Shown: positions 1 to 64,000 of the stretch, piece after piece
Position numbering within the stretch: position 1 is the first letter of the stretch
Layout of the letters: the number at the start of each line of letters is the position of its first letter
Assembly: GCA_963748825.1 (NCBI GenBank)
Contig: CAVVKN010000002.1
Location: 167,366-231,365 of the forward strand
Length of the DNA stretch: 64,000 nt
From: Methanotrichaceae archaeon
GTDB lineage: Archaea; Halobacteriota; Methanosarcinia; Methanotrichales; Methanotrichaceae
Direction of reading: 5' to 3'
Program-made: the position numbers and the translations under genes
Notes under the pieces: generated by a model
Databases searched by the model: none
What the model was told of the DNA's origin: nothing
Seen by the model: the letters and a program-made list of their open reading frames with translations, nothing else

Positions 1-251
1 TTATAGCATACTACTATAAAAATTACATACTGTATATATTTACGTAATGGCTCTATTTGAATCAATCAGAGGAAAAGAATGGCCTGCAAAAAAGCGATTT
101 TCCCGAGAGGCCCAGTTTGTAAACAATTAAAATTTATCAAATAATCATGTTGAATATCCTAGATAATATTCAGCGCTCATTTTTGCAGTAGAGGTGAGAT
201 ACGATTTTTTACGGAAAAACTTAAATCAACTGCCATATTTGGCTCTCTGGA

Positions 252-2549
252 ATGCATCTCATAATAGCAGAGAAGCACGATGCCGCCAAGAGGATCGCTC
301 AGATCCTGGCCGGCAGCAAGCCCAGCTCCCAGCGAGTGGCAGGCGTAGATACCTATTGCTTTGACGATAAGGTGGTCATGGGCCTTTCCGGCCACATAGT
401 GGGTGTAGACTATCCTACAGGATACAACAACTGGCAGAAGGTGGACTGTAAAGATCTGATCAGAGCTGAGATCGTCGTCCGTCCTATCCAGGAGAAGATC
501 ATCGCGGCTTTGCAAAACCTGGGAAAGCGGGCCGATCGCATCACCATTGCCACGGATTACGATCGCGAAGGGGAGCTTATCGGAGTTGAGGCATTAAAAA
601 TAGTTAAAGAGGTAAATCCCAGCCTGCATGCCGATCGCGTCAGGTACAGCGCTATCGTCAAAGAGGAGATCTTAAAGGCCTTTAAAGACTCTGGAAAGGT
701 GGACTTTGACCTGGCAGCCTCGGGCGAGGCCAGGCAGATCATAGATTTAGTCTGGGGAGCGGCCTTGACTAGATATATCTCCCTTACCTCTGGGCGGCTT
801 GGCAAGGAGTTTCTCTCCGTAGGCAGGGTCCAATCTCCTACCCTGGCACTCATCGTCGATAGAGAGAGAGAGATCCAGTCATTCGTGCCGAAGGCTTACT
901 GGGAGATCTATGCGGATCTGGAGAAAGAGCTTCGGGTGCAACATGCCAATGGGCGCATCTGGGAGAAGGACGAGGTTGACGCAATAATAGCCCGCCTCGG
1001 CCCGGTGGGCATAATCAAGTCCATCGAGACAAAACCGCGTATTGACAAGCCACCGGCCCCCTTTGACACCACCAGCTTCATCTCCGCCGCCAGCGGTATA
1101 GGCTTTTCTGCCGCCAATGCCATGCGTTTAGCCGAATGGCTCTACATCAATGGCTTCATCTCCTACCCCAGAACGGATAATACCGTTTATCCGCCATCCA
1201 TTGACCTGGTAGCTCTAACCCGACTCTTCCTGAAAGGCGCTTTTTCGAGTGAGGCGGAGCGGCTGCTCAAGGGAAAGATGCAGCCCACGCGCGGCAAGAG
1301 GTCCACAACCGACCATCCGCCTATCTACCCCACCGTCTCCGTGGCCAAGAGCGAACTGAAGGAAGATCAATGGCGCATTTATGAGCTGGTAGTGCGCCGC
1401 TTCTTCGCCACCTTAGCCGAAGCGTGCGTCTGGGATGCCACCAGCCTCAAGGTGGACATTGGCCCCGAGCCCTTCCGGGCCAATGGAGCGCGCCTCGTGG
1501 AGGCAGGCTGGAGATACTATTATCCCTACAGCAAGGCGGAGGAGCATATCTTGCCGGAGCTGAAGGAAGGAGAGCGCCTGGCGGTCTTGGGTCACACCAT
1601 CGATGCTAAAGAGACGCAGCCACCGGCTCGCTTCGGTCAGGGCAAGCTCATCAAGATCATGGATGATCTGGGGCTGGGAACGAAGTCCACAAGGCACGAT
1701 ATCATCAGCAAACTCTATGCGCGCGCTTATGTGCAGGGCAATCCCATGCGGCCCACCAATACTGCTTATGCCGTGGTTGATACGCTGCAAAAATATGCTC
1801 CCACCATTACCAAGCCGGAGATGACCCAGACTCTAGAGAACGATATGACCCTTATCTCAGAGCGAAATATCAAGGAGGACGAGGTCATCGAGAAGTCGCG
1901 GGTCATGCTTACATCAGTCTTCGATGAGCTAACCTCAAACCAGGATGGCATTAGCCAGTCGCTCAAGGATGGCCTGCGCACCGACAAGATCGTGGGCACC
2001 TGTGAGAAGTGCAAATCCGATCTCATAATTCGGCGCGGCCACCGGGGCTCTCGTTTCATCGGCTGCTCCGGCTACCCGGAATGTCGGTTTACTCTGCCTC
2101 TTCCTAGATTTGGAACGCTGATAGTGACCGACAAGCAGTGTGAGGAGCACGGCATGTTTCACGTCCGCATCATCAACAAGGGCAAGAGGCCCTGGGATTT
2201 AGGCTGTCCCCACTGCAACTTCCTGGAGTGGCAGGCCAAGAAGGCCCAGGAAAAGACAGATCCCGCCAAAACAAAAGAAGAAGTGAAACCGAAGGCCAAA
2301 AAAGAGACCAAGAAAGCGGCGAGCGCAGTAAAAGCCAGGAAAACTGCAAAGCCAGAGGCTCTGGCAAAGGGCGACGGCCTGGTGACCTTGCCGGGAATCG
2401 GGCCCAAAACCCTGGAGAAGCTGACCTTGGCAGGCATCAATAATAAGGAGGATCTGCTTGCAGCAGGGGTCAAGATCCTGGCGGAGAAGACCGGCATTAG
2501 CCCCAAAAAGATAACCGACTGGAGAAGAGCGGCTCGGGCGGAGAGCTGA
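252..2549 (+). CDS. topA: DNA topoisomerase I (type IA) with C-terminal Zn-ribbons, Lys-rich linker and HhH domain
   Basis: Toprim LIIAEK and ATDYDREGE, GRVQSPTL, catalytic ISYPRTD; C-terminal CEKC..GCSGYPEC and LPGIGPKT HhH motif. Confidence 0.97.
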   Translation: MHLIIAEKHDAAKRIAQILAGSKPSSQRVAGVDTYCFDDKVVMGLSGHIVGVDYPTGYNNWQKVDCKDLIRAEIVVRPIQEKIIAALQNLGKRADRITIATDYDREGELIGVEALKIVKEVNPSLHADRVRYSAIVKEEILKAFKDSGKVDFDLAASGEARQIIDLVWGAALTRYISLTSGRLGKEFLSVGRVQSPTLALIVDREREIQSFVPKAYWEIYADLEKELRVQHANGRIWEKDEVDAIIARLGPVGIIKSIETKPRIDKPPAPFDTTSFISAASGIGFSAANAMRLAEWLYINGFISYPRTDNTVYPPSIDLVALTRLFLKGAFSSEAERLLKGKMQPTRGKRSTTDHPPIYPTVSVAKSELKEDQWRIYELVVRRFFATLAEACVWDATSLKVDIGPEPFRANGARLVEAGWRYYYPYSKAEEHILPELKEGERLAVLGHTIDAKETQPPARFGQGKLIKIMDDLGLGTKSTRHDIISKLYARAYVQGNPMRPTNTAYAVVDTLQKYAPTITKPEMTQTLENDMTLISERNIKEDEVIEKSRVMLTSVFDELTSNQDGISQSLKDGLRTDKIVGTCEKCKSDLIIRRGHRGSRFIGCSGYPECRFTLPLPRFGTLIVTDKQCEEHGMFHVRIINKGKRPWDLGCPHCNFLEWQAKKAQEKTDPAKTKEEVKPKAKKETKKAASAVKARKTAKPEALAKGDGLVTLPGIGPKTLEKLTLAGINNKEDLLAAGVKILAEKTGISPKKITDWRRAARAES

Positions 2550-2715
2550 ACGCCTTTATTCCTTTTTAGATGAGCACAAAAATCTTGCTGGCATGCGCCG
2601 GGCCGGATCTGAACTGGCTAAAAAGACATAGCCAAAGATGGCGGCTAAGCAGGGAAAAAGGCCAGCATGGAAGCTTAAGCTAAGGGCGATGGCCTGGAAG
2701 AGCACGGCTAAAGCC

Positions 2716-3087
2716 CTAAGCTAGCGCAGCAGTGCTGTTTCCCATGGCGCTGGCGAGCTGATAGAAGATCTCCCGGCTTTCCAGAGCGATGCCAAGGGCA
2801 GGCCTATCCTCTGCATTGCGCACGATGATCAGGTCTGCCTGGGGTGAGACGTAGATAGACTGTCCCAGATTGCCCCGGGCCACGAAGTCATACTGGCCGC
2901 CATCACGGGGAAGTCCCCACCAGAAGTGCTTATAATAGCCGTTTTCTGTAAGAATTCCGTTCTTCCCCAGTCGTTCTCCGCTGTACATACTCAGGTGAAT
3001 AGAGTAGAGTGGCAATCACCAAAGGAAGAACGACAAGTAATATAGAGGCGAACAGTACTGCCAGAACGATTTCCCGACTTTCTTCAT
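2716..3087 (-). pseudogene. Internally deleted beta-lactamase-like serine hydrolase remnant
   Basis: Signal/TM segment (REIVLAVLFASILLVVLPLVIATLLYSPEYV) joined out of frame to a C-terminal piece YKHFWW...FVARGNLGQSIYVSPQADLIIVR; SxxK core absent; upstream boundary approximate. Confidence 0.6.
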
Positions 3088-3230
3088 GATGTGCACTTTC
3101 GGCAGGCCAAGATAAAAGATTAAAAATTGCTGCAGACAAAACTGATTATATCTCCTTTAACTGAGAAATACTTTTTGAGGTATATGGGAAAAAGGCTCAA
3201 AAAGATTCTGGAGAAGGAATGTTGCACACA

Positions 3231-3305
3231 TGGGCCTGGCCGGATTTGAACCGGCGACCACTCGGTTATGAGCCGAGCGCTCTAACCGGACTGAGCTACA
3301 GGCCC
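3231..3305 (-). tRNA. tRNA with CAT anticodon, most likely tRNA-Ile2 (agmatidine type)
   Basis: Reverse complement GGGCCTGTAGCTCAG...CTCGG-CT-CAT-AA-CCGAG...GGTTCAAATCC..AGGCCCA folds as a cloverleaf; GGGCC acceptor stem resembles archaeal Ile2. Confidence 0.9.
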
Positions 3306-3315
3306 AAAAGAAATG

Positions 3316-3405
3316 CGCCGCCAACAGGGCTCGAACCTGTGACATTCTGGTTACTGCTCTTTAGCAATTAACAGCCAGACACTCTACCAACTGAGTTATG
3401 GCGGC
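3316..3405 (-). tRNA. tRNA-Asn(GTT) with 17-nt intron at position 37/38 (intron 3352-3368)
   Basis: Reverse complement GCCGCCATAACTCAGTTGGTAGAG-TG-TCTGG-CT-GTT-A[ATTGCTAAAGAGCAGTA]A-CCAGA...GGTTCGAGCCC..GGCGGCG; 90 nt = 73 + 17. Confidence 0.93.
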
Positions 3406-3462
3406 TCGACACCCTCCCTCGATGCACAATGATTTAAGCCTTTTGATTAGAAGGTAGATTTC

Positions 3463-4500
3463 ATGCGCGTCCTGAAGAAGAATCTGCGAGGCGATGAAGG
3501 GGAGATTGCCCTGCTCCCGGAGTCGTTAGATGATCTATGGCATCTACAGCACTTGATTTCGCGGGGTGATCTCGTCTTTGCTCTCACGCACAGAAAGGTT
3601 CCAGCCATTGCCGACAAGGCGCGCCCGGAAAAGATGGAGAGAAAGACGGTGCGCCTGGGAGTCAAGGTTGAGGATATAGAGTTTCATATGTATTCCAACT
3701 GGCTGCGGCTGCACGGCATTATCAAATCGGGAATGGATGTAGGGGCATATCATACTCTGAATATCGAGGTGGGAACGGATCTGTCCATCCTCAAGTACCA
3801 CTGGAGGCCGGACCTTCTGGCGCGCATTGATGAGGCCGTGGCCGAGTCGCAGAGACCGCGAGTGATCATTGCGCTGGTGGAGGAGGGTGAGGCCACCATC
3901 GGAGTTTTGCGCCAGTTCGGGGTGCAGATGGCGGCGGAGATACGGCAGGGCAGTGGCAAAGGCAGTGGTGAGGACACGCGCACCGGCTTTTTGCGAGATG
4001 TGGCGCAAGCAATTGATCAGACGGCACAGGGGAGCGCAGAGGTTATCCTGGCGGGACCGGGCTTTACCAAAGAGGATTTAAAGAAAGTAATTGACTCCAG
4101 CCTTCCGGATTTGGCCAAAAGGATTGCCATGGATGATACCTCTTCAATCGGAAGATCCGGATTTCAAGAGGTTTTGCGTCGCGGGGCAGTAAAGAGCGTT
4201 CTTGAGTCCAGCCGCATAGCCAGGGAAGCAAAGCTCATTGAAGATCTCTTCCGGGAGATCGCCACGAACGGCAAAGCCGCCTACGGCATAAAAGAGGTGG
4301 AAACCGCCAAGAACTACGGCGCGATTGAAAAGCTGCTGGTTTTAGATGAGCTGGCCCGTCGGGGAAGGGTAGATGAGATCATGCGCGAAGTGGCCGATGC
4401 TCGGGGGAAGGTAGTGATCTTCAGCTCGGAGTTTGAGCCGGGAGATCGGCTGCGCTCTTTGGGCGGCGTGGCGGCAATACTTCGATTCAAAATCGCTTGA
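3463..4500 (+). CDS. pelA: mRNA surveillance / ribosome rescue protein pelota
   Basis: PESLDDLWHL, LRLHG, YHTLNI, ILAGPGFTK, LGGVAAILRF eRF1-like motifs. Confidence 0.96.
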   Translation: MRVLKKNLRGDEGEIALLPESLDDLWHLQHLISRGDLVFALTHRKVPAIADKARPEKMERKTVRLGVKVEDIEFHMYSNWLRLHGIIKSGMDVGAYHTLNIEVGTDLSILKYHWRPDLLARIDEAVAESQRPRVIIALVEEGEATIGVLRQFGVQMAAEIRQGSGKGSGEDTRTGFLRDVAQAIDQTAQGSAEVILAGPGFTKEDLKKVIDSSLPDLAKRIAMDDTSSIGRSGFQEVLRRGAVKSVLESSRIAREAKLIEDLFREIATNGKAAYGIKEVETAKNYGAIEKLLVLDELARRGRVDEIMREVADARGKVVIFSSEFEPGDRLRSLGGVAAILRFKIA

Positions 4501-4533
4501 AAGTTCGCGAGCCATGAAGCGCGAAAGTGTGAG

Positions 4534-5343
4534 ATGAAAATGACCAAGTGCTGCAAATGCCAACGCTGTGCCATTATCTATCAGAGGTACTCGGGCATGC
4601 ATCTATGCCGGGAGCACTTTGAAGAGGACGTGCACCGCAAGATCAGGGAAGCCCTGCGTAGGACCCGTCTCTTTGGCCCTGGCTCGCGCATAGCCTTGGG
4701 CCTGGATGGGGGGCAAAAGAGCGCTACATTAGCATTTGTCCTCAAGAATCTCTTTTTTCACCGAAGGGACATCGACCTATTGGCCGTGATCATCGATGAG
4801 GGGAAAATAACAAGCCCCACCGCAGACCAGGCCCGCTATGTGGCAGAGCAATTAAGGCTTCCCTATATTGCAAAGAGCTTGCCGCTTCTGCCGGATGAAA
4901 CGCCCTACATAGTCCGCTCTGCACAGAAGAGGAAGCTGCTTTTTTGCACTGCAGAGGAGAATGGAGCCGGCATTCTCGCCACCGGCGAGACCCTGGATGA
5001 TGAGGCTCTGGAGATCTTCATAAGCTATCTGCGGGGCGATGTAGATGCATTCGTATCGGATGGCCCTGAGTGTGAAGAGCAAAAGGTCGCTTGGATAAAG
5101 CCAATGCGGCGTATTCCCAGAAAAGAGGTGCGGCTCTATGCCATCGGACAAGTTCTAGGATTTGCTGATTCCGGCGAGAAAACCAATGCCAGCGAGAAGC
5201 TCTATGCTGATGCTTTGCGCTCGGAAGCAAAGAGGCTGCTTTGCGGCTTTGACGGCCGGCATCCCGGTACAAATTATTCTCTGCTGCGCGGCCTGGAAAA
5301 GGGTCCAGCCGCAAGAAAGGGCCGGCAAGGGCAAAGCCTTTAA
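4534..5343 (+). CDS. Degenerate TtcA/Ncs6 (tRNA 2-thiolation, PP-loop) family paralog
   Basis: N-terminal CxxC...CxxH Zn finger, IDEG, ATGETLDDEA, IKPMRRIPRKEV, HPG motifs; PP-loop and Fe-S cysteines altered. Confidence 0.8.
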   Translation: MKMTKCCKCQRCAIIYQRYSGMHLCREHFEEDVHRKIREALRRTRLFGPGSRIALGLDGGQKSATLAFVLKNLFFHRRDIDLLAVIIDEGKITSPTADQARYVAEQLRLPYIAKSLPLLPDETPYIVRSAQKRKLLFCTAEENGAGILATGETLDDEALEIFISYLRGDVDAFVSDGPECEEQKVAWIKPMRRIPRKEVRLYAIGQVLGFADSGEKTNASEKLYADALRSEAKRLLCGFDGRHPGTNYSLLRGLEKGPAARKGRQGQSL

Positions 5344-5372
5344 GTAAAGATGGAAAATATGTCGAGCCTAGC

Positions 5373-5447
5373 GCCTCGGTAGCTCAGCTGGTCCAGAGCG
5401 ATTGACTTGTAATCAATAGGTCGCGTGTTCGAATCACGCTCGGGGCT
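5373..5447 (+). tRNA. tRNA-Thr(TGT)
   Basis: GCCTCGGTAGCTCAG...ATTGA-CT-TGT-AA-TCAAT...GTTCGAATC..CGGGGCT cloverleaf followed by a T-run. Confidence 0.95.
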
Positions 5448-5785
5448 TTTTCCTTACCAGATTTTTTTAAAAATTGCAAAAAAGTCACAGTCTTTAGTTG
5501 TTTTGTTACAGAGATCATCTCAATGGACAATAGAGATTTGGGCCTGAATTTTCGTTCAGGCCTTTTTTACCTTCTTCATATCCAGCCTGGTTTTGCACCT
5601 GGGGCAGGCTTTAGGCTTATTTACCCTCGTCTCCCATCCGTAATGACATTTTGGACATCTCATCTGTTTCATATTAATACAGTTGTAATAAGAGTATTAA
5701 TAACTTTCGATTGTATATGATTATCCTTACTACTCTGGTAAGCGCAAAGCCTATAATTAAATGGACGTGGTTAATACAGAATTTC

Positions 5786-6265
5786 ATGAACGAGATTTTG
5801 GAGATTCTTTCTGAAAACGCCAAGGCAACCTCATCCGAGATCGCGGCGCTGCTGGGCAGACCCGAGGCGGATGTAGCCCGAGAGATCCGGGAGCTGGAAG
5901 AATCCGGCGTCATAAGAAAGTACATCACTCTGATCAACTGGGAGAAGCTCGACCAGAGCTTTGTCTTCGCCGTTTTGGAGCTGAAGGTAGCGCTGCAGCG
6001 AAAGACGGGCTACGATGCAGTGGCGGAGAGGATCGCCAACTTCTCGGATGTAGAATCGGTGCGGCTGATCTCGGGTGATCACGACCTATCCGTCACCGTG
6101 CGAGGCAAGACCATGAAAGACATCGCCTACTTCGTGGCGGAGAAGATTGCACCACTGGAAGGAGTTCAATCGAGCTGCACTCACTTCATCCTCAAGAGCT
6201 ATAAGGAGCATGGCGTCATTCTCACCGAAAAGCCCAAGCCCCAGAGATTGGTGATTACTCCATGA
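5786..6265 (+). CDS. Lrp/AsnC family transcriptional regulator
   Basis: N-terminal HTH (ILEILSENAK..EIAALLG..LEESGVI) and RAM domain (SGDHDL); start placed at ATG 5786. Confidence 0.93.
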   Translation: MNEILEILSENAKATSSEIAALLGRPEADVAREIRELEESGVIRKYITLINWEKLDQSFVFAVLELKVALQRKTGYDAVAERIANFSDVESVRLISGDHDLSVTVRGKTMKDIAYFVAEKIAPLEGVQSSCTHFILKSYKEHGVILTEKPKPQRLVITP

Positions 6266-7461
6266 AGCAGAGCCTGAAAAACGTATCCATACCCGCCTGG
6301 AATGCCGAGCAGCATTTAAATCAGGTTGTCAAAGACATGCCTCCTTCGGGCATTAGAAAGTTCTTCGATCTGGTGAGCGAGATGAAGGGGGCGATCTCTC
6401 TAGGTGTGGGAGAGCCGGACTTCGTCACGCCCTGGCATGTGCGCGAGGCCTGCATCTATTCACTGGAGTCGGGAAACACTCACTACACATCTAACAAAGG
6501 CATGCCCGAGCTCAGAGAGGCTATCAGCGAGTCAGTGCGCTGCGATCAGGGCCTGACTTACGATTCGGTCGAGCAGATATTGATCACCACTGGTGTCAGC
6601 GAGGCGGTTGATCTGGCTTTTCGCGCCACGCTAAACCCTGGCGACGAGGTCATTGTGCCCGAGCCCTGCTATGTGGCCTACACCCCGGACATCCTTCTGA
6701 CCGGTGGAGTGGCAAGGACAGTTCCCACCCGCCTGGAGGATGAGTTCCGGCTGCAGCCTGGGGATGTTGCCAGGGCCGTAACCGACAAGACTCGCGCCCT
6801 GCTGCTCAGCTACCCCAACAATCCCACGGGAGCGATTATGACCCGCTCCGACCTGGAGGATCTGGCCGATGTCGTTGTCGAGAATGATCTTCTCGTTATA
6901 TCCGATGAGGTCTATGCCAAGCTCACCTATTCAGGCAGCCACGTCAGTTTCGCACAGCTGGAGGGCATGCAGGAGAGGACGGTCATCCTGAACGGCCTAT
7001 CCAAGTCGCATGCCATGACCGGCTGGCGCGTAGGCTACGCGCTGGGCGACCCGGCTCTGGTGGGGGCCATGACCAAGATACATCAGTACACCATGCTCAG
7101 CGCGCCTACCATGGCCCAGGTTGCGGCATTAGAAGCCATGCAGAAGGGCGAGGAGGGTATGCTGCACATGAAGCACGAATATAACCTGCGCCGGCGCATG
7201 TTCGTCTCCGGCTTAAATCGCATCGGTCTGAACTGCTTCGAGCCCAGGGGAGCCTTTTACGCCTTCCCCTCTGTGAAAGCCTGGGGGCTTTCCTCAGAGG
7301 AGTTCGCGGAGCGGCTCCTCAAAGAGCAGAAGGTGGCGGTGGTGCCGGGCAGCGTCTTTGGGCCGAGCGGCGAAGGATTCCTGCGCTGCAGCTACGCCAC
7401 ATCCCGTGAGGAGCTGATTGAGGCGCTGGACAGGATAGAGAAGTTCCTCTCCAGCCTTTAA
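6262..7461 (+). CDS. PLP-dependent aminotransferase class I/II
   Basis: LGVGEPDF, PNNPTG, SDEVY, SKSHAMTGWRVG; ATGA overlap with the Lrp gene. Confidence 0.95.
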   Translation: MKQSLKNVSIPAWNAEQHLNQVVKDMPPSGIRKFFDLVSEMKGAISLGVGEPDFVTPWHVREACIYSLESGNTHYTSNKGMPELREAISESVRCDQGLTYDSVEQILITTGVSEAVDLAFRATLNPGDEVIVPEPCYVAYTPDILLTGGVARTVPTRLEDEFRLQPGDVARAVTDKTRALLLSYPNNPTGAIMTRSDLEDLADVVVENDLLVISDEVYAKLTYSGSHVSFAQLEGMQERTVILNGLSKSHAMTGWRVGYALGDPALVGAMTKIHQYTMLSAPTMAQVAALEAMQKGEEGMLHMKHEYNLRRRMFVSGLNRIGLNCFEPRGAFYAFPSVKAWGLSSEEFAERLLKEQKVAVVPGSVFGPSGEGFLRCSYATSREELIEALDRIEKFLSSL

Positions 7462-7485
7462 GTTTTGATATAGAGACGATGAAAA

Positions 7486-8100
7486 ATGCTTAAAGCTAAA
7501 TTCAATTCGGAGCAGACGGACCAGCTAGCAGGCGGGCTGGCAGCTCTTGGCCTTTCTCCCAATACCTGGACGCTTCTCTCTCTCGTGCCGGCGCTGGGGG
7601 GAATGGCGGCCCTGATGGACGGGCGGCTGGCCTGGGGCCTGGTGCTCTTCGCACTGTCCGCCTTTATCGACATCATCGATGGGACGGTGGCCCGGGTGAC
7701 CCATCAGGCCACGGCGAAGGGAGCCTTCCTCGACGGAGTGGTGGACAGATATGTGGAGCTGATGCTCTACCTGGGACTGCTCTTCTACCTAGGAAGGGGC
7801 GAGTTTCTGGGCATACCTTATGAGGCCTGGTTTATGCTGCTCTTCTTCGGATCGCTCATGACCACCTTCGTGCGAGCCTATGCAGATCACCGGGGCATAG
7901 TAAAGGGCGAAGCAGAGCTGAAAAAGATGGGCGGGCTCTTGGAGCGATTTGAGCGGCTGATGCTGCTTTACACGGGAATGTTTTTGGGGCTTTTCAATAC
8001 CCAGTGGCTGATAATAGTAATAGCCATAACTGTGGTGCTGGCCAATGCCACGGCGCTGCAGAGGATAGCGTTTGCAATCAGAAAAGCAAATGATGTTTGA
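7486..8100 (+). CDS. CDP-alcohol phosphatidyltransferase (archaetidylinositol-phosphate synthase-like)
   Basis: DIIDGTVAR...GAFLDGVVDR signature; hydrophobic helices. Confidence 0.92.
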   Translation: MLKAKFNSEQTDQLAGGLAALGLSPNTWTLLSLVPALGGMAALMDGRLAWGLVLFALSAFIDIIDGTVARVTHQATAKGAFLDGVVDRYVELMLYLGLLFYLGRGEFLGIPYEAWFMLLFFGSLMTTFVRAYADHRGIVKGEAELKKMGGLLERFERLMLLYTGMFLGLFNTQWLIIVIAITVVLANATALQRIAFAIRKANDV

Positions 8101-8335
8101 GCATGAATAAGAGACGGACACAAGGCCCAATTTTTCGAAGAGATCTTTCTTCGAAGTCGGATTCATTTATGGGAACCGCATATCTATCCATGAATTGCTG
8201 ACTCGTTATCTGGCAGAGAATTCTATCCTCTCCGTAGAGTTCTGCCAGGGCGAGGGCGGGACGTCTTTTTGCCTCCGTCGAATCTGAGAATGGAAAAGGC
8301 ACGACGACCACATCTCCTTTCACAAATTTTTCCAA
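8078..8335 (-). pseudogene. PemK/MazF family toxin, apparently C-terminally truncated
   Basis: KGDVVVVPFPFSD..KRRPAL...CQITS motif; only 85 aa, tail after SDFEE unlike the family and overlapping the convergent gene. Confidence 0.75.
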
Positions 8336-8514
8336 GCTTCATCCTCCACTGGGCTTAGCCAATCCTTTGCGAGCACGGATTCACTTAATATCGCAGTCTC
8401 CATTCTTTTCTTTGATGCTTTTCCCTTCAAAAAATGAATAAAATCGAGCATCTCTTCTAGATAAGGCTCAGGGAAAACCTCAATCTCCTTTTGAATTAAT
8501 TCCTTTGTCTCCAT
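8320..8514 (-). CDS. Putative antitoxin (DUF2281-like)
   Basis: METKELIQKEIEVFPEPYLEEMLDFIHFLK...SESVLAKDWLSPVEDEAWKNL; overlaps toxin start. Confidence 0.8.
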   Translation of the reverse strand: METKELIQKEIEVFPEPYLEEMLDFIHFLKGKASKKRMETAILSESVLAKDWLSPVEDEAWKNL

Positions 8515-8855
8515 ATCAATAATACTATCTAACAATGAAGGGTAAAAGACTTTTTGTAGCCGGATATTCCATCGCATCTCTGCCGCCTCCCTCGTGCCCG
8601 AGCGCGCCCGCCCCGGCCCGCCAGCAGCTCTACGCCAGGGCAAATTCGCCAAGGAGGAAAATCATGCAAAAGATGAGTATGCTTCGGACTTGTTTCAAAT
8701 ATTATTTATCCTAAACGCACATATTTCTATTGTCGCAAGTTGAGAATCAAGAGGTCTGATATGTCTGATGGTTCGGATGCAAAGATTCGAGTGGTTTACG
8801 AGGGTGGCGTCTTAGGTAATGAGGAAGAAGAGCCGACTTCAGATTCCAGCTATCT

Positions 8856-9719
8856 GTGGGAATGAAATGGTCAAGTAAGAAGGTGAGCCAGAAATTGGAA
8901 ACTATGGAAACACAGGGGCAGCAGGAAGATAGCGACCGACTGGGCAGGCTTGCAATCCAAATCCTGGGCCTCCTGGGAGGGCTGGCTGGATTACTCATCG
9001 CAGCTTTTGATCTCTTGGCCTCGCTAGTAGGGCTCTCTTCATCCCACATCCCCTCTGGCTGGAGCGAGTTGGGCCTGGCCGGAAGCGTTGTATTCCTGCA
9101 GCTGGGCCTGGCTGGGATTGGGGGCGCATTTCTTTACACCAGAAACAAGAAAAGAGCTGCGTGGCTTCTCCTCGGCAGCGGGCTCTTGGGCTTTCCCGTC
9201 GGATACATAGCCTGGATTGCTTTCTTTGGCTTTCTGGGATGGGTCCTGTGGATTCCTCCGGGAGTGCTGCTCACAGTCGCCGGGCTCCTGGCCTGGATTA
9301 CTCCAGATCGATTGAGATCCCTTCTTGGTCAGGGAAGCAAGAGCTCAGATAGTGCAGATAGGAAACCAATCGATCAGGCACTATTCGTGGGCGCGATTTT
9401 TGCCGGAATAGGTCTGTTAACGGTAATCCTCATGTTTGCCGGCATTCTATTCTTCGGGGCTGAGGATTACCTTAAGGGAGATGCAGGCCGAGACCAGGAT
9501 GATTTTGACAACGCAAATATTGCAGGCAGCATGGGAAGATGGGACAAGGCCATAGAGTCGTATGATGACATTCTCTCCCGCAATCAATCCAACATCCAGG
9601 CCTGGAAGGAGAGAGCTTATGCCCTGGAGAAATTGGACAGATACGATGAAGCTAACGAAAGCTATGAGAAGGCACGGGAGCTGGAGCAAAATCCTGAAAA
9701 CGAAATATTGCGAGAATAG
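8856..9719 (+). CDS. Membrane protein with C-terminal TPR repeats
   Basis: About five hydrophobic segments then TPR pattern (AWKERAYALEKLDRYDEANESYEKA); exact start uncertain. Confidence 0.8.
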   Translation: MGMKWSSKKVSQKLETMETQGQQEDSDRLGRLAIQILGLLGGLAGLLIAAFDLLASLVGLSSSHIPSGWSELGLAGSVVFLQLGLAGIGGAFLYTRNKKRAAWLLLGSGLLGFPVGYIAWIAFFGFLGWVLWIPPGVLLTVAGLLAWITPDRLRSLLGQGSKSSDSADRKPIDQALFVGAIFAGIGLLTVILMFAGILFFGAEDYLKGDAGRDQDDFDNANIAGSMGRWDKAIESYDDILSRNQSNIQAWKERAYALEKLDRYDEANESYEKARELEQNPENEILRE

Positions 9720-9973
9720 CTTGATGACGAAGCTCGCAGAACTATTAATCTGATAAGCAGGCTGAACGATACAAATGTAGGCGTCCAGGAAAATGCTGCT
9801 CTTGCTTTAGAAGAATTATAAAAGATGACATAAAATATTGCAGATATTCTTGGAAGATGCCTCGAGGTTCGAGGTCCTACATGGAAAAAAGATTTAAGTA
9901 ATCATTAATCCATTACAACTATTATTCGCTTAGAAAATGCCCAAGATCAGAGCTGTCCGGACATGGTGAGGGA

Positions 9974-12900
9974 ATGAAAATGGACCTAAAATATATCTGC
10001 TTAATTCTTTGCATTCTAGTATTGCCTGCCGCAGGACAAAATTCCAACCAGGGAGAAGCCTCCCAGGCCCCTCCCGCCTGGATAGAGGACATCGATCCTG
10101 CCGACTACATGCTCCTGGCCAGCGATCTGAAATCACCTTTCCAGATGGATGGCGATATCAGTGCCAAAGCCGAGGCCCAGGAGCTTACGCTTACCACAGA
10201 GAAGGGCATAGGTGTGCAGAAGGTGCATACATTTACTGCCCGACAGAAGATAGCCACCAGTCAGGAAGGCTGCCCCACTACTACCATCGACATCGTGGTA
10301 GAGGTATTTGAGAGCCCGGAAATGGCGGCATCCGCCCGGCCTATTTCCGGAGGTGCAACAAAAGGAGAAAAGGAAAAGGAATGGTGGGATCCCTCCGCCT
10401 TTTCCGACTCCCGCCTGGACAGGAGTGAAGGTGAGGCCAACGCCCGGTTTGCCAATGTCGAGTGGATGGTCTTCGTCAACAACGAGGGAAAATGGAAGGA
10501 GGGGGCAGCCATCCAGGAGCTACAGATCCGCTACAAGAATATCGTGGCCGGCTTTTATCCCACCATGTACACAGGAGCCTCTGCTACAGGATTTGGCGAC
10601 TATAGCCCGGGCGATGCCTGCGACCTGACGGTCCAGCTTGCCCGGCTGTGGCTGGACAAGGTCTCAGGTTTAGAGCCACCCAAACAGGCGAACCTGCAAA
10701 TAGGCCCAAAGAATATCTTCCTCACCGATTATAAGGACAACACCGTTCTTCCCCTCGAAGATGCAGCCGACAAGCAGCAAGTAGTCGTCAGGATCGACAA
10801 CATTGGAGAGACCGCCGCCAAGAATGTGCATTTGCAGCTCTACGTCCTGCCTTCCGGCGGAAAAGACTATCAGGCCATCGGCGATCCGGCCTTGGTCGGA
10901 GACATCGCCCCTGGAGGGAAGACTACAGGTACAGCAGTCTGGGATCTGAGGGGCGAAAACATAGAGGATGCCACTTTGCTCGCCCAGGCATTTATTCCCG
11001 GTGAGAACGACAGCTATGAGGAGGACAACTCTGCCGCGATCAAAGTCAACATCTACTTTGCCAAAAATGCAGAGAGAGCTTACAATCCGGCCCAGGACGG
11101 CTATAGCTTTGAAAATTTTAATCTCACCGAAATAGAGACCGACGAGCTGGTGGAAGGGATGCTGACCTCCGTCATTGGCAACCTGCAGCCAGAGCAAATC
11201 AACGAAATCTTCCGGGCCATGCAGGTTCGCAAAGCTATATCCACCAGCATGGGCGCGGTTACGGGAGTAAGCGGCGGCCTTTCCAGCGAACAGGCCCTTC
11301 TGGAGCGGACAATATTCGCTCCCACCTACATCCTAATCGACAACTATCTAAACAAGATGATGAAAGCCGGCTCCGGCGGCCACTGCTATGGCATGTCTGC
11401 CACTTCCGCCCTCTATTTCCTGGATCCGGACAGAAAACCTCTGAACAAGCCGGTCAGCGAGATGACAAGAAAAGAGGCTTCTCCCAGCATCAGTGCCTAT
11501 GTGCGAACCTGGTACTTGCCCCTTTATGCCGCGCTGCAAACCGATGCCTGGTCCCCCAAGCTCAATCAAGGCGTCTTGGCCACCCATCAGGCACTGAAAA
11601 ACTCACTGAAAAACGACAGAAAACCGCTCGTAATTGAGTTCTATGGAACAAAAAATGGAAATGCAACCGGCCATGCCGTCCTGGGCTACAAACTGATTGA
11701 GGTTGAGGGTGAAGATCCCACCGTTTATGTCTACGACCCTAACTTTCCGGCTTCATCCGTTCAGCCCCCTCGCCCCATGCCCCAAATATACTTAATAATC
11801 AATAATAAAAATTGGGGCAACCCCGAATTCATGGGCTACAATTGGGCCACACCTAACAGAATCAGTGCCGCTGAGGCCCACGGCGAGATTGACCTGAACG
11901 AGGCAAGTGCCCTAGTCCCCGGCTTAAAGAAAGGCATTTCCGAGCTAGCCGGTGTCCTGCATGGCCTCAAGAAAGCCCTGATAGTGGTGCGCTGCCCAGC
12001 CGATGCCCTGTTTTCCGACTCAGAAGGAAGGAAAACAGGAATTGAAAACGGCCGGATGATCAACGAAATCCCAGGAGCAGAGGTGCTGGCATCCGGCGAG
12101 GTGGAGACCTACCGGCTCCCCCTGGATAAAAACTACCAGCTCACCATCAGCGGTACTGGTTCCGGGGAGATGGACCTTGATGTCATCACCGCCCAAAACG
12201 AGACAGGTCTATCCCTCATCTCCTTCCAGAAGATCTCCATAAACAGCGGCATCAAGGTGACTGGCGAGCTGCAAACAGGTGCGGTTATTGTCTCTCTGCA
12301 ATCCGGCTCAAAGGAAATCTCCTCCACACTTGAGGGCTCAATTGATGCAGGCACCTCTGGGCCGTCTACATTGTCCCAGGAGAGAAAGGAGATGGGATCT
12401 GCGGCTGAGGATGAGAAATCCGGGACTCTGGATCCGGTAGAAAACGCGATCAAAGAGCTTCAGGATCCGGATGTCAGCATTCGCAGGAAAGCTGCAGTAG
12501 CTCTTTTCGATCTGAACGATACACGGGCGGTTGAGCCTCTGATAGAAGCCCTCTCCGATTCGGATGCTGAAGTTAGGGCCAATGCCGCCATCTCCCTGGG
12601 AGTTCACCTCAAAGACCCTAGTGCATTAGAGCCGCTGATCAAAGGATTGGCGGATAAAGAGAGCATGGTCAGATCGAGCAGCGCCTATGCTCTTGGCGAA
12701 TTAGGAGACGACAGGGCGGTCGATGCTTTAAACGAGGCCCAGGGCGATGAGGATGAAACGGTCAGAGAAGAAGCGGCAGCAGCTTTAGAGAAGCTTGGCA
12801 AAAAGGAGATCTTCATTGCAGAGGATGACGGGGGTGAAGAGTCCAAAGCGGATTTCAATGCAGGAAAATCTGGCAAATCACAAGAAGCCAGCTCTTCCAT

Positions 12901-14548
12901 CTCCATGTTCTCCGCCCGGAAAATAGACGGGCAAACGGGAGGAACAGCGAGCCCGGATGGCACCAAAATTGCCTATTCGCAGAGAATAGATTCTGATGAG
13001 CGCTATGTGGTTGCCGGACTGCAAGGAAGGATCAACGGATCGTTATACCAGAATGTCCGAGACTTCATCTTCAGCACCGATGGCCGGCATTATGCTTATA
13101 AGGCACTGGTGGGCGACAAGCGGATAGCTGTGGTGGATGGCACAGAGGGGCAAAAGTATGACGAGATCTACAAAATCGTCTTCAGCCAGGATGGCGGGCG
13201 CTATGCCTACATGGCAGATAAAGGCGACCAAGTGGTAGTAGTGGTAAATGGAAAGGAAGAGGGGCCCTATGATAGCACATCAGATGATCCGATAATCAGC
13301 TCTTCCGGGCAGCATGTGCTCTACACCATAGTCAAGGAAGGCACAAACTACGTAGTTGTAGACGGAGAAATTCGGGTGCAGATTGGGTACTCCCCGGTCG
13401 TCAGCCCCGAAGGCAGTCGGTGGGCTTACAGTCGCAGTGCCAGCTATGCCGGAGATCCATGCTACATCGTCCTGGACGGAGAGGTCATAAATCTGGGCAA
13501 AGACAATCGCGTAAGCCAAATGTTCTTCAGCCCGGATGGCAAAAGATTCGCATACGACCTGGTCCCCGGCGCCGGAGCATATGGAGACCATGTTGTGGTG
13601 GTAGACGCTGTTCGTGGCAATGAGTATCCATTCCCAGGGGTGGGAAAGATCGTCTTCAGCTCTGATGGCAGAAGAACTGCTTATTGGGCCAAAGCGCAAG
13701 ATGAGGGATTCACAATGGTGCTGGACGGAGTTGAAGGCAGGATTTATGATGAGATCAACGATCCCCTATTCAGCCCGGATGGTGATCATGTGGCTTACAC
13801 AGCCAAAGACAAAGATGGCAAGTTTGTGGTCCTTGATGGAAAGGAGGGCACCAGGTATAGAGATGTATGGGGCCTGACTTTCGGCATAGGTGGCCGTTTG
13901 GCTTACGTGGCCAAAGACAACCGGGAGGGAGTTGAGGTCCAATTTGTCGTAGTCGATGGCCACGAGGATCGGCCCTATCTATATGATTGGTATGGCCAGG
14001 GGATCAGATCCGGCCCGGTCTTCAGCCCGGACGGAACGCATGTAGTCTTTATTGCCAACGAGGGGGGCAAAGCCGAGTTCTTGGCAATTGATGATAGCCG
14101 GCACCTAAATCCCTGGACATTCCTCGGCGGTCTCTCCTGGAGAGAAGGCTCGCCAATAATCTTTGATTCTGCAGAGGAATTCCACTATCTCGCGGAAAAC
14201 GACTCAGGAGCCTATCTGATAACTGCGAAGATCCCTGACGTCCTCCCATCGTCTGATCAATGCGCATGGGCAGGGATCTGGGATACTAGCTTCGGGCTGC
14301 TGGACCTGCAAGAGAAGGGTGATGCGGTTGAAGGCGTCTACACCACTGATTGGGGCGTTGTCAGAGGCAGAGCAGAAGGAGATCGACTGACAGGCAAATG
14401 GTTTGACGCTCCAACCAGATCCGAGCCCAACGATGCCGGAGACTTTGAGTTCGTACTCTCCGAGGACTGCCAAAACTTCAGCGGCAACTGGAGGTATGGC
14501 TCCGCCGAGGGCTGGTCGGGAGAGTGGACCGGAACGAGGGTGATCTAG
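9974..14548 (+). CDS. 1524-aa secreted multidomain protein: CARDB-like, putative papain-fold Cys peptidase, HEAT repeats, PD40/TolB-like propeller, C-terminal Trp-rich beta domain
   Basis: Signal peptide; VRIDNIG..ESYEEDN-type CARDB pattern; GHCYGM / GHAVLGY / VYDPN; LIEALSDSDAEVRANAA repeats; repeated FSPDG. Confidence 0.85.
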   Translation: MKMDLKYICLILCILVLPAAGQNSNQGEASQAPPAWIEDIDPADYMLLASDLKSPFQMDGDISAKAEAQELTLTTEKGIGVQKVHTFTARQKIATSQEGCPTTTIDIVVEVFESPEMAASARPISGGATKGEKEKEWWDPSAFSDSRLDRSEGEANARFANVEWMVFVNNEGKWKEGAAIQELQIRYKNIVAGFYPTMYTGASATGFGDYSPGDACDLTVQLARLWLDKVSGLEPPKQANLQIGPKNIFLTDYKDNTVLPLEDAADKQQVVVRIDNIGETAAKNVHLQLYVLPSGGKDYQAIGDPALVGDIAPGGKTTGTAVWDLRGENIEDATLLAQAFIPGENDSYEEDNSAAIKVNIYFAKNAERAYNPAQDGYSFENFNLTEIETDELVEGMLTSVIGNLQPEQINEIFRAMQVRKAISTSMGAVTGVSGGLSSEQALLERTIFAPTYILIDNYLNKMMKAGSGGHCYGMSATSALYFLDPDRKPLNKPVSEMTRKEASPSISAYVRTWYLPLYAALQTDAWSPKLNQGVLATHQALKNSLKNDRKPLVIEFYGTKNGNATGHAVLGYKLIEVEGEDPTVYVYDPNFPASSVQPPRPMPQIYLIINNKNWGNPEFMGYNWATPNRISAAEAHGEIDLNEASALVPGLKKGISELAGVLHGLKKALIVVRCPADALFSDSEGRKTGIENGRMINEIPGAEVLASGEVETYRLPLDKNYQLTISGTGSGEMDLDVITAQNETGLSLISFQKISINSGIKVTGELQTGAVIVSLQSGSKEISSTLEGSIDAGTSGPSTLSQERKEMGSAAEDEKSGTLDPVENAIKELQDPDVSIRRKAAVALFDLNDTRAVEPLIEALSDSDAEVRANAAISLGVHLKDPSALEPLIKGLADKESMVRSSSAYALGELGDDRAVDALNEAQGDEDETVREEAAAALEKLGKKEIFIAEDDGGEESKADFNAGKSGKSQEASSSISMFSARKIDGQTGGTASPDGTKIAYSQRIDSDERYVVAGLQGRINGSLYQNVRDFIFSTDGRHYAYKALVGDKRIAVVDGTEGQKYDEIYKIVFSQDGGRYAYMADKGDQVVVVVNGKEEGPYDSTSDDPIISSSGQHVLYTIVKEGTNYVVVDGEIRVQIGYSPVVSPEGSRWAYSRSASYAGDPCYIVLDGEVINLGKDNRVSQMFFSPDGKRFAYDLVPGAGAYGDHVVVVDAVRGNEYPFPGVGKIVFSSDGRRTAYWAKAQDEGFTMVLDGVEGRIYDEINDPLFSPDGDHVAYTAKDKDGKFVVLDGKEGTRYRDVWGLTFGIGGRLAYVAKDNREGVEVQFVVVDGHEDRPYLYDWYGQGIRSGPVFSPDGTHVVFIANEGGKAEFLAIDDSRHLNPWTFLGGLSWREGSPIIFDSAEEFHYLAENDSGAYLITAKIPDVLPSSDQCAWAGIWDTSFGLLDLQEKGDAVEGVYTTDWGVVRGRAEGDRLTGKWFDAPTRSEPNDAGDFEFVLSEDCQNFSGNWRYGSAEGWSGEWTGTRVI

Positions 14549-14601
14549 GATAAGCTGGGTGGAGGTGGAGAGAAGGCAGGATGATTATGATCGAATAGAG
14601 A

Positions 14602-15345
14602 TCAAATTACCACGCTCATCATATCCCAGCCCACGATGGTCGGCGCTCCGGACAGCTCGATCACCTGCTCGGCCATCTCATCCTCGCACCCCTGTGCCTG
14701 CGGGTAGAGGTGCGTGAGAACAATGCGCTTGACGCCCTGGTTTTTGATCATGCTGCCCAGTTTTTTAGGCGTGCTGTGGTTGGTGACATCAAAGGGCTCA
14801 GGAAATGAGCATTCATGAATGAGCAGGTCGGCTCCATGTGCCAGAGCAGCCACGCGCGGGCAGGGCTCGGTGTCTCCGGAGTAGACCACTACCTTTTCAT
14901 CTGCCTCCAGGCGGTAAGCGAGAGCCGTCACACTGTGGCGCGCCTCTTCGGCAAAGATGTCAAAGCCCTTCAGGGTGAAAGAATCCATGGGCAAAAGCTC
15001 TCGCACCGCCACAGCCATCTTCTCCAGGTTGGGGTAGACGCTCTTTGCGATCTCAAAAAAGACCTCTGTGCCCTGCGGCCCGAAGACCTGCAGGCCTGGC
15101 ATATCTGCCAGATAGCGGGCATTGGCCAGGGCAAGCAGATCTGAGACGTGGTCCAAATGAAGGTGCGTAAGCACCACAGTGTCCAACGCCGCCAGGTCGG
15201 CTCCCACCTCGTCCAGACGCAGGAGAGTGCCTGCCCCGCAGTCCAGGAGCAGATTCTGATCGTTCTCCACCAATACCGCCGCCTGGGAGCGGCCGGGCTG
15301 GGGGATGCCTACGCCCGTTCCTAGCATTGTGACCTTCAGGCTCAT
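14602..15345 (-). CDS. MBL-fold metallo-hydrolase (RNase Z-like)
   Basis: LGTG, LLDCGAG, THLHLDH, YSGDT, LIHECS, LTHLY motifs. Confidence 0.92.
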   Translation of the reverse strand: MSLKVTMLGTGVGIPQPGRSQAAVLVENDQNLLLDCGAGTLLRLDEVGADLAALDTVVLTHLHLDHVSDLLALANARYLADMPGLQVFGPQGTEVFFEIAKSVYPNLEKMAVAVRELLPMDSFTLKGFDIFAEEARHSVTALAYRLEADEKVVVYSGDTEPCPRVAALAHGADLLIHECSFPEPFDVTNHSTPKKLGSMIKNQGVKRIVLTHLYPQAQGCEDEMAEQVIELSGAPTIVGWDMMSVVI

Positions 15346-15483
15346 GCAGTCCTCATTGGCAGCCAATAGTAAATAATGATATTCATATTCTACAATGAAT
15401 AATTATAGAAAAATTTAGATCCTTTATCCTTTCTCCAATTTAGGAGCTAAAGGACATTTTTATCTCTTAAGAATATTTCAAAA

Positions 15484-15732
15484 TCAAAGGCTTGGCTTAT
15501 AGCCTCGCGGTTCATCCACGATCTCGATAGTGGCAATGGCGTGCTTGAAGACCAATATCTCGCCCTTAGCGGTCAAGAGAAGAATCTCATACGAGTTGAA
15601 CGAGTCAATAGTTCCAGTGACCGGCTGGCCCCCTGAGAGCAGACGAATCACGACTTTCTTGCCTTTGAATTTGGGAATAAACTGGGGCAATGATTGTCTT
15701 GTAGTGGGCTTTTCATCTTCTGGCATTTCCAT
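15484..15732 (-). CDS. hfq: Hfq-like Sm-fold RNA-binding protein
   Basis: GKKVVIRL..G...G.I...NSYEILL and the Hfq-type Sm2 signature VFKHAI. Confidence 0.85.
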   Translation of the reverse strand: MEMPEDEKPTTRQSLPQFIPKFKGKKVVIRLLSGGQPVTGTIDSFNSYEILLLTAKGEILVFKHAIATIEIVDEPRGYKPSL

Positions 15733-15850
15733 CCATCAATCTTAAGCAGTCTCTACTTATTAACTTGCCCCTTCTCTCAGAAGAAAAAATTGAAACCAAA
15801 AAGAAAGGCCGAATGGCTCTTGCCATCCTTGCCTTTGCCCCTCTTCGCCC

Positions 15851-16402
15851 CTAACCCTGGCAGGTTACACTAAAGGTCAGGCCATTATTTCTCTCATTGG
15901 TCTCCGGTATTTGATTATCCGGATCTGCCGTCACAGTGATCTCGTTTGTACGGCTGCCCCCAGCCGGCGAATTCGCACTGGAGAAGCCGATGGTCTCATG
16001 CAGTGAGCCCCCCGTGGCCGGCATGAGAAGAACCAGTTCAGCAACTGCGGTGGGCGTGCCCTGGCGGTTTTCCAGTACTCTTACCTTTACCGGCTGATAT
16101 CCGGTGGAGCCGCTGGGAGATGCAGTCAATGTCAACAGGAATGAGACTTGATTGCAGGCGGTATTGTTCTGATCTGCGGATATTGACAAGTCGGAGACGG
16201 CTTGATTATTGAAAGGCTCGGAGATCATGATCGAGGACGCGGACTGCTGGCCTTGGCCTTTCATGCTCTGATCATCGGTTCTGGGAAGCTTGCTCCCCAA
16301 AAAGGGGCTGTCCCGGTTCATCTGAGAGTCTGCCACCGAGGCCAGTAATAAGAAGATGCCGAGAAGCGCAACTAATTTCGAGGTATTATTCCATACTTTC
16401 AT
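15851..16402 (-). CDS. Secreted protein with CARDB-like domain
   Basis: Signal peptide MKVWNNTSKLVALLGIFLLLASVA; C-terminal VTADPDNQIPETNERNN. Confidence 0.8.
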   Translation of the reverse strand: MKVWNNTSKLVALLGIFLLLASVADSQMNRDSPFLGSKLPRTDDQSMKGQGQQSASSIMISEPFNNQAVSDLSISADQNNTACNQVSFLLTLTASPSGSTGYQPVKVRVLENRQGTPTAVAELVLLMPATGGSLHETIGFSSANSPAGGSRTNEITVTADPDNQIPETNERNNGLTFSVTCQG

Positions 16403-16452
16403 GATAATAAAGAACGGAAAATATGGATATAACCATTTTGGGCCGGAACCAA

Positions 16453-17157
16453 TCACCGGACCTCATAGCGCAGCCAAATTACTTCGCCCTTGAGTCTCTC
16501 CATCTGCATGAGCTTGAGTGAGATCACGCCCCCTGGCCCAGTCACCTGATCTGCAGTAGCAGTAGTAGCAGCAATGGCCAGCAGGTCGGGAGCGCGAAAG
16601 ATGCTGCTCTGCTTTTCTCCTCCCACCAGGCTGGGATAGATGAGAAGGCTCACTTCGTTTACCAGGCCCTGGCGCAGGAGCTGGCCGTTTAAGGTGCCTC
16701 CTGCGTCCACGCGTACGACCTTCACACCAAAGCGCGAGTTCAGCTCCTCCAAAGCCACACGCAGATCCACGTGATCCTGGCCCGCGATGATATAATCGAT
16801 GTGCCTCTCTTTGAGATAATGCAGATACTCCTGGGGCGTGGACTCTGAGCACAGGGCCACTACGTCGCGCCAGTAGGGCAGGGATCGCAGATAATGCCAG
16901 GTGCGTATGCGCCCGCGGCTGTCGGGAATGGCCAGCAAGGCACGACTGTCGCCCGGATCAGTCTTAGGCGGGAGAAAAGCGCTCTCATCCTCGGGAGGCG
17001 CTTCGCTTGCGGCCTTCAGAAAGGTATCGGAGCCGGCAAGTGTTGCATCCTCTTTCCAGGAGGCTGCCAGCTCATAATATTGGAACAGATCTAAGGGAAA
17101 GCCGTCTATTCTTCCATCCAGGCTGACGGCGTTATGCAGAATTACTTTGGGCAGCAT
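16453..17157 (-). CDS. RibD C-terminal / dihydrofolate reductase family oxidoreductase
   Basis: PKVILHNAVSLDGRI, DSRGR, VDAGGTLN, YPSLVGG. Confidence 0.9.
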   Translation of the reverse strand: MLPKVILHNAVSLDGRIDGFPLDLFQYYELAASWKEDATLAGSDTFLKAASEAPPEDESAFLPPKTDPGDSRALLAIPDSRGRIRTWHYLRSLPYWRDVVALCSESTPQEYLHYLKERHIDYIIAGQDHVDLRVALEELNSRFGVKVVRVDAGGTLNGQLLRQGLVNEVSLLIYPSLVGGEKQSSIFRAPDLLAIAATTATADQVTGPGGVISLKLMQMERLKGEVIWLRYEVR

Positions 17158-17255
17158 GAATCGACCTCTTTTACTCTTTGATTTGATCTCTTTTTTGGCC
17201 CGTCCCATTTCCAGTGGCTAATTCCAGGGTTACTATTGACTTCTCAGATGTAATA

Positions 17256-17712
17256 GAATCTCTGTGCGCGCTGTGACTGCATGATTTTATTATCAAGAGG
17301 CGATTATTAACCGCAGAGACGCAGAGTTCGCAGAGACGTGCAAACGTCCTTTGATTTCCATTCGTCAACCTGAAAAGCCTGGAAAATTGAATCAGGGATT
17401 AATCGTAGTTCTCCGTCCGTCGTCCTCTGCGCGCTCTGCGACTCTGCGGTTTATTGCCCGTAAATTCCAGGGTTTAAATATTCAGTTACAAATATTAACC
17501 CCCGAGGCACAGAGTTTACAGAGACTCGCAAACTTCTTTGTCTCCAGTCCACTAAACTTGAAAAGCCTGGAAAATTGGTTCCGTGGTAATCGTGGTTCTC
17601 CGTTCGTTCGTCCTCCGTGCGCTCTGTGACTCTGTGGTTTTTCTCCGCAACCACCAGGATTTAATTATCACGCTACGATTATTTACCGCAGAGGCACAGA
17701 GTTCACAGAGAA
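17256..17712. repeat. Tandem array (~188-bp period) of alternating inverted CAGAG-type motifs, BIME/REP-like
   Basis: Motif ACCGCAGAG-RCRCAGAG-TTYRCAGAGA at 17310, 17498 (degenerate) and 17685; inverted variant CTCYGYGCGCTCTGYGACTCTGYGGTT near 17425 and 17613; shared linker TGAAAAGCCTGGAAAATTG. Confidence 0.9.
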
Positions 17713-17758
17713 CTCGATCATTGCATTACCCACTTAATTGCACCGAGAAGCCTCTTTT

Positions 17759-18019
17759 TCAAGGTTTTTTCAGCCATCCTGAAAGTCGGTTTCGCCAATC
17801 GACTTTTCGATACTTTGCTATCGCCTCTCGCCCCAGGATGATGACCGCCAGCCAGAAGGATCCCTCTCCAAAAATGACCAGCAAGGTAGACAATGCTATC
17901 TTGCTCTCCGTGGAGAAAGAGGAGAGCGGCACGAGCAAGAGGCATCCGTAAAAGGCAAAGGAGGCCACGACTAGTGCTATGCCCAGACATCTCTTCAGGC
18001 TTTGAATATCTCGTTTCAT
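17759..18019 (-). CDS. Small two-helix membrane protein (transporter-suffix-domain-like)
   Basis: LGIALVVASFAFY...GEGSFWLAVIILGRE with basic tail. Confidence 0.7.
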   Translation of the reverse strand: MKRDIQSLKRCLGIALVVASFAFYGCLLLVPLSSFSTESKIALSTLLVIFGEGSFWLAVIILGREAIAKYRKVDWRNRLSGWLKKP

Positions 18020-18107
18020 CTCTACTCCCGGAATCATTCTCAGAGAATATAACAAGAATCTATTGAGGGAAAGTTTTTTTGCATTATCAAACATCTATCG
18101 TTGTATT

Positions 18108-18516
18108 ATGAAGATGATGGCGATGATCGTCCTGTTTCTGCTCACACTAACCGCATCCTCCCTTCCAGAGGAGGCTATGGGAGTTGTGACAAGGATAATA
18201 GACGGTGCGACCTTTGAGGTCAGCGAGCTTGGGTTGCGTCCGCCTGGCGGATGTGGTGAGCGTTAGCGCTAATTCCCAGGCTGGTTTGGATGCCAGAGAG
18301 TTCACCCGCGATAGCCTGATGGGCACGCAGGTCTTCCTGGACATCGATAACAAAACAGGCCAGGACAAAGGCGGGTGCTGGATGTGCGTGGTTTACAAGG
18401 CCAATGCCAACGGAACTGCCAATTTGAAAAAGAACTTCAATAAGATGTATGTGAATGCCGGGTACGGCATGCTGAAAGACGATCCCCAGACGGAGTTTGA
18501 CCCATTGAGCTGGTAA
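18108..18516 (+). pseudogene. Secreted thermonuclease (SNase) family protein, frameshifted
   Basis: Signal peptide + VTRIIDGATFEV continues as CVRLADV...VFLDID...CVVY in another frame; extra G in GGG 18231-18233. Confidence 0.75.
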
Positions 18517-19015
18517 TTGGAAAATGTTTGGCGATGCACATGGAAATCGAGCTTCCACCCGGCAGTCTCCCTGCTCCCCGAGACCAACGGCATCCTGATC
18601 GCCCCAGCGGATGCGCTGGCCGGTGCCATGAGCGGCCACATCGACTCTCAGCACAAGACGTACGCGCCAAGATTCGCGAGTTGTTCATAGTACCGTATAC
18701 AACTTCCCAAAACGGGCCTGAATACTCTTCGGCATAATTACTTGTTCACATAGTCTTAGTAAATCTTGGATTACAATCAGCCGATCGCGATTAGTCGGTA
18801 TCAGTGATAGCAACAAGTAAGTCTACAATCCGCCGCGCACCATCAGAGGGGGGTTTGAGTCGGAAAGTATCCTTATAATAATATCTTGCAGTTTAATGCG
18901 TATCGAAAAAAAGTGGTGGATTACAGGTTACACACGCTTGGTAAAGAATGCATCGGCATTAGAGTAAGCACCTTGATCCAAAAATTTTAAAAAGTTAAAA
19001 TGGCAAGTCTTCTCC

Positions 19016-21229
19016 TTATCCGGGATCGGGCGTAAGCGGTTCATGAGAGAAGAGCGTATAAACAGGACTAGGTATAGTGCAAGGCGTGAATGTTCCACCT
19101 GATGCCTTCCAATTAGTTCCTAAACCTCCTGTGAAGCAATCTTGCGCCACATAACCAGCACCCATGCCACTACATTTGCATTGATATGTCGAATACCAGA
19201 CCTGCTCTCCAGGGTAGCCCAATGGCCCGAGATCTGTTACAAAGGGGGGGCTAGGATGGTTATTAGGCTCACCAACGTTGTTGAAATATCCGAGGGGCGC
19301 AGTATCGGCTGAGCGTTCCGCTCCACCATCGCAGTCATCATCACAGCTATGATCCGCTTCACAGTCAACCGCAGTCATATACTGATGATGCTTGCCTGCT
19401 GAAGCATGTACTATTGGCGATGGCCGCAAGTCCATTTCACCCCAGTAGGTACTACGAGGTGCAGTCCATTCGATTCGGGGATCCGTGGCATTCGCTATAT
19501 AAGGAGTATAAAGGGGAACATCAGACCACAAATCGATATCATCAAGCTGCCAAGTAATGCCGTCCGAGCTGACTAGCTGATAGGTGCCGCCTTGAGTGTC
19601 GCCATAATGCCAGTCTGTACAGTCCCACGATTCTCTGAAGCCACCATCAAGGCGATATAAGAAAGCCCACTTGATGACAATTTGATGATACCCTATGGGG
19701 CGTACTTGAAAGAGGACTCTTGGCTCCCAGCTCTGGAGACTGTCGTCATCTATGTTATGGTCACGGTCGTTCTCATTCTGATCGTAGATGAAGTAGGGAC
19801 GCCAAGCATCTGCTAGAGCGTTTTCGAAATTATCCTTGAGTCCATCCAAATCCATATCAAGGGAAGGATCTTCGCAAGGAGCAAGGTAAATCGATTCGGG
19901 CAATGAGAATTTTAGCTTATCATCAGACTGCTTCAGACACTTGTCCATTTGACAGGTATACGGATTATCACAAGCCTGACGCTCAGCACACTCAGCACAG
20001 CAGTATTCATTTAAGCCTCCGCAAGGATAGCAACCCCTATTTTCGGATTCATTCACGATGTAAGATTCGCTGCTGCCAGAATAATCGCCTTTTCCAGGAA
20101 AAATTTTGCAGATCGAATCAGGGCCGTTGCATTCAACTCCTATCTTGCAGAGAGTCATAAAAGATCCACTTTTATGTTCTCCCTGATTACTTGAAATTTT
20201 GAACCAATATTTGGTGTAAGGTGTTAGACCATCGAAAAGGAAGTCGCTCGAGTCACCTGGAGCATTGATCTCAGCAGCACTCTTGGTTATTGTGAACTGC
20301 TCCACGTTTGATTCATCTAAGCCGCCATGTACAGTAATCTGATCCCCAGGATTGAAACCATTAACTACGAAGCCGATTTTGGCTTGTGTCTCATAGGTGG
20401 TCACAACGACGTATTCGACCTGATCTGGATTTCCAAAGTCTGCGGGAAGGCCTGCTGCACAATTACAATGACATTGCACGTCGCATACAAGCTTCTCGCC
20501 TTGTCCGCATTTTGGTACACTAGTTCCTTGACACCCTCCTTCTACAGGTTCTGGAGGTGGACTGTTTGTATTATCTTCTGGTATTTTCTTAAATCTATTG
20601 ACATCAAAATAGACAGGACCAATTGTACCAATTGTTTTATCTGCCCGGACAATTCCAGTATCCGTTGGCGCGTGGAAATCCTGGCCGGATATTCTAGAGA
20701 TATTCTTGCCCGATACTTCATTTACCTGTCTATTCGTATCTGCTTTCTTTGCAGCTACTGTTCCTATCACAACCTCTACATTAGTGGTCACCCCACCAGA
20801 ATTCTGGCCGGACCCCTGCACCTTGCTCGCGCTCCAAGGATACTGACCCTGGCCGTTGTGGTCAAAGCTGCCTGTAATAGTCATGGATTCAGACGTGCTG
20901 GACAGAACGCCAGTGTAGACCTGCGTCCACTGACCGGCACGTTCCCGGGTGAACCGAATTGTTTCGTCAGGGGATATAGTGCCACTGATGGTATCCACCG
21001 GCTCGGAGGCCACATTGGTGCAGGTCATTGTGCCTGAGATCTGATTCCCACTTTGCTGTAGGTCCAGGTTGAAGTTATAATTCGTGTTAGCCACCATGTC
21101 CCACTGGCCGGACAGAACGCCTGAATAAACCGAATCTTCGGCGCACGCAAGGGAGCATGCAGCCAACATGATCAGGATTAAGACCAATAGTTTGCTGAGA
21201 TTTGATCCAAATAGATATCTCATTAACAA
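19016..21229 (-). CDS. Secreted Cys-rich multidomain protein of unknown function
   Basis: 737-aa ORF, signal peptide, beta-rich N-domain, Cys clusters, FN3-like LTPYTKYWFKI, DMDLDGLKD Ca-loop, His-containing C-domain. Confidence 0.8.
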   Translation of the reverse strand: MLMRYLFGSNLSKLLVLILIMLAACSLACAEDSVYSGVLSGQWDMVANTNYNFNLDLQQSGNQISGTMTCTNVASEPVDTISGTISPDETIRFTRERAGQWTQVYTGVLSSTSESMTITGSFDHNGQGQYPWSASKVQGSGQNSGGVTTNVEVVIGTVAAKKADTNRQVNEVSGKNISRISGQDFHAPTDTGIVRADKTIGTIGPVYFDVNRFKKIPEDNTNSPPPEPVEGGCQGTSVPKCGQGEKLVCDVQCHCNCAAGLPADFGNPDQVEYVVVTTYETQAKIGFVVNGFNPGDQITVHGGLDESNVEQFTITKSAAEINAPGDSSDFLFDGLTPYTKYWFKISSNQGEHKSGSFMTLCKIGVECNGPDSICKIFPGKGDYSGSSESYIVNESENRGCYPCGGLNEYCCAECAERQACDNPYTCQMDKCLKQSDDKLKFSLPESIYLAPCEDPSLDMDLDGLKDNFENALADAWRPYFIYDQNENDRDHNIDDDSLQSWEPRVLFQVRPIGYHQIVIKWAFLYRLDGGFRESWDCTDWHYGDTQGGTYQLVSSDGITWQLDDIDLWSDVPLYTPYIANATDPRIEWTAPRSTYWGEMDLRPSPIVHASAGKHHQYMTAVDCEADHSCDDDCDGGAERSADTAPLGYFNNVGEPNNHPSPPFVTDLGPLGYPGEQVWYSTYQCKCSGMGAGYVAQDCFTGGLGTNWKASGGTFTPCTIPSPVYTLFSHEPLTPDPG

Positions 21230-21793
21230 TCACCTCGACGTGGATCAATCCCATAAGATCGAAGAAGTACTTAATTATGCTTGTTGGCATCTCGGTTTCA
21301 TGACCCAACTGGCCAAACCTGTTTATTATATCCACCATATTCACAGAAGAAAGATGGTTGATATCTAGATTGATTTTGCAGGTTGTATATACTGAGCTAT
21401 GCAACTTATAAGACCGCTTTCGGGCCAGTAAATATTTTTATTAATAACAACCCGATCTCGCAAACCCTGATGTTGCGCGGCGGATTCTGCATCACTTTTT
21501 TCTCTTTAGCCGATGCGGGTTAATCAATAACAGGTAATTGTCGAAAATTCATTCCATAAAGCATGGAAAGGTCCGATAGGCAAAAGTGATTTAGGTATTG
21601 TTTGGAGAGGGATGGGAAAAAGATGTAATCCTCCCAGTTATACATACTCCAAAGAGCTAAAATAGTTATAGATCGCGTTTTAATCCTGACGCAGGTACAT
21701 AGACGCAAATCCCACAGGGCGTTTGCATCGCATCGCCCGGACTTGATCCCCCGTCCAGGCATTTTTCGCTGGGCATTCGAAAAAATCTAGAGA

Positions 21794-22675
21794 TTAGCTT
21801 TTTCCTTTCTCCCCTATCCGTGCGTTGATCACTCTATCCGACCTCACCAGAGCCTCGTGCGTTCCCCCGTAGTGCTCGGCTGCCTCTTGCATTATTTGCT
21901 TGAAGCCCTCCAGATCCCCTGCATCCGCTTTTTCGCACAGCCGCATGCACTCGGCCACAAAGGTCTGGCGAACGGCTGCCGCCTTGGGATTTTTCTGAAT
22001 TGAGGCGTAAAGCTCGGGATTCTGGTCTAAAATTCGGCCCACGAAGTCGATCATGATCTCGTAGACCGGGGACATGAATTTCCTCGATCTTTGCACATCA
22101 AAGTCCAGGGTGCGCAGCGCCGCCCCGATGCCGATGTAGGCGAAGTGGGTGAGCGCCTGCACCACGGCCATGATCTCGTCGTGCTCCTCCGCATCCAAAA
22201 TCTCTACATGCGCTCCATCCGACTCGAAGAGCGACTGCATAATGGGAAGCCACTTTCCCGTCTTTCCCTCTACCGGCGTGAGGATGATAGTCTGACCGGC
22301 AAGAGAGGCCATGGTGGGCCCGAACATGGGATGCGTGCCCAAAACCTCCACGCCCTTGGGAGCATAGGTCTTCATGGCCTTTACCGGCCCGGACTTGATG
22401 GAGGTCACATCCATGATCAGGCTGCCTGGGTGCATGTGAGGCGCAACCTCGCGGATTATTTCCACGGTCTTCTCTATGAGCACGCTGACCAGGACGATGT
22501 CGCTCTTTTCGACTTCCTGCATCATGTCCTGAGCATAGCGCACCCCCAGGCGCTCGGCCACCTCCACCTTTCCGCTCGGGCCCCAGACCGCCACGTCAAA
22601 GCCCAACTCCCTAAAGTAGCGGGCAAACCAGGAACCAGTCTCGCCCGTGCCTCCCAAAATCAGTATGCGCACCAT
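21794..22675 (-). CDS. tyrA: Prephenate dehydrogenase
   Basis: ILGGTGETG, DVTSIK, THPMFGP, EHDEIMAVVQALTH; GGAGGTGA RBS before ATG 22675. Confidence 0.95.
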   Translation of the reverse strand: MVRILILGGTGETGSWFARYFRELGFDVAVWGPSGKVEVAERLGVRYAQDMMQEVEKSDIVLVSVLIEKTVEIIREVAPHMHPGSLIMDVTSIKSGPVKAMKTYAPKGVEVLGTHPMFGPTMASLAGQTIILTPVEGKTGKWLPIMQSLFESDGAHVEILDAEEHDEIMAVVQALTHFAYIGIGAALRTLDFDVQRSRKFMSPVYEIMIDFVGRILDQNPELYASIQKNPKAAAVRQTFVAECMRLCEKADAGDLEGFKQIMQEAAEHYGGTHEALVRSDRVINARIGEKGKS

Positions 22676-22743
22676 TATGCCCTCACCTCCCATCCTTTTT
22701 TCTTTCCTGCCCACTCAAGTGTGATCTTACGTTATGGTCGTTT

Positions 22744-22886
22744 CTTTGTGCGTTCTCTGTGAACTCTGTGAGCTCTGTGGTCGAAACGTCGTTAGCCACT
22801 GGTTATAACAAACGGCTGACGATACTACTACCACCACCGCAGGCACAGAGCGCACGGAGGACTCATGGAGGACTCACAGAGGACTC
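22744..22886. repeat. Dispersed copy of the CAGAG inverted-repeat family
   Basis: CTCTGTGAACTCTGTGAGCTCTGTGGT ... GGCACAGAGCGCACGGAGG..CACAGAGG; overlaps the last codons of aroE. Confidence 0.8.
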
Positions 22887-23728
22887 AATTTTTCTCCCTT
22901 TTCAGCCCCGACCTGTCTGGCCAACAGAGCCTCTCGAACCGCCCTTTCCATCACATCCACGGGAGCTTTTTTCCCCGTCCAGATCTGCAATGCTTTTGCT
23001 CCCTGATAGACCAGCATCATCACACCGTCCACCGCCACTGCCCCAGCGGCTCGAGCGTCCTTGAGAAGCTCAGTCTCCCGGTTGTAGACAATATCAAAGA
23101 CTGCCTGACTGCTTTGCAAAAGCCTGCCCTCCAGCAGCCTGGGGTCGCCCTCTCGCATGCCTACCGATGTGCAGTTTATTATTATGTCCGCCTGAGGCAC
23201 GAGCCTTTCCAGATCACACAGGCAAAATCCCATAGCACCAACCGAGGCCGCCAGCTCCTGCGCCCTCTTTAGGCTGCGGTTCGCGATGGAGATCTCTGCG
23301 CCTTCCTGCTCCAAAGTGTAGGCAATAGCCCGCGCCGCGCCTCCTGCACCAATTATCAGCACGCTCTTGCCCTTGATCTTAACGCCGGCATCCTGCAATG
23401 CCAAAAGGGCGCCCCATCCGTCTGTGTTGTAGCCCGCGATTGCCCGCGGCCCAGCGAAGCTTACCGTATTCACCGCGCCAATGGCCCGGGCGAGAGGATC
23501 GGGCTGCAAGAAATCAAGCTCCAGTGCCTTTTCCTTCAGGGGGATGGTCAGATTCAGTCCGGCAAAGCCCATGGCTGCAGCCCCAAGAAGGGCATCTTTC
23601 AGATCCCCCCGTGCAACACGAAAGGCATGATAGCAGGCCTTTTCACCCAGCGCCCGCAGGGCAGCGTTCTGCATGGCGGGAGATAGGCTGTGCTCTATTG
23701 GGTCGCCAAAGATGCCGAATATCTTCAT
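22874..23728 (-). CDS. aroE: Shikimate dehydrogenase
   Basis: HSLSP, NLTIPLKE, GAVNT, GYNTD, GAGGAARA, DGVMMLVYQG. Confidence 0.96.
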   Translation of the reverse strand: MKIFGIFGDPIEHSLSPAMQNAALRALGEKACYHAFRVARGDLKDALLGAAAMGFAGLNLTIPLKEKALELDFLQPDPLARAIGAVNTVSFAGPRAIAGYNTDGWGALLALQDAGVKIKGKSVLIIGAGGAARAIAYTLEQEGAEISIANRSLKRAQELAASVGAMGFCLCDLERLVPQADIIINCTSVGMREGDPRLLEGRLLQSSQAVFDIVYNRETELLKDARAAGAVAVDGVMMLVYQGAKALQIWTGKKAPVDVMERAVREALLARQVGAEKGEKLSPL

Positions 23729-23806
23729 AGTATGTAATTGCCCTTTATCCCTAAATAAGGTAGTCTCCCCATTATGCGTTGTTCTTTTCAGGAACAACTA
23801 ACATCA

Positions 23807-24340
23807 TCATAAAGTATTGTTGCCTGCGAATATGAACTGTACGGTACTGAAGAACCACTCGTTGAACTCGGGCTGCTGATTGGAACGGGTCTGACGGATG
23901 CCGTCGCCGATGGACACGGGGCTTCGTTTCAGCTCCAGCATGCCGACTGCTATGCCATTGACGTAGAGCACGACATCGGGCCGCCGCTCTTGATTGCCTT
24001 TGAGGGTTACCTCTTCGGCGAGGGCGAAGTCGTTTTTTTTGCCGGCTCTTTCCAGTTGATGAGGTTGACTGTTTCCATGTCCTTTCCCGCTTCGATCTTG
24101 ACTGGGACGCCGTAGCGCAGTATATTGTAAACGGCCTGGTTTTTGGCGTAGAGACTCCGGCTGTGGTTGTCCGCCTCGGTGCGCAGTTTGTAAAGCGCCG
24201 CACTGATCTGCTTAGGGGCATAGCCGTTTCGGGTAAGGTAGCTTTTCAGCATACCTTCTTCGATGTTGCTGTTGCCGTCATCGTCTGTCCAGTTGCCGAG
24301 ATAGCGATAGCCTAGCTCCTCCTGCGCGTAACACCCGCGC
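23807..24340 (-). pseudogene. hsdR: N-terminal relic of type I restriction enzyme R subunit
   Basis: ELGYRYLGNW..NSNIEE...LRYGV...LINW then frameshift (T8 run 24033-24040) to NDFALAEEVTL..RRPDVVLYVNGIAVGMLELK...QFIFAGNN stop; no helicase part. Confidence 0.85.
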
Positions 24341-24407
24341 GCGGCATCCCGGAAGAACAAGCCGCTGGAACGAATCCAATATTCAAAAAATATATGCAAT
24401 ACCGTCT

Positions 24408-25814
24408 CTAGCTCCACTTCCCATCCTTCTTCAGCCACTCGTTCATATCTGCCGCCGCAATCTTGCCCGCACCCATGGCGCTGATGACCGTGGCTCCGCC
24501 GCTTGTGATGTCTCCTCCGGCCCAGACCCCCTCCATTGTCGTTCTGCCCCGCTCGTCCACCACGAGCGTGCCCCATTTGGTGGTCTTAAGTTGTGGCGTG
24601 CTGGTGGCAATGAGGGGATTGGGCACCGTGCCTACGGCGATAACCACCGTATCCACATCGACAATATGCTCAGAGCCCTTCTTCACTCGCGGGCTTCTTC
24701 TGCCGGAAGCATCGGGCTCGCCTAGCTCCATCTCAACGACCTCCATGGCTTTTACCATGCCCCGATCGTCGCCTAAAAAGCGAGTGGGATTGGTGAGGAA
24801 GTCGAATATCACTCCCTCCTCCATGGCGTTTTCCACCTCTTCCAGACGGGCAGGCATCTCCTCACGAGAGCGACGGTAGATGACATGCACCTCATCCGCC
24901 CCCAGGCGCATGGCAGAGCGGGCCGAATCCATGGCCACGTTTCCTCCACCCACCACTGCCACCTTCTTTCCCATTTTAATAGGAGTATCGTATTCAGGGA
25001 ACTTGTAGGCCTTCATTAAATTAACCCGTGTCAGGTATTCGTTAGCGGAGTAAACACCGCTCAAGTTCTCGCCGGAAACATTGAGAAAGCGCGGCGCGCC
25101 TGCGCCTATTCCCAGAAATACTCCGTCATAGCCCCCTTTGAGCAGGCCCTCCACCTGGACCTGTCTGCCCACTACAGAGTCAAGCTCCAGATCGACTCCC
25201 AGAGACTTCACATAATCGATCTCCGATCTGACGATGCCCTTGGGCAGACGAAACTCGGGAATGCCGTAGACCAGGACGCCTCCGCCATCATGCAGAGCCT
25301 CGAAGATGGTGACGGAGTGCCCGAACTTGGCCATTTCTGCGGCCACCGTCAGCCCAGCCGGGCCTGAGCCCACCACGGCGACCCTCTTTCCGGTGGCCGC
25401 CGCGACCTCACACTTCGCCCTTTCCTGCTGGCATAGCTCCCAATCGGCCACATAACGCTCCAGACGGCCAATGGCGATGGGCGCCCCCTTCTTGCCAAGG
25501 ACGCATCGACACTCGCACTGCACCTCCTGGGGACAGACCCGGCCGCAAATTCCGGGCAGGCTGTTCTTTCTTTTGAGGGACCTCACCGCCTCTGGCATGT
25601 CCCCATCCCGCAGGGCACAAATGAAGCTGGGAATCTCCACGCCGACCGGACAGCCTTCAATGCACTTGGGCTTCTTGCATTGAATACATCTGCCCGCCTC
25701 TTCTGCCGCCTGCTCTGGACTGTAGCCCAGGGCAACCTCCTGGAAGTTGCTTTTCCTCTTTTCGGGAGACTGCTTGGGCATCTCCACCCGGTTTAAATTA
25801 ATCTTGCTTGACAT
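24408..25814 (-). CDS. sudA: Nfn large subunit / SudA (GltD-like NADPH-dependent Fe-S flavoprotein)
   Basis: CIQC..C...CP and CGRVCP..QC...C Fe-S motifs, GSGPAG, GGGNVAMD, YRR, AGGD. Confidence 0.92.
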   Translation of the reverse strand: MSSKINLNRVEMPKQSPEKRKSNFQEVALGYSPEQAAEEAGRCIQCKKPKCIEGCPVGVEIPSFICALRDGDMPEAVRSLKRKNSLPGICGRVCPQEVQCECRCVLGKKGAPIAIGRLERYVADWELCQQERAKCEVAAATGKRVAVVGSGPAGLTVAAEMAKFGHSVTIFEALHDGGGVLVYGIPEFRLPKGIVRSEIDYVKSLGVDLELDSVVGRQVQVEGLLKGGYDGVFLGIGAGAPRFLNVSGENLSGVYSANEYLTRVNLMKAYKFPEYDTPIKMGKKVAVVGGGNVAMDSARSAMRLGADEVHVIYRRSREEMPARLEEVENAMEEGVIFDFLTNPTRFLGDDRGMVKAMEVVEMELGEPDASGRRSPRVKKGSEHIVDVDTVVIAVGTVPNPLIATSTPQLKTTKWGTLVVDERGRTTMEGVWAGGDITSGGATVISAMGAGKIAAADMNEWLKKDGKWS

Positions 25815-26043
25815 CTTTTCTACACCGCGCCTCTGAGGCTAAGCTAAGATCTCTTATGGCTGATCATCCTTATGCTTGGGGATACAGATCCTCTTTTTGC
25901 CTGGGAAGAGGACCCTGGGCTTTTTGCTTCTTAATTAGCAGATTCTAGCCAGCCACTCGGCCTTTGAATATTAATAAGATTTTCCTTTCAGAGCAACCTT
26001 CTAATACAATTAATCCTCACCATTGCCAGGCGCGGTTGGGAAC

Positions 26044-28794
26044 ATGTTTGAAATTAGACTGACCATCGATGATCGAGAGGTAGTGGTCCCACAAGGTGCT
26101 ACCATACTCGATGCAGCCCGAAAAGCGGGCTCTTATGTACCAGCACTTTGCGACCACCCAGACCTAAAGCCCATCGGCTCCTGCAAGCTGTGCATCGTCT
26201 CAGTAAAAGGCCTGGATTACTATCCTACCGCCTGCAATACTCCGGCGGAAGAGGGAATGGTGGTAGAGACCAGGACAGAGGAGCTGCAGGAGATGAGAAG
26301 GCACACCCTGGAGATGCTCCTGGCACTCACCAATCATCCCACCAGCTGCCTCTTTTGCGAAAGGAAAAACGAATGCAATGACCTGCGCGAGTGCATGAGA
26401 AAGTTCCCTGTCACCGTGGGCTGCAAGTACTGCCCCAAGGACGGCGAATGCGAACTGCAGGAGGCGGTGCAGTTCGTGGGACTGGAAAACATAAGATATG
26501 AGATCTCTTTTAAGAACCTGCCTGTTTTGAGAGAGCCCTTCTTTGATCGCAATTACAGTCTCTGCATCCTCTGCGGCCGCTGCGTGCGAGCCTGTCAGGA
26601 GGTGCGCGGCGAGGGCGTCCTCACCAGCAATCCCGATTTTCACCGCATGCACTGGATAGGCCCCGAATCACTGCAGGACTCCGACTGCAAGTTCTGCGGC
26701 ACATGCGTGGATATCTGCCCCACGGGAGCCCTCTATGCCAGATCTGAGAAATGGCAAAGGCCGGAGAGGACCACCAGCACCGTCTGTCCCTACTGTGGCG
26801 TGGGCTGCCGGATAGAGGTAGGCGTCCTGGACAACCGGATTGTGAGGGTGAGAGGCAAACGAGACTGTCTGCCCAATAACGGCCAGCTCTGCGTCAAGGG
26901 TCGCTTCGGCCTCGGCTTCGTCGAGAGCCCGGAGCGGCTCACTGTGCCTCTCATCAGGAAGAACGACAAACTGGTGCCGGCGACCTGGGAGGAAGCCCTT
27001 GATCTGGTGGCCGGGAAATTGAATAGTTATAAGGGAGACAGCTTTGCCTTCCTCTCATCGGCCAAGTGCAGCAATGAGGAGAACTATCTGGCCCAGAAAT
27101 TCGCCCGGCTGGTTATGCAGACCAACAATGTAGATCACTGCGCCAGGCTCTGCCATGCTTCGACCGTCTCCGCCCTGGCCCTGGCTTTTGGCAGCGGGGC
27201 CATGACCAACTCCATTTCGGAATTATCGGACGCCGGATGCATCTTCATCATCGGCTCGAACACCAGCGAGCAGCATCCTGTCATTGCCCTCAAGATCAAA
27301 GAGGCGAAGAGGAAGGGAGCTAAGATCATAGTGGCCAATCCCCGCTGGATCGACCTGTGCAAGATCGCCGATGTCTGGCTGCGGCAGACCCCGGGAACGG
27401 ACGTGCCTCTTGCCCTGGAGATGTGCCGCGTAATCCTGGAAGAGAAGCTGATGGATGAGGATTTCATATCCCAGAGAACGGAGGGCTTCCCAGAGTTCAA
27501 GGAATCTCTCTTGAAGCTGTCCGCCTCTGACGCTGAGTGCATTACGGGTGTCAAGTCCGAACTCATACGAGACGCTGCCCGGCTCTATGCTAAGGGCAAT
27601 CCCTCTTCCATAATCTATGCAATGGGCATCACTCAGCACTCTCATGGCGTGGATAACATCTTCTCCCTGGCAAATCTGGCCATGATGACGGGCAACATCG
27701 GCAGGCCCTCCGCCGGCATCAACCCCCTGCGAGGCCAGAACAATGTGCAGGGCGCCTGCGACATGGGTGCATTGCCCAATGTCCTGCCTGCATACCAGGC
27801 GGTGACCAATCCCGATCTTCGCAAGAAGTTCGAGCAGGCCTGGGGTGCGGCTCTACCGGAAAAGCCCGGCCTCACTGTGGTGGAGTTGATGAATGCCGCC
27901 TATGAGGGCGGGGTCCAGGCCATGTACATCATGGGAGAAAACCCGGTCGTCAGCGATCCGGACTGCAGCCATGTGGTAGAGGCTTTGAAGGCCCTGGAGT
28001 TTCTGGTGGTGCAGGACATCTTCCTGTCCGAGACAGCTGCTCTGGCAGACGTGGTCCTGCCGGCAACCACCAGCCTGGAAAAGGACGGAACCTTCACCAA
28101 TACGGAGCGTCGGGTGCAGAGGATCAGAAAGGCTCTGCAGCCCGCAGGCGAGTCCATGCCTGACTGGATGATCCTGGACGCTCTGGCGGCTCGCATGGGC
28201 TGGGAGGGGCAGTTTTGCTATGACCATCCCGGACAGATCATGTCTGAGGTAGCAAAGCTTGCTCCTAGCTATGGGGGCATAAGCTATGAACGGTTGGAGG
28301 GCGATGGGCTGCAGTGGCCCTGCCCCAACCTGGAGCATGCAGGAACCGGGTACCTGCATAAAGGCCAGTTCACGAGGGGCCTTGGCAAGTTCAATGTGGT
28401 CGATTACCGGCCTTCCATGGAGCTACCTGATGAGGAATATCCCTTCATCCTCACCACAGGCAGAGTTCTCTGCCAGTATCACACCGGAACCATGACGCGA
28501 AAGGTGGGCGACCTCAACCTTCTCCGGGGCGAGGAGCTGGTGGAGATGAATCCACAAGACGCCCTCACTCTGGGTATTGTTGACGGCGAGCTGATCGAGG
28601 TAACCTCCCGCCGGGGATCTGTTAAGGCCAAAGCCAAGACCACAGAAAAGTCGCCTGCCGGCGTGGTCTTTATGACCTTCCATTTCTCTGAGACGCCCAC
28701 CAACGTCCTTACCAATCCTGCCTTAGATCCCATCGCCAAGATCCCGGAGCTAAAGGTCTGTGCCGTGAAGCTGAATAAGATTAGAGGAGGCTAG
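26044..28794 (+). CDS. fdhF: Mo/W formate dehydrogenase alpha subunit (Cys type) with N-terminal [2Fe-2S] and [4Fe-4S] domains
   Basis: CPYCGVGC..LCVKGRFG, active-site HCARLCH, LRGQNNVQG, GTFTNTERR; N-terminal C..GSCKLC..AC, CILCGRCVRAC, CKFCGTCVDIC. Confidence 0.95.
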   Translation: MFEIRLTIDDREVVVPQGATILDAARKAGSYVPALCDHPDLKPIGSCKLCIVSVKGLDYYPTACNTPAEEGMVVETRTEELQEMRRHTLEMLLALTNHPTSCLFCERKNECNDLRECMRKFPVTVGCKYCPKDGECELQEAVQFVGLENIRYEISFKNLPVLREPFFDRNYSLCILCGRCVRACQEVRGEGVLTSNPDFHRMHWIGPESLQDSDCKFCGTCVDICPTGALYARSEKWQRPERTTSTVCPYCGVGCRIEVGVLDNRIVRVRGKRDCLPNNGQLCVKGRFGLGFVESPERLTVPLIRKNDKLVPATWEEALDLVAGKLNSYKGDSFAFLSSAKCSNEENYLAQKFARLVMQTNNVDHCARLCHASTVSALALAFGSGAMTNSISELSDAGCIFIIGSNTSEQHPVIALKIKEAKRKGAKIIVANPRWIDLCKIADVWLRQTPGTDVPLALEMCRVILEEKLMDEDFISQRTEGFPEFKESLLKLSASDAECITGVKSELIRDAARLYAKGNPSSIIYAMGITQHSHGVDNIFSLANLAMMTGNIGRPSAGINPLRGQNNVQGACDMGALPNVLPAYQAVTNPDLRKKFEQAWGAALPEKPGLTVVELMNAAYEGGVQAMYIMGENPVVSDPDCSHVVEALKALEFLVVQDIFLSETAALADVVLPATTSLEKDGTFTNTERRVQRIRKALQPAGESMPDWMILDALAARMGWEGQFCYDHPGQIMSEVAKLAPSYGGISYERLEGDGLQWPCPNLEHAGTGYLHKGQFTRGLGKFNVVDYRPSMELPDEEYPFILTTGRVLCQYHTGTMTRKVGDLNLLRGEELVEMNPQDALTLGIVDGELIEVTSRRGSVKAKAKTTEKSPAGVVFMTFHFSETPTNVLTNPALDPIAKIPELKVCAVKLNKIRGG

Positions 28795-28796
28795 AG

Positions 28797-29723
28797 ATGT
28801 ACGAGATCGTAACCAAGGAGACCGTAGCTCCCAATATCATACACATGAAGTTTAAAGCTCCCAAGATTGCGAGCACTGCCAGACCGGGTCAGTTTGTGAT
28901 CATTAGAGTGGACGAGAAAGGAGAGAGGATACCTATGGGCCTGGCCGGCTGGGACGAAAAGGATGGCACTGTGGACATTGTCTTCTACGTTCTGGGGACC
29001 AGCACCGCCAAGCTGTCCACTATGAAAGAAGGTGAATGTGTGACCAACATCGCCGGCCCACTGGGAACGCCGACAAAGATCGAAAACTTCGGCAGAGTCA
29101 TCTGTGCTTGCGGATGCTTTGGGGTCGGGCCGACACTACCGCTCGTAAAGGCCCTCAAAGAGAAGGGCAACTACGTGGTAACCGTTGTGGAAGGCCGCGG
29201 TCCGGATTTCGTCTTCTGGATAGACAAGCTCAAGGAGTACAGCGATGAGGTTCATGTCGTTACAGGCTGCGGCAAGACTGCCTGGGCCAATGACTTCATA
29301 GAGCAAGAACTGCAGTCAGGAAAGGGAGTCGACAGGATATTCGCTCATGGTTGCCCTTTCATGATGAAGGTCTCCTCGGACGCCTCCCATGCCTCGGGAG
29401 TGGAGACGATTGTCAGCCTTACGCCCATCATGGTGGACGGCACGGGCATGTGCGGTGCCTGTCGAGTGGAAGTGGCCGGCAAGACCAAGTTCGCCTGCGT
29501 GGACGGCCCGGATTTTCGTGGCGATCAGGTCAACTGGGATGGACTGGTTCTGCGACTGCGCCAGCTCATCCCTGAAGAGGATAAATCCTTCAACATCTGG
29601 GAAAGAGATAACTGGCATAAGCTGATGGACTGCCGGCACAAGAAGAGCTTCAATCCGGCAAAAAGAAAGCTTATCGACGAGCTGGAGCATCCGGAAGGCG
29701 ATTGCAAGTTAGCAGGGGCTTGA
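28797..29723 (+). CDS. sudB: Nfn small subunit / SudB (PyrK-like FAD and [2Fe-2S] protein)
   Basis: PGQFVI..GERIP, GPLG, MVDGTGMCGACRV...FACVDGPDF; starts 2 nt after the fdh stop. Confidence 0.9.
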   Translation: MYEIVTKETVAPNIIHMKFKAPKIASTARPGQFVIIRVDEKGERIPMGLAGWDEKDGTVDIVFYVLGTSTAKLSTMKEGECVTNIAGPLGTPTKIENFGRVICACGCFGVGPTLPLVKALKEKGNYVVTVVEGRGPDFVFWIDKLKEYSDEVHVVTGCGKTAWANDFIEQELQSGKGVDRIFAHGCPFMMKVSSDASHASGVETIVSLTPIMVDGTGMCGACRVEVAGKTKFACVDGPDFRGDQVNWDGLVLRLRQLIPEEDKSFNIWERDNWHKLMDCRHKKSFNPAKRKLIDELEHPEGDCKLAGA

Positions 29724-29956
29724 TTATACTGAGGATTGGCCATCAATGTGAAGTTTTTTCATAACCCCTTTATTTTTTCATAACTTTTCATAATTTATCT
29801 GCCAACCGCAAACCTTTTAGGCGATATGCCGGCAAGCAATTGCCAATTCTGCAGGCTGCCCAGAAAAGCGAGCCGCGATAGCCTCTACAAAACCATCGCA
29901 AAAATGCCGGCTGTTTCGGGATAGACTTGTCGGGCTGCCTGCTCTGGAGGGAGATT

Positions 29957-30878
29957 ATGGCATTCAAAGTTCCCGCTGATATCGCTAAGGCAGCCATTGC
30001 TGCCGGATGCACGAAATGCAATATAACATGGCAAAAGCTACTGGTGCTGGGCTTTTTAGCCGGAGCCTACATCGCCTTTGGAGCTCTTTTAAGCGAGATT
30101 GTGGCTGGAGGCCTTTCCAACGGCACCATCACTGCCCCGGACGGCGCCATCTGGAAGATCGCTCTGCCTGGGGGCCTAGTCAAGTTCGCTGCCGGAGCGG
30201 TATTTCCAGTGGGCCTGATGCTGGTAGTAATCGCTGGCTCAGAGCTATTCACAGGAAACTGCATGTTTGCGCCCATTAGCATTCTCAACGGCGAGGCCAC
30301 CGTCAAGGGCCTGATGAAAAATTGGTCGCTGGTTTATGTGGGCAATTTTCTGGGATCTATTTTCGTGGCCTTTTTCCTGGCTTACCTGTGTGGATTTTTC
30401 GATAACCTGCCCTGGGCAGGATGGGCGGCAACCGTAGCCAATACCAAGTGCGGCCTGGACTTCGAAACTGCGTTTCTGCGGGGAATAGGCTGCAACTGGC
30501 TGGTCTGCCTGGCTGTATGGCTGGCTATAGGCTGCTGAAGACGTGATCGGCAAGATCTTTGCCTGCTGGTTTCCCATCATGGCATTCGTCGCCATCGGCT
30601 TTGAGCACAGCGTGGCCAATATGTTCTTCATTCCCCTGGGCATCTTTGCCGCCAACAATCCGGCAATAGCCGCCAAGCTGGCCACAGCGGGCGTGTCTAC
30701 CACAAACCTGGCCGGAAGCGATGGGTGGTATAACTTCTTCATCACCAACCTGATTCCCGTTACCCTCGGCAACATTGTAGGAGCGGCGCTCTTCGTGGCG
30801 GCACTCTACTGGTATGTCTACCTCAGAGGACCGCTGTGCGTGCTCAAACCCGAGAAGACCAAGACCGCCAAGAAATAA
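29957..30878 (+). CDS. fdhC: Formate/nitrite transporter (FdhC-like), split by a 1-nt frameshift
   Basis: [26 protein letters not shown], then [18 protein letters not shown] in another frame; removing one G at 30530-30531 restores [12 protein letters not shown]. Confidence 0.88.
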
Positions 30879-30945
30879 ATCTCCTCCCTGAATCGGAAGC
30901 GAGGGGCCAGGCTCCTTGCTCCTTATCATTTCTGTCACACATCAT

Positions 30946-31389
30946 TTACGTTTTCCTGAGAAGCTCAGCTACGTCTTCCAGGGAATTCTTCTCTCGCAAA
31001 GCAGTCAGCGCAGGAGGCGATTCCTGAAACAGTTCCAGTGCATTGAAGAATCTGTCCAGCACATCTCCTCTGTAGGTAGGAACCAGGAAGATGTGGGTAT
31101 GTGGTATTCTCCGGCCGCGGGCATACATGCAGACGAATTCGGGCTTCAAGGCCTTCATCATCTTCTCTGCCACTATCTTTGCCACCCGAAAGAGGCTGGC
31201 ATTCTCCTCTAGTGAGAGCTCATGCCACCATGGCACGTGCCTCTTGGGAATGACCAGGCAATGCCCTTTTGAGAAGGGATTGATATCGAGTATGGCTAAA
31301 GAGAGTTCATCCTCATAGATCTTGCAGCAAGGTGCCTTGTCTTCGATAATATCGCAGAAAATACAACAGTTCTTAGTGTCTTCGACCAT
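30946..31389 (-). CDS. HIT family protein
   Basis: CIFCDII, AILDINP..GHCLVIPKRH, IPHTHIFLVP. Confidence 0.9.
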   Translation of the reverse strand: MVEDTKNCCIFCDIIEDKAPCCKIYEDELSLAILDINPFSKGHCLVIPKRHVPWWHELSLEENASLFRVAKIVAEKMMKALKPEFVCMYARGRRIPHTHIFLVPTYRGDVLDRFFNALELFQESPPALTALREKNSLEDVAELLRKT

Positions 31390-31470
31390 AAAGCCACATC
31401 CGGAATCCTTTAGTGACGCAATAGCTCTAATCAGCACGACTTTATATAGAAAACTAATGTTCTTAGCGGT

Positions 31471-32114
31471 ATGGTTGAAATGAAAGTTGATGTTGAGGAA
31501 GAGTTGATAAAGGAAGCTAGAGAATACTCTGAAGATCATCAACCAACACCGGAAGATATTGAGTTTATAAAAGAATGGGAAAAACGAACTAAACATGTTT
31601 GCAAACCTTGTTGGGAGTTAAAGTATTGCCCTTATGGCCCATTGGTTGAGAATTTTCCCTTACTCGGTCCAACGAAAAAGGAAGCGATTGAGCATAATGA
31701 TTTTTTAAAAGAACAACTCCAAAAAGGAGCATATACTGGTTGGAGAAAGCAATCGATTGAGGAAGATGTACTAAACTTCGATCCTAATGAATATCCTGAA
31801 GAATACAAAAAAGAAGAAATTGAACAATGCTGTGATGTATTCGGACACATTTGTCCTACCTTTTTGTAAATGAACCTCTTACGGAAACACTCGAAATGAG
31901 AAGAATTTCCAGAAACATTGATAGGGCTACAGCAATCCGTGTTGTGAGGAGAGATAATTCCACTTGTCAGATTTGCGGGAAAAACTTGTTAGATAAAGAT
32001 ATCGAACTTGATCATAAAATACCTTGGTCGAAAGGAGGAGTTACGGAAGAAAATAATTTGCAGGTAACATGTTTTGATTGTAATAGGAAAAAGAGTGCTG
32101 AATTCCATCCTTAG
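31471..32114 (+). CDS. HNH endonuclease with Cys-rich N-terminal domain, split by frameshift
   Basis: RDNSTCQICG..ELDHKIP..GG...NLQVTCFDCN; adding one T to the T5 run 31861-31865 fuses both ORFs; AT-rich. Confidence 0.82.
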
Positions 32115-32148
32115 ATCGAAAACTGAGAAATTAGGAGATTGATTTTAA

Positions 32149-33381
32149 TTGCCCGGAGACAAGAAAGCCCTATTAGCCGTCCTCGGCTCCTGCATCGCCA
32201 TCTTCTGGCCAGGCGCTCTCACCTTCGGCTTTCCTGGGGTCATGGCTCCCCTCTGGCAGGAGATGTTTCACGTCGGGCGCGCTGCCACGGGCCTGACCAT
32301 CTTCTTCATGCTCGCTGCCGTGGGCGCCTTCATGTTCCTGGTGGGCCGCTGGCAGGAGCGCTGGGGCCTGCGGCGCATGATCGCTCTGGGCGTCATCCTC
32401 ACCGCTCTCGCTTCCTTCGTCGTCTCCCAGGCCAGCTCGATTTACACCGTCTACGTCTGGGCCTTCCTTAACGGCACAGCCTCATGCTTTGTCTACGTCC
32501 CAGCCCTGACCCTGGTGCAGTGGTGCTACCCGCAAAGGAGGGGCCTGGTCGCCGGCACGGTGAGCATGGTCTTTGGGCTGGCGGCGGCCATCATGTCGCC
32601 GCTCTTTGGAAAAATGCTCTCAGCCTTCGGCTACGAGGCCATGAACCTGGCTGTCGCCCTTCTCACTCTTTCCATTGGCCTTCTGGGAGCCTATTTTGCC
32701 CGCGCACCGCAGGATTGGGAGAAGGCTGCCTCTGCCCGGCGCACCGGGGGCACATCGGCGCCAAAACAGACGGCCGAGATATTTCATTCTGCAAAGTCGC
32801 TCACCGTAAAGGAGAGCCTTCACACCAGAAGCTTCTGGCTGCTCTGGATCACCTGGACCTTTGCCGGAGCGGCGGGCGTCTCCATGACCCTCCTCGCCAC
32901 CGGTTACGGGCTCTTCCTGGGCTTTTCATTGCCCTCAGCCATCCTCATCCTGACCGCCTTCAACCTCAGCAACGGGATGAGCCGCCTGCTCAGCGGTATC
33001 CTTTCCGATCGCTTCGGAAGAAATCAGGTCATGAGCCTGGCCTTCCTGGCAGCGGGCGTGGCCTACTTCGCCCTCCCCTGGACGAGAGGGCTGGGAGTGT
33101 GTGCTCTTCTGGCCGCGGTAGTGGGTTTTTCCTTCGGGACCCTCTTTTCCGTCTCCGCACCACTGGTGACAGACTGCTTCGGCCTGGAGCACTTCGGAGC
33201 CATCTTCGGCCTGACCTTCGCAGCCTACGGCTTTGTGGCCGGACCACTGGGGCCCACACTCTCCGGCTACCTGCTGGATGTGACGGGAGACAACTTCTTC
33301 CTGGTCTTTATGTATCTGGGCATCTTCTGCCTGCTGGCGGGGTGGTGCATCCGGCAGGTGGTGCCCCCGCAAAGCGCTTGA
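32149..33381 (+). CDS. MFS transporter, oxalate/formate antiporter (OFA)-like
   Basis: About 12 TM segments, GRWQERWG and SDRFGR MFS loops, PQRRGLVAG, FGLEHFGAIFG. Confidence 0.85.
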   Translation: MPGDKKALLAVLGSCIAIFWPGALTFGFPGVMAPLWQEMFHVGRAATGLTIFFMLAAVGAFMFLVGRWQERWGLRRMIALGVILTALASFVVSQASSIYTVYVWAFLNGTASCFVYVPALTLVQWCYPQRRGLVAGTVSMVFGLAAAIMSPLFGKMLSAFGYEAMNLAVALLTLSIGLLGAYFARAPQDWEKAASARRTGGTSAPKQTAEIFHSAKSLTVKESLHTRSFWLLWITWTFAGAAGVSMTLLATGYGLFLGFSLPSAILILTAFNLSNGMSRLLSGILSDRFGRNQVMSLAFLAAGVAYFALPWTRGLGVCALLAAVVGFSFGTLFSVSAPLVTDCFGLEHFGAIFGLTFAAYGFVAGPLGPTLSGYLLDVTGDNFFLVFMYLGIFCLLAGWCIRQVVPPQSA

Positions 33382-33416
33382 TGTCAAAAAATTGGCCCAC
33401 CATTATTATAATATAT

Positions 33417-33821
33417 CTAAAATTGCACATCCACTTCCACGATCTTCGCCCCCTGCCGCAGTGACTCTTTGACAGCAGCCATGTCCTTCATGAGAAAGAC
33501 ACGCCACTTATCTGTCTCGATCTGGGCCAGAGAGTTTTTGAGAACTGCAGCATACCGACTCTGCCGATCGAGCTTTACCACATAGCCTCGGGAGCTTTCC
33601 ACCAGCGCCACCTCGAATCCCCTTCTTTCCAGCAGCTTTTGGACCAGGTTCCTCTCGCCTGGGGTCTTGAGGACGAAGCGGTAGCCCTCTTTGTCGTAGT
33701 AATCGGCCAGTTCCTTAAAAATTTCTTTATCTTCAAAAAAATGCTTGAATATCCAGTGGCTCCCTGCCTTGATGATGGTGATGCTTTTCTTGGGGGAAGC
33801 AGGCAGGTCGTCGTCCGGCAT
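33417..33821 (-). CDS. Hypothetical protein
   Basis: 134-aa ORF with globular composition, not overlapping neighbours; TTATATC-like TATA upstream. Confidence 0.7.
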   Translation of the reverse strand: MPDDDLPASPKKSITIIKAGSHWIFKHFFEDKEIFKELADYYDKEGYRFVLKTPGERNLVQKLLERRGFEVALVESSRGYVVKLDRQSRYAAVLKNSLAQIETDKWRVFLMKDMAAVKESLRQGAKIVEVDVQF

Positions 33822-34036
33822 GGAAGAATCCTCTCAGATCAGACGTATTATCATAATTATCAGATATAAAATTTTGCGGCAAGGGCGCTGATCATGAGAA
33901 TGAAAATTGGTTTTGTCTGATGACTGCAGAACAAAGTTCGTTTCAGAGGCGGTGCGCCTCGATCGGGCCGTATGACCCTAGTGCGGACAATGGCTGATTT
34001 AGCGCAAGCAGACATCATTTTTTGTCTCCTCGCTGT

Positions 34037-34151
34037 ATCTCTGCGAACTCTGCGCCTCTGCGGTTAATAATCGTAGCTTGATAATAAAACCCCGGTGGTT
34101 TACGGAATAAAACCACAGAGTCAAGAGCGCACTGAGTACGCACAGAGATTC
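34037..34151. repeat. Dispersed copy of the CAGAG inverted-repeat family
   Basis: Reverse complement aligns by eye with 17612-17712 including the linker (TTATCAAGCTACGATTATTAACCGCAGAGGCGCAGAGTTCGCAGAGA). Confidence 0.9.
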
Positions 34152-34170
34152 AATTGCATCTCGATGCCCT

Positions 34171-34950
34171 CTACACGCTGATCCTCTTTAAAACCACCAT
34201 GCATCCTGAGAAGAACACCATCAGGAAAAAAATGATGGCAAATAGAGACCCCCAAGGAACAGGCTGGTCGAGAGCTGCAGCTCGCAGGCAGATGCTGCAG
34301 TGCGTGAGGGGAAGCGCATAAAGGGCCATCTTGAGTCCCCAGGGAACCTGGGCCAGGGAGAAGAAGGTCCCGCCCAGGAAGGTCATGGGCAGGAGGATGA
34401 GGCTGCTGAAGGTGGCCAGATCCTGGTGAGACCTGGCAAGCAGAGCGGCCAGCACTCCCAGAAACGAAAAGACCAGACAGGTTAACAGCAATTCCATTAA
34501 AAAAAATGGACCTACACGAAACCCCGGTGCCAGGAGCAGGGAAGCGGCAATGAAGGCGATGGAGCTGACCAGGCCTCTTACTACCCCGATAAGAGCTTTG
34601 CCGAGGAGCAGTGAGAGCAGGCTGATGGGCGCCATTAGGCACTCATCGAAACTGCGAAAATAGAGCCGGTCCACATTTAACCTCGTTCCAGCTCCATTGA
34701 AGCTGGCAGTCATGGCAGTCAAGGCGATTATGCCCGGCACTACGAACTGCAGATAGCTGGTTCCATTGACGCTCATGCCCCGGCCCAGGCCCCAGCCAAA
34801 GGCCACCAAATAGAGGAGCGGGCTGACGGTGGTGGTGATCAGATAGCGGCCCGACCGGCTTCTTAGTATCAGCAGGTCCGACCAGAGGACGGTATAAGCG
34901 TCCTGGCTATTTATCCAGAACCTTTTGACCAGTGAGTTCGACAAAGACAT
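34171..34950 (-). CDS. ABC-2 type exporter permease
   Basis: YLQFVVPGIIAL, LMAPIS, FLGGTFF, LPLTH motifs. Confidence 0.9.
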   Translation of the reverse strand: MSLSNSLVKRFWINSQDAYTVLWSDLLILRSRSGRYLITTTVSPLLYLVAFGWGLGRGMSVNGTSYLQFVVPGIIALTAMTASFNGAGTRLNVDRLYFRSFDECLMAPISLLSLLLGKALIGVVRGLVSSIAFIAASLLLAPGFRVGPFFLMELLLTCLVFSFLGVLAALLARSHQDLATFSSLILLPMTFLGGTFFSLAQVPWGLKMALYALPLTHCSICLRAAALDQPVPWGSLFAIIFFLMVFFSGCMVVLKRISV

Positions 34951-35782
34951 CCTCCAAATTCGACTCGCGCATGAGGACCTTTTCCTGGCCGGGCAGACTG
35001 CTCACAAATGCCGCTGCCTCTTCCCGGTCAGGGAAAAATCTGTAATCGGTTCCGTTGCCGCATCCCGGGCCGCATCCCTGGATTTCCACAGTGATCATTC
35101 CCAGCCTCTGGCGTAGCTGCAGGGGTGTGCCCAGAGCAATCAAGCGGCCGTGGTGGATTATTCCCACCCGGTCGCAAAGCGCCTCAGCCTCTTCGATGTA
35201 GTGAGTGGTGAGAAAGACGGTAGATCCATCTATATTCATCCTGCGAATGAGGTCCCAGACACGTCTCCTGGCCTGGGCATCCAGTCCCACCGTCGGCTCA
35301 TCCAGGAATAAGAGCCTGGGACGATGAAGCAGGGCTCGAGCGATCATGGTCCTTCTCTTCAGGCCGCCGGAGAGCTTATCGATGAGCTTATCGGCGTGCT
35401 CCGTCATTTCTACGTACTCTAAAAGCTCCTCGATCCTCTCTCTTCTGACCTCCGGTGCTAGGTGATGAAGCCGGGCATGAAACTCCAGGTTCTCTCTCAC
35501 GCTCAGATCTCGATTAAGGCTTATGTGCTGCTGCACAATCCCGAACTGCGACTTGACACTGGAAGGGTCATGAGCCACATCAAAGCCGTTTATAAATACA
35601 TTTCCTGATGTGGGCTTGGTCAGAGTAGTAAGAATGCGAATAGTGGTAGTCTTGCCTGCCCCGTTAGGCCCGAGAAAGCCGAAGAGCTCGCCCTTTTCCA
35701 CTCTTAAGTCCAGGCCGTCCACCACTCTTTTTCCTGCGTACTCACGGGTCAAGCCATCGATCAAGATCATGGGATCGGACAT
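34907..35782 (-). CDS. ABC-2 type exporter ATP-binding protein
   Basis: GPNGAGKT, LSGG, FLDEPT, TTH. Confidence 0.93.
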   Translation of the reverse strand: MSDPMILIDGLTREYAGKRVVDGLDLRVEKGELFGFLGPNGAGKTTTIRILTTLTKPTSGNVFINGFDVAHDPSSVKSQFGIVQQHISLNRDLSVRENLEFHARLHHLAPEVRRERIEELLEYVEMTEHADKLIDKLSGGLKRRTMIARALLHRPRLLFLDEPTVGLDAQARRRVWDLIRRMNIDGSTVFLTTHYIEEAEALCDRVGIIHHGRLIALGTPLQLRQRLGMITVEIQGCGPGCGNGTDYRFFPDREEAAAFVSSLPGQEKVLMRESNLEDVFVELTGQKVLDK

Positions 35783-35838
35783 CTGCAATACTGCCACCTT
35801 AATTGTGATCTGTCTGGAATATCAAGATTGAGTTTGGC

Positions 35839-37905
35839 TCAAGTGTTCTTTTGGAATAGTAGCTGTTGTTCTCGATCCACAATGCTGCAGAGGGCCTCCG
35901 GGCTCAGGCTGGATAGGGGGTAATACTTTCCACCCGCGCTCTCTGCGATCTCCTGGCAGTAGCCTAGCCTCATGTCCATGAAGGAACTCTCAACCACCTC
36001 GGTATCGATGACGATGGTCTGCACGCCGAGCTGTCTGCTCTGCTGTGATATCTCCATCAGCTCGTCCCTGATCTTGCCGCCCATTCCCACATTGGCCCTT
36101 CCATCGGATATGAGGACCATCATCGTTTTCGTCTCTATGTCTTTCTGTAGCTCGCTATGCAAGAGCTGCAGTCCCCTTGAGAGGCCCGCACATAGCGGCG
36201 TCTTACCGCCCGTGGGAAGGGCCTGCAGCCGGCTCAAGGCCAGATCCACGCTGGAGCAGGGAGGGAGGATGATCTCTGCCTCCGTTCCCTTGAAGGCCAC
36301 CATGCCAATTTTGTCTCTCTTCTGATAAGAGTCCATAAGCATGGAGAGAACCGCCCCCTTAGCGCCCTCCATCCTCTGCATGGCCCCCATGGAACCGCTG
36401 GCATCCACCACGAAGAGAACCACTGCACAGGTCTTCCCCACTCGCTCCTTCTCTCGAATATCCTCACCCTTTACAATAATAGCATTGCTGCCGGATCTGA
36501 ACTTCTGGTAAGGTGCTGCTGCTCGAATCGTGGCATCGATGGCAATATCTTTGCCTGTGCGGGGCATCCTCTGTCGCAGGTATCTTCCACGGTTACGCAG
36601 AGCGAGTGTATTCATTCTTCTGCCACTTGTCTTGCGGCGGGCAATTCGATCCCGTTCGCTGGGCACATTTATCCGGCGCACATCTACGGGCGAGCCGACA
36701 TGGAAGACCTGCTCCTCCGGCTTGGCTGCAAGGCTTTGCCCGCAGTCCTGCTGTTCATCGGGCTGCTGGGACTCTTGTTCATCTTTTTTCGGTTGATTTT
36801 GGTCCTGGTGCGGATGCTCATGTTGATGCTCATGTTGCGGTTCCGGCTGCTGTTGCTGCTCCTTTTGTTCTTGCTGATGCTTTTCCAGGGACTCGTCCAG
36901 CTTTTCTTTGTTCAGGGTGGGTGGCTCAAAGGGCCTGCTCCTCATCCGGTGAGCCAAAGCCAGCTGCATGGCCAATTTTACGTCCTCCTGGTTGACTTCT
37001 GTCCGTCCCTCAAAGGCAGCAATGGTTTTGGCCGTTCTGGTGATGACGATCTCGGCCCGGTGCGTCTTGACTCCCAGGTCGATGCAGGTAGATGCAATGG
37101 TTCTCAAGAGATCATCGTGCAGAGTCACATCTCGCAGAATCTTCTTGGCAGCGGAGATCTTGCCCTTCAGCTCCTCTTGCATGGCATGAAAGCGAAAGGC
37201 AAAGACCTCCGGGTCCAGGTCAAAGCTCTCCGCATTCTTGGCGATCAGCATTCTCTGATCCACATCAGCAATACCGGCAACGCTCACTTGCAGCCCGAAC
37301 CGGTCTAATAGCTGAGGTCGGATCTCTCCCTCCTCCGGATTCATCGTGCCCACCAATATGAATTTGGAGGGATGAGCCACGGATACACCCTCGCGTTCAA
37401 CAATATTTACCCCCATGGCAGCGGAGTCGAGGAGGACATCGGCCACATGATCGTCCAGGAGATTGACCTCGTCTATGTAGAGAATGCCTCGATTGGCCGC
37501 CGCCAGAATCCCCGGTTCCAGGGCTTTAATGCCTTCCTTGATGGCCCTCTCCACATTCAAAGAGCCTACTACACGATCCTCCGTGGCCCCCAGTGGCAGA
37601 TCTATCACCGGAGTCTTGCGGCTTGCCTCTTTTATCCGGCCTGTCTCGCTCTTCTCAAAGCAAAGATCGCACATCTCCTCCGGATTGGTGGGATCGCAGT
37701 TGAAGGGGCAGTCTTCCACCACGGCAATGCTCTCCAGCAGATCGGCTAGAGCGCGCACGGCGGTTGACTTGGCAGTGCCTTTGTCGCCCCGGATGAGGAC
37801 GCCGCCTATGCGAGGATTGACGGCATTTAGAATCAGGGCGAACTTCATGTCTTCCTGGCCCACGATGGAAGTGAATGGTATGGTCCTTCTCTTGAGATGG
37901 TGCAT
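35839..37905 (-). CDS. Class I chelatase AAA+ ATPase with vWA domain (ChlI/ChlD-like)
   Basis: [32 protein letters not shown]; Q/H/E-rich linker; MIDAS DASGSM, GKTPL, SDGRAN. Confidence 0.94.
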
Positions 37906-37924
37906 TTTGTCTCTCCCCTTTTGA

Positions 37925-37949
37925 GTATCATGAAGATCTCATTTAGTAT
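37925..37949. promoter_or_regulatory. Putative NikR-type operator
   Basis: GTATCA-N13-TAGTAT 20 nt upstream of the chelatase ATPase start. Confidence 0.4.
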
Positions 37950-38271
37950 TATAAAGCTTTTTGTAGTAACACTAAAGAGCTAATTTATCAAAATTTTTCT
38001 AATTCATAAGAAATGATAAATTGATATTATGCCAAAATTAAGATCTCTTATCATTTGCTATTTGGTGAAATAAGTGATTGTAGGCATTCATAAATAGAAT
38101 AACAGATGTGCATCCTCATGCACACCTGTTCTCTTCGCTTGATGGAGTTATGTTACCGAAAAGGTTTCCTCTTGCTTATATATCTATCGGTTAAGTATAA
38201 CTAAACAATCTATTTATGCTACAAATTTAGCATGAAAATATAAAATATGCAGATTTAGATCTTAGATATTC

Positions 38272-38296
38272 ATACTAGAAAAGGATTAAATATTAC
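38272..38296. promoter_or_regulatory. Putative NikR-type operator overlapping a TATA-like box
   Basis: ATACTA-N13-TATTAC with ATTAAATA inside, ~50 nt upstream of ATG 38346. Confidence 0.45.
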
Positions 38297-38345
38297 TAAA
38301 AGCAAATTGACTTCATTTATCTGCGAGTGCAGAAGAGGGATTGAT

Positions 38346-39332
38346 ATGAGACATTTTATAGTCGGGATAGGATCCGCGCTAATTCTGCTTCTGATAATGG
38401 CGAGTGTTTCCTGGGCAGGGACCTGGGACTTCAACCCTGGTCAAGAGGCTGTGAAACATAGGAGCGATGTGACGGGCGATGTACAAGGAGCTGGATATTT
38501 CATGGAGCGCACGAAGGTCAATACTAATAACCTCTCCATGCTGGAGTATTCCCATGGAAGCGGCACCATGGACTTTGCCGATGTACTCTATGATGAGCAA
38601 AAGACTACTCACGCCAGCAGTTACATTTACTGGATAGATTACACCACGGGGCAATGGACGAGAAAATATCCAGGAGCTAGCAGCGCCATAACTTATACCA
38701 GGCAGTACGATAATGTGCAATCTCCTACAAGCTTCGCCTATGGAACAGGCTGGTATGCCTCAAATCCCGTGACCTATAACTCGCTTCTCAAGGACAAGAA
38801 CGAGGCCAAAAGTTACCAGGAATCTGCCTCTATGCATCGACAGGTGGAGTATGCGCGAGCCTTAAAAGGCGATATCGCTATCGATATGAATTGTACAGCG
38901 CCCACAGCCACGGTAAGCGGAAAAGGCTCACTCAGCATGAAGATCGATGATGAAGTCACTCAAGGTACGCTCCATATCGGCGAGCTTCTATCCATGCCCA
39001 TGACCAATGCCAAGACACCAAAATTCAAGACAATGCAAGGCTGGAAGGACCCAATAATTGAGATCGACAACAACTACATAGGAGATTTCCAAGTTCAGAA
39101 GACCATGAAGCTCGAAATATCGAAGTCTGCGCCCAGCTGGATGGAGGACTGGTTGCCCTGTTGCAGTGGCGGCTTCTTCGACATTCCTTCCAATAACTTC
39201 GACAAAGAGCGCGGCAGCCAGAAGGGCATATTCGACTGTACCTGCCGGAATACTTCCATCTCCACCATGCAGCCCAAGTGGAACACCACCATGGCGCAGT
39301 TCCCCACTGAGAAGTACAGATACGTGCCGTGA
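38346..39332 (+). CDS. Secreted protein of unknown function with WLPCC...FDCTC motif
   Basis: Signal peptide; paralog of 42709-43692. Confidence 0.85.
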   Translation: MRHFIVGIGSALILLLIMASVSWAGTWDFNPGQEAVKHRSDVTGDVQGAGYFMERTKVNTNNLSMLEYSHGSGTMDFADVLYDEQKTTHASSYIYWIDYTTGQWTRKYPGASSAITYTRQYDNVQSPTSFAYGTGWYASNPVTYNSLLKDKNEAKSYQESASMHRQVEYARALKGDIAIDMNCTAPTATVSGKGSLSMKIDDEVTQGTLHIGELLSMPMTNAKTPKFKTMQGWKDPIIEIDNNYIGDFQVQKTMKLEISKSAPSWMEDWLPCCSGGFFDIPSNNFDKERGSQKGIFDCTCRNTSISTMQPKWNTTMAQFPTEKYRYVP

Positions 39333-39470
39333 GGCTCCAATAATTTTTATTTTTCTGTTTGAACATAAAAAATAGAACGAATATCATGGAGTAAATGAGC
39401 GATCTTTTCTACGGTATTTGACCCGTTTCAGGCCATTATAATTTTTTTATGCACTTAATAGCATAATACC

Positions 39471-40898
39471 TTACACGGAGCCGGAATTTGTCTTATAGCC
39501 AAGTCTTTTTGCCCTTTCCAGGGCCTCATTTGCCTCTGGACCACGGTTTGCCAATTTGAGGGCGTTGGCTTTGTTGACCCAGGCCTGCATGCAGTTGGGA
39601 TCAATTTCAATGGCTTTATCAAAGCTTTTAAGGGCCTCGACAAAATCCTCGTAGCCCATTACCTGAGCAATGCCCCGGTTATTCCAGGGCTCTAAATATC
39701 GGGGGTCCTGCTCAATGGCCTTATCATAGGCTTTTATCGCCTCGCTGAACATTTCCAACTTCGCCAGAGACAGTCCCAGGTTATTCCAGCATGCGGCACA
39801 TTCGGGATGCAACTCTACAGATTTTCTGAGAACAGCTACCGCTTCACTGTAATTGCCAAGTTCATTAAGCATTAAGGCTTTGTTATAAAAAAAACCTATC
39901 TCTTCAGGATCAATTTCAATGGCCTTCTCAAATAGTTTTATAGAGACATTGTAGTTTTTCAATTCCGCATAGGCAAGGGCCTGGCCGTTCCAGGCAGCAG
40001 GATTTGCAGGATCCAGTTCAATGGTTTTGTTATAGGCAGCGATGGAATCGTTGTATCTGCCGGACAGGCGCATGGCTAACGCATTGCTATACCAGGCATT
40101 TGCATCCATCGGCTCAATTTTGGAAGCTCTTTGAAATGCCTCACTGGCCTCAGAGTATCTGCTCAGGGCAAGGAGTGCCTCTCCTTTCTTGACCCAGGCA
40201 GGAGCATTTATCGGATTTAAATCGGTGACTCTGTTATATGCATCCAGAGCTTCGCGATAATTTTCCATGTTTGTGAAAGCCAGACCCAGGTTAAACCATG
40301 CGTCTTCATTCTCGATGTCCAGTTCTACCGTCCTTTTCAGGGCTGCTAATGATTCGTTATTCTTGCCCAAATCTGCTAATATGAGGGCCTTGCTGTACCA
40401 GGCACCGGCCAGCTTCCCGTCCAGCTTAATGGCCTTATCAAAGGCTAGCACAGAGTCGTTATACCTTCCCAGGTTAGCCAGAGCAAGCCCTTTGCTGTAC
40501 CAGGATAATGCCACCTTAGGATGCAGCTTGATGGCTCCATCAAAGGCTGCAATTGACTCATTGTATTCTCTCAGCCGAGCCAGAGCAAGCCCTTTGCCGT
40601 ACCAGGCCTCTGCCAGATTGGGATCCAGCTTGATTGACTCATTGTAAGCAGAAAGTGCATCAGCATGTCTTTCCATACCGTTCAATGCCTGGCCTTTGCT
40701 CATCCAGGCAGAGGCATTTGCGCCGTCCAGCTGGATAGATTTGTTATAGCAATCCAGGGCGACTTCCAGGGATCCCATCTGCATGAATTCATTTCCTTTT
40801 TGCAGCCAATAGTCCGATGTGTACTCTTTTCCGGAAGCATAATTGGAGCATGATATCAGGACCAGTAGAATGAAGATAATTTTAGCTTTGATAGGCAT
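39471..40898 (-). CDS. Secreted tetratricopeptide repeat protein
   Basis: Signal peptide then about a dozen 34-aa AW..KG.AL..L repeats. Confidence 0.92.
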   Translation of the reverse strand: MPIKAKIIFILLVLISCSNYASGKEYTSDYWLQKGNEFMQMGSLEVALDCYNKSIQLDGANASAWMSKGQALNGMERHADALSAYNESIKLDPNLAEAWYGKGLALARLREYNESIAAFDGAIKLHPKVALSWYSKGLALANLGRYNDSVLAFDKAIKLDGKLAGAWYSKALILADLGKNNESLAALKRTVELDIENEDAWFNLGLAFTNMENYREALDAYNRVTDLNPINAPAWVKKGEALLALSRYSEASEAFQRASKIEPMDANAWYSNALAMRLSGRYNDSIAAYNKTIELDPANPAAWNGQALAYAELKNYNVSIKLFEKAIEIDPEEIGFFYNKALMLNELGNYSEAVAVLRKSVELHPECAACWNNLGLSLAKLEMFSEAIKAYDKAIEQDPRYLEPWNNRGIAQVMGYEDFVEALKSFDKAIEIDPNCMQAWVNKANALKLANRGPEANEALERAKRLGYKTNSGSV

Positions 40899-40988
40899 CC
40901 CTCTATGATTTCTTATCATACTGAGAAGATCGAAAACAACCAAATCCCTGCAAGATTTCGCTCATGAGATAATGCCGAAAAAAGATGA

Positions 40989-41411
40989 CTAGAGCTCTTT
41001 GCCAAGCGATGTTGTAGTCAATTTGACATGCTTCACACCCTTCAGGGACATCATCTTCTCAGCCGCTTTTCTCACATCCTGCCCCTCGCCCCTCAGCACT
41101 ACGACCTCCAGACAATTGTCGTGATCCAAATGGACGTGCAGACTGGACTGAATTAAGCCGCCAAATTCATGCTGAATCTCAGTGAGATTATCTTCCAGGC
41201 CCCTTTGAGAATGGGAGTAAACAATGGTAATCACGCCAACGCGTTCCCCGTGGACGTCGCTCATCCATTCGAAGTTGACTATATAGCTTCTAATGGCATC
41301 CCTGACCCCCTCGGAGCGAGAAGAATAGCCTCGCTGAAGAATTATCTCGTCAAACTTATTAAGCAGATTTTCCGGCAGGGAAATGCCTACTCTCATTAAT
41401 TCTTGGTCCAT
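40989..41411 (-). CDS. nikR: Nickel-responsive regulator NikR
   Basis: RHH RVGISLP..GYSSRSE; Ni site QH...[12 protein letters not shown]. Confidence 0.96.
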
Positions 41412-41707
41412 ATGTTATCGTGTAATATAGTTAAATGTTACTTAGTAATAAGCTTATTGGATGCATCAGCAGAAAGACTGATTACATAGGCAAAGCATGA
41501 CCATCTTTCTTGGAGTTGATTTATCAATGCAAAACGTCATTAATGCATCGTTATTTCGCGTCGTTAATTGCCCCCATGTCAATTACGAGTATTACTATAA
41601 AAATTAAAATTACGTATTTATTTTATGATTAAATCATATGAAAATAAAAAAGCTACAAATTTAATATAACAATTAGCGCTAATAGTAGCAAAAAAGGTAG
41701 GTGCATT

Positions 41708-42594
41708 ATGAGACGTGGTTTATATCAGTTCATATCTGCGCTGCTCCTTTCCATACTGATTTTAGGCATATCGGGCCAGGGTGGGGAGGATTCCAGCGGG
41801 AAGATTCTAAAGATCGGCACGCCCAATGTGGTGAAGTCTGCCAGCATTCTGGGAGACACTATGAGGTCTCAGAAGATGGGAAGGTCTGGAAGTTCACCAT
41901 CAATGACGACCTGTACTGGAGCGACGGCCCAAAGCTGACGCCGAATGATGTGCGGTTTACCTTTAGCTATCTAGCAGAAAATTACCCAGCGGCAGGCTGG
42001 ATGAAGAAGACTGTGGACAATATTTCTGTGGAAGACGGCGCGGTGGTCTTCAAGCTGAATAAGCCCTACTCCCGGCTTAACCTGGAGAGGCCCTCCTCGG
42101 GGCGGGTTTTCTTTGCGGGAGAGGATATCTGGCGTTTGCGAGGCAGGGAGTTTTTGGCTTTCAGAAGGCGAGTGCAGATGGTCTTCCAGGATCCTGAGGG
42201 CTCTTTGAATCCCAGGAAAAGCATTGAACGGTCTATTCATGAGGTTTTGGGCCTGCTGAAAATTCCCCAAAGAGAATGGCTGAAGAGGACAGGGGAGATT
42301 TTAGAGATGGTAGGCCTGTCCGAGGAGCTGCTCTGCCGCTATCCTGCCCAGATATCGGGAGGGCAATGCCAGAGAGTGGCACTGGGCAGAGTCTTGCTCC
42401 TCCACCCTAGGGTTATAATCCTGGATGAGCCCACCTCCGCCCTGGATATCTCGGTGCAGGCTCAGATCCTGAATCTCCTCAAGGATCTGCAGAAAGATAT
42501 GGGTCTGGCCTATCTGCTTATCTCTCATCAGCCTGAGGTGATCAGGTTCATGGCTCATGAAACGATCGTTCTTGAGAGTGGAGGGATCTCTTGA
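41708..42594 (+). pseudogene. Deletion chimera of a Nik/Opp-type ABC operon: binding-protein 5' part fused to ATPase 3' part
   Basis: Signal peptide ORF at 41708, frameshift to family-5 SBP motif SEDGKVWKF..WSDG..LT..DVRFT, fused at NLE/RPSSG to QMVFQDP..ISGGQ..LDEPT; no Walker A, no permeases. Confidence 0.85.
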
Positions 42595-42708
42595 TCTTGA
42601 GAAAAAGGCGGGGCAATGAACTAGGAAAAAATATCATCTCACAGTGTATCCCACATGATGCATGGTACTCAATTTAATATAGGCACAAATTTTAGTAAAT
42701 TTGCTCCG

Positions 42709-43692
42709 CTATCCGGGAAATTGCGCCTTGGCTGGTACCGTGAAGCAAGTGCAATCGAAGATGCCCCTGGCGGACTTAAAGGCCTTTGCATCAGCATAAT
42801 TCAGGTCGCTAAATCCGCCAGAGCAACAGGGCAGCCATGAATCTTCTTTCTCCTCCTCCTCTGAGTAGGTGTAAAGATTCATATTTTTCTTAATGTGGAA
42901 GTTCCCCACGTAATCCTCATCCAGCTCTATCAAAGGCTTTTTCCAGGCTTTCATTGCCAGGCCGAGGACTTGAACCTCCTCCGAGTCTTCTTCCGGCTCT
43001 TCATCTACAGGGATTCCCTGAAGCTGAAGCACTCCAAAGTGTGCCCGACCATCAACCAAGTCCTCTTCTATGTTCATTGTGTTATTTGTTGCATCTGATT
43101 GAGCATCAAGCACCTTATTCAATCCATGAGCATGATCAACCATGTGATGCAAGGAATTCAAACCATCGCGGTTCTTTATCCAATCTTCTTCTTTCAGCAG
43201 GGAATTGAAAGCGATTGGATGCAGATCGTAATATCGTGATCCTATACCCATTACCAATGGGCTGTAAGTCATCTTGCTGTCTTCTTTCATCTGAATAGAG
43301 CTTGTTGCTTCTTCTTCATCCTCTATTTCCTCTCCATCTTCATCGTAAGCGCCGTTGATCCAGGTTTTATTGGAGTATGAACTTTCTGCATATATATTTG
43401 AATCAGTATCTATTTTTCCGCTGCCGTGAGCTTTGTTCTTCGCCTCAACTCCGTTGAACAGGTGTCCTTCTGTCCCAAGAGCTTCCGGCATTTGGGCATA
43501 TTTATAGGCAGTAAAGAAGCCAGTGCCGCTCACTTTCTGTTCAAAGTTGAATTTTAGATTTTTCTCTTCCAATGTCGTCGGATTGTCATATGCCGTATCA
43601 TTCTCCTGTAATTGCGTCTCCATTTCCTCATTATCGGCTGCGGCCATGCCAATTAGCGCAAAGAGAGCCAGCAATAAAATAATCTCTCTCAG
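42709..43692 (-). CDS. Secreted acidic protein of unknown function with WLPCC...FDCTC motif
   Basis: Paralog of 38346-39332; probable CTG start at 43692 after GAGGAGG giving signal peptide (M)REIILLLALFALIGMAAA. Confidence 0.82.
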   Translation of the reverse strand: MREIILLLALFALIGMAAADNEEMETQLQENDTAYDNPTTLEEKNLKFNFEQKVSGTGFFTAYKYAQMPEALGTEGHLFNGVEAKNKAHGSGKIDTDSNIYAESSYSNKTWINGAYDEDGEEIEDEEEATSSIQMKEDSKMTYSPLVMGIGSRYYDLHPIAFNSLLKEEDWIKNRDGLNSLHHMVDHAHGLNKVLDAQSDATNNTMNIEEDLVDGRAHFGVLQLQGIPVDEEPEEDSEEVQVLGLAMKAWKKPLIELDEDYVGNFHIKKNMNLYTYSEEEEKEDSWLPCCSGGFSDLNYADAKAFKSARGIFDCTCFTVPAKAQFPG

Positions 43693-44136
43693 ATCATTCC
43701 CTCCTCAAATACGATGTCTACGTTAACACGTATTTATCATATTATTTTAAGATATCTGCTAATAATTGTATAATGTAGCATGATAGCATAACTATCGGTT
43801 TTGTGTATTAATAGAAGATACAAAAATCGCATAAACTATTGAAAAGTCATATGTTGATCCGGTTGATGATAAATCGTGCATATATGCGCTGCATGCGCCA
43901 AAGATTTCCGTGGTGCTCGCGCACTATACCTCAGCACGAGATTCTACTCTGGCCCATGATTTGCTCGCATGCTAAGTGTGCTAGATGAGACGCACTTCAA
44001 GAATTTGGACTTGCCAAGATAGTCTTACCATAATTTGCTTACTCGGTATGCGCATAAAAATCAAGGATAATTGTTACTTAATATGATCCAAGATAGTCTT
44101 TTATAATTGAAAGGCATTTTGGTCAACGGTGAGACT

Positions 44137-44856
44137 ATGCATATTCCTGATGGCTATCTAGGGCCATACACTTATATCGCAATGTGGATCATAATGATCC
44201 CCATCTGGTATTATGCGGGAAGGAAGCTCAGCTCTGAGCTGAAGTCGAGGCAGGTTCCCCTGCTGGCGCTGGCAGCAGCGTTCTCTTTTGTCATCATGAT
44301 GTTCAATGTGCCAATTCCTGGAGGCAGCACCGGCCATGCCGTGGGCGCTGCAATAATTGGCATCGTCCTCGGTCCTTGGGCCGCTGTGATTGCCATATCC
44401 GTTGCCCTCGTGTTGCAGGCGCTGATGTTCGGCGACGGAGGCATCACGGCTATCGCAGCCAATTGCTTTAATATGGGTGTAGTGATGCCCTTTGTTGCCT
44501 ATTATGCGTATAAGCTCATCAGTGGAGGCACAGAAATTACTTCTTCGAGGAGGGTCATTGCTGCGGCCATCGCCGGCTACATCTCTCTCGTGATAGCATC
44601 TGCCTTTACAGGATTTGAATTCGGTATTCAGCCTATATTGCATCACACAGCTGAAGGAGTACCACTCTACATGCCCTACCCACTGAGTGTGACGGTTCCT
44701 GCCATGGTACTGGAGCATGCTTTCGGATTCGGCATCCTTGAGGCTCTCATTACGGCACTGATCTTTGCCTACATCCAGAGAACGGATACCTCTCTGTTTT
44801 ATGGAGAGAAATCTGCTGCGCAGAAGATGAAAATGAGGAAAGCAACCACATCGTGA
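44137..44856 (+). CDS. nikM: ECF-type Ni/Co transporter substrate component NikM/CbiM
   Basis: N-terminal MHIPDGYL metal-binding motif, GSTGH, QALMFGDGG. Confidence 0.92.
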   Translation: MHIPDGYLGPYTYIAMWIIMIPIWYYAGRKLSSELKSRQVPLLALAAAFSFVIMMFNVPIPGGSTGHAVGAAIIGIVLGPWAAVIAISVALVLQALMFGDGGITAIAANCFNMGVVMPFVAYYAYKLISGGTEITSSRRVIAAAIAGYISLVIASAFTGFEFGIQPILHHTAEGVPLYMPYPLSVTVPAMVLEHAFGFGILEALITALIFAYIQRTDTSLFYGEKSAAQKMKMRKATTS

Positions 44857-44865
44857 GGCAAGACC

Positions 44866-45180
44866 ATGGATCAGATAATAAGAAACTTTGTCATTGGCCT
44901 GGTAGCGCTGATTATTCTGGCGCCGTTGGGGCTTTTAGCCGTTGGAGAGACCTTTGGCGAGTGGGGACCAGAGGAGGTTAAGGAAAAGCTTGGCTTTGTA
45001 CCACCTGGTTTGGAGCAGCTTTCATCGCTTTGGAGCGCACCCTTGCCTGATTACGCCCTGCCCGGGGGCGGCGATTCGATGACCACAGCAGCGGCTGCTT
45101 ATATCCTATCCGCAGTGATCGGCGTTATTGCCTGCGGTGGCCTGCTTTACTTCGTAGGCAAGAGAGTTGCCAAAGACTAA
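44866..45180 (+). CDS. NikN-like PDGLE-domain accessory membrane protein
   Basis: GEWG, PPGLE, APLPDY motifs; directly after nikM. Confidence 0.88.
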   Translation: MDQIIRNFVIGLVALIILAPLGLLAVGETFGEWGPEEVKEKLGFVPPGLEQLSSLWSAPLPDYALPGGGDSMTTAAAAYILSAVIGVIACGGLLYFVGKRVAKD

Positions 45181-45747
45181 CGGTTTTTTTTTCCAATTTT
45201 TAGCTACAAAACAATTGAGTCAAACGGCAGGGCTTCCTGCCCATTTATATCCAATATTTTTAATCGGGCAAAGATCAAAGGTTGCTACTATCAGGCCAAC
45301 AATCGCAATTCCGGTGTCGTTAGATCCTTTTCTGGTTGCATCCGCTGCAGAATATAGCGATTTATGCTGCATAGACATCCAACCTGGGAAAATTTAAGCA
45401 TTCAGGCGATCTCATGCGCGAGATATGACATCCTTCAAATTGCTGCGCGGCTGATCAAAAAAAAGGATCTATCCCGCCATTAAGCTAGGTTCTTCTCCAC
45501 CACGTTCTGTTCAAAGCCTCTTGGCTATTTAATTATCCTTCCTACTTATTTCGCTTCTTGTAGTACTTTTTATACTAAGAAAATAATTGAGATTAAAGAT
45601 TTATGCATCAATTACGAAATATTGCTACAAATGGGGCATAATTTTTTTAAATAAAGCGGCAGATATGCTGGAAAAAGCCCACAGAAAGAATTTAATAGCA
45701 GATCACTTAACTATATAATAATTACAAAAGAACGGAGGTGAATCTAA

Positions 45748-45864
45748 ATGTGTTGCCACGATGATAATAAGCACGAACACACACACGAGCACCCTGGAGA
45801 GAAGCACGTCCATGAGCACATCCACGATGCAGAGCACAAGCACGGACATAAGTGCTGCCATTAA
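45748..45864 (+). CDS. 38-aa His/Cys-rich putative metal-binding micropeptide
   Basis: MCCHDDNKHEHTHEHPGEKHVHEHIHDAEHKHGHKCCH; GGAGGTGA RBS just upstream; TATATAA near 45712; below the ORF-track cutoff. Confidence 0.85.
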   Translation: MCCHDDNKHEHTHEHPGEKHVHEHIHDAEHKHGHKCCH

Positions 45865-46025
45865 TGCTGAAATAATTTCCTGGAAATTTTGTTTTGAAGA
45901 GGAAACGCTGGCAGTTGATCCTTGGGCGAACAGCTAGGATCAATGCCAGGCTTCATTAATGGCATGGCTAAATCCATCTGGATTTGTCAATAAGCCTCGT
46001 TTTTTTCTTGTTCACCTTCTCCGGC

Positions 46026-46217
46026 TCAATAATAGATTTGGACCCTCCTAAGCGGATTATTCTTTCTATCTACTAAGAGGACTTCTTCCCCATCCTCAAT
46101 TCCCGGATCTGAATCTATCACTTGCCCCGAGAATAGCCTGCCTCCACGGGCAATGAAGGAAACCGCCGCATCTGAGACTACTACCTTGCTGGTTGATGAT
46201 TTATCTTCTTTGGACAT
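46026..46217 (-). CDS. Stand-alone PUA-domain small protein
   Basis: KVVVSDAAVSFIARGGRLFSGQVIDSDPGIEDGEEVLLVD matches the PUA pattern; AGGAG RBS. Confidence 0.78.
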   Translation of the reverse strand: MSKEDKSSTSKVVVSDAAVSFIARGGRLFSGQVIDSDPGIEDGEEVLLVDRKNNPLRRVQIYY

Positions 46218-46263
46218 GATGCACACTCCTGTTATGTTATTAATCTAATATTGATATTACTAA

Positions 46264-46288
46264 GTAATAAACTTATTGATAGTATTGC
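46264..46288. promoter_or_regulatory. Putative NikR-type operator
   Basis: GTAATA-N13-TATTGC over the probable promoter of the PUA gene. Confidence 0.4.
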
Positions 46289-46439
46289 TATTAGAATGGG
46301 CCCATGTTATATATGGAGCATCAATAAGCCACCTTGAGGATTATGAGATCTCTGAAGAAGATGACTCAAGCCCAAGAGTCTGAGTCAGGTCGATCCAACT
46401 ATGAGCTTTCGGACCAGGCAAGCGTTCCTTCGATTCAGG

Positions 46440-46600
46440 ATTAAGGATAGATGACCATTGTGCAAAGGAGCAAGCCTGACGCCTTAGATGGAGTGTATAG
46501 GATCGACCCGACGCGAGAACCTGGAGGCCAAATTGAGGTCGTGGATGGCCATAACTGCAGAGATCTTCTTTTCATGTACCATGTCCCTGACGATCTCAAA
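46440..46600 (-). pseudogene. Fragment of a FecE/BtuD-type ABC ATPase
   Basis: Reverse strand reads [29 protein letters not shown], near-identical to [21 protein letters not shown] in 60447-61235, then stops. Confidence 0.75.
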
Positions 46601-47603
46601 GATAGTCGTAGGATATCTGTTGCATCCGATACACAAAAAACAGCAGGTCGGGCATCACTACATGCCGTTAAGTCGTATCTCTTCTCCCACAATCAGCCCA
46701 TGGTCCGGCTTTGCCCGTATGCGGATATACTGATCCCCGCCGCGCACACCAATTGCGGGGATCTCCTCCCCCGCAGTGGCACACTCCAGTACCAGAAGGC
46801 TCTTCTCGTCTAAAGACCTCAGTCGCTGGCATCATAGCCAGCTCTGCTGAGAAATATAGCGGTTACCAGATCAAATCCTTTGTCGCAGCAGCTTTTTCTG
46901 ATATCTGTGATCATCAGCGAGGTCATAGCATTCCTGTTTCTATCTTTACGGTCTTCATTGTTTTTTCAGAAGAGGAGTCCGGCCTGGCAGTGGCCGGAGC
47001 CCGACAACAGGTAGACGACGGTAAAGGAGGTCAATGGCGTTCTGTCGCTATTTCTGGAATTTGGATATTACTAGTTAATAAGCATTTTGCTTTTCGTAGC
47101 AATTGAACCATTCAAGTGATGAAAACAGAATGACGAGATCAAGCTACGCGATAAAGAAAAATTTAGGGATACATTGGACAGCCTTGCCCACCCTTATCCC
47201 ACTGATGCTCTTGCAGCGGTATCTTTGCTACCATCTTGTATTATGCGAAGGGCAGCGCGATGGTGAATAGAACCAGGATGGACATAGGGTATATGTTCGT
47301 TCTCATTTTTTTAGGCTCTTTTTTCCCGGCAGGCATCAAGTGCTATCCGATCTTGAAAAATCCTGGATATTTCCGTCCTAGTATTATCAAACTTTCATAA
47401 AATGTTAGAATATATATAATCTATGCCTATTGGTAATACTAATAGATGAAATCATCTATATCAATAGCGTAGAAAATTACTCAAATGGAATTAACTTAAT
47501 TTCATATCTAGATGCAATATGGTATTAACTTACGCGCGCAAGTATTTAATACGTAACATCCTACATACGGAATAACGTTCAAGTTAATGGGAGCAATTTG
47601 ATC

Positions 47604-48047
47604 ATGAACCACGCAGCATCCGCATGTAAATACACAGGCATAGACAAGGATTATTCCATTGAGGACTTAGCGGCATTTCACGGCCACCTCGGCCCTTACA
47701 TCGTTCTGGGCTACAGGATGGGCAGATATGTCCGGCTGCATTTCTGCAGCGACCCCTTCCAGATGAAGGCCGCCGTCTACTGCGAGGGTGTACCCCCGCA
47801 AACGTGCCTGGCCGACGGCATACAGATCGGCAGCGGCTGTACGCTCGGCAAGAGGAACATCGAGATTGTTGCTTGCGATGAGATCCGCTGCGAGTTTGCC
47901 TTCGGCGAGAAAAAAATGGTCATCAGGCCCAGGCAAATCAATTTCCCGCCCCAGGGCAGCGACAATTACGGCCTGCTTATCGAGAAGCTGGCCGAGGATA
48001 TGTACAGCATGCCCGATGCGCAGCTCTTTGCTGTCGATACAAGCTAG
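47604..48047 (+). CDS. FmdE (formylmethanofuran dehydrogenase subunit E) family protein
   Basis: FHGHLGP..LG.R, CLADGIQ..GCTLGK. Confidence 0.9.
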   Translation: MNHAASACKYTGIDKDYSIEDLAAFHGHLGPYIVLGYRMGRYVRLHFCSDPFQMKAAVYCEGVPPQTCLADGIQIGSGCTLGKRNIEIVACDEIRCEFAFGEKKMVIRPRQINFPPQGSDNYGLLIEKLAEDMYSMPDAQLFAVDTS

Positions 48048-48064
48048 GGCTAAGGTGAGCGGCT

Positions 48065-48811
48065 TTGAACATCGTTGAGCTGAAGGGCATCTACACCGCT
48101 TACGAGGGGGGCGAGAAGGCCGTCATCAGGGACCTGTCGCTGCAAGTGGGCCGGGGCGAATACGTAGTCATCGGCGGACCCAATAGCGCCGGCAAGACCA
48201 CCCTCCTGGAGTCGATAAACGGCCTGATCAAGATCACGCACGGCAGTGCATCGGTCTGCGGTCTGGATGTATCTTCCCAGGCGGATGAGGTGAGACGGAG
48301 GGTGGGCTATGTCATACAGAATTTCTATTTCGATCCCTTCACGCCCTTCACTGTAGAGCAGGTGGTGATGATGGGACGTTTTGGCCGTTTGGGGCTTATG
48401 AACCGGCCGGCTAGAGAGGACTACGATGCCGCCCAGAGGGCCATAACTCTGGTCGGCATTGAGGATCTGGCCCACAAGACCATCGGCACGTGCAGCGGCG
48501 GCCAGCAGCAAAAAGCCATGATCGCCCACAACATCGCCAAGGAGCCGGAGGTTATGATGCTGGACGAGCCATTCAGCAATCTCGATTTTTATGCCAGAGA
48601 GTACTTGCAGGGCGTATTCAAAGAGATGGTGAGAAAAGGAGTTCCCATACTCATGGTTGCCCATGCCTTTGACGGGCTTCCCGACATTCCCATTCACCTG
48701 GTGGTCATGAACCAGGGCAAAATCAAATGCGACCGGAATTGCAGGGCGGAAGAAGTGGAAGACATCATCAGAAAAGAGTGCGGGGTGTCTGGAAAATGCT
48801 CGAGTGGCTGA
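48065..48811 (+). CDS. Metal ABC transporter ATP-binding protein (ZnuC-like)
   Basis: GPNSAGKT, TVEQVVMMGR, CSGGQQQ, LDEPF. Confidence 0.92.
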   Translation: MNIVELKGIYTAYEGGEKAVIRDLSLQVGRGEYVVIGGPNSAGKTTLLESINGLIKITHGSASVCGLDVSSQADEVRRRVGYVIQNFYFDPFTPFTVEQVVMMGRFGRLGLMNRPAREDYDAAQRAITLVGIEDLAHKTIGTCSGGQQQKAMIAHNIAKEPEVMMLDEPFSNLDFYAREYLQGVFKEMVRKGVPILMVAHAFDGLPDIPIHLVVMNQGKIKCDRNCRAEEVEDIIRKECGVSGKCSSG

Positions 48812-49626
48812 TAGAAAATAACGTAGTCTGCCATGCCCTCGAGGCCATGATCTTTGCTTCCATCGCCTGCAGCATCCTCGGCGTCATCATTTCCCGCATG
48901 AACCTTTCCTCAATTGGCTTTACCATGTCGCATGCTGCTTTTGCCGGGGCGGCCATGGGCATGTTCCTGGGAGCAAATGCCCAAATGGCGGCCATTGCCT
49001 TCAGCATGACAGTGGCGGCTCTGATTGGCCCCGTGAGCGACAAAGCCAAGATGGCTGCTGATGCGACTTTAGGTGTGCTCTTCGCCATGTCCATGGCGGT
49101 TGCCATTTTTTTAATCTCTTACATGGAGTACATGGGCAAAGGGCTTTCGGCGAGCGCCTTGCTCTTTGGAGATGTCATCTCGCTTTATAGGGAGGAGATT
49201 TACGCCCTGGCTGCGGTCTGCTGCCTTACCATCATCTTTGTTTTGGCATTTTACAAGGAGATCTCGGCCATCATGTTCAACATGAAGATCGCCGAAGCCG
49301 CCGGGGTTCGCGTCAAGCTCGTCTATTACATACTATTATTCATCATCGCCCTCTCCGTGGCACTCAGCCTAAATATTGTGGGAGGCCTGCTGATCTTCGT
49401 TCTGCTGGTTACGCCCGCATCCATAGCCGGCCAGTTCTGCTTCAATGTAAAGAGCATGTTCATTGTAGCGCCGGCCGTAGCCCTCTTCGTTAGCGCTTTT
49501 GGCGTCTGGGCCGGCTTTGAGTTCACGCTGCCGGTCGCGCCCCTGGTGGCCCTGCTGCTCACGGGGGTATTCGCATTGTCCGTAATGCTGTCCTTTAAAA
49601 GAAGGATAAATACCAAGATACATTGA
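48796..49626 (+). CDS. Metal ABC transporter permease (ABC-3, ZnuB-like)
   Basis: MSHAAFAG, LLFGDV, IVGGLL..LLVTP. Confidence 0.9.
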   Translation: MLEWLIENNVVCHALEAMIFASIACSILGVIISRMNLSSIGFTMSHAAFAGAAMGMFLGANAQMAAIAFSMTVAALIGPVSDKAKMAADATLGVLFAMSMAVAIFLISYMEYMGKGLSASALLFGDVISLYREEIYALAAVCCLTIIFVLAFYKEISAIMFNMKIAEAAGVRVKLVYYILLFIIALSVALSLNIVGGLLIFVLLVTPASIAGQFCFNVKSMFIVAPAVALFVSAFGVWAGFEFTLPVAPLVALLLTGVFALSVMLSFKRRINTKIH

Positions 49627-50054
49627 ATTTCTCGGCGGTGGTTATGATCAAAGATAGACGTAAAATGCATAATATGGTTTGCCGGCGGCCAGCAGATAAG
49701 GGATTTATGTGCATCGGCCCATTTCGGCAGCCATGACCTTTTTAACTTAATATCGATTCCCTGGGGCCCGGCATGCGCTACTCTGGTTGCCTATCCGGCA
49801 GGCATGGCAGGAAATGCTCCCTTATCTCAGATATTCATCGGTCCAATCGATCCTTCCGCCATGGGTTGGCTGCCCGAAAACTGCCTGGCCATAGGAATCC
49901 CGGTAGAAATCGCCAGGAAGATGGCTGGTGATGCAGAGAGGTCGTTCCTGTCCAGAGATAGATGATGTTTCATAACATAGCTGCCCTTCTTCCTGATGCT
50001 CATCCCTGCTTTCTTTATATTAAATATGAATTCATAAAGATTATTAAGTTATTA

Positions 50055-50079
50055 GTAGTAAAACTTAAATATTTAGTAT
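50055..50079. promoter_or_regulatory. Putative NikR-type operator overlapping a TATA-like box
   Basis: GTAGTA-N13-TAGTAT with TTAAATA inside, 15 nt upstream of ATG 50095. Confidence 0.45.
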
Positions 50080-50094
50080 TACTAATTGCAATTT

Positions 50095-50976
50095 ATGAAA
50101 GGAATTCAATCATCCAACTTAGTCATACTGATGCTGGCAATCTTCCTGATCGTTCCTGCTTGTGCGGAAACAGCACCGGCAACTCTCAAGATTGTCTGCA
50201 CCACCAGTGTATTGATGGACCCGGCAACCTACATCGGCGGCGATAGAGTGGAGGCCATTTCCATCGCCGACCCTACCCTGTGCCCGCATCTGCAGACAGA
50301 CATCATTCCGAACCGCATCCAGCTCAATATGGACTTCATCAAGAACGCTAATATGTTCGTGGCATATAACGACAGCAACGACCAAAAGTATAACATGCCT
50401 GCAGTTAATGATTTTATGAAAGCTAACAACTACAAAGCTTTTGAATGGAATACCGTTTCCAACCCATCTCGCGGATGGAACACCCCGACCAACTCCAAGA
50501 TGCTGGCCGCCGAGGTAGAGGGATGGCTGGCAAAGTTAGACCCGGCCAACAAGACCTACTACGAGCAGCGCTACAATGATTATGCAAAGAGCTTTGATGC
50601 CATCGGGCCCACTGAGGCGGAGAAAAAGCAGCTCAACCAGACCCAGGTCATAGTTATGCTCTGGCAAAAAGAGCCAGTGCAAAACTGGCTGGGCATGAAA
50701 GTGGTTAACTTCTTCGCTCCCGAGTTTGCCATGAATGGAACCAAGACGGCTGCCAAGATCGTGGACGACATCAATGCCAACCCCGGCAAATACCAGAACG
50801 TCACCTACGTCATCGAGAATATGCAGTCGGGAGAGCTGGCCAAGGGCATTGAAGAGTCACTAAAGGACAAGGGCATCAATGCCACGCGCGTCATCTTCAC
50901 CAACTTCCCGGGATCGGTTCCGGGAGCGGATACCATGGCAGAGGTGCTGAGCCACAACAAGCAGCTGGTGCTCTAG
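50095..50976 (+). CDS. Metal ABC substrate-binding protein (ZnuA/TroA-like, atypical ligands)
   Basis: Signal peptide, KIVCTTSVL..IGGDRV, DPTLCPH, LDPANKTYY. Confidence 0.85.
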   Translation: MKGIQSSNLVILMLAIFLIVPACAETAPATLKIVCTTSVLMDPATYIGGDRVEAISIADPTLCPHLQTDIIPNRIQLNMDFIKNANMFVAYNDSNDQKYNMPAVNDFMKANNYKAFEWNTVSNPSRGWNTPTNSKMLAAEVEGWLAKLDPANKTYYEQRYNDYAKSFDAIGPTEAEKKQLNQTQVIVMLWQKEPVQNWLGMKVVNFFAPEFAMNGTKTAAKIVDDINANPGKYQNVTYVIENMQSGELAKGIEESLKDKGINATRVIFTNFPGSVPGADTMAEVLSHNKQLVL

Positions 50977-51152
50977 GCGGCCTGTAAACTTCAGTCCGAT
51001 AAAGGCAGGTTTTCTGCTTTTCCTTTTTCTGAGGTTTAAAAGCTTCAGCAAATCTGCTAATGATATAATATATTCACGTCCATGTTTTTTGCTACCTAAA
51101 CCAAAAAGTTTATTACTAAATAATACGATGTTCAAGAAAATAGAGGTGGGGT

Positions 51153-51563
51153 ATGGCATCTGGAATAGGAGCTTGTCGAGTTTCTGAGGAAGGGGCACAG
51201 CATAATGGTTCATTGAGCATTCTCCTGGCTGAGGACGACCCTACGAATCAGATGATCACTTTGCTGATGCTCAGGAAGCTGGGCCACGATGCCGACCTAG
51301 CAGGCAACGGCTATGAAGTTTTAACAGCCCTTGAATATCGCCCCTACGATCTGGTGCTTATGGATATCCAGATGCCTGAAATGGATGGAATAGAGGCAAC
51401 CAGAATCATCCGGAAACGCTGGCCGCGGGGTCCAAGAATAGTTTTCGTCACCGCCTGCGCTTATTGCAAAGAGACCTGCATGAATGGGGGAGGAGATGGT
51501 TTTCTAGCCAAACCGATTACCTTGGTGGAGCTGCAGGCGGCTATCGAGCACAATGCACTGTGA
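51153..51563 (+). CDS. Single-domain response regulator receiver
   Basis: ILLAEDD, DLVLMDIQMPEMDG, VTA, LAKP. Confidence 0.9.
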   Translation: MASGIGACRVSEEGAQHNGSLSILLAEDDPTNQMITLLMLRKLGHDADLAGNGYEVLTALEYRPYDLVLMDIQMPEMDGIEATRIIRKRWPRGPRIVFVTACAYCKETCMNGGGDGFLAKPITLVELQAAIEHNAL

Positions 51564-51803
51564 TATTTAGGCTTTTGCATGTCTCTTCGAAGATGCTCGG
51601 TCTCTCCTCTTCTAAACTACAGCTCCAGCGCCTTTTGGGATCTCTCTGGCTCCATTGCGATCATCACAAATCCCAGAACGCTGGCGCAGATCATGATCCT
51701 GGCAGAAGATATCATTTAATAACAATAAAGCTAAAAAATTTATTAACAAAAGAGACTTATATTAGAATTGTTCTAACAATTAAGACTAATGAGAGGAATT
51801 GAT

Positions 51804-52910
51804 ATGAAGATACAGTCCGTTTCAGCTTTGCTAATTCTACCGTTGCTGGCATTGCTCCTCTGCGGCTTTGCATGGGCGGCAGACTACCCCCTGACCATCA
51901 CCGACACTGCGGGCCGAGAGATCACCTTTACCCAGTCTGTGGAGCGAGTGATCGTTCTCAGCTCGGATGCGGCCGAGGCCGTGGTCATGCTGGGCGCCGC
52001 CGACAAAGTGGTCGGCGTCTCGGATACTGTGCAGAAAAAGGGCTACTACTTCCCCCAGCTCGCGAAGAAGCAGAGCATAGGCAAATGGAATGCACCTGAC
52101 TATGAGATGATAGGAGAGATCGCCAAGGGTGGGGCGGAGAACATTACACCCGACATATTAGTTATCGGATACAGCTATCCAGACAAGCCCTATGGAATAT
52201 TTGGCGTGGAGAAGGGCCTGGCTCCATTTAAGGATATAAGGGCTGTAGCCCTGGAGTTCACCAAGCCCGAGAACATGACGCGAGAGATCGAGACATTGAG
52301 CAAGATCCTCAACAGGGAGGCAGAAGCCCAGGATTACATCAACTGGTACAATGAGAAGAGAGCCTCTGTAGAGCAGGCAGTAGCTGGTCTAAATAAGCCC
52401 AAGGTTTATGCAGAGTGGAGTTCGACTGCAGATCTTTCTACTCTGGGAGCAGGCTCCGGCTTTGATCAGGTCTTAAGCGTGGCCAATGGCTACAACATCG
52501 CCAAGAAGCTGGGCGATGCCTATCCCAAAGTGGGCTGGGAATGGGTTGTCACCCAGAATCCGGAAGTCATACTCAAGAGACAGACCCAGTCCTCAGATCA
52601 GAAACAGATCGGATGGGCAGCAGGGCCCTCTCAGGATACAGTCAAACTGCAGGCTGCACAAAATGAGTTGCTGGCTCGATCAGGGGCAAGCGGCATTTCA
52701 GCCGTCAAGGCAGACAGGGTTTATGTCATGGACTGGGATGTCTTGAACGGCCTGGACCAGGTAGTAGGCATAACTTATCTCGCGAAATTGCTCCATCCTG
52801 AGGTGGATCTTGATCCGGTGAGCGTTCACAAGGAATATCTGCAGCTCCTGGGATTGGAGTACCCAGAAGGACGAACCTTCATCTATCCGGAGCTTGAGAG
52901 TGACGGCTAA
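51804..52910 (+). CDS. BtuF/FecB-type ABC substrate-binding protein
   Basis: Signal peptide, TITDTAGR..VERVIVL, LGAADKVVGV, EWVVTQNPEVI, AKLLHPE. Confidence 0.92.
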   Translation: MKIQSVSALLILPLLALLLCGFAWAADYPLTITDTAGREITFTQSVERVIVLSSDAAEAVVMLGAADKVVGVSDTVQKKGYYFPQLAKKQSIGKWNAPDYEMIGEIAKGGAENITPDILVIGYSYPDKPYGIFGVEKGLAPFKDIRAVALEFTKPENMTREIETLSKILNREAEAQDYINWYNEKRASVEQAVAGLNKPKVYAEWSSTADLSTLGAGSGFDQVLSVANGYNIAKKLGDAYPKVGWEWVVTQNPEVILKRQTQSSDQKQIGWAAGPSQDTVKLQAAQNELLARSGASGISAVKADRVYVMDWDVLNGLDQVVGITYLAKLLHPEVDLDPVSVHKEYLQLLGLEYPEGRTFIYPELESDG

Positions 52911-52998
52911 TCTGAAAGCCAATCCTTTTTTTGGAATTTTAAAAATATAATATGATGGGAAGGGAGGATCTGTTTGCTGGCACTAATGGCATGCAAAA

Positions 52999-54126
52999 TT
53001 GGGTTATCTGCCTGGAAAAAACGAAGCTGCTTCACAATCTTGGTGTGCTGAGATGTCCTCAGGAATTACAGCCAAGAATGTCTTGCTGAGGGAGAAGTAC
53101 CAGCGGTTCGTGGGCAAAAAGATGCTCTTCCTCCTCCTCCTCTTGATAGGAATTGTTCTTCTGGCGGGGGTGGCTGCGACTTTGGGTTCAGCCAACATCG
53201 GCGTCCTGGATGTCTATTCTGCCATTTTAGCCAGGTTCTTCCCCGGCAGTTTTAAAACTTCCTGGTTTGCGGACACGATCGTTTGGGGGCTGCGGCTGCA
53301 CCGCATTCTTCTATCCATCGTAGCGGGAATGGGACTCGCTATTGCTGGTGCTGTGATGCAGGGCATCCTCAAGAATCCACTGGCCAGCCCCTTCACCCTG
53401 GGCATCTCCTCCGCGGCCAGCTTTGGAGCCGCTCTGGCCATCGTTTTGGGAGCGGGCTTTGTGGGGGGTGAGTGGCTGATCATCGGCAATGCCTTCGTCT
53501 TCACCCTGCTCGCATCCATGACGGTCTATGGCCTCGCCAAGTACAAGGGCATTACTCCCGAAACCATGATTCTGGCCGGCATCGCCATCATGTACCTTTT
53601 TCAGGCCATGACGTCCCTTCTGCAGTATGTGGGACGTGCAGAGCAGGTGCAAGAGGTGGTCTTCTGGATGATGGGTTCCATGGGCAGGTCATCCTGGGAC
53701 AAGTTCTGGATCGTGGCTGCGGTCATCACCATTTGCTTTCCCTATCTCTTGCTCAAATCCTGGGACATCAATGCCCTGGGTGCAGGGGACGAGACGGCCA
53801 CCAGCCTGGGAGTGAATGTGGAAAAGACACGGGTCATCTGCATGATGGCAGTCTCGCTTATAACGGCAAGCGTCATCTGCTTTACCGGTACCATTGGCTT
53901 CATCGGCCTGGTCTCGCCTCACATCACGCGTATGGTCATAGGCGGAGATCACAGGTTCTTGCTGCCCGCCTCGGCCCTGGTGGGAGGGCTGCTCTTGCTC
54001 GCGGCTGATACCGCTGCGCGAACCATTCTGGCCCCTGTGATCCTTCCCGTAGGGATTATGACCGCCTTCCTGGGAGTGCCGTTCTTCGTCTATCTTTTCA
54101 TGAGGCGGAAGAAGGAATTCTGGTGA
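52999..54126 (+). CDS. BtuC/FecCD-type ABC permease
   Basis: LRLHR, MQGILKNPLASPFTLG, A.SLGVNV, GTIGFIGLVSPH; start may be ATG 53053. Confidence 0.93.
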   Translation: MGYLPGKNEAASQSWCAEMSSGITAKNVLLREKYQRFVGKKMLFLLLLLIGIVLLAGVAATLGSANIGVLDVYSAILARFFPGSFKTSWFADTIVWGLRLHRILLSIVAGMGLAIAGAVMQGILKNPLASPFTLGISSAASFGAALAIVLGAGFVGGEWLIIGNAFVFTLLASMTVYGLAKYKGITPETMILAGIAIMYLFQAMTSLLQYVGRAEQVQEVVFWMMGSMGRSSWDKFWIVAAVITICFPYLLLKSWDINALGAGDETATSLGVNVEKTRVICMMAVSLITASVICFTGTIGFIGLVSPHITRMVIGGDHRFLLPASALVGGLLLLAADTAARTILAPVILPVGIMTAFLGVPFFVYLFMRRKKEFW

Positions 54127-54313
54127 AGAGCAAAACATTTGCAGAAGAGGTGTGCCCCGACCGTAAGCCGCACAATCTCCGGGGCGGCCAAAGGCAGATT
54201 GGCCAGGGCACATCATTCATCCATTTCACTTTGGCAGGTGAGCAAAGCCAAGAGCAGTATGGTAAAGGTGGCCTTTGCCCTACGCACCTACATCCCGAAT
54301 GTTGTCTTACATA

Positions 54314-54338
54314 GTAATAAATTTTTTGCTAATAGTAT
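54314..54338. promoter_or_regulatory. Putative NikR-type operator
   Basis: GTAATA-N13-TAGTAT in the AT-rich leader of the 54459-59981 gene run. Confidence 0.45.
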
Positions 54339-54458
54339 GAGTAAATATATAGTATTATTTATATAATTATTAATTTCCTTATTTTGTGCTAATTAGTAAA
54401 GTATAAGTAATACTTGATAAGTCTTTACATCATTGACGTAACAGGAGATACTATTAAT

Positions 54459-54899
54459 ATGAAATGTAAATTGATTATTTTGGCTGCATTGTTGCTATCC
54501 GTGGCTCTTTGCCTTCTTTCAATGAGCGCCTGGTCACAATGCTCCGTTGGGGATGCTGCCATGCCGGCAAATATCACCAAGACCAATGTGAACGGCTCAT
54601 TTAATTTCAGCAATCTCTCCGCAGGCTGCTATAACATCACAGCTTACAGGATGATCCTGGGGGCCATGCACTTTCTGGGCGATGCTGTAGTTACCGTTCC
54701 TGAAAATAAGACCAATGTAAGCATAAAGATCGCGCGCTCAGATGAAGCACACTATGCCTGCTTCCAGAATGCAACTGTAAACCTCACGCCCGGAAATTAC
54801 ACACTAAAGGGGGTAGTACTGGGCCCCAACCGGCCCGGAGCAGAGCCTGCCGAAATCCCCTACGAGGATACTCTGGTGAAGATCACTGCAGCAACTTAG
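54459..54899 (+). CDS. Small secreted beta-sandwich protein (carboxypeptidase-regulatory-like)
   Basis: Signal peptide; TNVNGSFNFSNLSAGCYNITA and LTPGNYTLKG. Confidence 0.75.
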   Translation: MKCKLIILAALLLSVALCLLSMSAWSQCSVGDAAMPANITKTNVNGSFNFSNLSAGCYNITAYRMILGAMHFLGDAVVTVPENKTNVSIKIARSDEAHYACFQNATVNLTPGNYTLKGVVLGPNRPGAEPAEIPYEDTLVKITAAT

Positions 54900-54969
54900 A
54901 GGAGGTTATGAAAGCGATGTCATCTCATTTGCAGCGTCTTTGCTCTTGGCCAGAGAAGGGGAGCTTTTT

Positions 54970-56160
54970 ATGAGGACCAGCGACTCGCTTGCCCTCCTCC
55001 TTCTGTTCATTCTCATTATCCCCTGCCAGGCTCTGCCTACTGTTCCGGGAGATCTGGACGGCGACCTGTTGATATCGGCCGAGGAGGTCAAGAGAGCTGA
55101 GGAGGCCTTTGGCCAGGGTAAGATCACGGAAAAGGATTTGACTGAGATCAAACACATCCATGAAGCATATCCAATTACCGTTACCGATACGAAGGATAGG
55201 ACCGTCACGATTTATCGGCCCATAAAAACGGTGGTATGCACTATCTCTCAGCACCTGGAAACTCTTCGCACCTTGAGGGTGCCTTCCAGCATGGTTGTGG
55301 GTGGGCCTGAGAACATCGACATCTACTCCATTTTTCCTGAGTTCAAGGCTCTGCCAACGGTGGGTAACTTCTATGAGCCCAATGTGGAAAAGATAATTGA
55401 GCTGAATCCTGATTTAGTGCTGGTTCATCCTGGTTCGGGCACGGGAACCTTTGGAGCTTACATCGGTCCGCTCCTGGAAAAGCTGGAAGGGGCAGGAATC
55501 ACAGTGGCCTGCTTCGCCTGTAGCAGGCCGGAGTGCTATGCAGAGGAGGTGCAAAAGCTGGGAATTTTATTCGAGCGAGAGAATGAATCAGAGGAGTTCG
55601 TGCAGTTTTATGACGATGTGCTCGATTCCATACAGGCGAAGATCAAGGACCTTCCGGAGGGTGAGAGGCCCCTGGTTTACAGCGAGAACCGGCCCTATCG
55701 CGCCTCTTATAACGACGTGCCTCCCATCGAAAGCGCAGGAGGGCGAAGCATCTTCGCAGGAAAAGGAGAGGTTGAAGAGGTCAATCCCGAGGATGTAGTA
55801 ACTGCCAATCCCGATGTGATCGTTCGCATCCTGGGCGATGAAGACTACGACAGACGAGCTGCCAGTGATACGGGAAAGCTGGAGGACGTGAGAAGAGAGA
55901 TCATGAGCCGCCCGGAACTCAAGAACACCAACGCTGTGCGGGAAGGCAGGGTGTTTCTCATCGCCTCGCCCCTCTGGACATATATGCCTTTCAGCGGCTG
56001 TCGGCACTTTATTGGAGTTGCCTATCTTGCCAAATGGCTTCATCCGGATCTGTTTTCCGACCTAGATCCCCAGGCCCTCCACCAGAGATATCTGAAGGAG
56101 TTTCAGGGTCTGGATTACGACCTCAAGCAAAGGGGCATTCTTGTCTATCCAGAAGCGTGA
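54970..56160 (+). CDS. BtuF/FecB-type ABC substrate-binding protein with N-terminal dockerin/EF-hand-like loop
   Basis: Signal peptide, PGDLDGDLLISAEE, TVTDTKDR, EKIIELNPDLV, AKWLHPD. Confidence 0.9.
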   Translation: MRTSDSLALLLLFILIIPCQALPTVPGDLDGDLLISAEEVKRAEEAFGQGKITEKDLTEIKHIHEAYPITVTDTKDRTVTIYRPIKTVVCTISQHLETLRTLRVPSSMVVGGPENIDIYSIFPEFKALPTVGNFYEPNVEKIIELNPDLVLVHPGSGTGTFGAYIGPLLEKLEGAGITVACFACSRPECYAEEVQKLGILFERENESEEFVQFYDDVLDSIQAKIKDLPEGERPLVYSENRPYRASYNDVPPIESAGGRSIFAGKGEVEEVNPEDVVTANPDVIVRILGDEDYDRRAASDTGKLEDVRREIMSRPELKNTNAVREGRVFLIASPLWTYMPFSGCRHFIGVAYLAKWLHPDLFSDLDPQALHQRYLKEFQGLDYDLKQRGILVYPEA

Positions 56161-56216
56161 GATCAAGATGCTTTATCTTTTTTTTTATAATATAATATTT
56201 GGAGTATGAAATAATT

Positions 56217-59200
56217 ATGAAGATCACCTTTATCTCAACGGTTTCCACCGCCGGGCTGGCACAAGCCGCAGAGGAGCTCAAGCAGCAGTTCAATCTGCCC
56301 TTGCAGCTCAAAGTATACTATCCCAGGCAAATAGACGAGGAGCTTATCGACGACCAGGTGGTGAAAAGAGATCTACAAACCTCAGACGCTGTCTGTGTGG
56401 ACATCCGGGGCAGTGGAAGAGCTATTGATCTTGTCTACCAATCCCTAAAGGACGAAAAGAACATTGTGGTCAACCTCATGGCCCCCATGGGCAAGATGAT
56501 GGAGATAACCAGGCTCGGCTCCTTCTCCGGCAGGAGTATGGCGAACAGGATCAGGCCAGAGGAAGCGCGCGATCCTGAGGAGGTCTGGAAGAAGATCCAA
56601 CTGGCAGAAGGCCTGGTCAAGACAGCCGGCCGGATCATCCCTCTGGGCCGGGTGCGGGATGCAGGCAACTACGTGAGCATAGCCCGCTACTGGCGTTACG
56701 GGGGGAAAGAAAATTATAGAAATCTGTTGCTATTGCTGCTCCGGGACTATCTGAACTGCAGTCTGCCCAAAGCCAAAGAGCCACTGCAGTCCCCAGAATA
56801 TGGTATTTTTCATCCAAAGCACGGCTATTTTCTGGAGATGGAGAGCTTTTGCAAGGCATCAGGATTTGACGAAGCACTTCCCACTGTAGGTGTTCTTTTT
56901 TACGGAAATATGCACTTCGACCAGTGCCAGAGCGTTCTGAAAGGCCTTCTGGAAAATCTATTGGACTGCAACATTATCCCGGTATTTTCCGACGGGATTC
57001 ACAACCTGCGGGCCATGAAAAAATTCTTCTTCCGGGATGATAGGCCCATTCTCGACGCTCTGGTCAATCTCACCTGGTTTCGGTTGAACGGCGGGCCCCT
57101 GGGCGGCAATCCGGAAAAAACAGAAGAGCTGCTAAGTGAGCTGAATGTGCCCGTTTTCGCCCCGGCTTGCATGTACAGCCGTAAGATCGAAGAGTGGAAA
57201 GCATCCGAAACGGGCCTTTCTCCCATGGAGTCTATCATGGCCGTTATCTGGCCGGAGCTGGACGGATGCATCGAGCCTATCGCGTGCTGCGGCGTGCAGG
57301 ATCTTTCGGTCGGCGACCTGCAGGCTTCAGAGGTGGCGGCTCTGCCGGACAGGGTGGAACGCATCGCTCTACGCATCAGAAGGTGGATGGAGCTACGGAA
57401 AAAGAGGAATGACCAGAAGCGCATTGCCATAATCATCTACAACTATCCGCCCGGTGAGGCCAACCTGGGCGTGGCTTCCTATCTGGATGTCTTTGCCAGC
57501 GTGCAGAGGATCTTAGAAGCTCTCCTGAATAAAGGCTATAGCGTAGTTATGCCGGAAAGAGAACTGCACCGGCTTTTCCAGGATTATGCTCTATTCAACA
57601 CAGGCTCCTGGCACAGAGCCGAAGATGCCCTGAAAAAATGCTTTTCTCTTGACAAGGTAGATTACCTGGATTTTTTCTCTTCTCTGCCAAAAAACATGCA
57701 GAAGGATGTGATAGAATCATGGGGAGAGGCACCGGGAAAGGTCATGGTGGCAGGCGAAAAGATCGTCATTCCCGGGCAGCAACTGGGCAATATATTCATT
57801 GGCATCCAGCCCGCCCGGCCTCCCCTGGGCGAAGCTGATCTGGCGAGTGCTTCTCATGATAAGACCCGCCCGCCTCATCACCAGTATCTGGCTTTCTACC
57901 ACTGGCTGGAGGAAGTATGGAAAGCGGATCTGGTGGTGCATGTGGGAACGCACGGCCTGGCAGAATTTACCAAAGGAAAAGAGGTCGGACTATCCAAGGA
58001 GTGCTTTCCCGACCTTTTGATCGGCAGCATGCCCCACCTTTACTTCTACCATGTCGTCAATACTTCTGAGGTAGTAATTGCCAAGCGCAGGCTCTATGCA
58101 ACTACCCTGGGCTACAACTCACCACCCTTTACCACATCCGATCTTTATGAGGGCTATGCAGAGCTGGAGGATCTCATCGATGAGTACAGCCAGGCCGGGC
58201 TGCATGGCGATTTGAGAGCAGATATTGTGCAGGAAAAGATTTTTCAGAAGGCGATAGATCTGAAAATTGAGGGCCGGGATGTACCGGGCATCCACGATGA
58301 ACTCTACGAGATGAAGAGGCGCATTATTCCCAAAGGGCTGCACATTTTGGGCGAGATATATGAGCGCAAAGATCTGCAAAGCTTCTTTGAGTTCATCTTG
58401 AGGTATGACCGGGAGGGCATCAAGTCTTTAAACAGAATTCTGGCAGAGAGGAAAGGCTTGGACTACGACCAGGTCTTGCATAACCGGGAAAGCTTTGTAG
58501 AGGAGCTAAAAGAGATCGACAACATGGCCTCGCATCTTTGCGGCCTCTGCCTGGAAAAATCGCTGGACAGCGCTGTGATGGAGAGCAGCCTATCTTCCAA
58601 GGCCAGGGAAGAATTGAGAGAGACCTTAAGCTATGGCCTTGGATTTCTGGAAAAATACTCCCGCAACGATGCCGAGATCACTGGTCTTCTGCGCGGCCTG
58701 GAGGCGGGATTTATTGAGCAAGCTGCTGGGGGGGACGTTATCCGCACACCTGATATCCTTCCTACCGGCAGGAACCTGACCCAGTTTGACCCCAATCGCA
58801 TACCCACTCCGACCGCAATGGAGCGTGGCCAAGAGATCGCAGAAAATACCATTTCCACTTACCGGGAGAAGGAGGCCAACTATCCAGAGACTGTAGGCGT
58901 CATTTTATGGGGTTTTGAGACCACCAAGACGGGGGGCGAATCCATTGGCCAGATTCTGGGCTATCTGGGGGTGCGCATAATCAGAGATGCCGGATCATGG
59001 GCACCGAGGCTGGAGGTCATCCCACTGCAGGAATTGGGGCGTCCCAGAGTGGATTGTCTGGTCAATATCTGCGGCTTTTTCCGGGATATGTTTCCCAATA
59101 TCGTTCTCCTTTTGGACCGGGCCATCAATCTGGTGGCGGAGCTTGACGAGCCCCCTGAGAAAAACTTCGTTCGTAGGCATTCCCTGAAAAATAAGGAAGA

Positions 59201-59981
59201 GCTCACGTCGGCGAATCTGGACGAAAGAACTTCTCGGAAAATGGCCAACGGCAGAATCTTTGGGCCAAAGGCAGGGGAGTATGGGACAAGGATGCTGCCA
59301 TTGCTCGAAGACTCCATCTGGAAGACAGAAGAAGAGCTGGCCGAGGTCTTCATTCAGTCCATGGATCACCTTTACGCCGAGAACCTGCATGCTGTTAAGA
59401 ACAATGAGCTCTACCGGGCCAATCTCTCCCGCGTGGAGATGGTCTCTCAGGTCAGAGACACACATGATCGAGAGATAATAGACCTTGATCACTACTACGA
59501 GTTCTTTGGAGGCCTTTCCCGCGCTGTGCAGATGGAGAAGGGCGAGCCTGTGCGAATGCTCATCTCCGACACTACAGAGGAAGTCATTCGCACGGAGGAT
59601 GTTGCCCGAGCAATTAACCGGGGTGCAAGAACCAGGCTTCTCAATCCTCGCTGGGCCAATGCCATGCTCTCCCACGAATTTCACGGTGCCCAGCAGATTG
59701 CCGATCGCGTAGAGAACATGCTCGGCCTGGCAGCTACCACCCACGCGGTGGAGAATTGGATCTGGTCTGCCATCGCAAAGCGTTACATCTTCGACAGGGA
59801 GATGCAGGAAAAATTGGTGAAGAACAACAATTATGCCGCGGCAGAAGTGGCAGAGCGATTGCTTGAGGCGGAGAAGCGCGGCTACTGGCAGGCCACAAAA
59901 GAGGAGATGGAAAAGCTGCGAGCGGCATACCTGGATATGGAGGGTGAGATCGAAGAAGGACTGAGCAGAGTTAGTATTTAG
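56217..59981 (+). CDS. CobN/ChlH family class I chelatase large subunit (ChlH/BchH-like copy)
   Basis: WPELDG.IEP, YNYPP, HVGTHG..EF..GK, GLHILG, LPTGRN, RPRVD, GFFRD, DHYYEFFGG, LNPRW. Confidence 0.94.
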   Translation: MKITFISTVSTAGLAQAAEELKQQFNLPLQLKVYYPRQIDEELIDDQVVKRDLQTSDAVCVDIRGSGRAIDLVYQSLKDEKNIVVNLMAPMGKMMEITRLGSFSGRSMANRIRPEEARDPEEVWKKIQLAEGLVKTAGRIIPLGRVRDAGNYVSIARYWRYGGKENYRNLLLLLLRDYLNCSLPKAKEPLQSPEYGIFHPKHGYFLEMESFCKASGFDEALPTVGVLFYGNMHFDQCQSVLKGLLENLLDCNIIPVFSDGIHNLRAMKKFFFRDDRPILDALVNLTWFRLNGGPLGGNPEKTEELLSELNVPVFAPACMYSRKIEEWKASETGLSPMESIMAVIWPELDGCIEPIACCGVQDLSVGDLQASEVAALPDRVERIALRIRRWMELRKKRNDQKRIAIIIYNYPPGEANLGVASYLDVFASVQRILEALLNKGYSVVMPERELHRLFQDYALFNTGSWHRAEDALKKCFSLDKVDYLDFFSSLPKNMQKDVIESWGEAPGKVMVAGEKIVIPGQQLGNIFIGIQPARPPLGEADLASASHDKTRPPHHQYLAFYHWLEEVWKADLVVHVGTHGLAEFTKGKEVGLSKECFPDLLIGSMPHLYFYHVVNTSEVVIAKRRLYATTLGYNSPPFTTSDLYEGYAELEDLIDEYSQAGLHGDLRADIVQEKIFQKAIDLKIEGRDVPGIHDELYEMKRRIIPKGLHILGEIYERKDLQSFFEFILRYDREGIKSLNRILAERKGLDYDQVLHNRESFVEELKEIDNMASHLCGLCLEKSLDSAVMESSLSSKAREELRETLSYGLGFLEKYSRNDAEITGLLRGLEAGFIEQAAGGDVIRTPDILPTGRNLTQFDPNRIPTPTAMERGQEIAENTISTYREKEANYPETVGVILWGFETTKTGGESIGQILGYLGVRIIRDAGSWAPRLEVIPLQELGRPRVDCLVNICGFFRDMFPNIVLLLDRAINLVAELDEPPEKNFVRRHSLKNKEELTSANLDERTSRKMANGRIFGPKAGEYGTRMLPLLEDSIWKTEEELAEVFIQSMDHLYAENLHAVKNNELYRANLSRVEMVSQVRDTHDREIIDLDHYYEFFGGLSRAVQMEKGEPVRMLISDTTEEVIRTEDVARAINRGARTRLLNPRWANAMLSHEFHGAQQIADRVENMLGLAATTHAVENWIWSAIAKRYIFDREMQEKLVKNNNYAAAEVAERLLEAEKRGYWQATKEEMEKLRAAYLDMEGEIEEGLSRVSI

Positions 59982-60446
59982 CTAAACTACTTAAATTATA
60001 TTTTACATTTTCATAATTTTATTACTAATATTTCACATACATGGCAGCTCAATTGCAGTATTAACAAGGAAATGGATGTGCGCATTCGTTCTACTTTGTT
60101 ATTAAATCGTATTGAAGAATAATTTACCTTTTAATGTTACAAAATTAAGCATAATTCAAATTGAATAAATATTTATAACATGCATGAATTGGTTTGAGGA
60201 TGAAATCACAATAACAGCAATAAAAGAGAATAGGCATTGTTCCTGAAATACATAAGAGATATGGCAATAGAAGCATTTATTAAGCTTGCATTTCTTATTC
60301 ACTAACGTAGTTTGATACTAAGTATTACAATAAAAAGAATACTTATTACTTTATGCATAAATATATAAATTCGATCTTTGAAGATTGATCCAAAGTCAAA
60401 GCAAGATCATTAATCAGAGCCATAGATCGCATCAGGAGGGAGTCAA

Positions 60447-61235
60447 TTGGTAAATATCACCATCAAGGACCTCACATTCAGCTACAACAGTCACAAGATC
60501 CTCGATGATCTCAATCTCGTTATCGAGAACTCAGAGATCTTGAGCCTGGTTGGGCCCAACGGCTCGGGAAAGACCACGCTCATTAAGTGCATCGATCGCA
60601 TCCTCAAGCCCAGGGGCAGCATACTCCTGGATGGCCTGGAACTGGAGAGAATGAGCCGCCAGGAAGTGGCCAGGCAGATAGGCTATGTTCCCCAGTCCAG
60701 CTCCACTCCCCTGTCCACTACGGTCTTTGATACCGTTCTCATGGGCAGAAGGCCGCACATCGGCTGGAGGGTCACAGACTCTGACCTTGATAAGGTGGCT
60801 GAGGTTTTAGAGAGGCTGCACCTGGAAGATCTGGCCATGCGCGACTTTTCTCAGCTTTCCGGAGGCCAGAAGCAGAAGGTGCTCATTGCCCGCGCCCTGG
60901 CCCAGGAGCCAGCCGTGCTTCTGCTGGACGAGCCGACCTCCAACCTGGATATGCTCCATCAACTGGAGGTAATGGAGACCGTAAGCAGACTGGTCAAGGA
61001 AAAGAACATATCTGCGGTCATGGCCATCCATGATCTCAATTTAGCCTCCCGGTTCTCGGACAAACTGGTCATGCTAAAGGAAGGCAAGGTCTATGCAGCA
61101 GGCGAGCCGAAGGCCCTACTCAGCAAGGCCAACATCAGCCGGGTTTACGGCATCGAGGCCATGGTCTTGAACGCTCTGGGCAGGCCCTACATCGTTCCTC
61201 TGCATTCGCTTGGCGGAGGATTGGCATGCGATTAG
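60447..61235 (+). CDS. BtuD/FecE-type ABC ATP-binding protein
   Basis: [28 protein letters not shown]. Confidence 0.94.
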
Positions 61236-64000
61236 CGGCTTTTTGCTGGGCCAGCGATGTAGCTCTGCTTCTGCAGGCGGCCAGGGAGACGAGCATCCAT
61301 CTGCAGGCCTGGGCAATCTCTGAGTTGAATGACGAGAACCTGCAAGTGTGCATCAATTCTCTAAACGCCGCCCAGGCTATCCTCCTGCATCCCTCTCGAC
61401 AGGACCCGTTCTTCGATCGCGTTGTGGAGAGGATCGATCGGAAAATTCCTGTCATCTCCTTCGGCCTTGACCCGTCCATGTGGTCCTTTTCCACCGTCTC
61501 CAGCAAGATCGTCTCTACGGCCAACGCCTATCTTGTCTACGGAGGAGAGGAAAATGCGGCCAATATGATTCGCTACATCGGCCGAGAGGTTCTCGGCCAC
61601 GATTATAGCTACGAGCCACCCCGAGAAAGACTCTGGCAGGGCCTCTACCATCCCGATTCCAGTGAGGCTTTTTCTACTGTAGCTGATTATTTAGAGTGGC
61701 GCGGCAGACGTCATGAGCACTGCGTGGGCATACTCTTCTTTCGCACCTACTGGTCCAATGGCGACCTTTGCATAGTTGACAGCCTCATCCGGGAGCTGGA
61801 AAAGGATGTAGATGTCCTTCCTGCATTTTGCTTTGGCATGGGAGACCGGGACCTGGGTGCCAAATCCAGCGGCGAGGTAGTAGAAGAGTACTTTCTGGGA
61901 AGAGTGGACGGCGTCATCAATTTGCAGTCTATTTTTCATGCGGGAAGTGTAGAGCAGTCCGTCCCAGGTGCTGAAGCGACTAGATCTGCCGGTTTTCCAC
62001 CCCCTCACCGTTTACCACAAGAGCGAAGAAGAGTGGCAAGAGGATGTGCACGGCCTTTCCAGCTCTGAGGTGGGCTGGACGGTGGCCCTGCCCGAGTTTG
62101 AGGGTCTCATTGAGCCCATCTTGGTCGGTGTCTCGGCCAGAGATGAGATTGCTGGAACGGAGTACGAGCGTCACCAGGACGTTATTGATCGCATCCAAAA
62201 GGTCGCACGGCGTGTCAATAGGTGGATAGCTCTGAAAAATAAACCGCCCTCCCAGAGGAAGGTGGCCTTCATTCTGCACAACAATCCCTGTGCCTCGGCG
62301 GAGGCCACCGTGGGCTCGGGCGCTCATCTGGACACATTGGAGAGCGTGGCTCGCATCCTGGCCAGCATGAAAGAGGCAGGCTACAGCATTGAAAAGCCTC
62401 CCGAGAGCGGAAAAGAGCTGATTTCCACCATCATGGAGAGAAAAGCCATCTCTGAGTTTCGCTGGACGGCTGTGGAGGAGATCATAAACAAGGGCGGAGC
62501 TCTGGCCATGGTGGAGAAAGAAGACTACCTGGCCTGGTTTATCACATTGCCCAAGGACGCCCAAAAGAAGGTCTGCGACGCATGGGGGCAGCCGCCTGGA
62601 GAGGAAAAGGATGGCGTGCCTCCGGCAATGGTCTTTGAGGGCAAGATGGTGATAACCGGAGTTGCCTATGGAAATGCCATCGTCTGCGTCCAGCCCAAGA
62701 GAGGCTGCGCCGGTGCGCGCTGCGACGGGCAGGTCTGCCGCATTCTGCATGACCCACAGGTCCCTCCGCCCCATCAGTATCTTGCCACCTATCACTGGAT
62801 AGAGGAGAGCTTTGGGGCAGATGTCATGATCCATGTGGGAACGCATGGAAATATGGAATTTCTGCCCGGCAAGTCCGTGGCGCTTTCGGCAGGCTGCTTT
62901 CCCGATATAGCCGTGGGAGATGTTCCTTATCTTTACATCTACAACTCCGATAATCCGCCTGAGGGAGCTATAGCCAAGAGGAGAAGCTACGCGGTGATTG
63001 TGGATCACATGCAAACGACCATGACCGCCTCGGAGATCTACGGGGACCTGAAAGAGCTGGAGGATGCCATCGCCTCCTATAAGCAGAGCAAAATCTCGGA
63101 GAGGGGCCGGGCGCACGCTTTAGAGCATGTTATCATCGATCTGCTCAAGAAGACCAATTTAGCGGAGGAATTGAAGCTGGACGCACTCATGCAGTCCGGC
63201 GTATCCTTCGAGAGTATCTTGGAAAAGGCGCACGACAAGATCTCGGAGATCTACACTACGCAAATTCCGGACGGCATGCATATCTTCGGCCAGGTACCAG
63301 AAGGAGAGAAGCGCATCGATCTGATCTATGCCATCCTGCGCTTCGATTCGGAGATGAAAAAATTCCTCTCCGGGCTTATGGACCGGCCTGTTGCAGAAAA
63401 GGAGCAAGAGGCTTTAGCCAGACAGTTCATCAGCGCATTTCTGGCAGGGGATACGGACCCATCGGCACGCATCCTGGGTGATCTTCTCAAGAACCGGGAC
63501 TCTGAGGCCATCTCCCTCTTGCAGGAAAAGGTCCTGGATCTCTCCCGAAGAATTGAGGCCTCGCAGGAGATGAAGAGCCTGCTGCACGGCATGGAGGGCG
63601 GTTTCATCGAGCCGGGCCCTTCCGGCCTGATCACGCGAGGAAAGCCGGATGTGCTGCCCACGGGCAGAAACTTTTACACTCTGGACCCGGCCACTGTGCC
63701 GAGCATTGCCGCCTGGCGCGTGGGCAGGAAGCTCGCCCACCTTCTCATCACCAAGTACCAGGAAGAGAAGGGCAGGATTCCCGAGAACGTGGCCATGTAC
63801 TGGATGGCCAGCGATATTATGTGGGCTGAAGGAGAGCAGTTTGCCCAGATGCTCTTTCTCCTGGGAGTGGAGCCGGTCTGGAAGGGCGGGCGCGTGACAG
63901 GCTACAAAGTGTTGAGCCTGGCGGAGCTTGGCCGGCCCAGAATTGATGTCACGGTGCGAGTTAGCGGCATCACCAGAGATTGCTTTTATAACTGCATTGA
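61226..64000 (+). CDS. cobN: Second CobN family chelatase subunit, 1-nt frameshift near 61964, runs off the window end
   Basis: Removing one C from CCC 61963-61965 joins the 61226 ORF to a frame reading LPEFEG.IEP, HVGTHGNMEFLPGK, DGMHIFG, LPTGRNFY, RPRIDV up to 64000. Confidence 0.9.

Follow-up and report, generated by a model that had tools for sequence, protein, structure and literature searches.

A formate dehydrogenase gene flanked by nfnB and nfnA in Methanotrichaceae and its possible coupling of formate to NADP(H)

Results

Gene organization of the locus

The window analysed here is a 64,000-nt stretch of the genome of a Methanotrichaceae archaeon (GCA_963748825.1, contig CAVVKN010000002.1, positions 167,366-231,365 of the forward strand). 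The locus under study contains the following features:

24408-25814, minus strand: nfnB, encoding an NfnB/NfnL-type, GltD-like protein of 468 aa (Pfam Fer4_20 and Pyr_redox_2; TIGR01316)
25998-26015, plus strand: 18-nt element CTTCTAATACAATTAATC, noted for its invariance among relatives
26023-28794, plus strand: fdhA, encoding the catalytic subunit of an FdsA-type Mo/W-bisPGD formate dehydrogenase (FDH), 923 aa from a TTG codon (TIGR01591)
28797-29723, plus strand: nfnA, encoding an NfnA/NfnS/SudB-type, PyrK-like FAD/[2Fe-2S] protein of 308 aa (NF004862)
29927-30538, plus strand: 5' piece of an fdhC/focA-type formate channel gene (PF01226 profile positions 2-169 of 240)
30543-30878, plus strand: 3' piece of the formate channel gene, in the next frame (PF01226 profile positions 174-240 of 240)

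nfnB and fdhA are divergent, and fdhA is followed by a gap of 2 nt, nfnA and the formate channel gene, such that nfnA and nfnB lie on opposite strands with fdhA between them and not in one operon as in NfnAB. The original prediction had named these genes from the DNA alone; the nfnB, fdhA and nfnA calls stood, with profile scores above the cut-offs, but the channel proposed as a single gene is spread over two frames. The proposed absence of FdhB and of a NuoF/HylB-type subunit at the locus was borne out, as inspection of ORFs and domains revealed no FrhB/FdhB-family or NuoE/NuoF-type gene in the window cluster.

The element CTTCTAATACAATTAATC sits 28 nt upstream of an fdhA ATG at 26044. It is identical in five of the six aligned relatives and has two changes in the sixth (G047), the remaining spacer being unalignable; it is unique in the genome at 0 mismatches and precedes every fdhA-long copy in the loci of genera g1, g2, g9 and g16. 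We consider it a candidate core promoter or operator, probably one of the two. Because the upstream DNA is conserved among relatives, the sequence suggests that the true start of fdhA is the ATG at 26044 and not the TTG at 26023, which would give an FdhA of 916 aa. A search of the nfnB-fdhA spacer against Rfam gave chance-level matches only (E 0.28 or worse). A possible leader hairpin (CAACC/GGTTG) was dropped since its changes in G016 are not compensatory in an alignment judged by eye.

FdhA is a cysteine-type FDH with an intact predicted active site and Fe-S motif chain

The whole FdhA protein scored 834.3 bits with TIGR01591 (cut-off 666.25), and its N-terminus is NuoG-like, with the Fer2_4, NADH-G_4Fe-4S_3 and Fer4_Nqo3 domains that confirm the extra N-terminal Fe-S domains of the original prediction. 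Among solved structures, residues 11-918 align with FdsA of R. capsulatus (6tg9_A, E 5.7e-216), and the catalytic domain taken separately (residues 252-920) has as best match the F420-dependent FDH 9t1s_L (E 2.2e-224). C377-H378, R570 and every Fe-S cysteine motif show no variation among 29 orthologues. By analogy with E. coli FdhH, we take C377 (Cys/Sec) to be the metal ligand, followed by the His, and the catalytic Arg to belong to the GQNNVQG motif. A stop codon falls precisely at column 377 in some relatives, which are therefore selenocysteine forms. Selenocysteine is ruled out for the window, where the ORF reads through position 377 with a Cys codon.

NfnB appears canonical and NfnA has a rewritten nucleotide loop

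NfnB scored 599 bits with TIGR01316 (cut-off 472), the one match over the cut-off in the genome, where nfnB is a single-copy gene. It matches T. maritima NfnB over its full length (4ylf_B, E 1.5e-168), and alignments with 4ylf_B and 5jca_L revealed that the PEFRLP arginine and the CPQEVQCE motif are retained. According to PMC10482914, this Arg bonds N5 of the bifurcating FAD. Judged by these motifs, NfnB looks canonical, with predicted FAD, NADP(H) and two [4Fe-4S] sites and the features of bifurcating NfnB kept; its similarity to T. maritima NfnB is about equal to that with FDH-linked bacterial NfnB, with no sign of specialisation.

NfnA scored 326 bits with NF004862 (cut-off 220), retains the segments common to solved NfnS (5jca_S, E 1.2e-71) and has an intact Asp-Cys3 [2Fe-2S] motif (D214, C219, C222 and C234, invariant in 30 orthologues). 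Its dinucleotide-binding loop does not have the GGGxG pattern: C-A-C-G-C-F-G replaces the G-G-G-V-G of 5jca_S and 4ylf_A. Across 30 orthologues C105, C107 and C186 never vary, whereas C103 and C158 show at least 90% conservation; in the AF2 model these cysteines lie where strands 100-105, 151-155 and 180-184 end. A C-terminal tail of about 35 aa ends in Cys, and residues 256-308 are modelled with low confidence. These NfnA changes are confined to FDH-linked copies and are found neither in solved NfnS nor in the orphan nfnA of the same genome. Because the glycine-rich loop is rewritten with cysteines, NAD binding by the window NfnA appears doubtful, and FdhA may instead occupy the NfnA side. 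The idea of a cysteine site in NfnA draws on the conservation of these residues and their position in the predicted secondary structure.

The formate channel gene is split

Relative to G055, G051 and G033, the formate channel gene carries one extra base near 30532, thus a TGA ends its 5' piece and the PF01226 profile is divided between two ORFs. The channel of the relatives is one intact ORF of 261-354 aa, and a near-identical metagenome contig, at a depth of only 4.5, is without the extra base. The window gene, the sole FNT gene in the genome, is either a pseudogene or an assembly error.

Related genes elsewhere in the genome

The genome contains five fdhA paralogues. Its two FrhB-family genes (contigs C10 and C12) are not near any of them. 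A single NuoE-NuoF pair, which has a NuoG-like/FrhB fusion of its own next to it on C12, adjoins none of them either. In keeping with the original prediction, no FdhB adjoins any fdhA of the genome. Short FdhA paralogues, here and in relatives, are paired with PyrK-like NAD_binding_1/DHODB_Fe-S proteins (L013, L037). An FdhD gene and two PurP-family genes are also present. A second, orphan and more canonical nfnA is found on C10 and scores 374 bits with the family model, versus 326 for the window NfnA. This orphan could be the partner of NfnB, which counts against a complex with FdhA.

Conservation within Methanotrichaceae

The adjacency behind the original prediction held up in a survey of 61 genomes of the family, in which an nfnA orthologue was defined by at least 63% identity: 46 genomes have one. 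In 43 of these, fdhA-long immediately precedes nfnA on the same strand, and in 36 nfnB belongs to the same cluster. The fdhA and nfnA ORFs of the relatives abut or overlap by a few bases. In a single family genome, G046 (locus L029), fdhC, fdhA, nfnA and nfnB follow each other on one strand. All seven genomes of genus g6 keep fdhA and nfnA together and have nfnB on another contig or 250 kb away. In three genomes (G049, G001 and G052) nfnB and nfnA are intact neighbours and fdhA is missing from between them, therefore NfnAB also works or persists without this FdhA; about 40 codons survive as a remnant in G049 and show that fdhA was deleted there. Some family genomes hold an additional, separate and canonical nfnA-nfnB operon, and other genera of the family have NuoE-NuoF-NuoG-like-NfnA strings without nfnB (L033, L034).

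Occurrence in bacteria and natural fusions

Strings of fdhA-nfnA-nfnB recur in MAGs of Dehalococcoidia and Desulfobacteraceae. nfnA lies directly downstream in 12 of the 62 assessable metagenome loci of FdhA-long relatives, and directly downstream of fdhA in 13 of 80 genome loci (four Methanotrichaceae and nine bacterial MAGs), counts that represent occurrences and not frequencies, both samples having been picked by similarity to an Nfn-linked FdhA. nfnB follows nfnA in ten of those 12 metagenome loci and in all nine bacterial genome loci. No NuoEF was found within 5-8 kb upstream in two of the ten (L079, L088), and three of the nine MAGs are without NuoEF (L142, L146, L166); related loci with NuoEF exist elsewhere. 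The nearest trio outside the family, in the Dehalococcoidales MAG of locus L166, has 69% identity for FdhA, 60% for NfnA and 66.5% for NfnB, and its NfnA also has the CACGCFG loop.

The best longer homologue of NfnA is an FdhA-long::NfnA fusion of 1229 aa (P0001), the one natural fusion of this kind whose residues were inspected; its catalytic H and R are replaced by D and K. In L071, which matches its first 303 residues at 100% identity, it comes after NuoE and a NuoF::GltD gene. In three FdhA relatives (L069, L128, L138; 1250-1349 aa, C-H and R intact), an inserted GltD/NfnB-like domain succeeds the [2Fe-2S] domain. A complex prediction for NfnB (9-462), NfnA (1-308) and the N-terminal part of FdhA (8-245, the Mo domain being left out), run with our own alignments and without controls, gave ipSAE values of 0.09 and 0.01 relative to a mark of 0.32.

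Discussion

Comparison with known systems

The window genes share traits with several characterised systems and differ from each of them in others. As in NfnAB (NfnSL), NfnB keeps the PEFRLP Arg and the cluster motifs, and NfnA keeps the D-C-C-C [2Fe-2S] motif; unlike in NfnAB, the two genes are split and divergent with fdhA between them, and NfnA has the C-A-C-G-C-F-G loop, additional conserved cysteines (158 and 186) and a tail whose last residue is Cys. The NAD+-dependent FdsABG(D) of R. capsulatus (6TG9) shares the NuoG-like N-terminus and the cysteine-type active site, but no FdsB/NuoF or FdsG/NuoE gene lies beside the window fdhA, which is flanked by nfnA and nfnB instead. The F420-dependent FdhAB (9T1S) is the closest solved match for the catalytic domain of FdhA alone; it has no NuoG-like N-terminus and requires FdhB, whereas the window fdhA has no adjacent FdhB.

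The beta subunit of the Moorella thermoacetica FdhAB, a characterised NADP-linked FDH, is GltD-like. That enzyme has two subunits, selenocysteine and no NfnA-type subunit, in contrast with the two flavoprotein genes that flank the window fdhA. StnABC/NfnABC (Nfn-Bfu; 8OH5, 9BOV, 9N5U) also combines a GltD/NfnB-type NADPH module with a NuoG/FdhF-like Fe-S chain, and NfnB and FdhA of the window both match chains of these complexes, StnC (8oh5_C) among them; as described in PMC10482914, StnC is a solved precedent for a GltD-type NADPH module wired into such a chain. However, the FdhF-like domain of StnABC/NfnABC is catalytically dead, bifurcation takes place in a NuoEF-type core and there is no NfnA homologue, whereas the window has a predicted live-type FDH and NfnA, and NuoEF is absent. 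HylABC-FdhF2 of Clostridium acidurici, listed as an electron-bifurcating FDH in Table 1 of PMC5861303, is likewise an FDH proposed to couple formate, pyridine nucleotide and ferredoxin; it uses a HydBC/NuoEF-type FMN module and NAD, and the window proteins are NfnAB-type with FAD and presumably NADP.

A search of the full-text literature outside subscription journals found no description of an FDH-NfnAB enzyme, nor is one described in the accessible parts of PMC6405883, PMC5861303, PMC9304861, PMC9012536 and PMC12072023.

Proposed coupling of formate to NADP(H)

Synteny, recurrence in unrelated bacterial MAGs and natural fusions strengthen the link between FDH and NfnAB made in the original prediction, but its electron scheme, in which formate replaced ferredoxin and NAD was kept on NfnA, had to be revised given the cysteine-rewritten loop of NfnA. 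From the sequence evidence, we propose, with a probability of about one half, that FdhA, NfnA and NfnB form one complex that couples CO2/formate to NADP(H), probably with ferredoxin. nfnB, fdhA, nfnA and an intact fdhC would then make up one functional module, a cytoplasmic formate dehydrogenase/CO2 reductase without F420-binding FdhB or a NuoEF (FdsBG/HylBC) diaphorase, in which the NfnAB-type flavoprotein pair would serve as electron partner of FdhA. Electrons would pass between the Mo/W site, the Fe-S chain of FdhA, NfnA (FAD and [2Fe-2S]) and the flavin and NADP(H) site of NfnB; CO2/formate would take the role of NAD+/NADH in canonical Nfn, and ferredoxin would continue to use the two [4Fe-4S] clusters of NfnB. 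Overall, the enzyme would catalyse formate + reduced ferredoxin + 2 NADP+ <-> CO2 + oxidised ferredoxin + 2 NADPH, with FdhC moving formate across the membrane. The module might run towards formate oxidation for NADPH, or towards CO2 reduction, giving formate for PurP-type purine enzymes or for electron disposal. As estimated from standard potentials, the micromolar formate levels of methanogenic habitats would shift the CO2/formate couple up towards the NAD couple. With formate at its standard potential, the proposed branch assignment would need no bifurcation.

A bolder and clearly more tentative reading is that the enzyme represents a new class of flavin-based bifurcating enzyme, an Nfn with a live FDH in place of the NAD(H) site. 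What was once the NAD pocket of NfnA would have been rebuilt as a cysteine-ligated metal or Fe-S site (C105, C107, C158 and C186) that receives the Fe-S wire of FdhA, and NADP(H) would be coupled to formate and ferredoxin. In this bolder reading the module would be standard in all major Methanothrix lineages, with gene transfer involving Dehalococcoidia and Desulfobacteraceae, and obligate acetate-users would gain a regulated uptake or release of formate electrons.

The conservation data also bear on a two-subunit FDH, in our judgement unlikely, made of FdhA and the NfnA-like protein alone, in which NfnA would transfer electrons through FAD/[2Fe-2S] to NAD(P)+ or another acceptor, NfnB would pair with the C10 NfnA as an ordinary Nfn transhydrogenase, and nfnB would be near only through insertion of fdhA into an old nfn locus. 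fdhA-nfnA is indeed the best conserved pair (43/46), genus g6 has it without a nearby nfnB, and the C10 orphan nfnA outscores the window NfnA (374 vs 326 bits); the pairing of short FdhA paralogues with PyrK-like proteins (L013, L037) and the NuoE-NuoF-NuoG-like-NfnA strings without nfnB (L033, L034) point the same way. However, the change from GGGxG to C-A-C-G-C-F-G makes direct NAD(P)H binding by NfnA doubtful, nfnB is adjacent in 36/46 genomes, on the same strand in G046 and after nfnA in 10/12 metagenome and 9/9 bacterial genome loci, and G049, G001 and G052 keep it beside a window-type nfnA with no fdhA between. Counted against the complex itself were the unspecialised character of NfnB, the dispensability of bifurcation at standard formate potential, the separate nfnB of g6, the nfnAB pairs without fdhA, the inactive-type P0001 fusion and the broken channel.

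The tight packing of fdhA and nfnA (a 2-nt gap here, abutting or overlapping ORFs in relatives), the natural fusions of FdhA-type proteins with NfnA and GltD-like domains and the restriction of the NfnA changes to FDH-linked copies all speak against a purely metabolic coupling, to which we give a rather low probability. Here a ferredoxin-dependent FdhA and a free NfnAB, making NADPH from reduced ferredoxin and NADH, would form no complex, and their co-location and co-regulation would reflect a shared pathway. Its favourable points are that NfnB is fully canonical, that NfnAB outlasts the loss of fdhA in G049, that the N-terminal [2Fe-2S] and 4Fe-4S domains of FdhA could serve free ferredoxin, and that the separate canonical nfnA-nfnB operon of some family genomes implies use of Nfn alone in the family. 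To our knowledge, FrhB_FdhB is the only family that binds F420 in FDH and hydrogenase, and the NfnA-type protein has no FrhB_FdhB_N or FrhB_FdhB_C domain and is a member of the NfnS/PyrK family, both FrhB-family genes of the genome being located elsewhere (C10, C12). We thus regard as very improbable that this protein is an 'FdhB-like ferredoxin reductase' with F420 bound at the flavin site and that the complex passes F420H2 to methanogenesis, although the best solved match of the FdhA catalytic domain is an F420-dependent FDH (9t1s_L) and F420 use has been proposed, in the supplementary text of PMC10470525, for the like-arranged fdhA-'ferredoxin reductase' operon of Methanothrix thermoacetophila.

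Formate in acetate-using methanogens

Methanothrix, one of the main biological sources of methane, is considered a strict acetate user. How it deals with formate is described as controversial in PMC7382037, and the pairing of FDH and Nfn may explain why these methanogens handle formate at all. If the complex of FdhA, NfnA and NfnB is real, it would provide a concrete formate/NADPH/ferredoxin route that bypasses F420 and NuoEF and is plugged into NfnAB, and a fourth way to wire FDH to pyridine nucleotides, beside FdsBG, HylBC and the Moorella beta-subunit. The recurrence of the gene string in MAGs of Dehalococcoidia and Desulfobacteraceae suggests a widespread, undescribed part of anaerobic redox balancing, and strains that have naturally lost fdhA from between nfnB and nfnA lend themselves to comparison.

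Among public sequencing runs, none had half or more of the words of the window (best share 0.45). Contigs from RNA libraries X15 and X16, which at about 95-96% identity represent relatives, span nfnB, portions of fdhA and the junction of fdhA with nfnA; they are at most a weak hint of transcription, given that contigs do not demonstrate transcripts and DNA carry-over is possible, and the uncovered parts are uninformative. Methanothrix FDH genes are expressed in culture according to the PMC10470525 supplement; for the like-arranged operon of a cultured relative, its Supplementary Table S3 puts one fdhA at 4.4-7.3 times the median RPKM and the 'FAD binding ferredoxin reductase' at 0.9-2.2 times.

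Organization of the gene cluster

The region 24408-30878 carries four genes, nfnB, fdhA, nfnA and a formate/nitrite-transporter (FNT) gene.

Genes of the cluster (window positions)
24408-25814, minus strand: nfnB, Nfn large subunit, 468 aa; Fer4_20 and Pyr_redox_2; TIGR01316, 599 bits (cut-off 472)
26023-28794, plus strand: fdhA, FdsA-type formate dehydrogenase, 923 aa from TTG; TIGR01591, 834 bits (cut-off 666)
28797-29723, plus strand: nfnA, Nfn small subunit, 308 aa; NF004862, 326 bits (cut-off 220)
29927-30538 and 30543-30878, plus strand: FNT gene in two frames, 3' of nfnA

The gene calls agree with the original prediction that nfnB is divergent from fdhA and that two bases separate the fdhA stop from nfnA; the nfnB-fdhA spacer measures 208 bp. 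The extra Fe-S domains it placed at the N-terminus of FdhA were matched as Fer2_4, NADH-G_4Fe-4S_3 and Fer4_Nqo3, preceding the molybdopterin domains. The formate channel it included is present, but split: relative to three relatives, the gene has one extra base near 30532 (30528-30538) that shifts the frame, and this base is absent in a single near-identical metagenome contig (depth 4.5). The gene is therefore either a pseudogene or the product of an assembly error in this sequence. No second FNT gene was found in the window's genome. Of 30 family loci, 22 include an FNT gene in the stretch fetched. Right after the channel gene is a HIT-family gene (30946-31596), whose position is kept in loci L026, L041, L047 and L048 and which has no evident link to the cluster.

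An 18-nt element, CTTCTAATACAATTAATC, is located at 25998-26015, 28 nt upstream of the fdhA ATG. In loci from four genera it stands ahead of each long fdhA copy, and it occurs only once in the window's genome; it belongs to a stretch of about 45 nt that is nearly invariant between genera, the remaining spacer being unalignable. The region had no match in Rfam. The element is probably a promoter or operator.

Features of the encoded proteins

Window FdhA (numbered from the TTG at 26023) aligned along its full length with FdsA from the NAD-dependent enzyme of Rhodobacter capsulatus (6tg9_A; E 5.7e-216). C377-H378 and R570 are invariant in 29 orthologues, and so are the [2Fe-2S] ligands C43, C54, C57 and C71 and the ligands of five [4Fe-4S]-type motifs (H105/C109/C112/C118; C124/C134/C137/C143; C181-C191; C222-C232; C255/C258/C262/C290). 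NfnB shares about two-thirds identity with its Thermotoga maritima counterpart and keeps both the PEFRLP arginine and the CPQEVQCE motif, features linked to bifurcation by NfnB in the portion consulted of PMC10482914.

NfnA aligned with Pyrococcus furiosus NfnI-S (E 1.2e-71) and keeps the D-C-C-C [2Fe-2S] motif. However, where solved NfnS proteins have G-G-G-V-G, DGS(Y/A)G and VGP, window NfnA has C103-A-C105-G-C107-F-G, G-C158-G and G-C186-P. Among 30 orthologues, C105, C107 and C186 never vary, conservation of C103 and C158 is at least 90%, and the C-terminal tail (about 35 residues) has a conserved Cys as its last residue. In an AlphaFold2 model (pLDDT 78, tail of low confidence) the cysteines sit where strands 100-105, 151-155 and 180-184 end, and we infer that the loops bearing them are those that would hold the dinucleotide. 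The canonical loop is kept in an orphan NfnA encoded on contig C10 of the same genome.

Conservation within the family

NfnA, NfnB and residues 1-250 of FdhA were used as queries against 61 family genomes, 46 of which have an NfnA orthologue (identity 63% or more). In 43 of these 46, nfnA is directly preceded on the same strand by a gene for FdhA with the NuoG-like N-terminus, and nfnB lies within the cluster in 36 (three were not judgeable at contig ends), so that the predicted adjacency is borne out. In the three exceptions (G049, G001 and G052) nfnB and nfnA are neighbours with no fdhA between them. The G049 spacer (L027 6372-6670) contains a degenerate promoter-like element and about 40 fdhA codons, nothing else; fdhA was therefore deleted there, and this natural deletion leaves nfnA behind the fdhA promoter. 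In genus g6, nfnB is outside the cluster in all seven genomes; in the complete genome G031 the distance is 250 kb.

Gene order varies among the fetched loci: some have the order of the window with an intact channel gene, others nfnB-fdhC divergent from fdhA-nfnA, and the genes lie on one strand as fdhC-fdhA-nfnA-nfnB in G046 and as nfnA-nfnB-fdhA in G059. In many genomes of the window's genus, nfnB and nfnA enclose two long fdhA copies in tandem (L026, L044, L045, L047, L048, L049), each preceded by the conserved element; the window has one. Among 301 sampled phylum genomes, the long FdhA N-terminus was matched (E <=1e-45) only in this family (8/8) and in one other genus, where the form is shorter (about 750 aa).

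Relatives outside the family

Searching the protein collection for longer homologues of NfnA gave as best match a 1229-aa chain, FdhA-long in its first part and NfnA in its second, in which Asp and Lys occupy the catalytic His and Arg positions; locus L071 matches its first 303 residues at 100% identity, after NuoE and NuoF::GltD genes. We surveyed 80 metagenome loci of its relatives and 80 genome loci, chosen by similarity to Nfn-linked FdhA, so that the counts that follow record occurrence, not frequency. Most metagenome FdhA relatives keep the C-H and R motifs, and in many a stop codon falls exactly at column 377, the mark of selenocysteine forms. In 12 of the 62 metagenome loci that extend 900 nt or more downstream, nfnA directly follows fdhA, with nfnB next in 10 of the 12; seven further loci have nfnA-nfnB farther downstream. 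Upstream, judgeable in six of the 12, NuoE-NuoF is present in four and absent in two (L079, L088). Among the genome loci, fdhA-nfnA-nfnB also occurs in nine bacterial MAGs, three of them with no NuoEF within 6 kb (Desulfobacteraceae L142 and L146; Dehalococcoidales L166). L166 is the nearest non-family relative (FdhA 69%, NfnA 60%, NfnB 66.5% identity), and its NfnA shares the cysteine loop of the window protein.

A GltD/NfnB-like insert after the [2Fe-2S] domain of FdhA was found in chains of 1250-1349 aa (L069 7986-12035, L128 2245-6294, L138 2-3754), C-H and R being intact in these three, and also in L160, L161, L164, L168 and L174-L176 (1250-1366 aa overall). These chains, mostly from Dehalococcoidia MAGs, are candidate one-chain NADPH-linked formate dehydrogenases.

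Catalytically dead FDH-like scaffolds occur in similar strings, with or without NuoEF (L033, L034, L063, L099, L100, L102). In L033 (2154-7680) and L034 (4515-10040), from other family genera, genes for NuoE and NuoF stand in a row with one for a NuoG-like protein (about 740 aa, its molybdopterin domain reduced) and an NfnA-like gene, with no adjoining nfnB. The window, in contrast, has an apparently live FDH and no NuoEF.

A possible mode of action

We propose, at a probability of about 0.5, that FdhA, NfnA and NfnB form one complex coupling CO2/formate to NADP(H), probably with ferredoxin. This reading is favoured because fdhA and nfnA are tightly packed, because the three genes recur in unrelated lineages, and because of the fusions together with the solved transhydrogenase StnABC, in which a GltD module is wired into a NuoG/FdhF-like chain. 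CO2/formate and NADP(H) would be linked at the flavin of NfnB, FdhA would occupy the NfnA side, and ferredoxin would stay the partner of the NfnB clusters; we place the partners in this way since NfnB resembles the bifurcating protein and NfnA is without the NAD loop. By our own estimate from standard potentials, the CO2/formate couple nears the NAD couple at low formate, such that the assignment would be workable; it is nevertheless the weakest step of the proposal. In the version originally predicted, formate may instead replace ferredoxin, with NAD retained.

Support for reading the cluster otherwise comes mainly from three sources: genus g6, with its distant nfnB; the genomes in which no fdhA separates nfnB from nfnA; and the orphan nfnA. 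These would suit a two-subunit FdhA-NfnA enzyme, which we find unlikely given the recurrence of all three genes. They would suit as well a purely metabolic coupling through free ferredoxin, which, against the tight packing of fdhA and nfnA and the fusions, we hold to be less likely still.

Published evidence and expression

Formate use by Methanothrix is described as controversial in the part consulted of Nobu et al. (2020, PMC7382037), where a different fdhA cluster, with hdrABC, is reported as expressed; we found that arrangement also at L035. The supplement of Zhou et al. (PMC10470525) gives, in the part consulted, values of 4.4-7.3 (one fdhA), 0.9-2.2 ('FAD binding ferredoxin reductase') and 1.8-4.1 times the median RPKM for an operon arranged as in the g6 locus L030; its authors suggest F420 reduction, and that part does not mention nfnB. 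A full-text literature search found no description of an FDH-NfnAB enzyme. RNA-library contigs from relatives cover the cluster genes, such contigs being no proof of transcription.

Related genes elsewhere in the genome

Five fdhA genes in the assembly (2.88 Mb, 25 contigs) score above the TIGR01591 cut-off, and none of the five adjoins an FdhB gene. FrhB/FdhB-family genes number two genome-wide, on C10 and C12, the latter a 493-aa [2Fe-2S]/4Fe-4S/FrhB fusion after the genome's one NuoE-NuoF pair (L016 3511-7576); this row is a candidate Bfu-type F420-linked enzyme. The predicted lack of an FdhB or NuoF-type subunit thus holds locally, and genome-wide only in the sense that none is linked to any fdhA. 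The one NfnB-type gene is in the window; of the two NfnA-type genes, the orphan on C10 scores higher against the family model (374 bits). The genome also encodes FdhD and two PurP-family proteins (formate-dependent purine synthesis).

Three other fdhA genes, all short, have neighbours of their own. On C2 (L012 7531-15491), a 685-aa form lies within a glnA/split-gltB (GATase_2, Glu_synthase, GXGXG) string, with two small 4Fe-4S protein genes next downstream, possibly encoding a glutamate synthase linked to formate. On C22 (L011 8292-10946), fdhA adjoins fmdE and a TOBE-domain gene, with formylmethanofuran dehydrogenase-like genes nearby. On C5 (L013 6135-9957), it is followed by a gene for a 390-aa PyrK-like NAD_binding_1/DHODB_Fe-S protein; relatives (L037, L030) combine short fdhA with a Fer4_22 protein and a PyrK-like protein, an arrangement that resembles sulfhydrogenase beta and gamma subunits.

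Follow-up and report, generated by a model that had tools for sequence, protein, structure and literature searches.

The window, a 64,000-nt stretch of a Methanotrichaceae contig, carries in its right half a conserved archaeal module of chelatase, import and export genes (Table 1). Every gene listed in the first-pass annotation was recovered by Pfam and NCBIfam profile searches, and, in line with its claim, the window ORFs of at least 80 aa gave 0 matches to cob/cbi/cfb ring-synthesis families. Many metal genes lie in the wider region, namely FeoB, a DtxR-type repressor, ZIP, CDF, Znu and Nik.

Table 1. Features of the island, by window position (PWM, score of the palindromic box)
Feature	Position	Strand	Match or remark
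ABC-2 type permease	34171..34950	-	PF01061 78 bits; last gene of chlID-ABC operon
ABC ATPase (DrrA/NodI-like), partner of ABC-2 permease	34907..35797	-	PF00005 116 bits
ChlI-ChlD fusion (AAA+ plus VWA), 688 aa	35839..37905	-	TIGR02442 795 bits, cut-off 779
Weak inverted repeat GTATTAT-N13-GTAACAC	37946..37972		overlaps chlID TATA box
Secreted protein, no assigned family	38307..39332	+	
NikR1, ribbon-helix-helix nickel regulator	40989..41411	-	NikR_C 117 bits and RHH_1
nikR-promoter box GCTTATTACTAAGTAACA	41436..41453	-	~40 nt before nikR ATG; PWM 29.9
NikABCDE-type transporter relic	41701..42594	+	single ORF: SBP_bac_5 fragment joined to NikE-like ATPase C-terminal part
nikM	44107-44856	+	CbiM 202 bits
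nikN	44866-45180	+	PDGLE 43 bits
Decayed stretch	45181..47597		ABC ATPase fragment, 66-aa PUA relic (46026-46226, -), palindromic box
Box in decayed stretch	46255-46272		PWM 24.2; 44 nt ahead of PUA relic ORF
FmdE-domain gene	47598-48047	+	Pfam
Znu-like ATPase	48065-48811	+	Pfam
ABC-3 permease (Znu-like set)	48727-49626	+	Pfam
ZnuA	50086-50976	+	Pfam
Box GTTTATTACTAAATAATA	51108..51125	+	PWM 28.7; 43 nt ahead of receiver-domain gene
Stand-alone response-regulator receiver domain	51153..51563	+	PF00072 81 bits
SBP1, Peripla_BP_2 with signal peptide	51789-52910	+	Pfam
FecCD permease	52999-54126	+	Pfam
Box ATTTATTACTATGTAAGA	54305..54322	-	PWM 21.5; FecCD-unk161 gap
Secreted protein, 161 aa (unk161), no assigned family	starts 54414	+	
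SBP2, Peripla_BP_2	54940-56160	+	Pfam
CobN1, ChlH-like class I chelatase large subunit, 1260 aa	56199..59981	+	PF02514 1133 bits
Box GTTTGATACTAAGTATTA	60310..60327	+	PWM 19.6; 137 nt ahead of fecE
FecE/BtuD-type ABC ATPase	60447..61235	+	PF00005 118 bits
CobN2, CobN-like large subunit	61226..64000	+	frame broken by 1-nt insertion near 61963; runs off contig end

Compared by bit score with solved relatives, CobN1 is nearest to ChlH (4zhj, 603 bits; CobN 421, HmuS 377); it also exceeds the cut-off of the NCBIfam BchH model TIGR02025 (926 against 829 bits) and holds the motifs HVGTHG and LDHYYEFFGG. CobN2, judged from its intact orthologue in G005, is nearest to CobN (7c6o, 605 bits; ChlH 491, HmuS 345), and the nearest NCBIfam models are likewise CobN models. 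The base that interrupts its reading frame is absent from the contig of a related population (~94% identical), and, with the window ending where the contig ends, the final ~300 aa lie on contig C23. This piece contains a Cys-Cys-Cys motif, GCCCYFG, present in 64 of 67 CobN2-type matches, which aligns with DSDDYF of M. tuberculosis CobN, where the residues are acidic, and with the column of the catalytic His of ChlH and HmuS. Neither island protein has a signal peptide, and both are cytoplasmic. A third protein, CobN3, encoded ~25 kb upstream of the window beside DUF2162, ExbB-like and DUF2149 genes, is surface-anchored and matches HmuS best (539 bits); the superfamily motif H-x-G-x-H-G is found in all three CobNs. 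By sequence, both island proteins resemble ATP-dependent chelatases, CobN1 of the ChlH type and CobN2 of the CobN type.

The ChlI-ChlD fusion, which belongs to the NCBIfam family ‘putative cobaltochelatase’, is the single match in its genome, with no separate ChlI. Its Walker A/B and MIDAS (DASGS) motifs are intact and its linker is rich in His; at least two His occur in the linker of 27 of 28 CobN2-linked ChlID proteins. These linkers and GCCCYFG may be taken as hints of a metal. Orthologues of the ABC-2 permease gene come after chlID in G005a, G005b and L043, and the partner ATPase scores slightly below the NCBIfam cut-off of TIGR01188 (304 against 312 bits).

On the import side, the similarity of SBP1 and SBP2 to solved binding proteins is weak, the top match being of ‘iron/siderophore’ type (E 1e-19 for SBP1, 1e-17 for SBP2). 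The best NCBIfam matches of FecCD and FecE, both below cut-offs, are BtuC and a corrinoid ABC ATPase. Orthologues of SBP1 and FecCD in G005b share 68% and 83% identity, FecE is 76% identical to the G005a gene immediately before chlID, and the order FmdE-ZnuCBA-REC-SBP1 is repeated in L048 and L057. The secreted protein at 38307..39332 gave no Pfam or NCBIfam match; it has paralogues at 42709-43674 (-) and adjoining CobN3, and its family recurs beside CobN2 clusters. No CbiQ/CbiO gene follows the ECF S components nikM and nikN, the CbiQ genes of the genome being on contigs C3 and C22 only. The Nik-type relic covers positions 10-86 of the 368 of the SBP_bac_5 profile and 34-137 of ABC_tran, and reaches 174 bits against the NCBIfam NikE cut-off of 333. 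Only relics occur in the decayed stretch, where the PUA relic is the sole ORF with a family match. With a frameshift in CobN2 and nearby nik genes reduced to relics, this genome may be losing the module.

The linkage of these genes extends well beyond it. Among 68 CobN2 loci of methanogens and ANME, CobN2 relatives are accompanied by Peripla_BP_2 binding proteins in 36, by FecCD/FecE in 27, by ChlI/D in 26 (directly adjacent and on the same strand in 16) and by ABC-2 genes in 17. In one ANME-1 locus (L078) all nine module genes stand on one strand, in the order SBP-SBP-CobN1-CobN2-ChlID-FecCD-FecE-ABC2atp-ABC2perm, and G005a has a contiguous FecCD-FecE-ChlID-ABC2atp-ABC2perm. The importer-chelatase-exporter linkage is kept across orders, and this synteny, with L078, bears out the earlier proposal of a real unit made up of the chelatase subunits, ChlI/D, a FecBCD-type importer and the ABC-2 exporter. 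The CobN2 subfamily is almost wholly confined to MCR-bearing lineages, with further genes in two genomes of an MCR-less family. Because many MCR-bearing lineages do not have this type, CobN2 does not represent a core step of biosynthesis.

The island had also been described as NikR-centred. In gene order this does not hold: nikR lies near CobN/ChlID in one of 30 relatives and one of the 68 loci, and its adjacency is lineage-specific. What partly stands is a putative promoter link: the nikR upstream regions of the genus share a palindromic box (22 of 22) that also occurs before the transport/CobN units. Six genome matches score at least 19; five fall in the island, and four of those, not belonging to nikR, are all the non-training matches at this level. 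The top non-training match in 2.88 Mb is GTTTATTACTAAATAATA, with an orthologous site in L048, and a site nearly identical to ATTTATTACTATGTAAGA precedes FecE in L077. With the PWM columns permuted, in twenty versions, the island drew 0-1 matches. At scores above 16, CobN2 loci of relatives (1.07 Mb) yielded 11 matches and the remainder of the own genome 2. As both nikR genes have the same box in this genus, the transport/CobN units are plausibly switched along with nikR, which would point to nickel, and to cobalt in second place.

As in the known NikR regulons (E. coli nikABCDE and the predicted delta-proteobacterial nikMNQO), NikR1 keeps the ribbon-helix-helix fold family and the Ni-site residues, its His/His/His/Cys aligning with P. 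horikoshii NikR 2bj1. The half-sites of the box, TATTAC and GTAACA, resemble the predicted delta-proteobacterial GTGTTAC and GTAACAC, but the box forms a tight 7-1-7 palindrome with half-sites 1-3 nt apart, against 13-16 nt in these regulons and 11-16 nt across known NikR operators. Unlike in those regulons, no box (score of at least 12) was found before the three cbiM/nikM loci, nor before chlID, and only 3-4 of the 8 non-nikR box sites in G005 adjoin metal-transport genes. The inverted repeat at the chlID promoter is one of seven genome matches (at most 2 mismatches) to the delta-proteobacterial NikR consensus and is conserved in a 95%-identical strain only. A NikR homologue beside Methanothermobacter znuABC has been suggested as a zinc sensor (PMC3087415).

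Like ChlHID (Mg) and CobNST (Co), the module combines a large subunit with an AAA+/VWA motor, CobN1 and ChlID both exceeding the cut-offs of the respective models. It differs in that no chlorophyll pathway or aerobic cob pathway forms its context, ChlI and ChlD are a lone fused gene, the genes are set among ABC import and export genes, and the active-site column of CobN2 is Cys-rich. The earlier statement that these chelatases have no evident biosynthetic job is supported by the literature, which still describes archaeal CobN homologues of this kind as unclear in function (excerpt of PMC12583661). The salvage idea is not new: methanogen CobN homologues in Methanosarcina barkeri already bear the label ‘CobN-like chelatase BtuS for metalloporphyrin salvage’ from SEED, and two copies were up there under some Fe/S regimes (PMC10846266); that case, however, is annotation only, with no NikR link, subfamily split or exporter.

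The first-pass annotation proposed that a metallo-tetrapyrrole, be it F430, a corrinoid or heme, is imported, its metal stripped or swapped to harvest nickel, and the spent ring exported. CobN-family dechelatases exist, namely HmuS (excerpt of PMC12583661) and, reportedly, BtuS1/2 (PMC6460266), and Bacteroidota hmuYRSTUV similarly links a large CobN-family protein to uptake of metallated tetrapyrroles. Importer and exporter occur here in one module, the island shares its box with nikR, thiolates and His-rich linkers could take up a released soft metal, and CobN1 retains LDHxxEFxGG, termed HmuS-family specific (excerpt of PMC12583661). The analogy is nevertheless weakened: HmuS needs NADH rather than ATP, runs without ChlI/D and faces the periplasm (same excerpt), whereas the island CobNs are cytoplasmic, nearer in sequence to ChlH or CobN, and linked with a ChlI/D motor. 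Moreover, HmuY and HmuR are absent here, and Cys-Cys-Cys replaces the Asp-His of the HmuS motif in CobN2. It is CobN3, beyond the window, that is the surface-anchored, HmuS-like paralogue and has ExbB-like neighbours, so for the island we do not favour dechelation and consider this metal-harvesting model unlikely.

Corrinoid salvage also appears improbable; here CobN and ChlID would form a cobaltochelatase that spends ATP on incomplete or metal-free corrinoids brought in by a BtuFCD-like transporter, and the box would be that of another regulator. The anaerobic B12 route requires cobalt to go in early, which argues against this. A precedent, which we also count for the module proposed below, is operon-2 of the anaerobe Dehalobacter restrictus (also in Acetobacterium woodii), which uses that route: by gene content it joins FepBCD/BtuCDE- or BtuFCD-like transporters to CobN and Mg-chelatase subunits, and it was up 46-fold on corrinoid starvation (excerpt of PMC4285132). 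That operon, however, includes CbiZ and upstream B12 riboswitches (same excerpt), and CbiZ was not found in the window, the 68 CobN2 loci or the own genome (94.9% complete). Salvage would fit the cobaltochelatase and corrinoid-type NCBIfam matches of ChlID, CobN2, FecCD and FecE, the single CbiX-family gene above cut-off in the genome, and G005a, where CbiZ and CbiC adjoin CobN, SBPs and FecCD-FecE-ChlID. Yet those CbiZ-linked CobNs form a different subfamily (31-35% identical) with an acidic DGDDFYSFHGG motif, and their ChlID has no linker His. Quite unlikely, in our view, is a role without any salvage, in which CobN/ChlID would use ATP and high affinity to back up the class II chelatase when the cell makes its own F430 or B12, and the ABC systems would either take in a metal chelate, with recycling of the carrier, or be mere metal-homeostasis neighbours. 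The metal-rich surroundings, the one CbiX/CfbA-type gene and the ‘iron/siderophore’ matches are consistent with this, and metal chelates are the usual cargo of FecBCD-type systems; but the linkage persists across orders, no metallophore synthesis gene was seen (NAS family, 0 matches in the genome), and many MCR-bearing lineages manage without the CobN2 type.

We tentatively favour, at somewhat below even chances, a module of import, ATP-driven metal loading or exchange, and export, linked to nikR through the box and with nickel as the favoured metal. SBP1 and SBP2 would catch a chelate-like ligand at the surface, in all likelihood either a ring of tetrapyrrole or corrinoid type or a chelated metal, for import through FecCD/FecE. 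In the cytoplasm, the ChlH-like CobN1 and the CobN-like CobN2 with its Cys-Cys-Cys site would act on it, both powered by the one ChlI-ChlD fusion, so that metal, probably nickel and otherwise cobalt, is loaded or exchanged at the cost of ATP; we infer that insertion is favoured over removal. The ABC-2 pair behind chlID may expel the product or a by-product, and NikR is the candidate factor on the box. The module provides testable clues to what these chelatases do in archaea that cycle methane.

The source genome (2.88 Mb in 25 contigs, 94.9% complete) is that of a methanogen, and the window forms the last 64 kb of its contig C2. The mcrBDGA genes end 0.4 kb ahead of the window start, and genes for FeoB, a DtxR-type repressor, ZIP and CDF proteins lie farther upstream. 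Pfam and NCBIfam scans of 25 ORFs in the 34-64 kb part recovered each gene that the first-pass annotation had listed there, and Pfam scans agreed with its claim that cob, cbi and cfb ring genes are absent from the window. The importer is a complete type II set of the BtuFCD/FecBCD kind (PF01497, 79 and 81 bits; PF01032, 304 bits; PF00005, 118 bits). Every NCBIfam equivalog for a B12, heme or siderophore ligand stayed under its cut-off, and matches of the binding proteins SBP1 and SBP2 to solved binding proteins were weak. Ever since CfbA proved to be the nickel chelatase for F430, to our knowledge no job has been assigned to the many CobN/ChlH and ChlI/D homologues of methanogens and of methane- and alkane-oxidising archaea.

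Chelatases, importer and exporter had been proposed to act as one unit, and synteny bears out that their genes belong together. In locus a of G005, a complete genome of the same genus, genes for FecCD, FecE, the ChlI-ChlD fusion ChlID, an ABC ATPase and an ABC-2 permease follow one another without gaps, preceded by two CobN, four SBP, CbiZ and CbiC genes. Locus b of G005 has SBP1 (68% identity) and CobN2 (62%) in common with the window and, about 11 kb further, ABC-2, ABC and ChlID genes divergent from FecCD (83%); the window therefore looks like locus b with about 13 kb (nikR, nik relics, nikMN and znu) between chlID and the transporter. A survey of CobN2-type genes, restricted to one genome per species, gave 68 loci of 54-99% identity, many shortened by contig ends and labelled Methanothrix, ANME-1, ANME-2, ANME-3, Argoarchaeum or Methanocellales, with one Nitrosotalea label. 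These loci held SBP (36), FecCD/FecE (27), ChlID (26, of which 16 directly adjacent on the same strand) and ABC-2 genes (17), and rarely Znu (3), NikM (2), NikR (1) or CobN1 (1); CbiZ was found in none. One ANME-1 locus (L078) carries all nine module genes on one strand. Together with the locus counts, it indicates that importer, exporter, motor and both large subunits stay coupled across orders. We conclude that this is a genuine module, found widely among archaea that cycle methane and alkanes.

Positions and properties of the features discussed (positions without a prefix are those of the window; chelatase scores are phmmer bits against solved chains of ChlH, M. tuberculosis CobN and HmuS; PWM, weight matrix of the nikR-type box)
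Feature	Position	Strand	Properties
CobN1	56199-59981		ChlH 603, CobN 421, HmuS 377
CobN2	from 61226		ChlH 491, CobN 605, HmuS 345 (intact G005 orthologue)
CobN3	L002:9319-14865 (= G000:C2:136684-142230)	-	1848 aa; about 25 kb upstream of the window; ChlH 467, CobN 490, HmuS 539
Secreted family, paralogue 1	38307-39332	+	no Pfam or NCBIfam match
Secreted family, paralogue 2	42709-43674	-	no Pfam or NCBIfam match
Secreted family, paralogue 3	L002:15541-16527	-	no Pfam or NCBIfam match
Box	51108		PWM 28.7; 43 nt before the receiver-domain gene heading SBP1-FecCD
Box	46255		PWM 24.2
Box	54305		PWM 21.5; gap between FecCD and unk161 (161-aa secreted protein gene)
Box	60310		PWM 19.6; before fecE-CobN2
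PUA-domain relic ORF and the palindrome before it	46026-46272	-	ORF of 66 aa
ChlID linker	36750-36900		ChlID residues 345-385, between AAA+ and VWA; rich in His, Gln and Glu
Formate-dehydrogenase-type molybdopterin oxidoreductase and Fe-S partner	26023-30538		oxidoreductase 923 aa
HEAT/PBS-lyase and PD40 beta-propeller repeat protein	9974-14548	+	1524 aa
Tandemly duplicated four-gene unit	L001:5765-11736 (G000:C23)		PIN-domain protein and three small ORFs without family
TspO/MBR locus of G005	L129 (G005:C1:2883500-2888500)		box with 1 mismatch 640 nt before the TspO/MBR gene

The stretch at 38-48 kb is poorer in G+C (0.44-0.46 vs 0.52-0.56) and is partly decayed: it contains a chimeric Nik relic, nikMN without Q and O, and 2.4 kb with just an ABC fragment and the PUA relic. 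Of a NikMNQO set the window thus has M and N alone, and CbiQ was found only on contigs C3 and C22. The PUA relic is preceded by a perfect 7-1-7 palindrome, TATTACTAAGTAATA, at 44 nt as in the nikR promoters; here, it seems, the gene decayed while its regulated promoter remained. Elsewhere in the window, the oxidoreductase and its Fe-S partner are followed by a formate/nitrite transporter ORF, which is possibly truncated because it covers only profile positions 2-169 of 240. The duplicated PIN unit adjoins genes for an Eco57I/MmeI-type restriction-modification enzyme and an AIPR protein.

The first-pass annotation had placed NikR at the centre of the island. As gene order this did not hold: in 30 relatives, a nikR gene lay within 30 kb of a CobN or ChlID match only in G013, whose ChlID is 95% identical, and NikR occurred in just one of the 68 CobN2 loci. 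In nine further genomes nikR and a CobN match were at least 160 kb apart on one contig; otherwise they were on separate contigs. The window protein itself has the N-terminal ribbon-helix-helix and C-terminal NikR_C domains of a NikR (RHH_1, 34 bits; NikR_C, 117 bits; NF002169, 218 bits vs a cut-off of 111), and its Ni-site residues (QHE...) align with the same residues in P. horikoshii NikR (2bj1). We take the high-affinity Ni ligands of NikR to be three His and one Cys. For a NikR homologue encoded next to znuABC, zinc has been suggested as the metal that it might sense (Kaster et al. 2011, PMC3087415).

As regulation within the genus, a link to NikR is plausible. Twenty-two nikR upstream regions, from both paralogues, have in common a block that precedes the ATG by about 40 nt, (G/A)(C/T)TTATTACTAA(G/A)TA(A/G)CA, whose core is the palindrome TATTACTnAGTAATA. 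When both strands of the genome were scanned with a PWM built from 16 unique sites, the two nikR promoters scored highest (29.9 and 29.7), ranks 3-6 were all island sites, and the best match elsewhere reached 16.4; lower matches on C5, C11, C14, C12 and C24 were set aside, as unrelated genes adjoin them. The reversed PWM gave two matches of at least 19, none in the island, and twenty column-permuted PWMs gave 0-4 matches each, with an island match in one of the twenty. Six of the 33 genomic occurrences of the 9-mer TATTACTAA and its complement fall inside the 30-kb island. In the own genome, neither chlID nor any of the three cbiM/nikM loci is preceded by a box that scores 12 or more. In 1.07 Mb of CobN2 loci from relatives there were 11 PWM matches over 16, several of which occupied matching places: before the receiver-domain gene (L048), in the SBP1-FecCD gap (L048, L049 and L086), before SBP1 (G005 locus b) and before FecE (L077). 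At up to two mismatches, G005 has eight matches besides its two nikR promoters, of which three lie by ZnuA, SBP or SBP1-CobN2 genes, one near TspO, and the remainder inside an S-layer gene, near mcrB/topoisomerase and before an acetate-permease homologue; at three mismatches the count equals that of the reversed control. TspO/MBR proteins are a family of tetrapyrrole-binding membrane proteins, and an Opp/Nik-type ABC ATPase gene is also near that site.

We regard the box as a candidate NikR operator. Counting against NikR, besides the low scores before cbiM/nikM and chlID and the mixed surroundings of the G005 matches, is the spacing: the half-sites lie 1-3 nt apart, whereas the form predicted for delta-proteobacterial NikR has a spacer of N13/14. 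Scans with the delta-proteobacterial and enterobacterial consensus gave 7 and 27 genome matches at up to two mismatches and were discarded. The sole island match was in the chlID promoter, a palindrome that is not kept in other species and was treated as weak; of the other six, four are inside ORFs and two are on C10, not by nik genes. At up to three mismatches the window has two consensus matches (37946 and 54386), no more than chance. In nikR promoters of other genera the PWM found nothing over 14.4. A paralogue in L144 has GTATTAC-N14-GTAACAT and L136 has GTGCTAC-N14-GTAACAC just after nikR, which hints at a possible delta-type operator in relatives.

All three large subunits keep the H-x-G-x-H-G loop that is equivalent to the region of HmuS His-538 (HVGTHG in CobN1 and CobN2, HLGKHG in CobN3), a superfamily-wide motif (PMC12583661). 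PF02514 covers CobN1 in full (profile positions 2-1089 of 1090, 1133 bits) and CobN2 in pieces (2-148, 159-825 and 836-1088). An extra base near 61963 splits CobN2 between two frames. A 332-nt contig from a related population, with 19 other letters different, has one base fewer at this place, which was covered in just one of four runs. The window stops within CobN2, whose final ~300 residues are encoded at the end of contig C23; the gene cluster ends on C23, since unrelated genes (PLD-like protein, thermosome) come after the CobN2 C-terminus. By phmmer scores to solved chains, rather than a tree with named CobN, ChlH and HmuS anchors, the nearest solved relative is ChlH for CobN1, M. tuberculosis CobN for CobN2, and HmuS for CobN3 only.

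The catalytic partner of HmuS, His-1209, lies within the motif LSLDHxxEFMGG, which also contains Glu-1212 (PMC12583661). The corresponding stretches, placed by MAFFT and phmmer alignments to CobN/ChlH and not directly to HmuS, are IDLDHYYEFFGG in CobN1, LLGCCCYFGTYGG in CobN2 and IDNDDVFQYLGG in CobN3; by these alignments CobN1 would have the motif, and CobN2 and CobN3 would lack it. Around the His-1209 column, CobN1 reads LDHYYEFFGG, CobN3 NDDVFQYLGG, CobN2 GCCCYFG, M. tuberculosis CobN DSDDYFQ and ChlH DVSHYF. Of 67 CobN2-type matches, 64 have CCC as the triplet and 3 have CCY. In an alignment of 146 representatives of the wider family, SDD is most frequent (43), followed by CCC (18), and other Cys-bearing triplets are concentrated in the closer relatives. 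ORFs of about 495 aa (family f7) match the C-terminal third of CobN2 alone at 46-51% identity, and few of their genomes have McrA; these are stand-alone C-terminal CobN domains, and 9fpc, a solved 'Cobn protein' of 384 aa, may be another example.

ChlID has Walker A and B motifs in its AAA+ part and the MIDAS sequence DASGS in its VWA part, and scores above the TIGR02442 cut-off; its tie to CobN1 and CobN2 is one of genetic linkage. The linkers of CobN2-linked ChlID proteins are acidic with HEH-type repeats, and 27 of 28 have at least two His. The ChlID paralogue in G005 locus a, by CbiZ and a different CobN type, has no His in its linker. Judged by sequence, the CobN2 Cys triplet and the His-rich linkers would go well with a soft metal, for example Ni or Co.

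The C-terminal 297 aa of CobN2 were searched in 300 genomes drawn evenly from the phylum, each at least 80% complete. At least 65 of the 300 had matches of at least 57% identity, a cut-off that is a proxy for the Cys motif in a set whose related genomes are not independent. When an McrA search of these 300 genomes was compared by hand, 53 of the 65 carriers proved to have McrA. The 12 others comprise eight MAGs from a family in which 25 of 42 genomes have McrA, two single genomes in MCR-bearing families, and two (G081 and G065) from a family with McrA in none of six; the latter two are also the only carriers among 64 genomes of families without any McrA match. Many MCR-bearing lineages lack the CobN2 type: one family has no match in 13 genomes, and several genera reach 42% identity at most. 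The co-occurrence of CobN2 and MCR is a correlation, not proof of an F430 link.

Most likely, the module would use ATP to load a metal onto, or exchange it on, a ring or chelate that has been imported, and nickel is a slightly better candidate than cobalt for that metal. The module may instead remove metal, as the first-pass annotation suggested by analogy with HmuS, a heme dechelatase that is NADH-dependent and ATP-independent (PMC12583661); two M. barkeri proteins have been named 'CobN-like chelatase BtuS' and assigned to metalloporphyrin salvage (PMC10846266). The HmuS analogy suits CobN3, outside the window, but CobN1 and CobN2 less: HmuS is extracytoplasmic with N- and C-terminal anchors, whereas these two have neither. 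By eye, their N-termini have no hydrophobic stretch, and a signal peptide and C-terminal hydrophobic helix occur in CobN3 only. CobN3 also has an N-terminal PQQ-type beta-propeller, and long CobN3-like forms of 1440-2080 aa occur in relatives. Its neighbours (L002:15541-19632) encode a 328-aa secreted protein without family, a Peripla_BP_2 protein and DUF2162, MotA-ExbB and DUF2149 proteins. Possibly the locus is an archaeal equivalent, exposed at the surface, of the Hmu system of Bacteroidota. The secreted protein family has invariant PCC-GGF and IFDC-C motifs near its C-terminus and adjoins SBP-FecCD-FecE-CobN2 clusters in other Methanothrix loci (L051-L053, L072 and G005 locus b). Paralogue 1 and the other members gave no usable Atlas match, and AlphaFold on an 8-row alignment reached a pLDDT of 31.7.

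Corrinoid salvage by the module may also be considered, and operon-2 of Dehalobacter ties such genes to corrinoid starvation (PMC4285132); CbiZ had no match in the own genome. A biosynthetic back-up role for CobN and ChlID may be a further explanation. Before the route to F430 had been worked out, a nickel-chelatase role was proposed for CobN-like proteins (Kaster et al. 2011, PMC3087415). The class II Ni-chelatase is CfbA, which in vitro can also insert Co (PMC8179277). The own genome has one CbiX-family gene above the cut-off. The function of archaeal chlD alongside the anaerobic B12 route has been called unclear (PMC9227772), as has the use that Archaea make of HmuS/CobN/ChlH homologues in a 2025 structural paper on HmuS (PMC12583661). 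A nicotianamine-synthase idea was dropped, as PF03059 had no match in the own genome. Neither the Cys triplet nor the nine-gene module nor the nikR box came up in searches of the literature on methanogen CobN and nickel chelatases, BtuS, archaeal NikR and Methanothrix cobaltochelatase; a study of Ni/Co transporters and NikR sites (Rodionov 2006) may have a bearing on the NikR signal.

Within the preferred reading of metal loading or exchange, a more specific version appears rather unlikely: CobN2 and the His-rich ChlID would form an ATP-driven nickel chelatase or exchange enzyme of MCR-bearing archaea, switched with nikR and acting on corphinoid rings taken up by the cell, whether F430-type, otherwise nickel-bearing or metal-free, in F430 or nickel salvage alongside CfbA. 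The locus ties one CobN subfamily into a nine-gene import-chelatase-export module across orders. At the site where acidic residues or His are found in other chelatases, this subfamily is rich in thiolates. Within one genus, module and nikR have a promoter element in common. If nickel or cofactor salvage is indeed the role of the module, this would bear on the trace-metal limitation of methane production and oxidation.

Follow-up and report, generated by a model that had tools for sequence, protein, structure and literature searches.

The DNA analysed here (the window: 64,000 nucleotides of contig CAVVKN010000002.1 from a Methanotrichaceae archaeon) encodes on its forward strand a peptide of only 38 amino acids, extremely rich in histidine and with a Cys-Cys-His (CCH) cap at each end. 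The open reading frame (ORF) is a genuine protein-coding gene under purifying selection, it recurs beside genes of nickel-type importers, and its histidines fall in the same register as those in the C-terminal tail of the importer ATPase NikO. We lean towards reading the product as a disordered peptide of the cytoplasm that binds Ni(II) at several sites and buffers it or hands it over, like the nickel-binding protein Hpn in its working and of independent origin.

A 38-codon gene under purifying selection

The gene, its signals and the conserved DNA around it are the following.

45748..45864, + strand: ORF of the 38-aa peptide together with its stop codon; intact in 46/46 loci, pN/pS 0.17
45734..45741, + strand: Shine-Dalgarno sequence GGAGGTGA, with the ATG 6 nt further on; perfect 8-mer in 43/46 loci (5-7 nt spacer)
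45691..45698, + strand: TATA-like box TTTAATAG, a conserved block with GAAAGA before it in a 22-locus alignment
45908..45949, + strand: 3' stem-loop CTGGCAGTTGATCCT...AGGATCAATGCCAG, from per-sequence folding
46000..46009, + strand: T-run TTTTTTTCTT, a candidate archaeal termination signal
45281..45633, + strand: conserved non-coding blocks GTTGCTAC, GCAATTC, TTTATGC, TCATGCGCGAG, TTTATGCA and TTGCTACAAAT, which move with the gene

The ORF runs from an ATG at 45748 to a TAA at 45862-45864, and its product, MCCHDDNKHEHTHEHPGEKHVHEHIHDAEHKHGHKCCH, has 13 His and 4 Cys among 38 residues, with CCH at both termini. A preliminary description of the window had reported this ORF together with a perfect ribosome-binding site (RBS) and an upstream TATA-like element, and all three are present as described. 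The genome has 55,014 stop-to-stop frames of 30 aa or longer, and no other 38-aa window in them is as dense in His as the peptide. Chance and composition alone make a weak argument, since four random frames in the genome attain 12 His and the GGAGGTGA 8-mer has 106 genomic copies where composition predicts 91; it is conservation across loci that places the ORF beyond chance.

We compared 46 loci, with up to 5 kb fetched per side. The frame is intact in every one of them, starting with ATG in 44 and with TTG in two, and TAA, TGA and TAG are all in use at the same stop position. The 41 distinct peptides among these loci measure 38 aa (33 loci), 41 aa (nine), 39 aa (three) or 37 aa (one). Over the 1035 pairs, pS is 0.878 and pN 0.149 in the sense frame, a pN/pS of 0.170, against 1.318 when the antisense frame of the same register is read, a frame interrupted by stops in five loci. 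Third codon positions vary in 36/36 ungapped columns, first and second positions in 18 each. The preliminary description had proposed conserved CCH ends and synonymous variation among relatives as its check, and this is the pattern that the 46 loci display. In a strain about 96% identical (contigs, runs X2-X4), 15 differences fall in the 98 nt that precede the RBS (45633-45730) and just two within the ORF, both synonymous. The peptide is also kept in genus g12 (G364, G304), a genus with amino-acid sequences 63-66% identical to those of the window.

Transcript signals and the upstream region

An in-frame TAA (45745-45747) abuts the ATG, and beyond the loci with the perfect Shine-Dalgarno sequence two further ones have a 7-mer version. 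Placed by the TATA-like box, transcription would start about 25-30 nt before the ATG. On the 3' side RNAalifold gave just four outer pairs owing to poor alignment, and sequences were therefore folded singly; 24/46 loci have a stem-loop of -20 kcal/mol or below inside the 150 nt past the stop, a raw count on the native sequences. The stem sequences vary by clade (for example in G017, G062, G072a and G364), and T-runs come after the hairpin in several relatives too. The hairpin is likely the end or the stabiliser of a short monocistronic mRNA, with which the combination of TATA-like box, RBS and 3' hairpin with T-run fits. A scan for sigma-70-type promoters and terminators was uninformative, the host being archaeal. 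One metatranscriptome contig coincides exactly with 45733-45882, with adapter sequence right before 45733 and no coverage in the rest of 45200-46300 in that run (X1); it is a weak hint of expression, and may consist of duplicates of one fragment or of DNA carry-over.

About 500 nt 5' of the gene accompany it regardless of which gene precedes them, with short invariant blocks kept. The 600 nt upstream hold no conserved small ORF, the sole recurrent frame being limited to one clade and broken in the window, and RNAalifold over 45257-45497 found no consensus structure. An Rfam search of 43000-48000 (E ≤ 1) returned just two eukaryotic families at chance level and no known riboswitch. Two composite paired-block patterns built from the upstream region each occur once in the genome, without a second copy.

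Distribution and annotation

Profile searches of whole genomes matched the peptide in 38/59 genomes of the genus (20/30 of the high-quality ones) and in 54/105 genomes of the family Methanotrichaceae (34/64 of high quality), spread over 7 of its 16 genera; in the family count a few matches, among the weakest, are partial, and one has a stop. Among 388 genomes drawn from other families of the phylum there was no full-length match, and a single weak partial one (E 0.0024). Homologues of the genes next to the peptide bear source names that put the organism in Methanothrix/Methanosaeta, within Methanotrichaceae. Since about half of the family genomes are without the gene (51/105; 30/64 of high quality), it must be dispensable.

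The gene has largely escaped annotation and almost never appears as an annotated feature. The exact sequences of six of the peptides were all absent (0/6) from a collection of 15 billion proteins, and a profile of 17 peptides run against 1.84 billion representative proteins retrieved six clusters only, all of them MCCH...CCH peptides of the same archaeal family, several with over-extended N-termini. In the literature, supplements aside, we found no archaeal counterpart of Hpn and no such peptide described in methanogens. The peptide is thus a clear case of a functional micro-gene overlooked by standard annotation.

Peptide architecture and likeness to known metal-binding proteins

The layout of the peptide is MCCH, 4 residues, HxHxHxH, 4 residues (an invariant Gly among them), HxHxHxH, 3 residues, HxHxH, 1 residue and CCH, which gives two CC pairs and a His content of 34% (13/38). 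Sixteen positions are invariant over the 46 loci (M1, C2, H4, H9, H13, G17, H20, H22, E23, H26, H30, H32, H34, C36, C37 and H38), and C3, H11, H15 and H24 are conserved in at least 90%. The M-C-C-H start is found in 45/46 loci, the remaining one having MCGH; the window peptide ends in KCCH, and nine loci extend the peptide by two more residues ending in His.

Neither Pfam (E ≤ 0.01) nor NCBIfam has a family for the peptide, a PDB sequence search at E ≤ 10 found no relative, and the ESM Atlas returned just unnamed look-alike clusters with scores below 0.9. AlphaFold2 with the family alignment gave a pLDDT of 50.7 and a pTM of 0.18. Since the pLDDT is low and no secondary structure was predicted, the peptide is probably disordered without ligand, as expected of a peptide that folds on metal. 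The 38-aa sequence contains no signal or leader peptide.

PMC4671568 describes Hpn as a small, His-rich protein with -CC- motifs that binds about five Ni per monomer, is restricted to one lineage and feeds a nickel enzyme pathway. Like Hpn and Hpn-2, the archaeal peptide is very small, extremely His-rich and confined to one lineage, with a -CC- pair near the terminus, and it comes from a stand-alone gene in an organism of high nickel demand and is putatively cytoplasmic. Hpn itself is about 60 aa long, whereas the peptide has 37-41 aa; it also differs from Hpn in having alternating HxH blocks instead of poly-His runs, in the CCH cap at both ends, in being archaeal, and in that a candidate NikR-type site was not found at its promoter. 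Of the earlier proposal of an Hpn-like store, the likeness in size, His-richness and -CC- motifs therefore stands, but there is no detectable sequence kinship to Hpn: the peptide is an analogue and not a relative, as the search of 1.84 billion proteins recovered only the archaeal peptide family, with no Pfam, NCBIfam or PDB match.

Two other classes of metal ligand invite comparison. The ATCUN motif, NH2-X-X-His, binds Cu(II) and Ni(II). Met1 is normally removed before a small residue, and without it the peptide would begin Cys-Cys-His, with His in third place; thiolates at positions 1 and 2 would, however, alter the classical 4N site. Bacterial metallothioneins of the SmtA/BmtA type are likewise small, use Cys and His ligands and sequester metal, as the peptide putatively does. 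Unlike them it has 4 Cys against 13 His, no Pfam match, and no predicted Cys-cluster or zinc-finger fold.

Genomic neighbourhoods

We searched 315 of the 330 ORFs that flank the 46 loci (at least 100 aa, greedy choice) against Pfam; those outside the scan were six at L061, one at L059 and eight in the window, whose genes were identified separately. The metal-related genes around the peptide are the following (loci carry genome labels, G000 being the window genome).

44137..45180, + strand: nikM (CbiM family; MHIPDG start at 44137; NF008873 361 bits, cut-off 225) and a nikN-like PDGLE gene (44866-45180)
40989..41411, - strand: nikR, with RHH_1 and NikR_C domains, 4.3 kb upstream of the peptide gene
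47598..50976, + strand: fmdE-like gene followed by ZnuC-, ZnuB- (ABC-3) and ZnuA-like genes, putative metal transport
CbiM and/or CbiQ in the flank, 16/46 loci: G000, G049, G016, G061, G004, G042a, G063, G053, G020, G013, G017, G015, G072a, G041, G068a, G009
ECF ATPase alone retained, two loci: G001a, G010b
NikR nearby: G000 (4.3 kb), G008 (0.8 kb)
DUF4198 gene: immediately downstream in G023 and G009, 3.6 kb off in G017
cfbC, cfbB and a PNPOx-like gene immediately 5' of the peptide gene, sharing its strand: G055, with the same Pfam layout in G043; probably also G073, judged from parallel ORF lengths only
fmdE and/or ZnuC/B/A-type genes, seven loci: G000, G015, G013, G062, G060, G019, G064
ZIP and CDF genes on either side of the peptide: G072c
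CbiN-type (cobalt) cbiMNQO and then CDF, the operon downstream of the peptide: G063

A clear transition-metal gene lies nearby in 28/46 loci, most often nikM-nikN-nikQ-nikO, and the commonest gene order, on one strand, is CbiM-PDGLE-CbiQ-ATPase-orfX-peptide. Eight loci (three on contigs of 4.7 kb or less) have no metal gene in the flank, four are ambiguous, and the remaining six have Opp/Nik-type ABC components or an FmdE-fusion gene only and were not counted as clear. A random 10-kb window would hold a CbiM gene about 1% of the time, since the window genome has three in 2.88 Mb; these neighbourhood counts do overstate independence, because the loci are related by descent. In the window the CbiM ORF (44137-44856, its true start being the MHIPDG methionine) and the PDGLE/NikN-like ORF end 567 nt ahead of the ATG, in agreement with the distance of about 570 bp past nikMN given in the preliminary description. 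This locus is without the Q and O genes, and a full nikMNQO of the same genome is on contig C22.

According to the comparative, review-type paper PMC2667541, CbiN is the mark of cobalt importers and NikN or NikK/L that of nickel importers, with NikMN1QO and NikMN2QO found in archaea. The N component beside the peptide is a PDGLE protein and not CbiN (PF02553), and we infer that it is NikN. The DUF4198 protein is presumably of the NikK/CbiK-like periplasmic family. The assignments of the cfb genes in G055 are backed by NCBIfam scores of 411 bits for CfbC (cut-off 402) and 649 bits for CfbB (cut-off 560).

A candidate NikR box and orfX

A palindromic box, TTACT-N-AGTAA within TWAGTAATAARCTTATTG, occurs at four sites in the genome at one mismatch or less.

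41442-41459: box before nikR
46261-46278: box before a 66-aa PUA ORF
51102-51119, - strand: box before a response-regulator ORF
another contig: fourth box site

The nikM promoters retain a block related to this box, which is a candidate NikR operator. Upstream of the peptide gene it was found in 1/46 loci at one mismatch or less, against 1.7 expected; the box is a candidate and may not be the NikR site of this lineage.

In 13/46 loci a 122-aa protein that we call orfX, with invariant C31, H112, H113, C115 and C118, is encoded 510-790 nt upstream of the peptide on the same strand. It is lineage-specific and unnamed, and its AlphaFold2 model (pLDDT 85.8) had no Foldseek match at E ≤ 0.001, the best VIA Z of 3.9 being within noise. 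As an obligate partner orfX was dropped, and we do not treat it as a partner at all, because its distribution diverges from that of the peptide: genus g10 has orfX in 7/7 genomes and the peptide in 0/7, and g12 has orfX in 0/16 and the peptide in 8/16. Complex prediction for orfX with the peptide gave a score of 0.00, which is evidence neither way.

The NikO tail carries the same histidine register

The weak matches of the first peptide search, frames of 311-326 aa, were the ATPase of the nikM-nikN-nikQ-nikO operon, whose final 30 or so residues read, in one example, HEHMHIHGKAVHEHLHAHGKEHAHQH. Residues 9-34 of the peptide align with NikO 249-274 ungapped, with 13/26 identical and all 11 His in register, the common pattern being HxHxHxH, 4 residues, HxHxHxH, 3 residues, HxHxH. 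Pairwise BLASTP gave E 5e-07, which is a single comparison of low-complexity sequence; hhalign gave a probability of 19%, and the NikO tails stayed below threshold in searches with the peptide profile. The match is weak as homology and striking as design, since only the importer ATPase and the peptide carry this module in the window genome.

The tail is present in 10/10 of the PDGLE-type operons examined, and also in the contig C22 operon of the window genome; neither the CbiN-type ATPase of G063 nor the G009 ATPase has it. Four of four peptide-less genomes checked have it (G059, G074, G045 and, from genus g10, G168), while in G364, a g12 genome with the peptide, no tailed ATPase was found among the matches at E ≤ 1e-40. 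In the protein collections 53 clusters carry the tail, the named ones being 'cobalt/nickel transport ATP-binding proteins' of Methanothrix/Methanosaeta. Tail and peptide thus belong to the same lineage and are often encoded about 1.3 kb apart on the same strand, the tail upstream; they differ in that the tail, which lacks Cys caps, closes a 276-aa ATPase, whereas the peptide stands alone and is served by a promoter and RBS of its own.

It is possible, if on balance doubtful, that the peptide gene was born from the NikO tail. A freed copy would have been fitted with two Cys-Cys-His caps, a promoter and a strong RBS. It would now serve as a mobile Ni escort, picking up its metal on the cytoplasmic side of NikMNQO and delivering it to the F430 chelatase and to the maturation ATPases of CODH/ACS.

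Which metal, and which role

The nickel reading given in the preliminary description gains a stronger context from these results, as the peptide recurs beside nikMNQO, NikR, the DUF4198 gene and cfbC-cfbB and has the His register of the NikO tail. It loses some ground to the Zn/Mn-type ABC operons that adjoin seven loci and to the absence of the candidate NikR-type box from the promoter.

These last two points feed the main rival, a serious one, in which the peptide would buffer or detoxify zinc or a broad spectrum of metals in a metallothionein-like role, taking up whichever soft or borderline cation (Zn, Co, Cd, Cu(I) or Ni) is in excess, with no special tie to nickel enzymes. The fmdE/ZnuC/ZnuB/ZnuA-type genes adjoin 7/46 loci, in G062 in the order fmdE-znuCBA-peptide on one strand; the ZIP and CDF genes of G072c and the CDF gene after cbiMNQO in G063 point the same way, and ligand sets of His, Cys, Asp and Glu lack metal specificity as a matter of textbook chemistry. 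We nevertheless consider this rival rather unlikely. The commonest neighbour is a Ni/Co ECF importer (16-18/46 loci), cfbC-cfbB of F430 synthesis lie directly upstream in two or three loci, and the sole other protein of the genome with the same His register is the ATPase of a nikN-type importer; besides, four Cys without a metallothionein-type cluster or a Pfam match are little to build a metallothionein on.

The identity of the His register with that of the NikO tail could also mean that the peptide regulates the importer instead of storing metal, the Ni-loaded form mimicking the tail and throttling uptake via NikMNQO or a sensor, or competing with the tail for metal. That the peptide follows nikMNQO, both on one strand, in many loci would suit such a role, as would the tail in the four peptide-less genomes checked, which would make the peptide an add-on to a tail-bearing importer. 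Against this, the single g12 genome checked, G364, encodes the peptide with no tailed NikO among its matches at E ≤ 1e-40, and the peptide occurs also far from importers, for instance beside cfb genes, which leaves a regulator distinctly unlikely.

Much less probable still is a RiPP-like 'nickelophore': the ORF would then specify the precursor of a peptide that is secreted or modified and binds metal, being exported, loaded outside and re-imported by Nik/Opp-type or ECF transporters. The small size of the peptide, its terminal Cys and His and the Opp/Nik-type ABC components near 10/46 loci are compatible with it, but the peptide has no signal or leader, and the 315 neighbouring ORFs include no recurrent modifying enzyme, protease or exporter, only transport genes and orfX recurring. 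Radical-SAM genes are near two loci only, 2-3 kb away, and conservation runs from end to end, not in a leader and a core.

We give next to no credence to the idea that the locus is not a gene for this peptide at all, being a chance ORF, a hydrophobic antisense-encoded peptide or a His-codon attenuation leader: the same-register antisense frame is open in 41/46 loci as a hydrophobic 38-mer and frames with 12 His do arise by chance, but the reading is already contradicted by pN/pS and by the RBS and start conserved on the + strand only, and a leader would find no common same-strand gene downstream to control (in many loci the gene that follows is convergent, or it differs between loci); moreover, His alternates with other residues that are themselves conserved, and so are the Cys caps.

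A model for the peptide, and what it would mean

In the Ni(II) buffer or hand-over reading that we favour, the small gene would be transcribed independently from its own TATA-like box, translated from its strong Shine-Dalgarno sequence and closed by the 3' hairpin. The product would be a cytoplasmic peptide, disordered when metal-free, that binds several metal ions through three HxHxH(xH) blocks and the two terminal Cys-Cys-His clamps, with removal of Met1 exposing NH2-Cys-Cys-His as an ATCUN-type Cu/Ni motif. Its physiological metal would most likely be Ni(II), and its place of action immediately inside of NikMNQO, the importer whose ATPase, NikO, ends in a tail of equal His spacing. At that point the peptide may buffer incoming nickel and pass it on to coenzyme F430 synthesis and CODH/ACS maturation.

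Methanothrix-type acetoclastic methanogens account for a large share of biogenic methane, and they need nickel for methyl-coenzyme M reductase, through its cofactor F430, and for CODH/ACS. Should the tail-born escort prove true, no dedicated nickel metallochaperone or store would have been described from a methanogen before this peptide. The easily synthesised, conserved peptide and the matching His tail of the importer ATPase are two concrete objects for testing, and the peptide offers a handle on nickel handling in a major methanogen lineage.

Importer genes and their His-rich ATPase tail

The nikM-nikN pair in the window (44137-45180) is present without Q and O genes, and this truncated layout, with nikMN followed by the gene for the His-rich, CCH-capped micropeptide (the peptide gene), was also found in the family genomes G013, G015 and G042a. 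The window's own genome (G000) encodes a complete nikMNQO operon and a separate CbiN-type cbiMNQO operon, both on other contigs. In the nikN-type ECF importer, the ATPase carries a conserved His-rich C-terminal tail of ~30 residues (HEHxHxHGKxVHEHLHxH...), which no Pfam domain match covers and which also occurs in genomes lacking the peptide.

G000 C22:153459-156279, complete nikMNQO
G000 C3:77067-79588, separate CbiN-type cbiMNQO
G000 C22:155464-156291, L034:2871-3698 (a relative's peptide locus) and nine further loci, tailed ATPase gene

Upstream of nikM, the direct repeat CCAAGATAGTCTT occurs in two copies 75 nt apart (at about 44013-44025 and 44088-44100).

Genes and non-coding blocks accompanying the peptide gene

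The non-coding DNA ahead of the peptide gene (45281-45633) contains short invariant blocks, among them the imperfect inverted repeat AATTGC-N19/20-GCAATT. These blocks travel with the gene between genomic contexts and are not accounted for by an ORF, an RNA structure or an Rfam family. Elsewhere in the family, the F430-synthesis genes cfbC and cfbB precede, on a single strand, a PNPOx-like flavoprotein gene (134 aa) and then the peptide gene.

L059:2110-4743 (genome G055) and L058 (genome G043), cfbC/cfbB/PNPOx-like/peptide arrangement
L034:4113-4478 and 12 further loci, orfX
G000 C2:128098-128466, orfX outside the window

The products of orfX form a lineage-specific family of 122-123 aa with invariant Cys/His positions, whose 111 clusters are all named 'hypothetical'. 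Modelling confidently predicts an alpha/beta fold, and the predicted structure had no convincing match in the PDB.

A 66-aa ORF consisting only of a PUA domain (46026-46226, minus strand) converges on the peptide gene; among the first 18 loci, a tblastn match to this ORF adjoined that gene in 11, convergently in 10.

A palindrome, TAGATGA-AA-TCATCTA (about 47443-47458), lies ~140 nt upstream of an fmdE-znuCBA-type operon and may be an operator for another metal regulator.

A candidate NikR operator

Beside nikR, a single ORF (41701-42594, plus strand) fuses a family-5 solute-binding protein fragment to an ABC ATPase's C-terminal half. This ORF looks like what a large deletion left of an adjoining nikABCDE/opp-type operon.

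An 18-nt palindromic box with the core TTACT-N-AGTAA occurs four times in the genome, allowing at most one mismatch.

41442-41459, before nikR
46261-46278, before the PUA-domain ORF, whose promoter carries the nikR-type box
51102-51119, minus strand, before a response-regulator ORF
G000 C24:29808, outside the window

Spacing from box to gene is 35-50 nt for nikR, the PUA-domain ORF and the response-regulator ORF, and a related block adjoins the TATA box of nikM promoters in 11 loci. We regard the 18-nt box as a candidate NikR operator.
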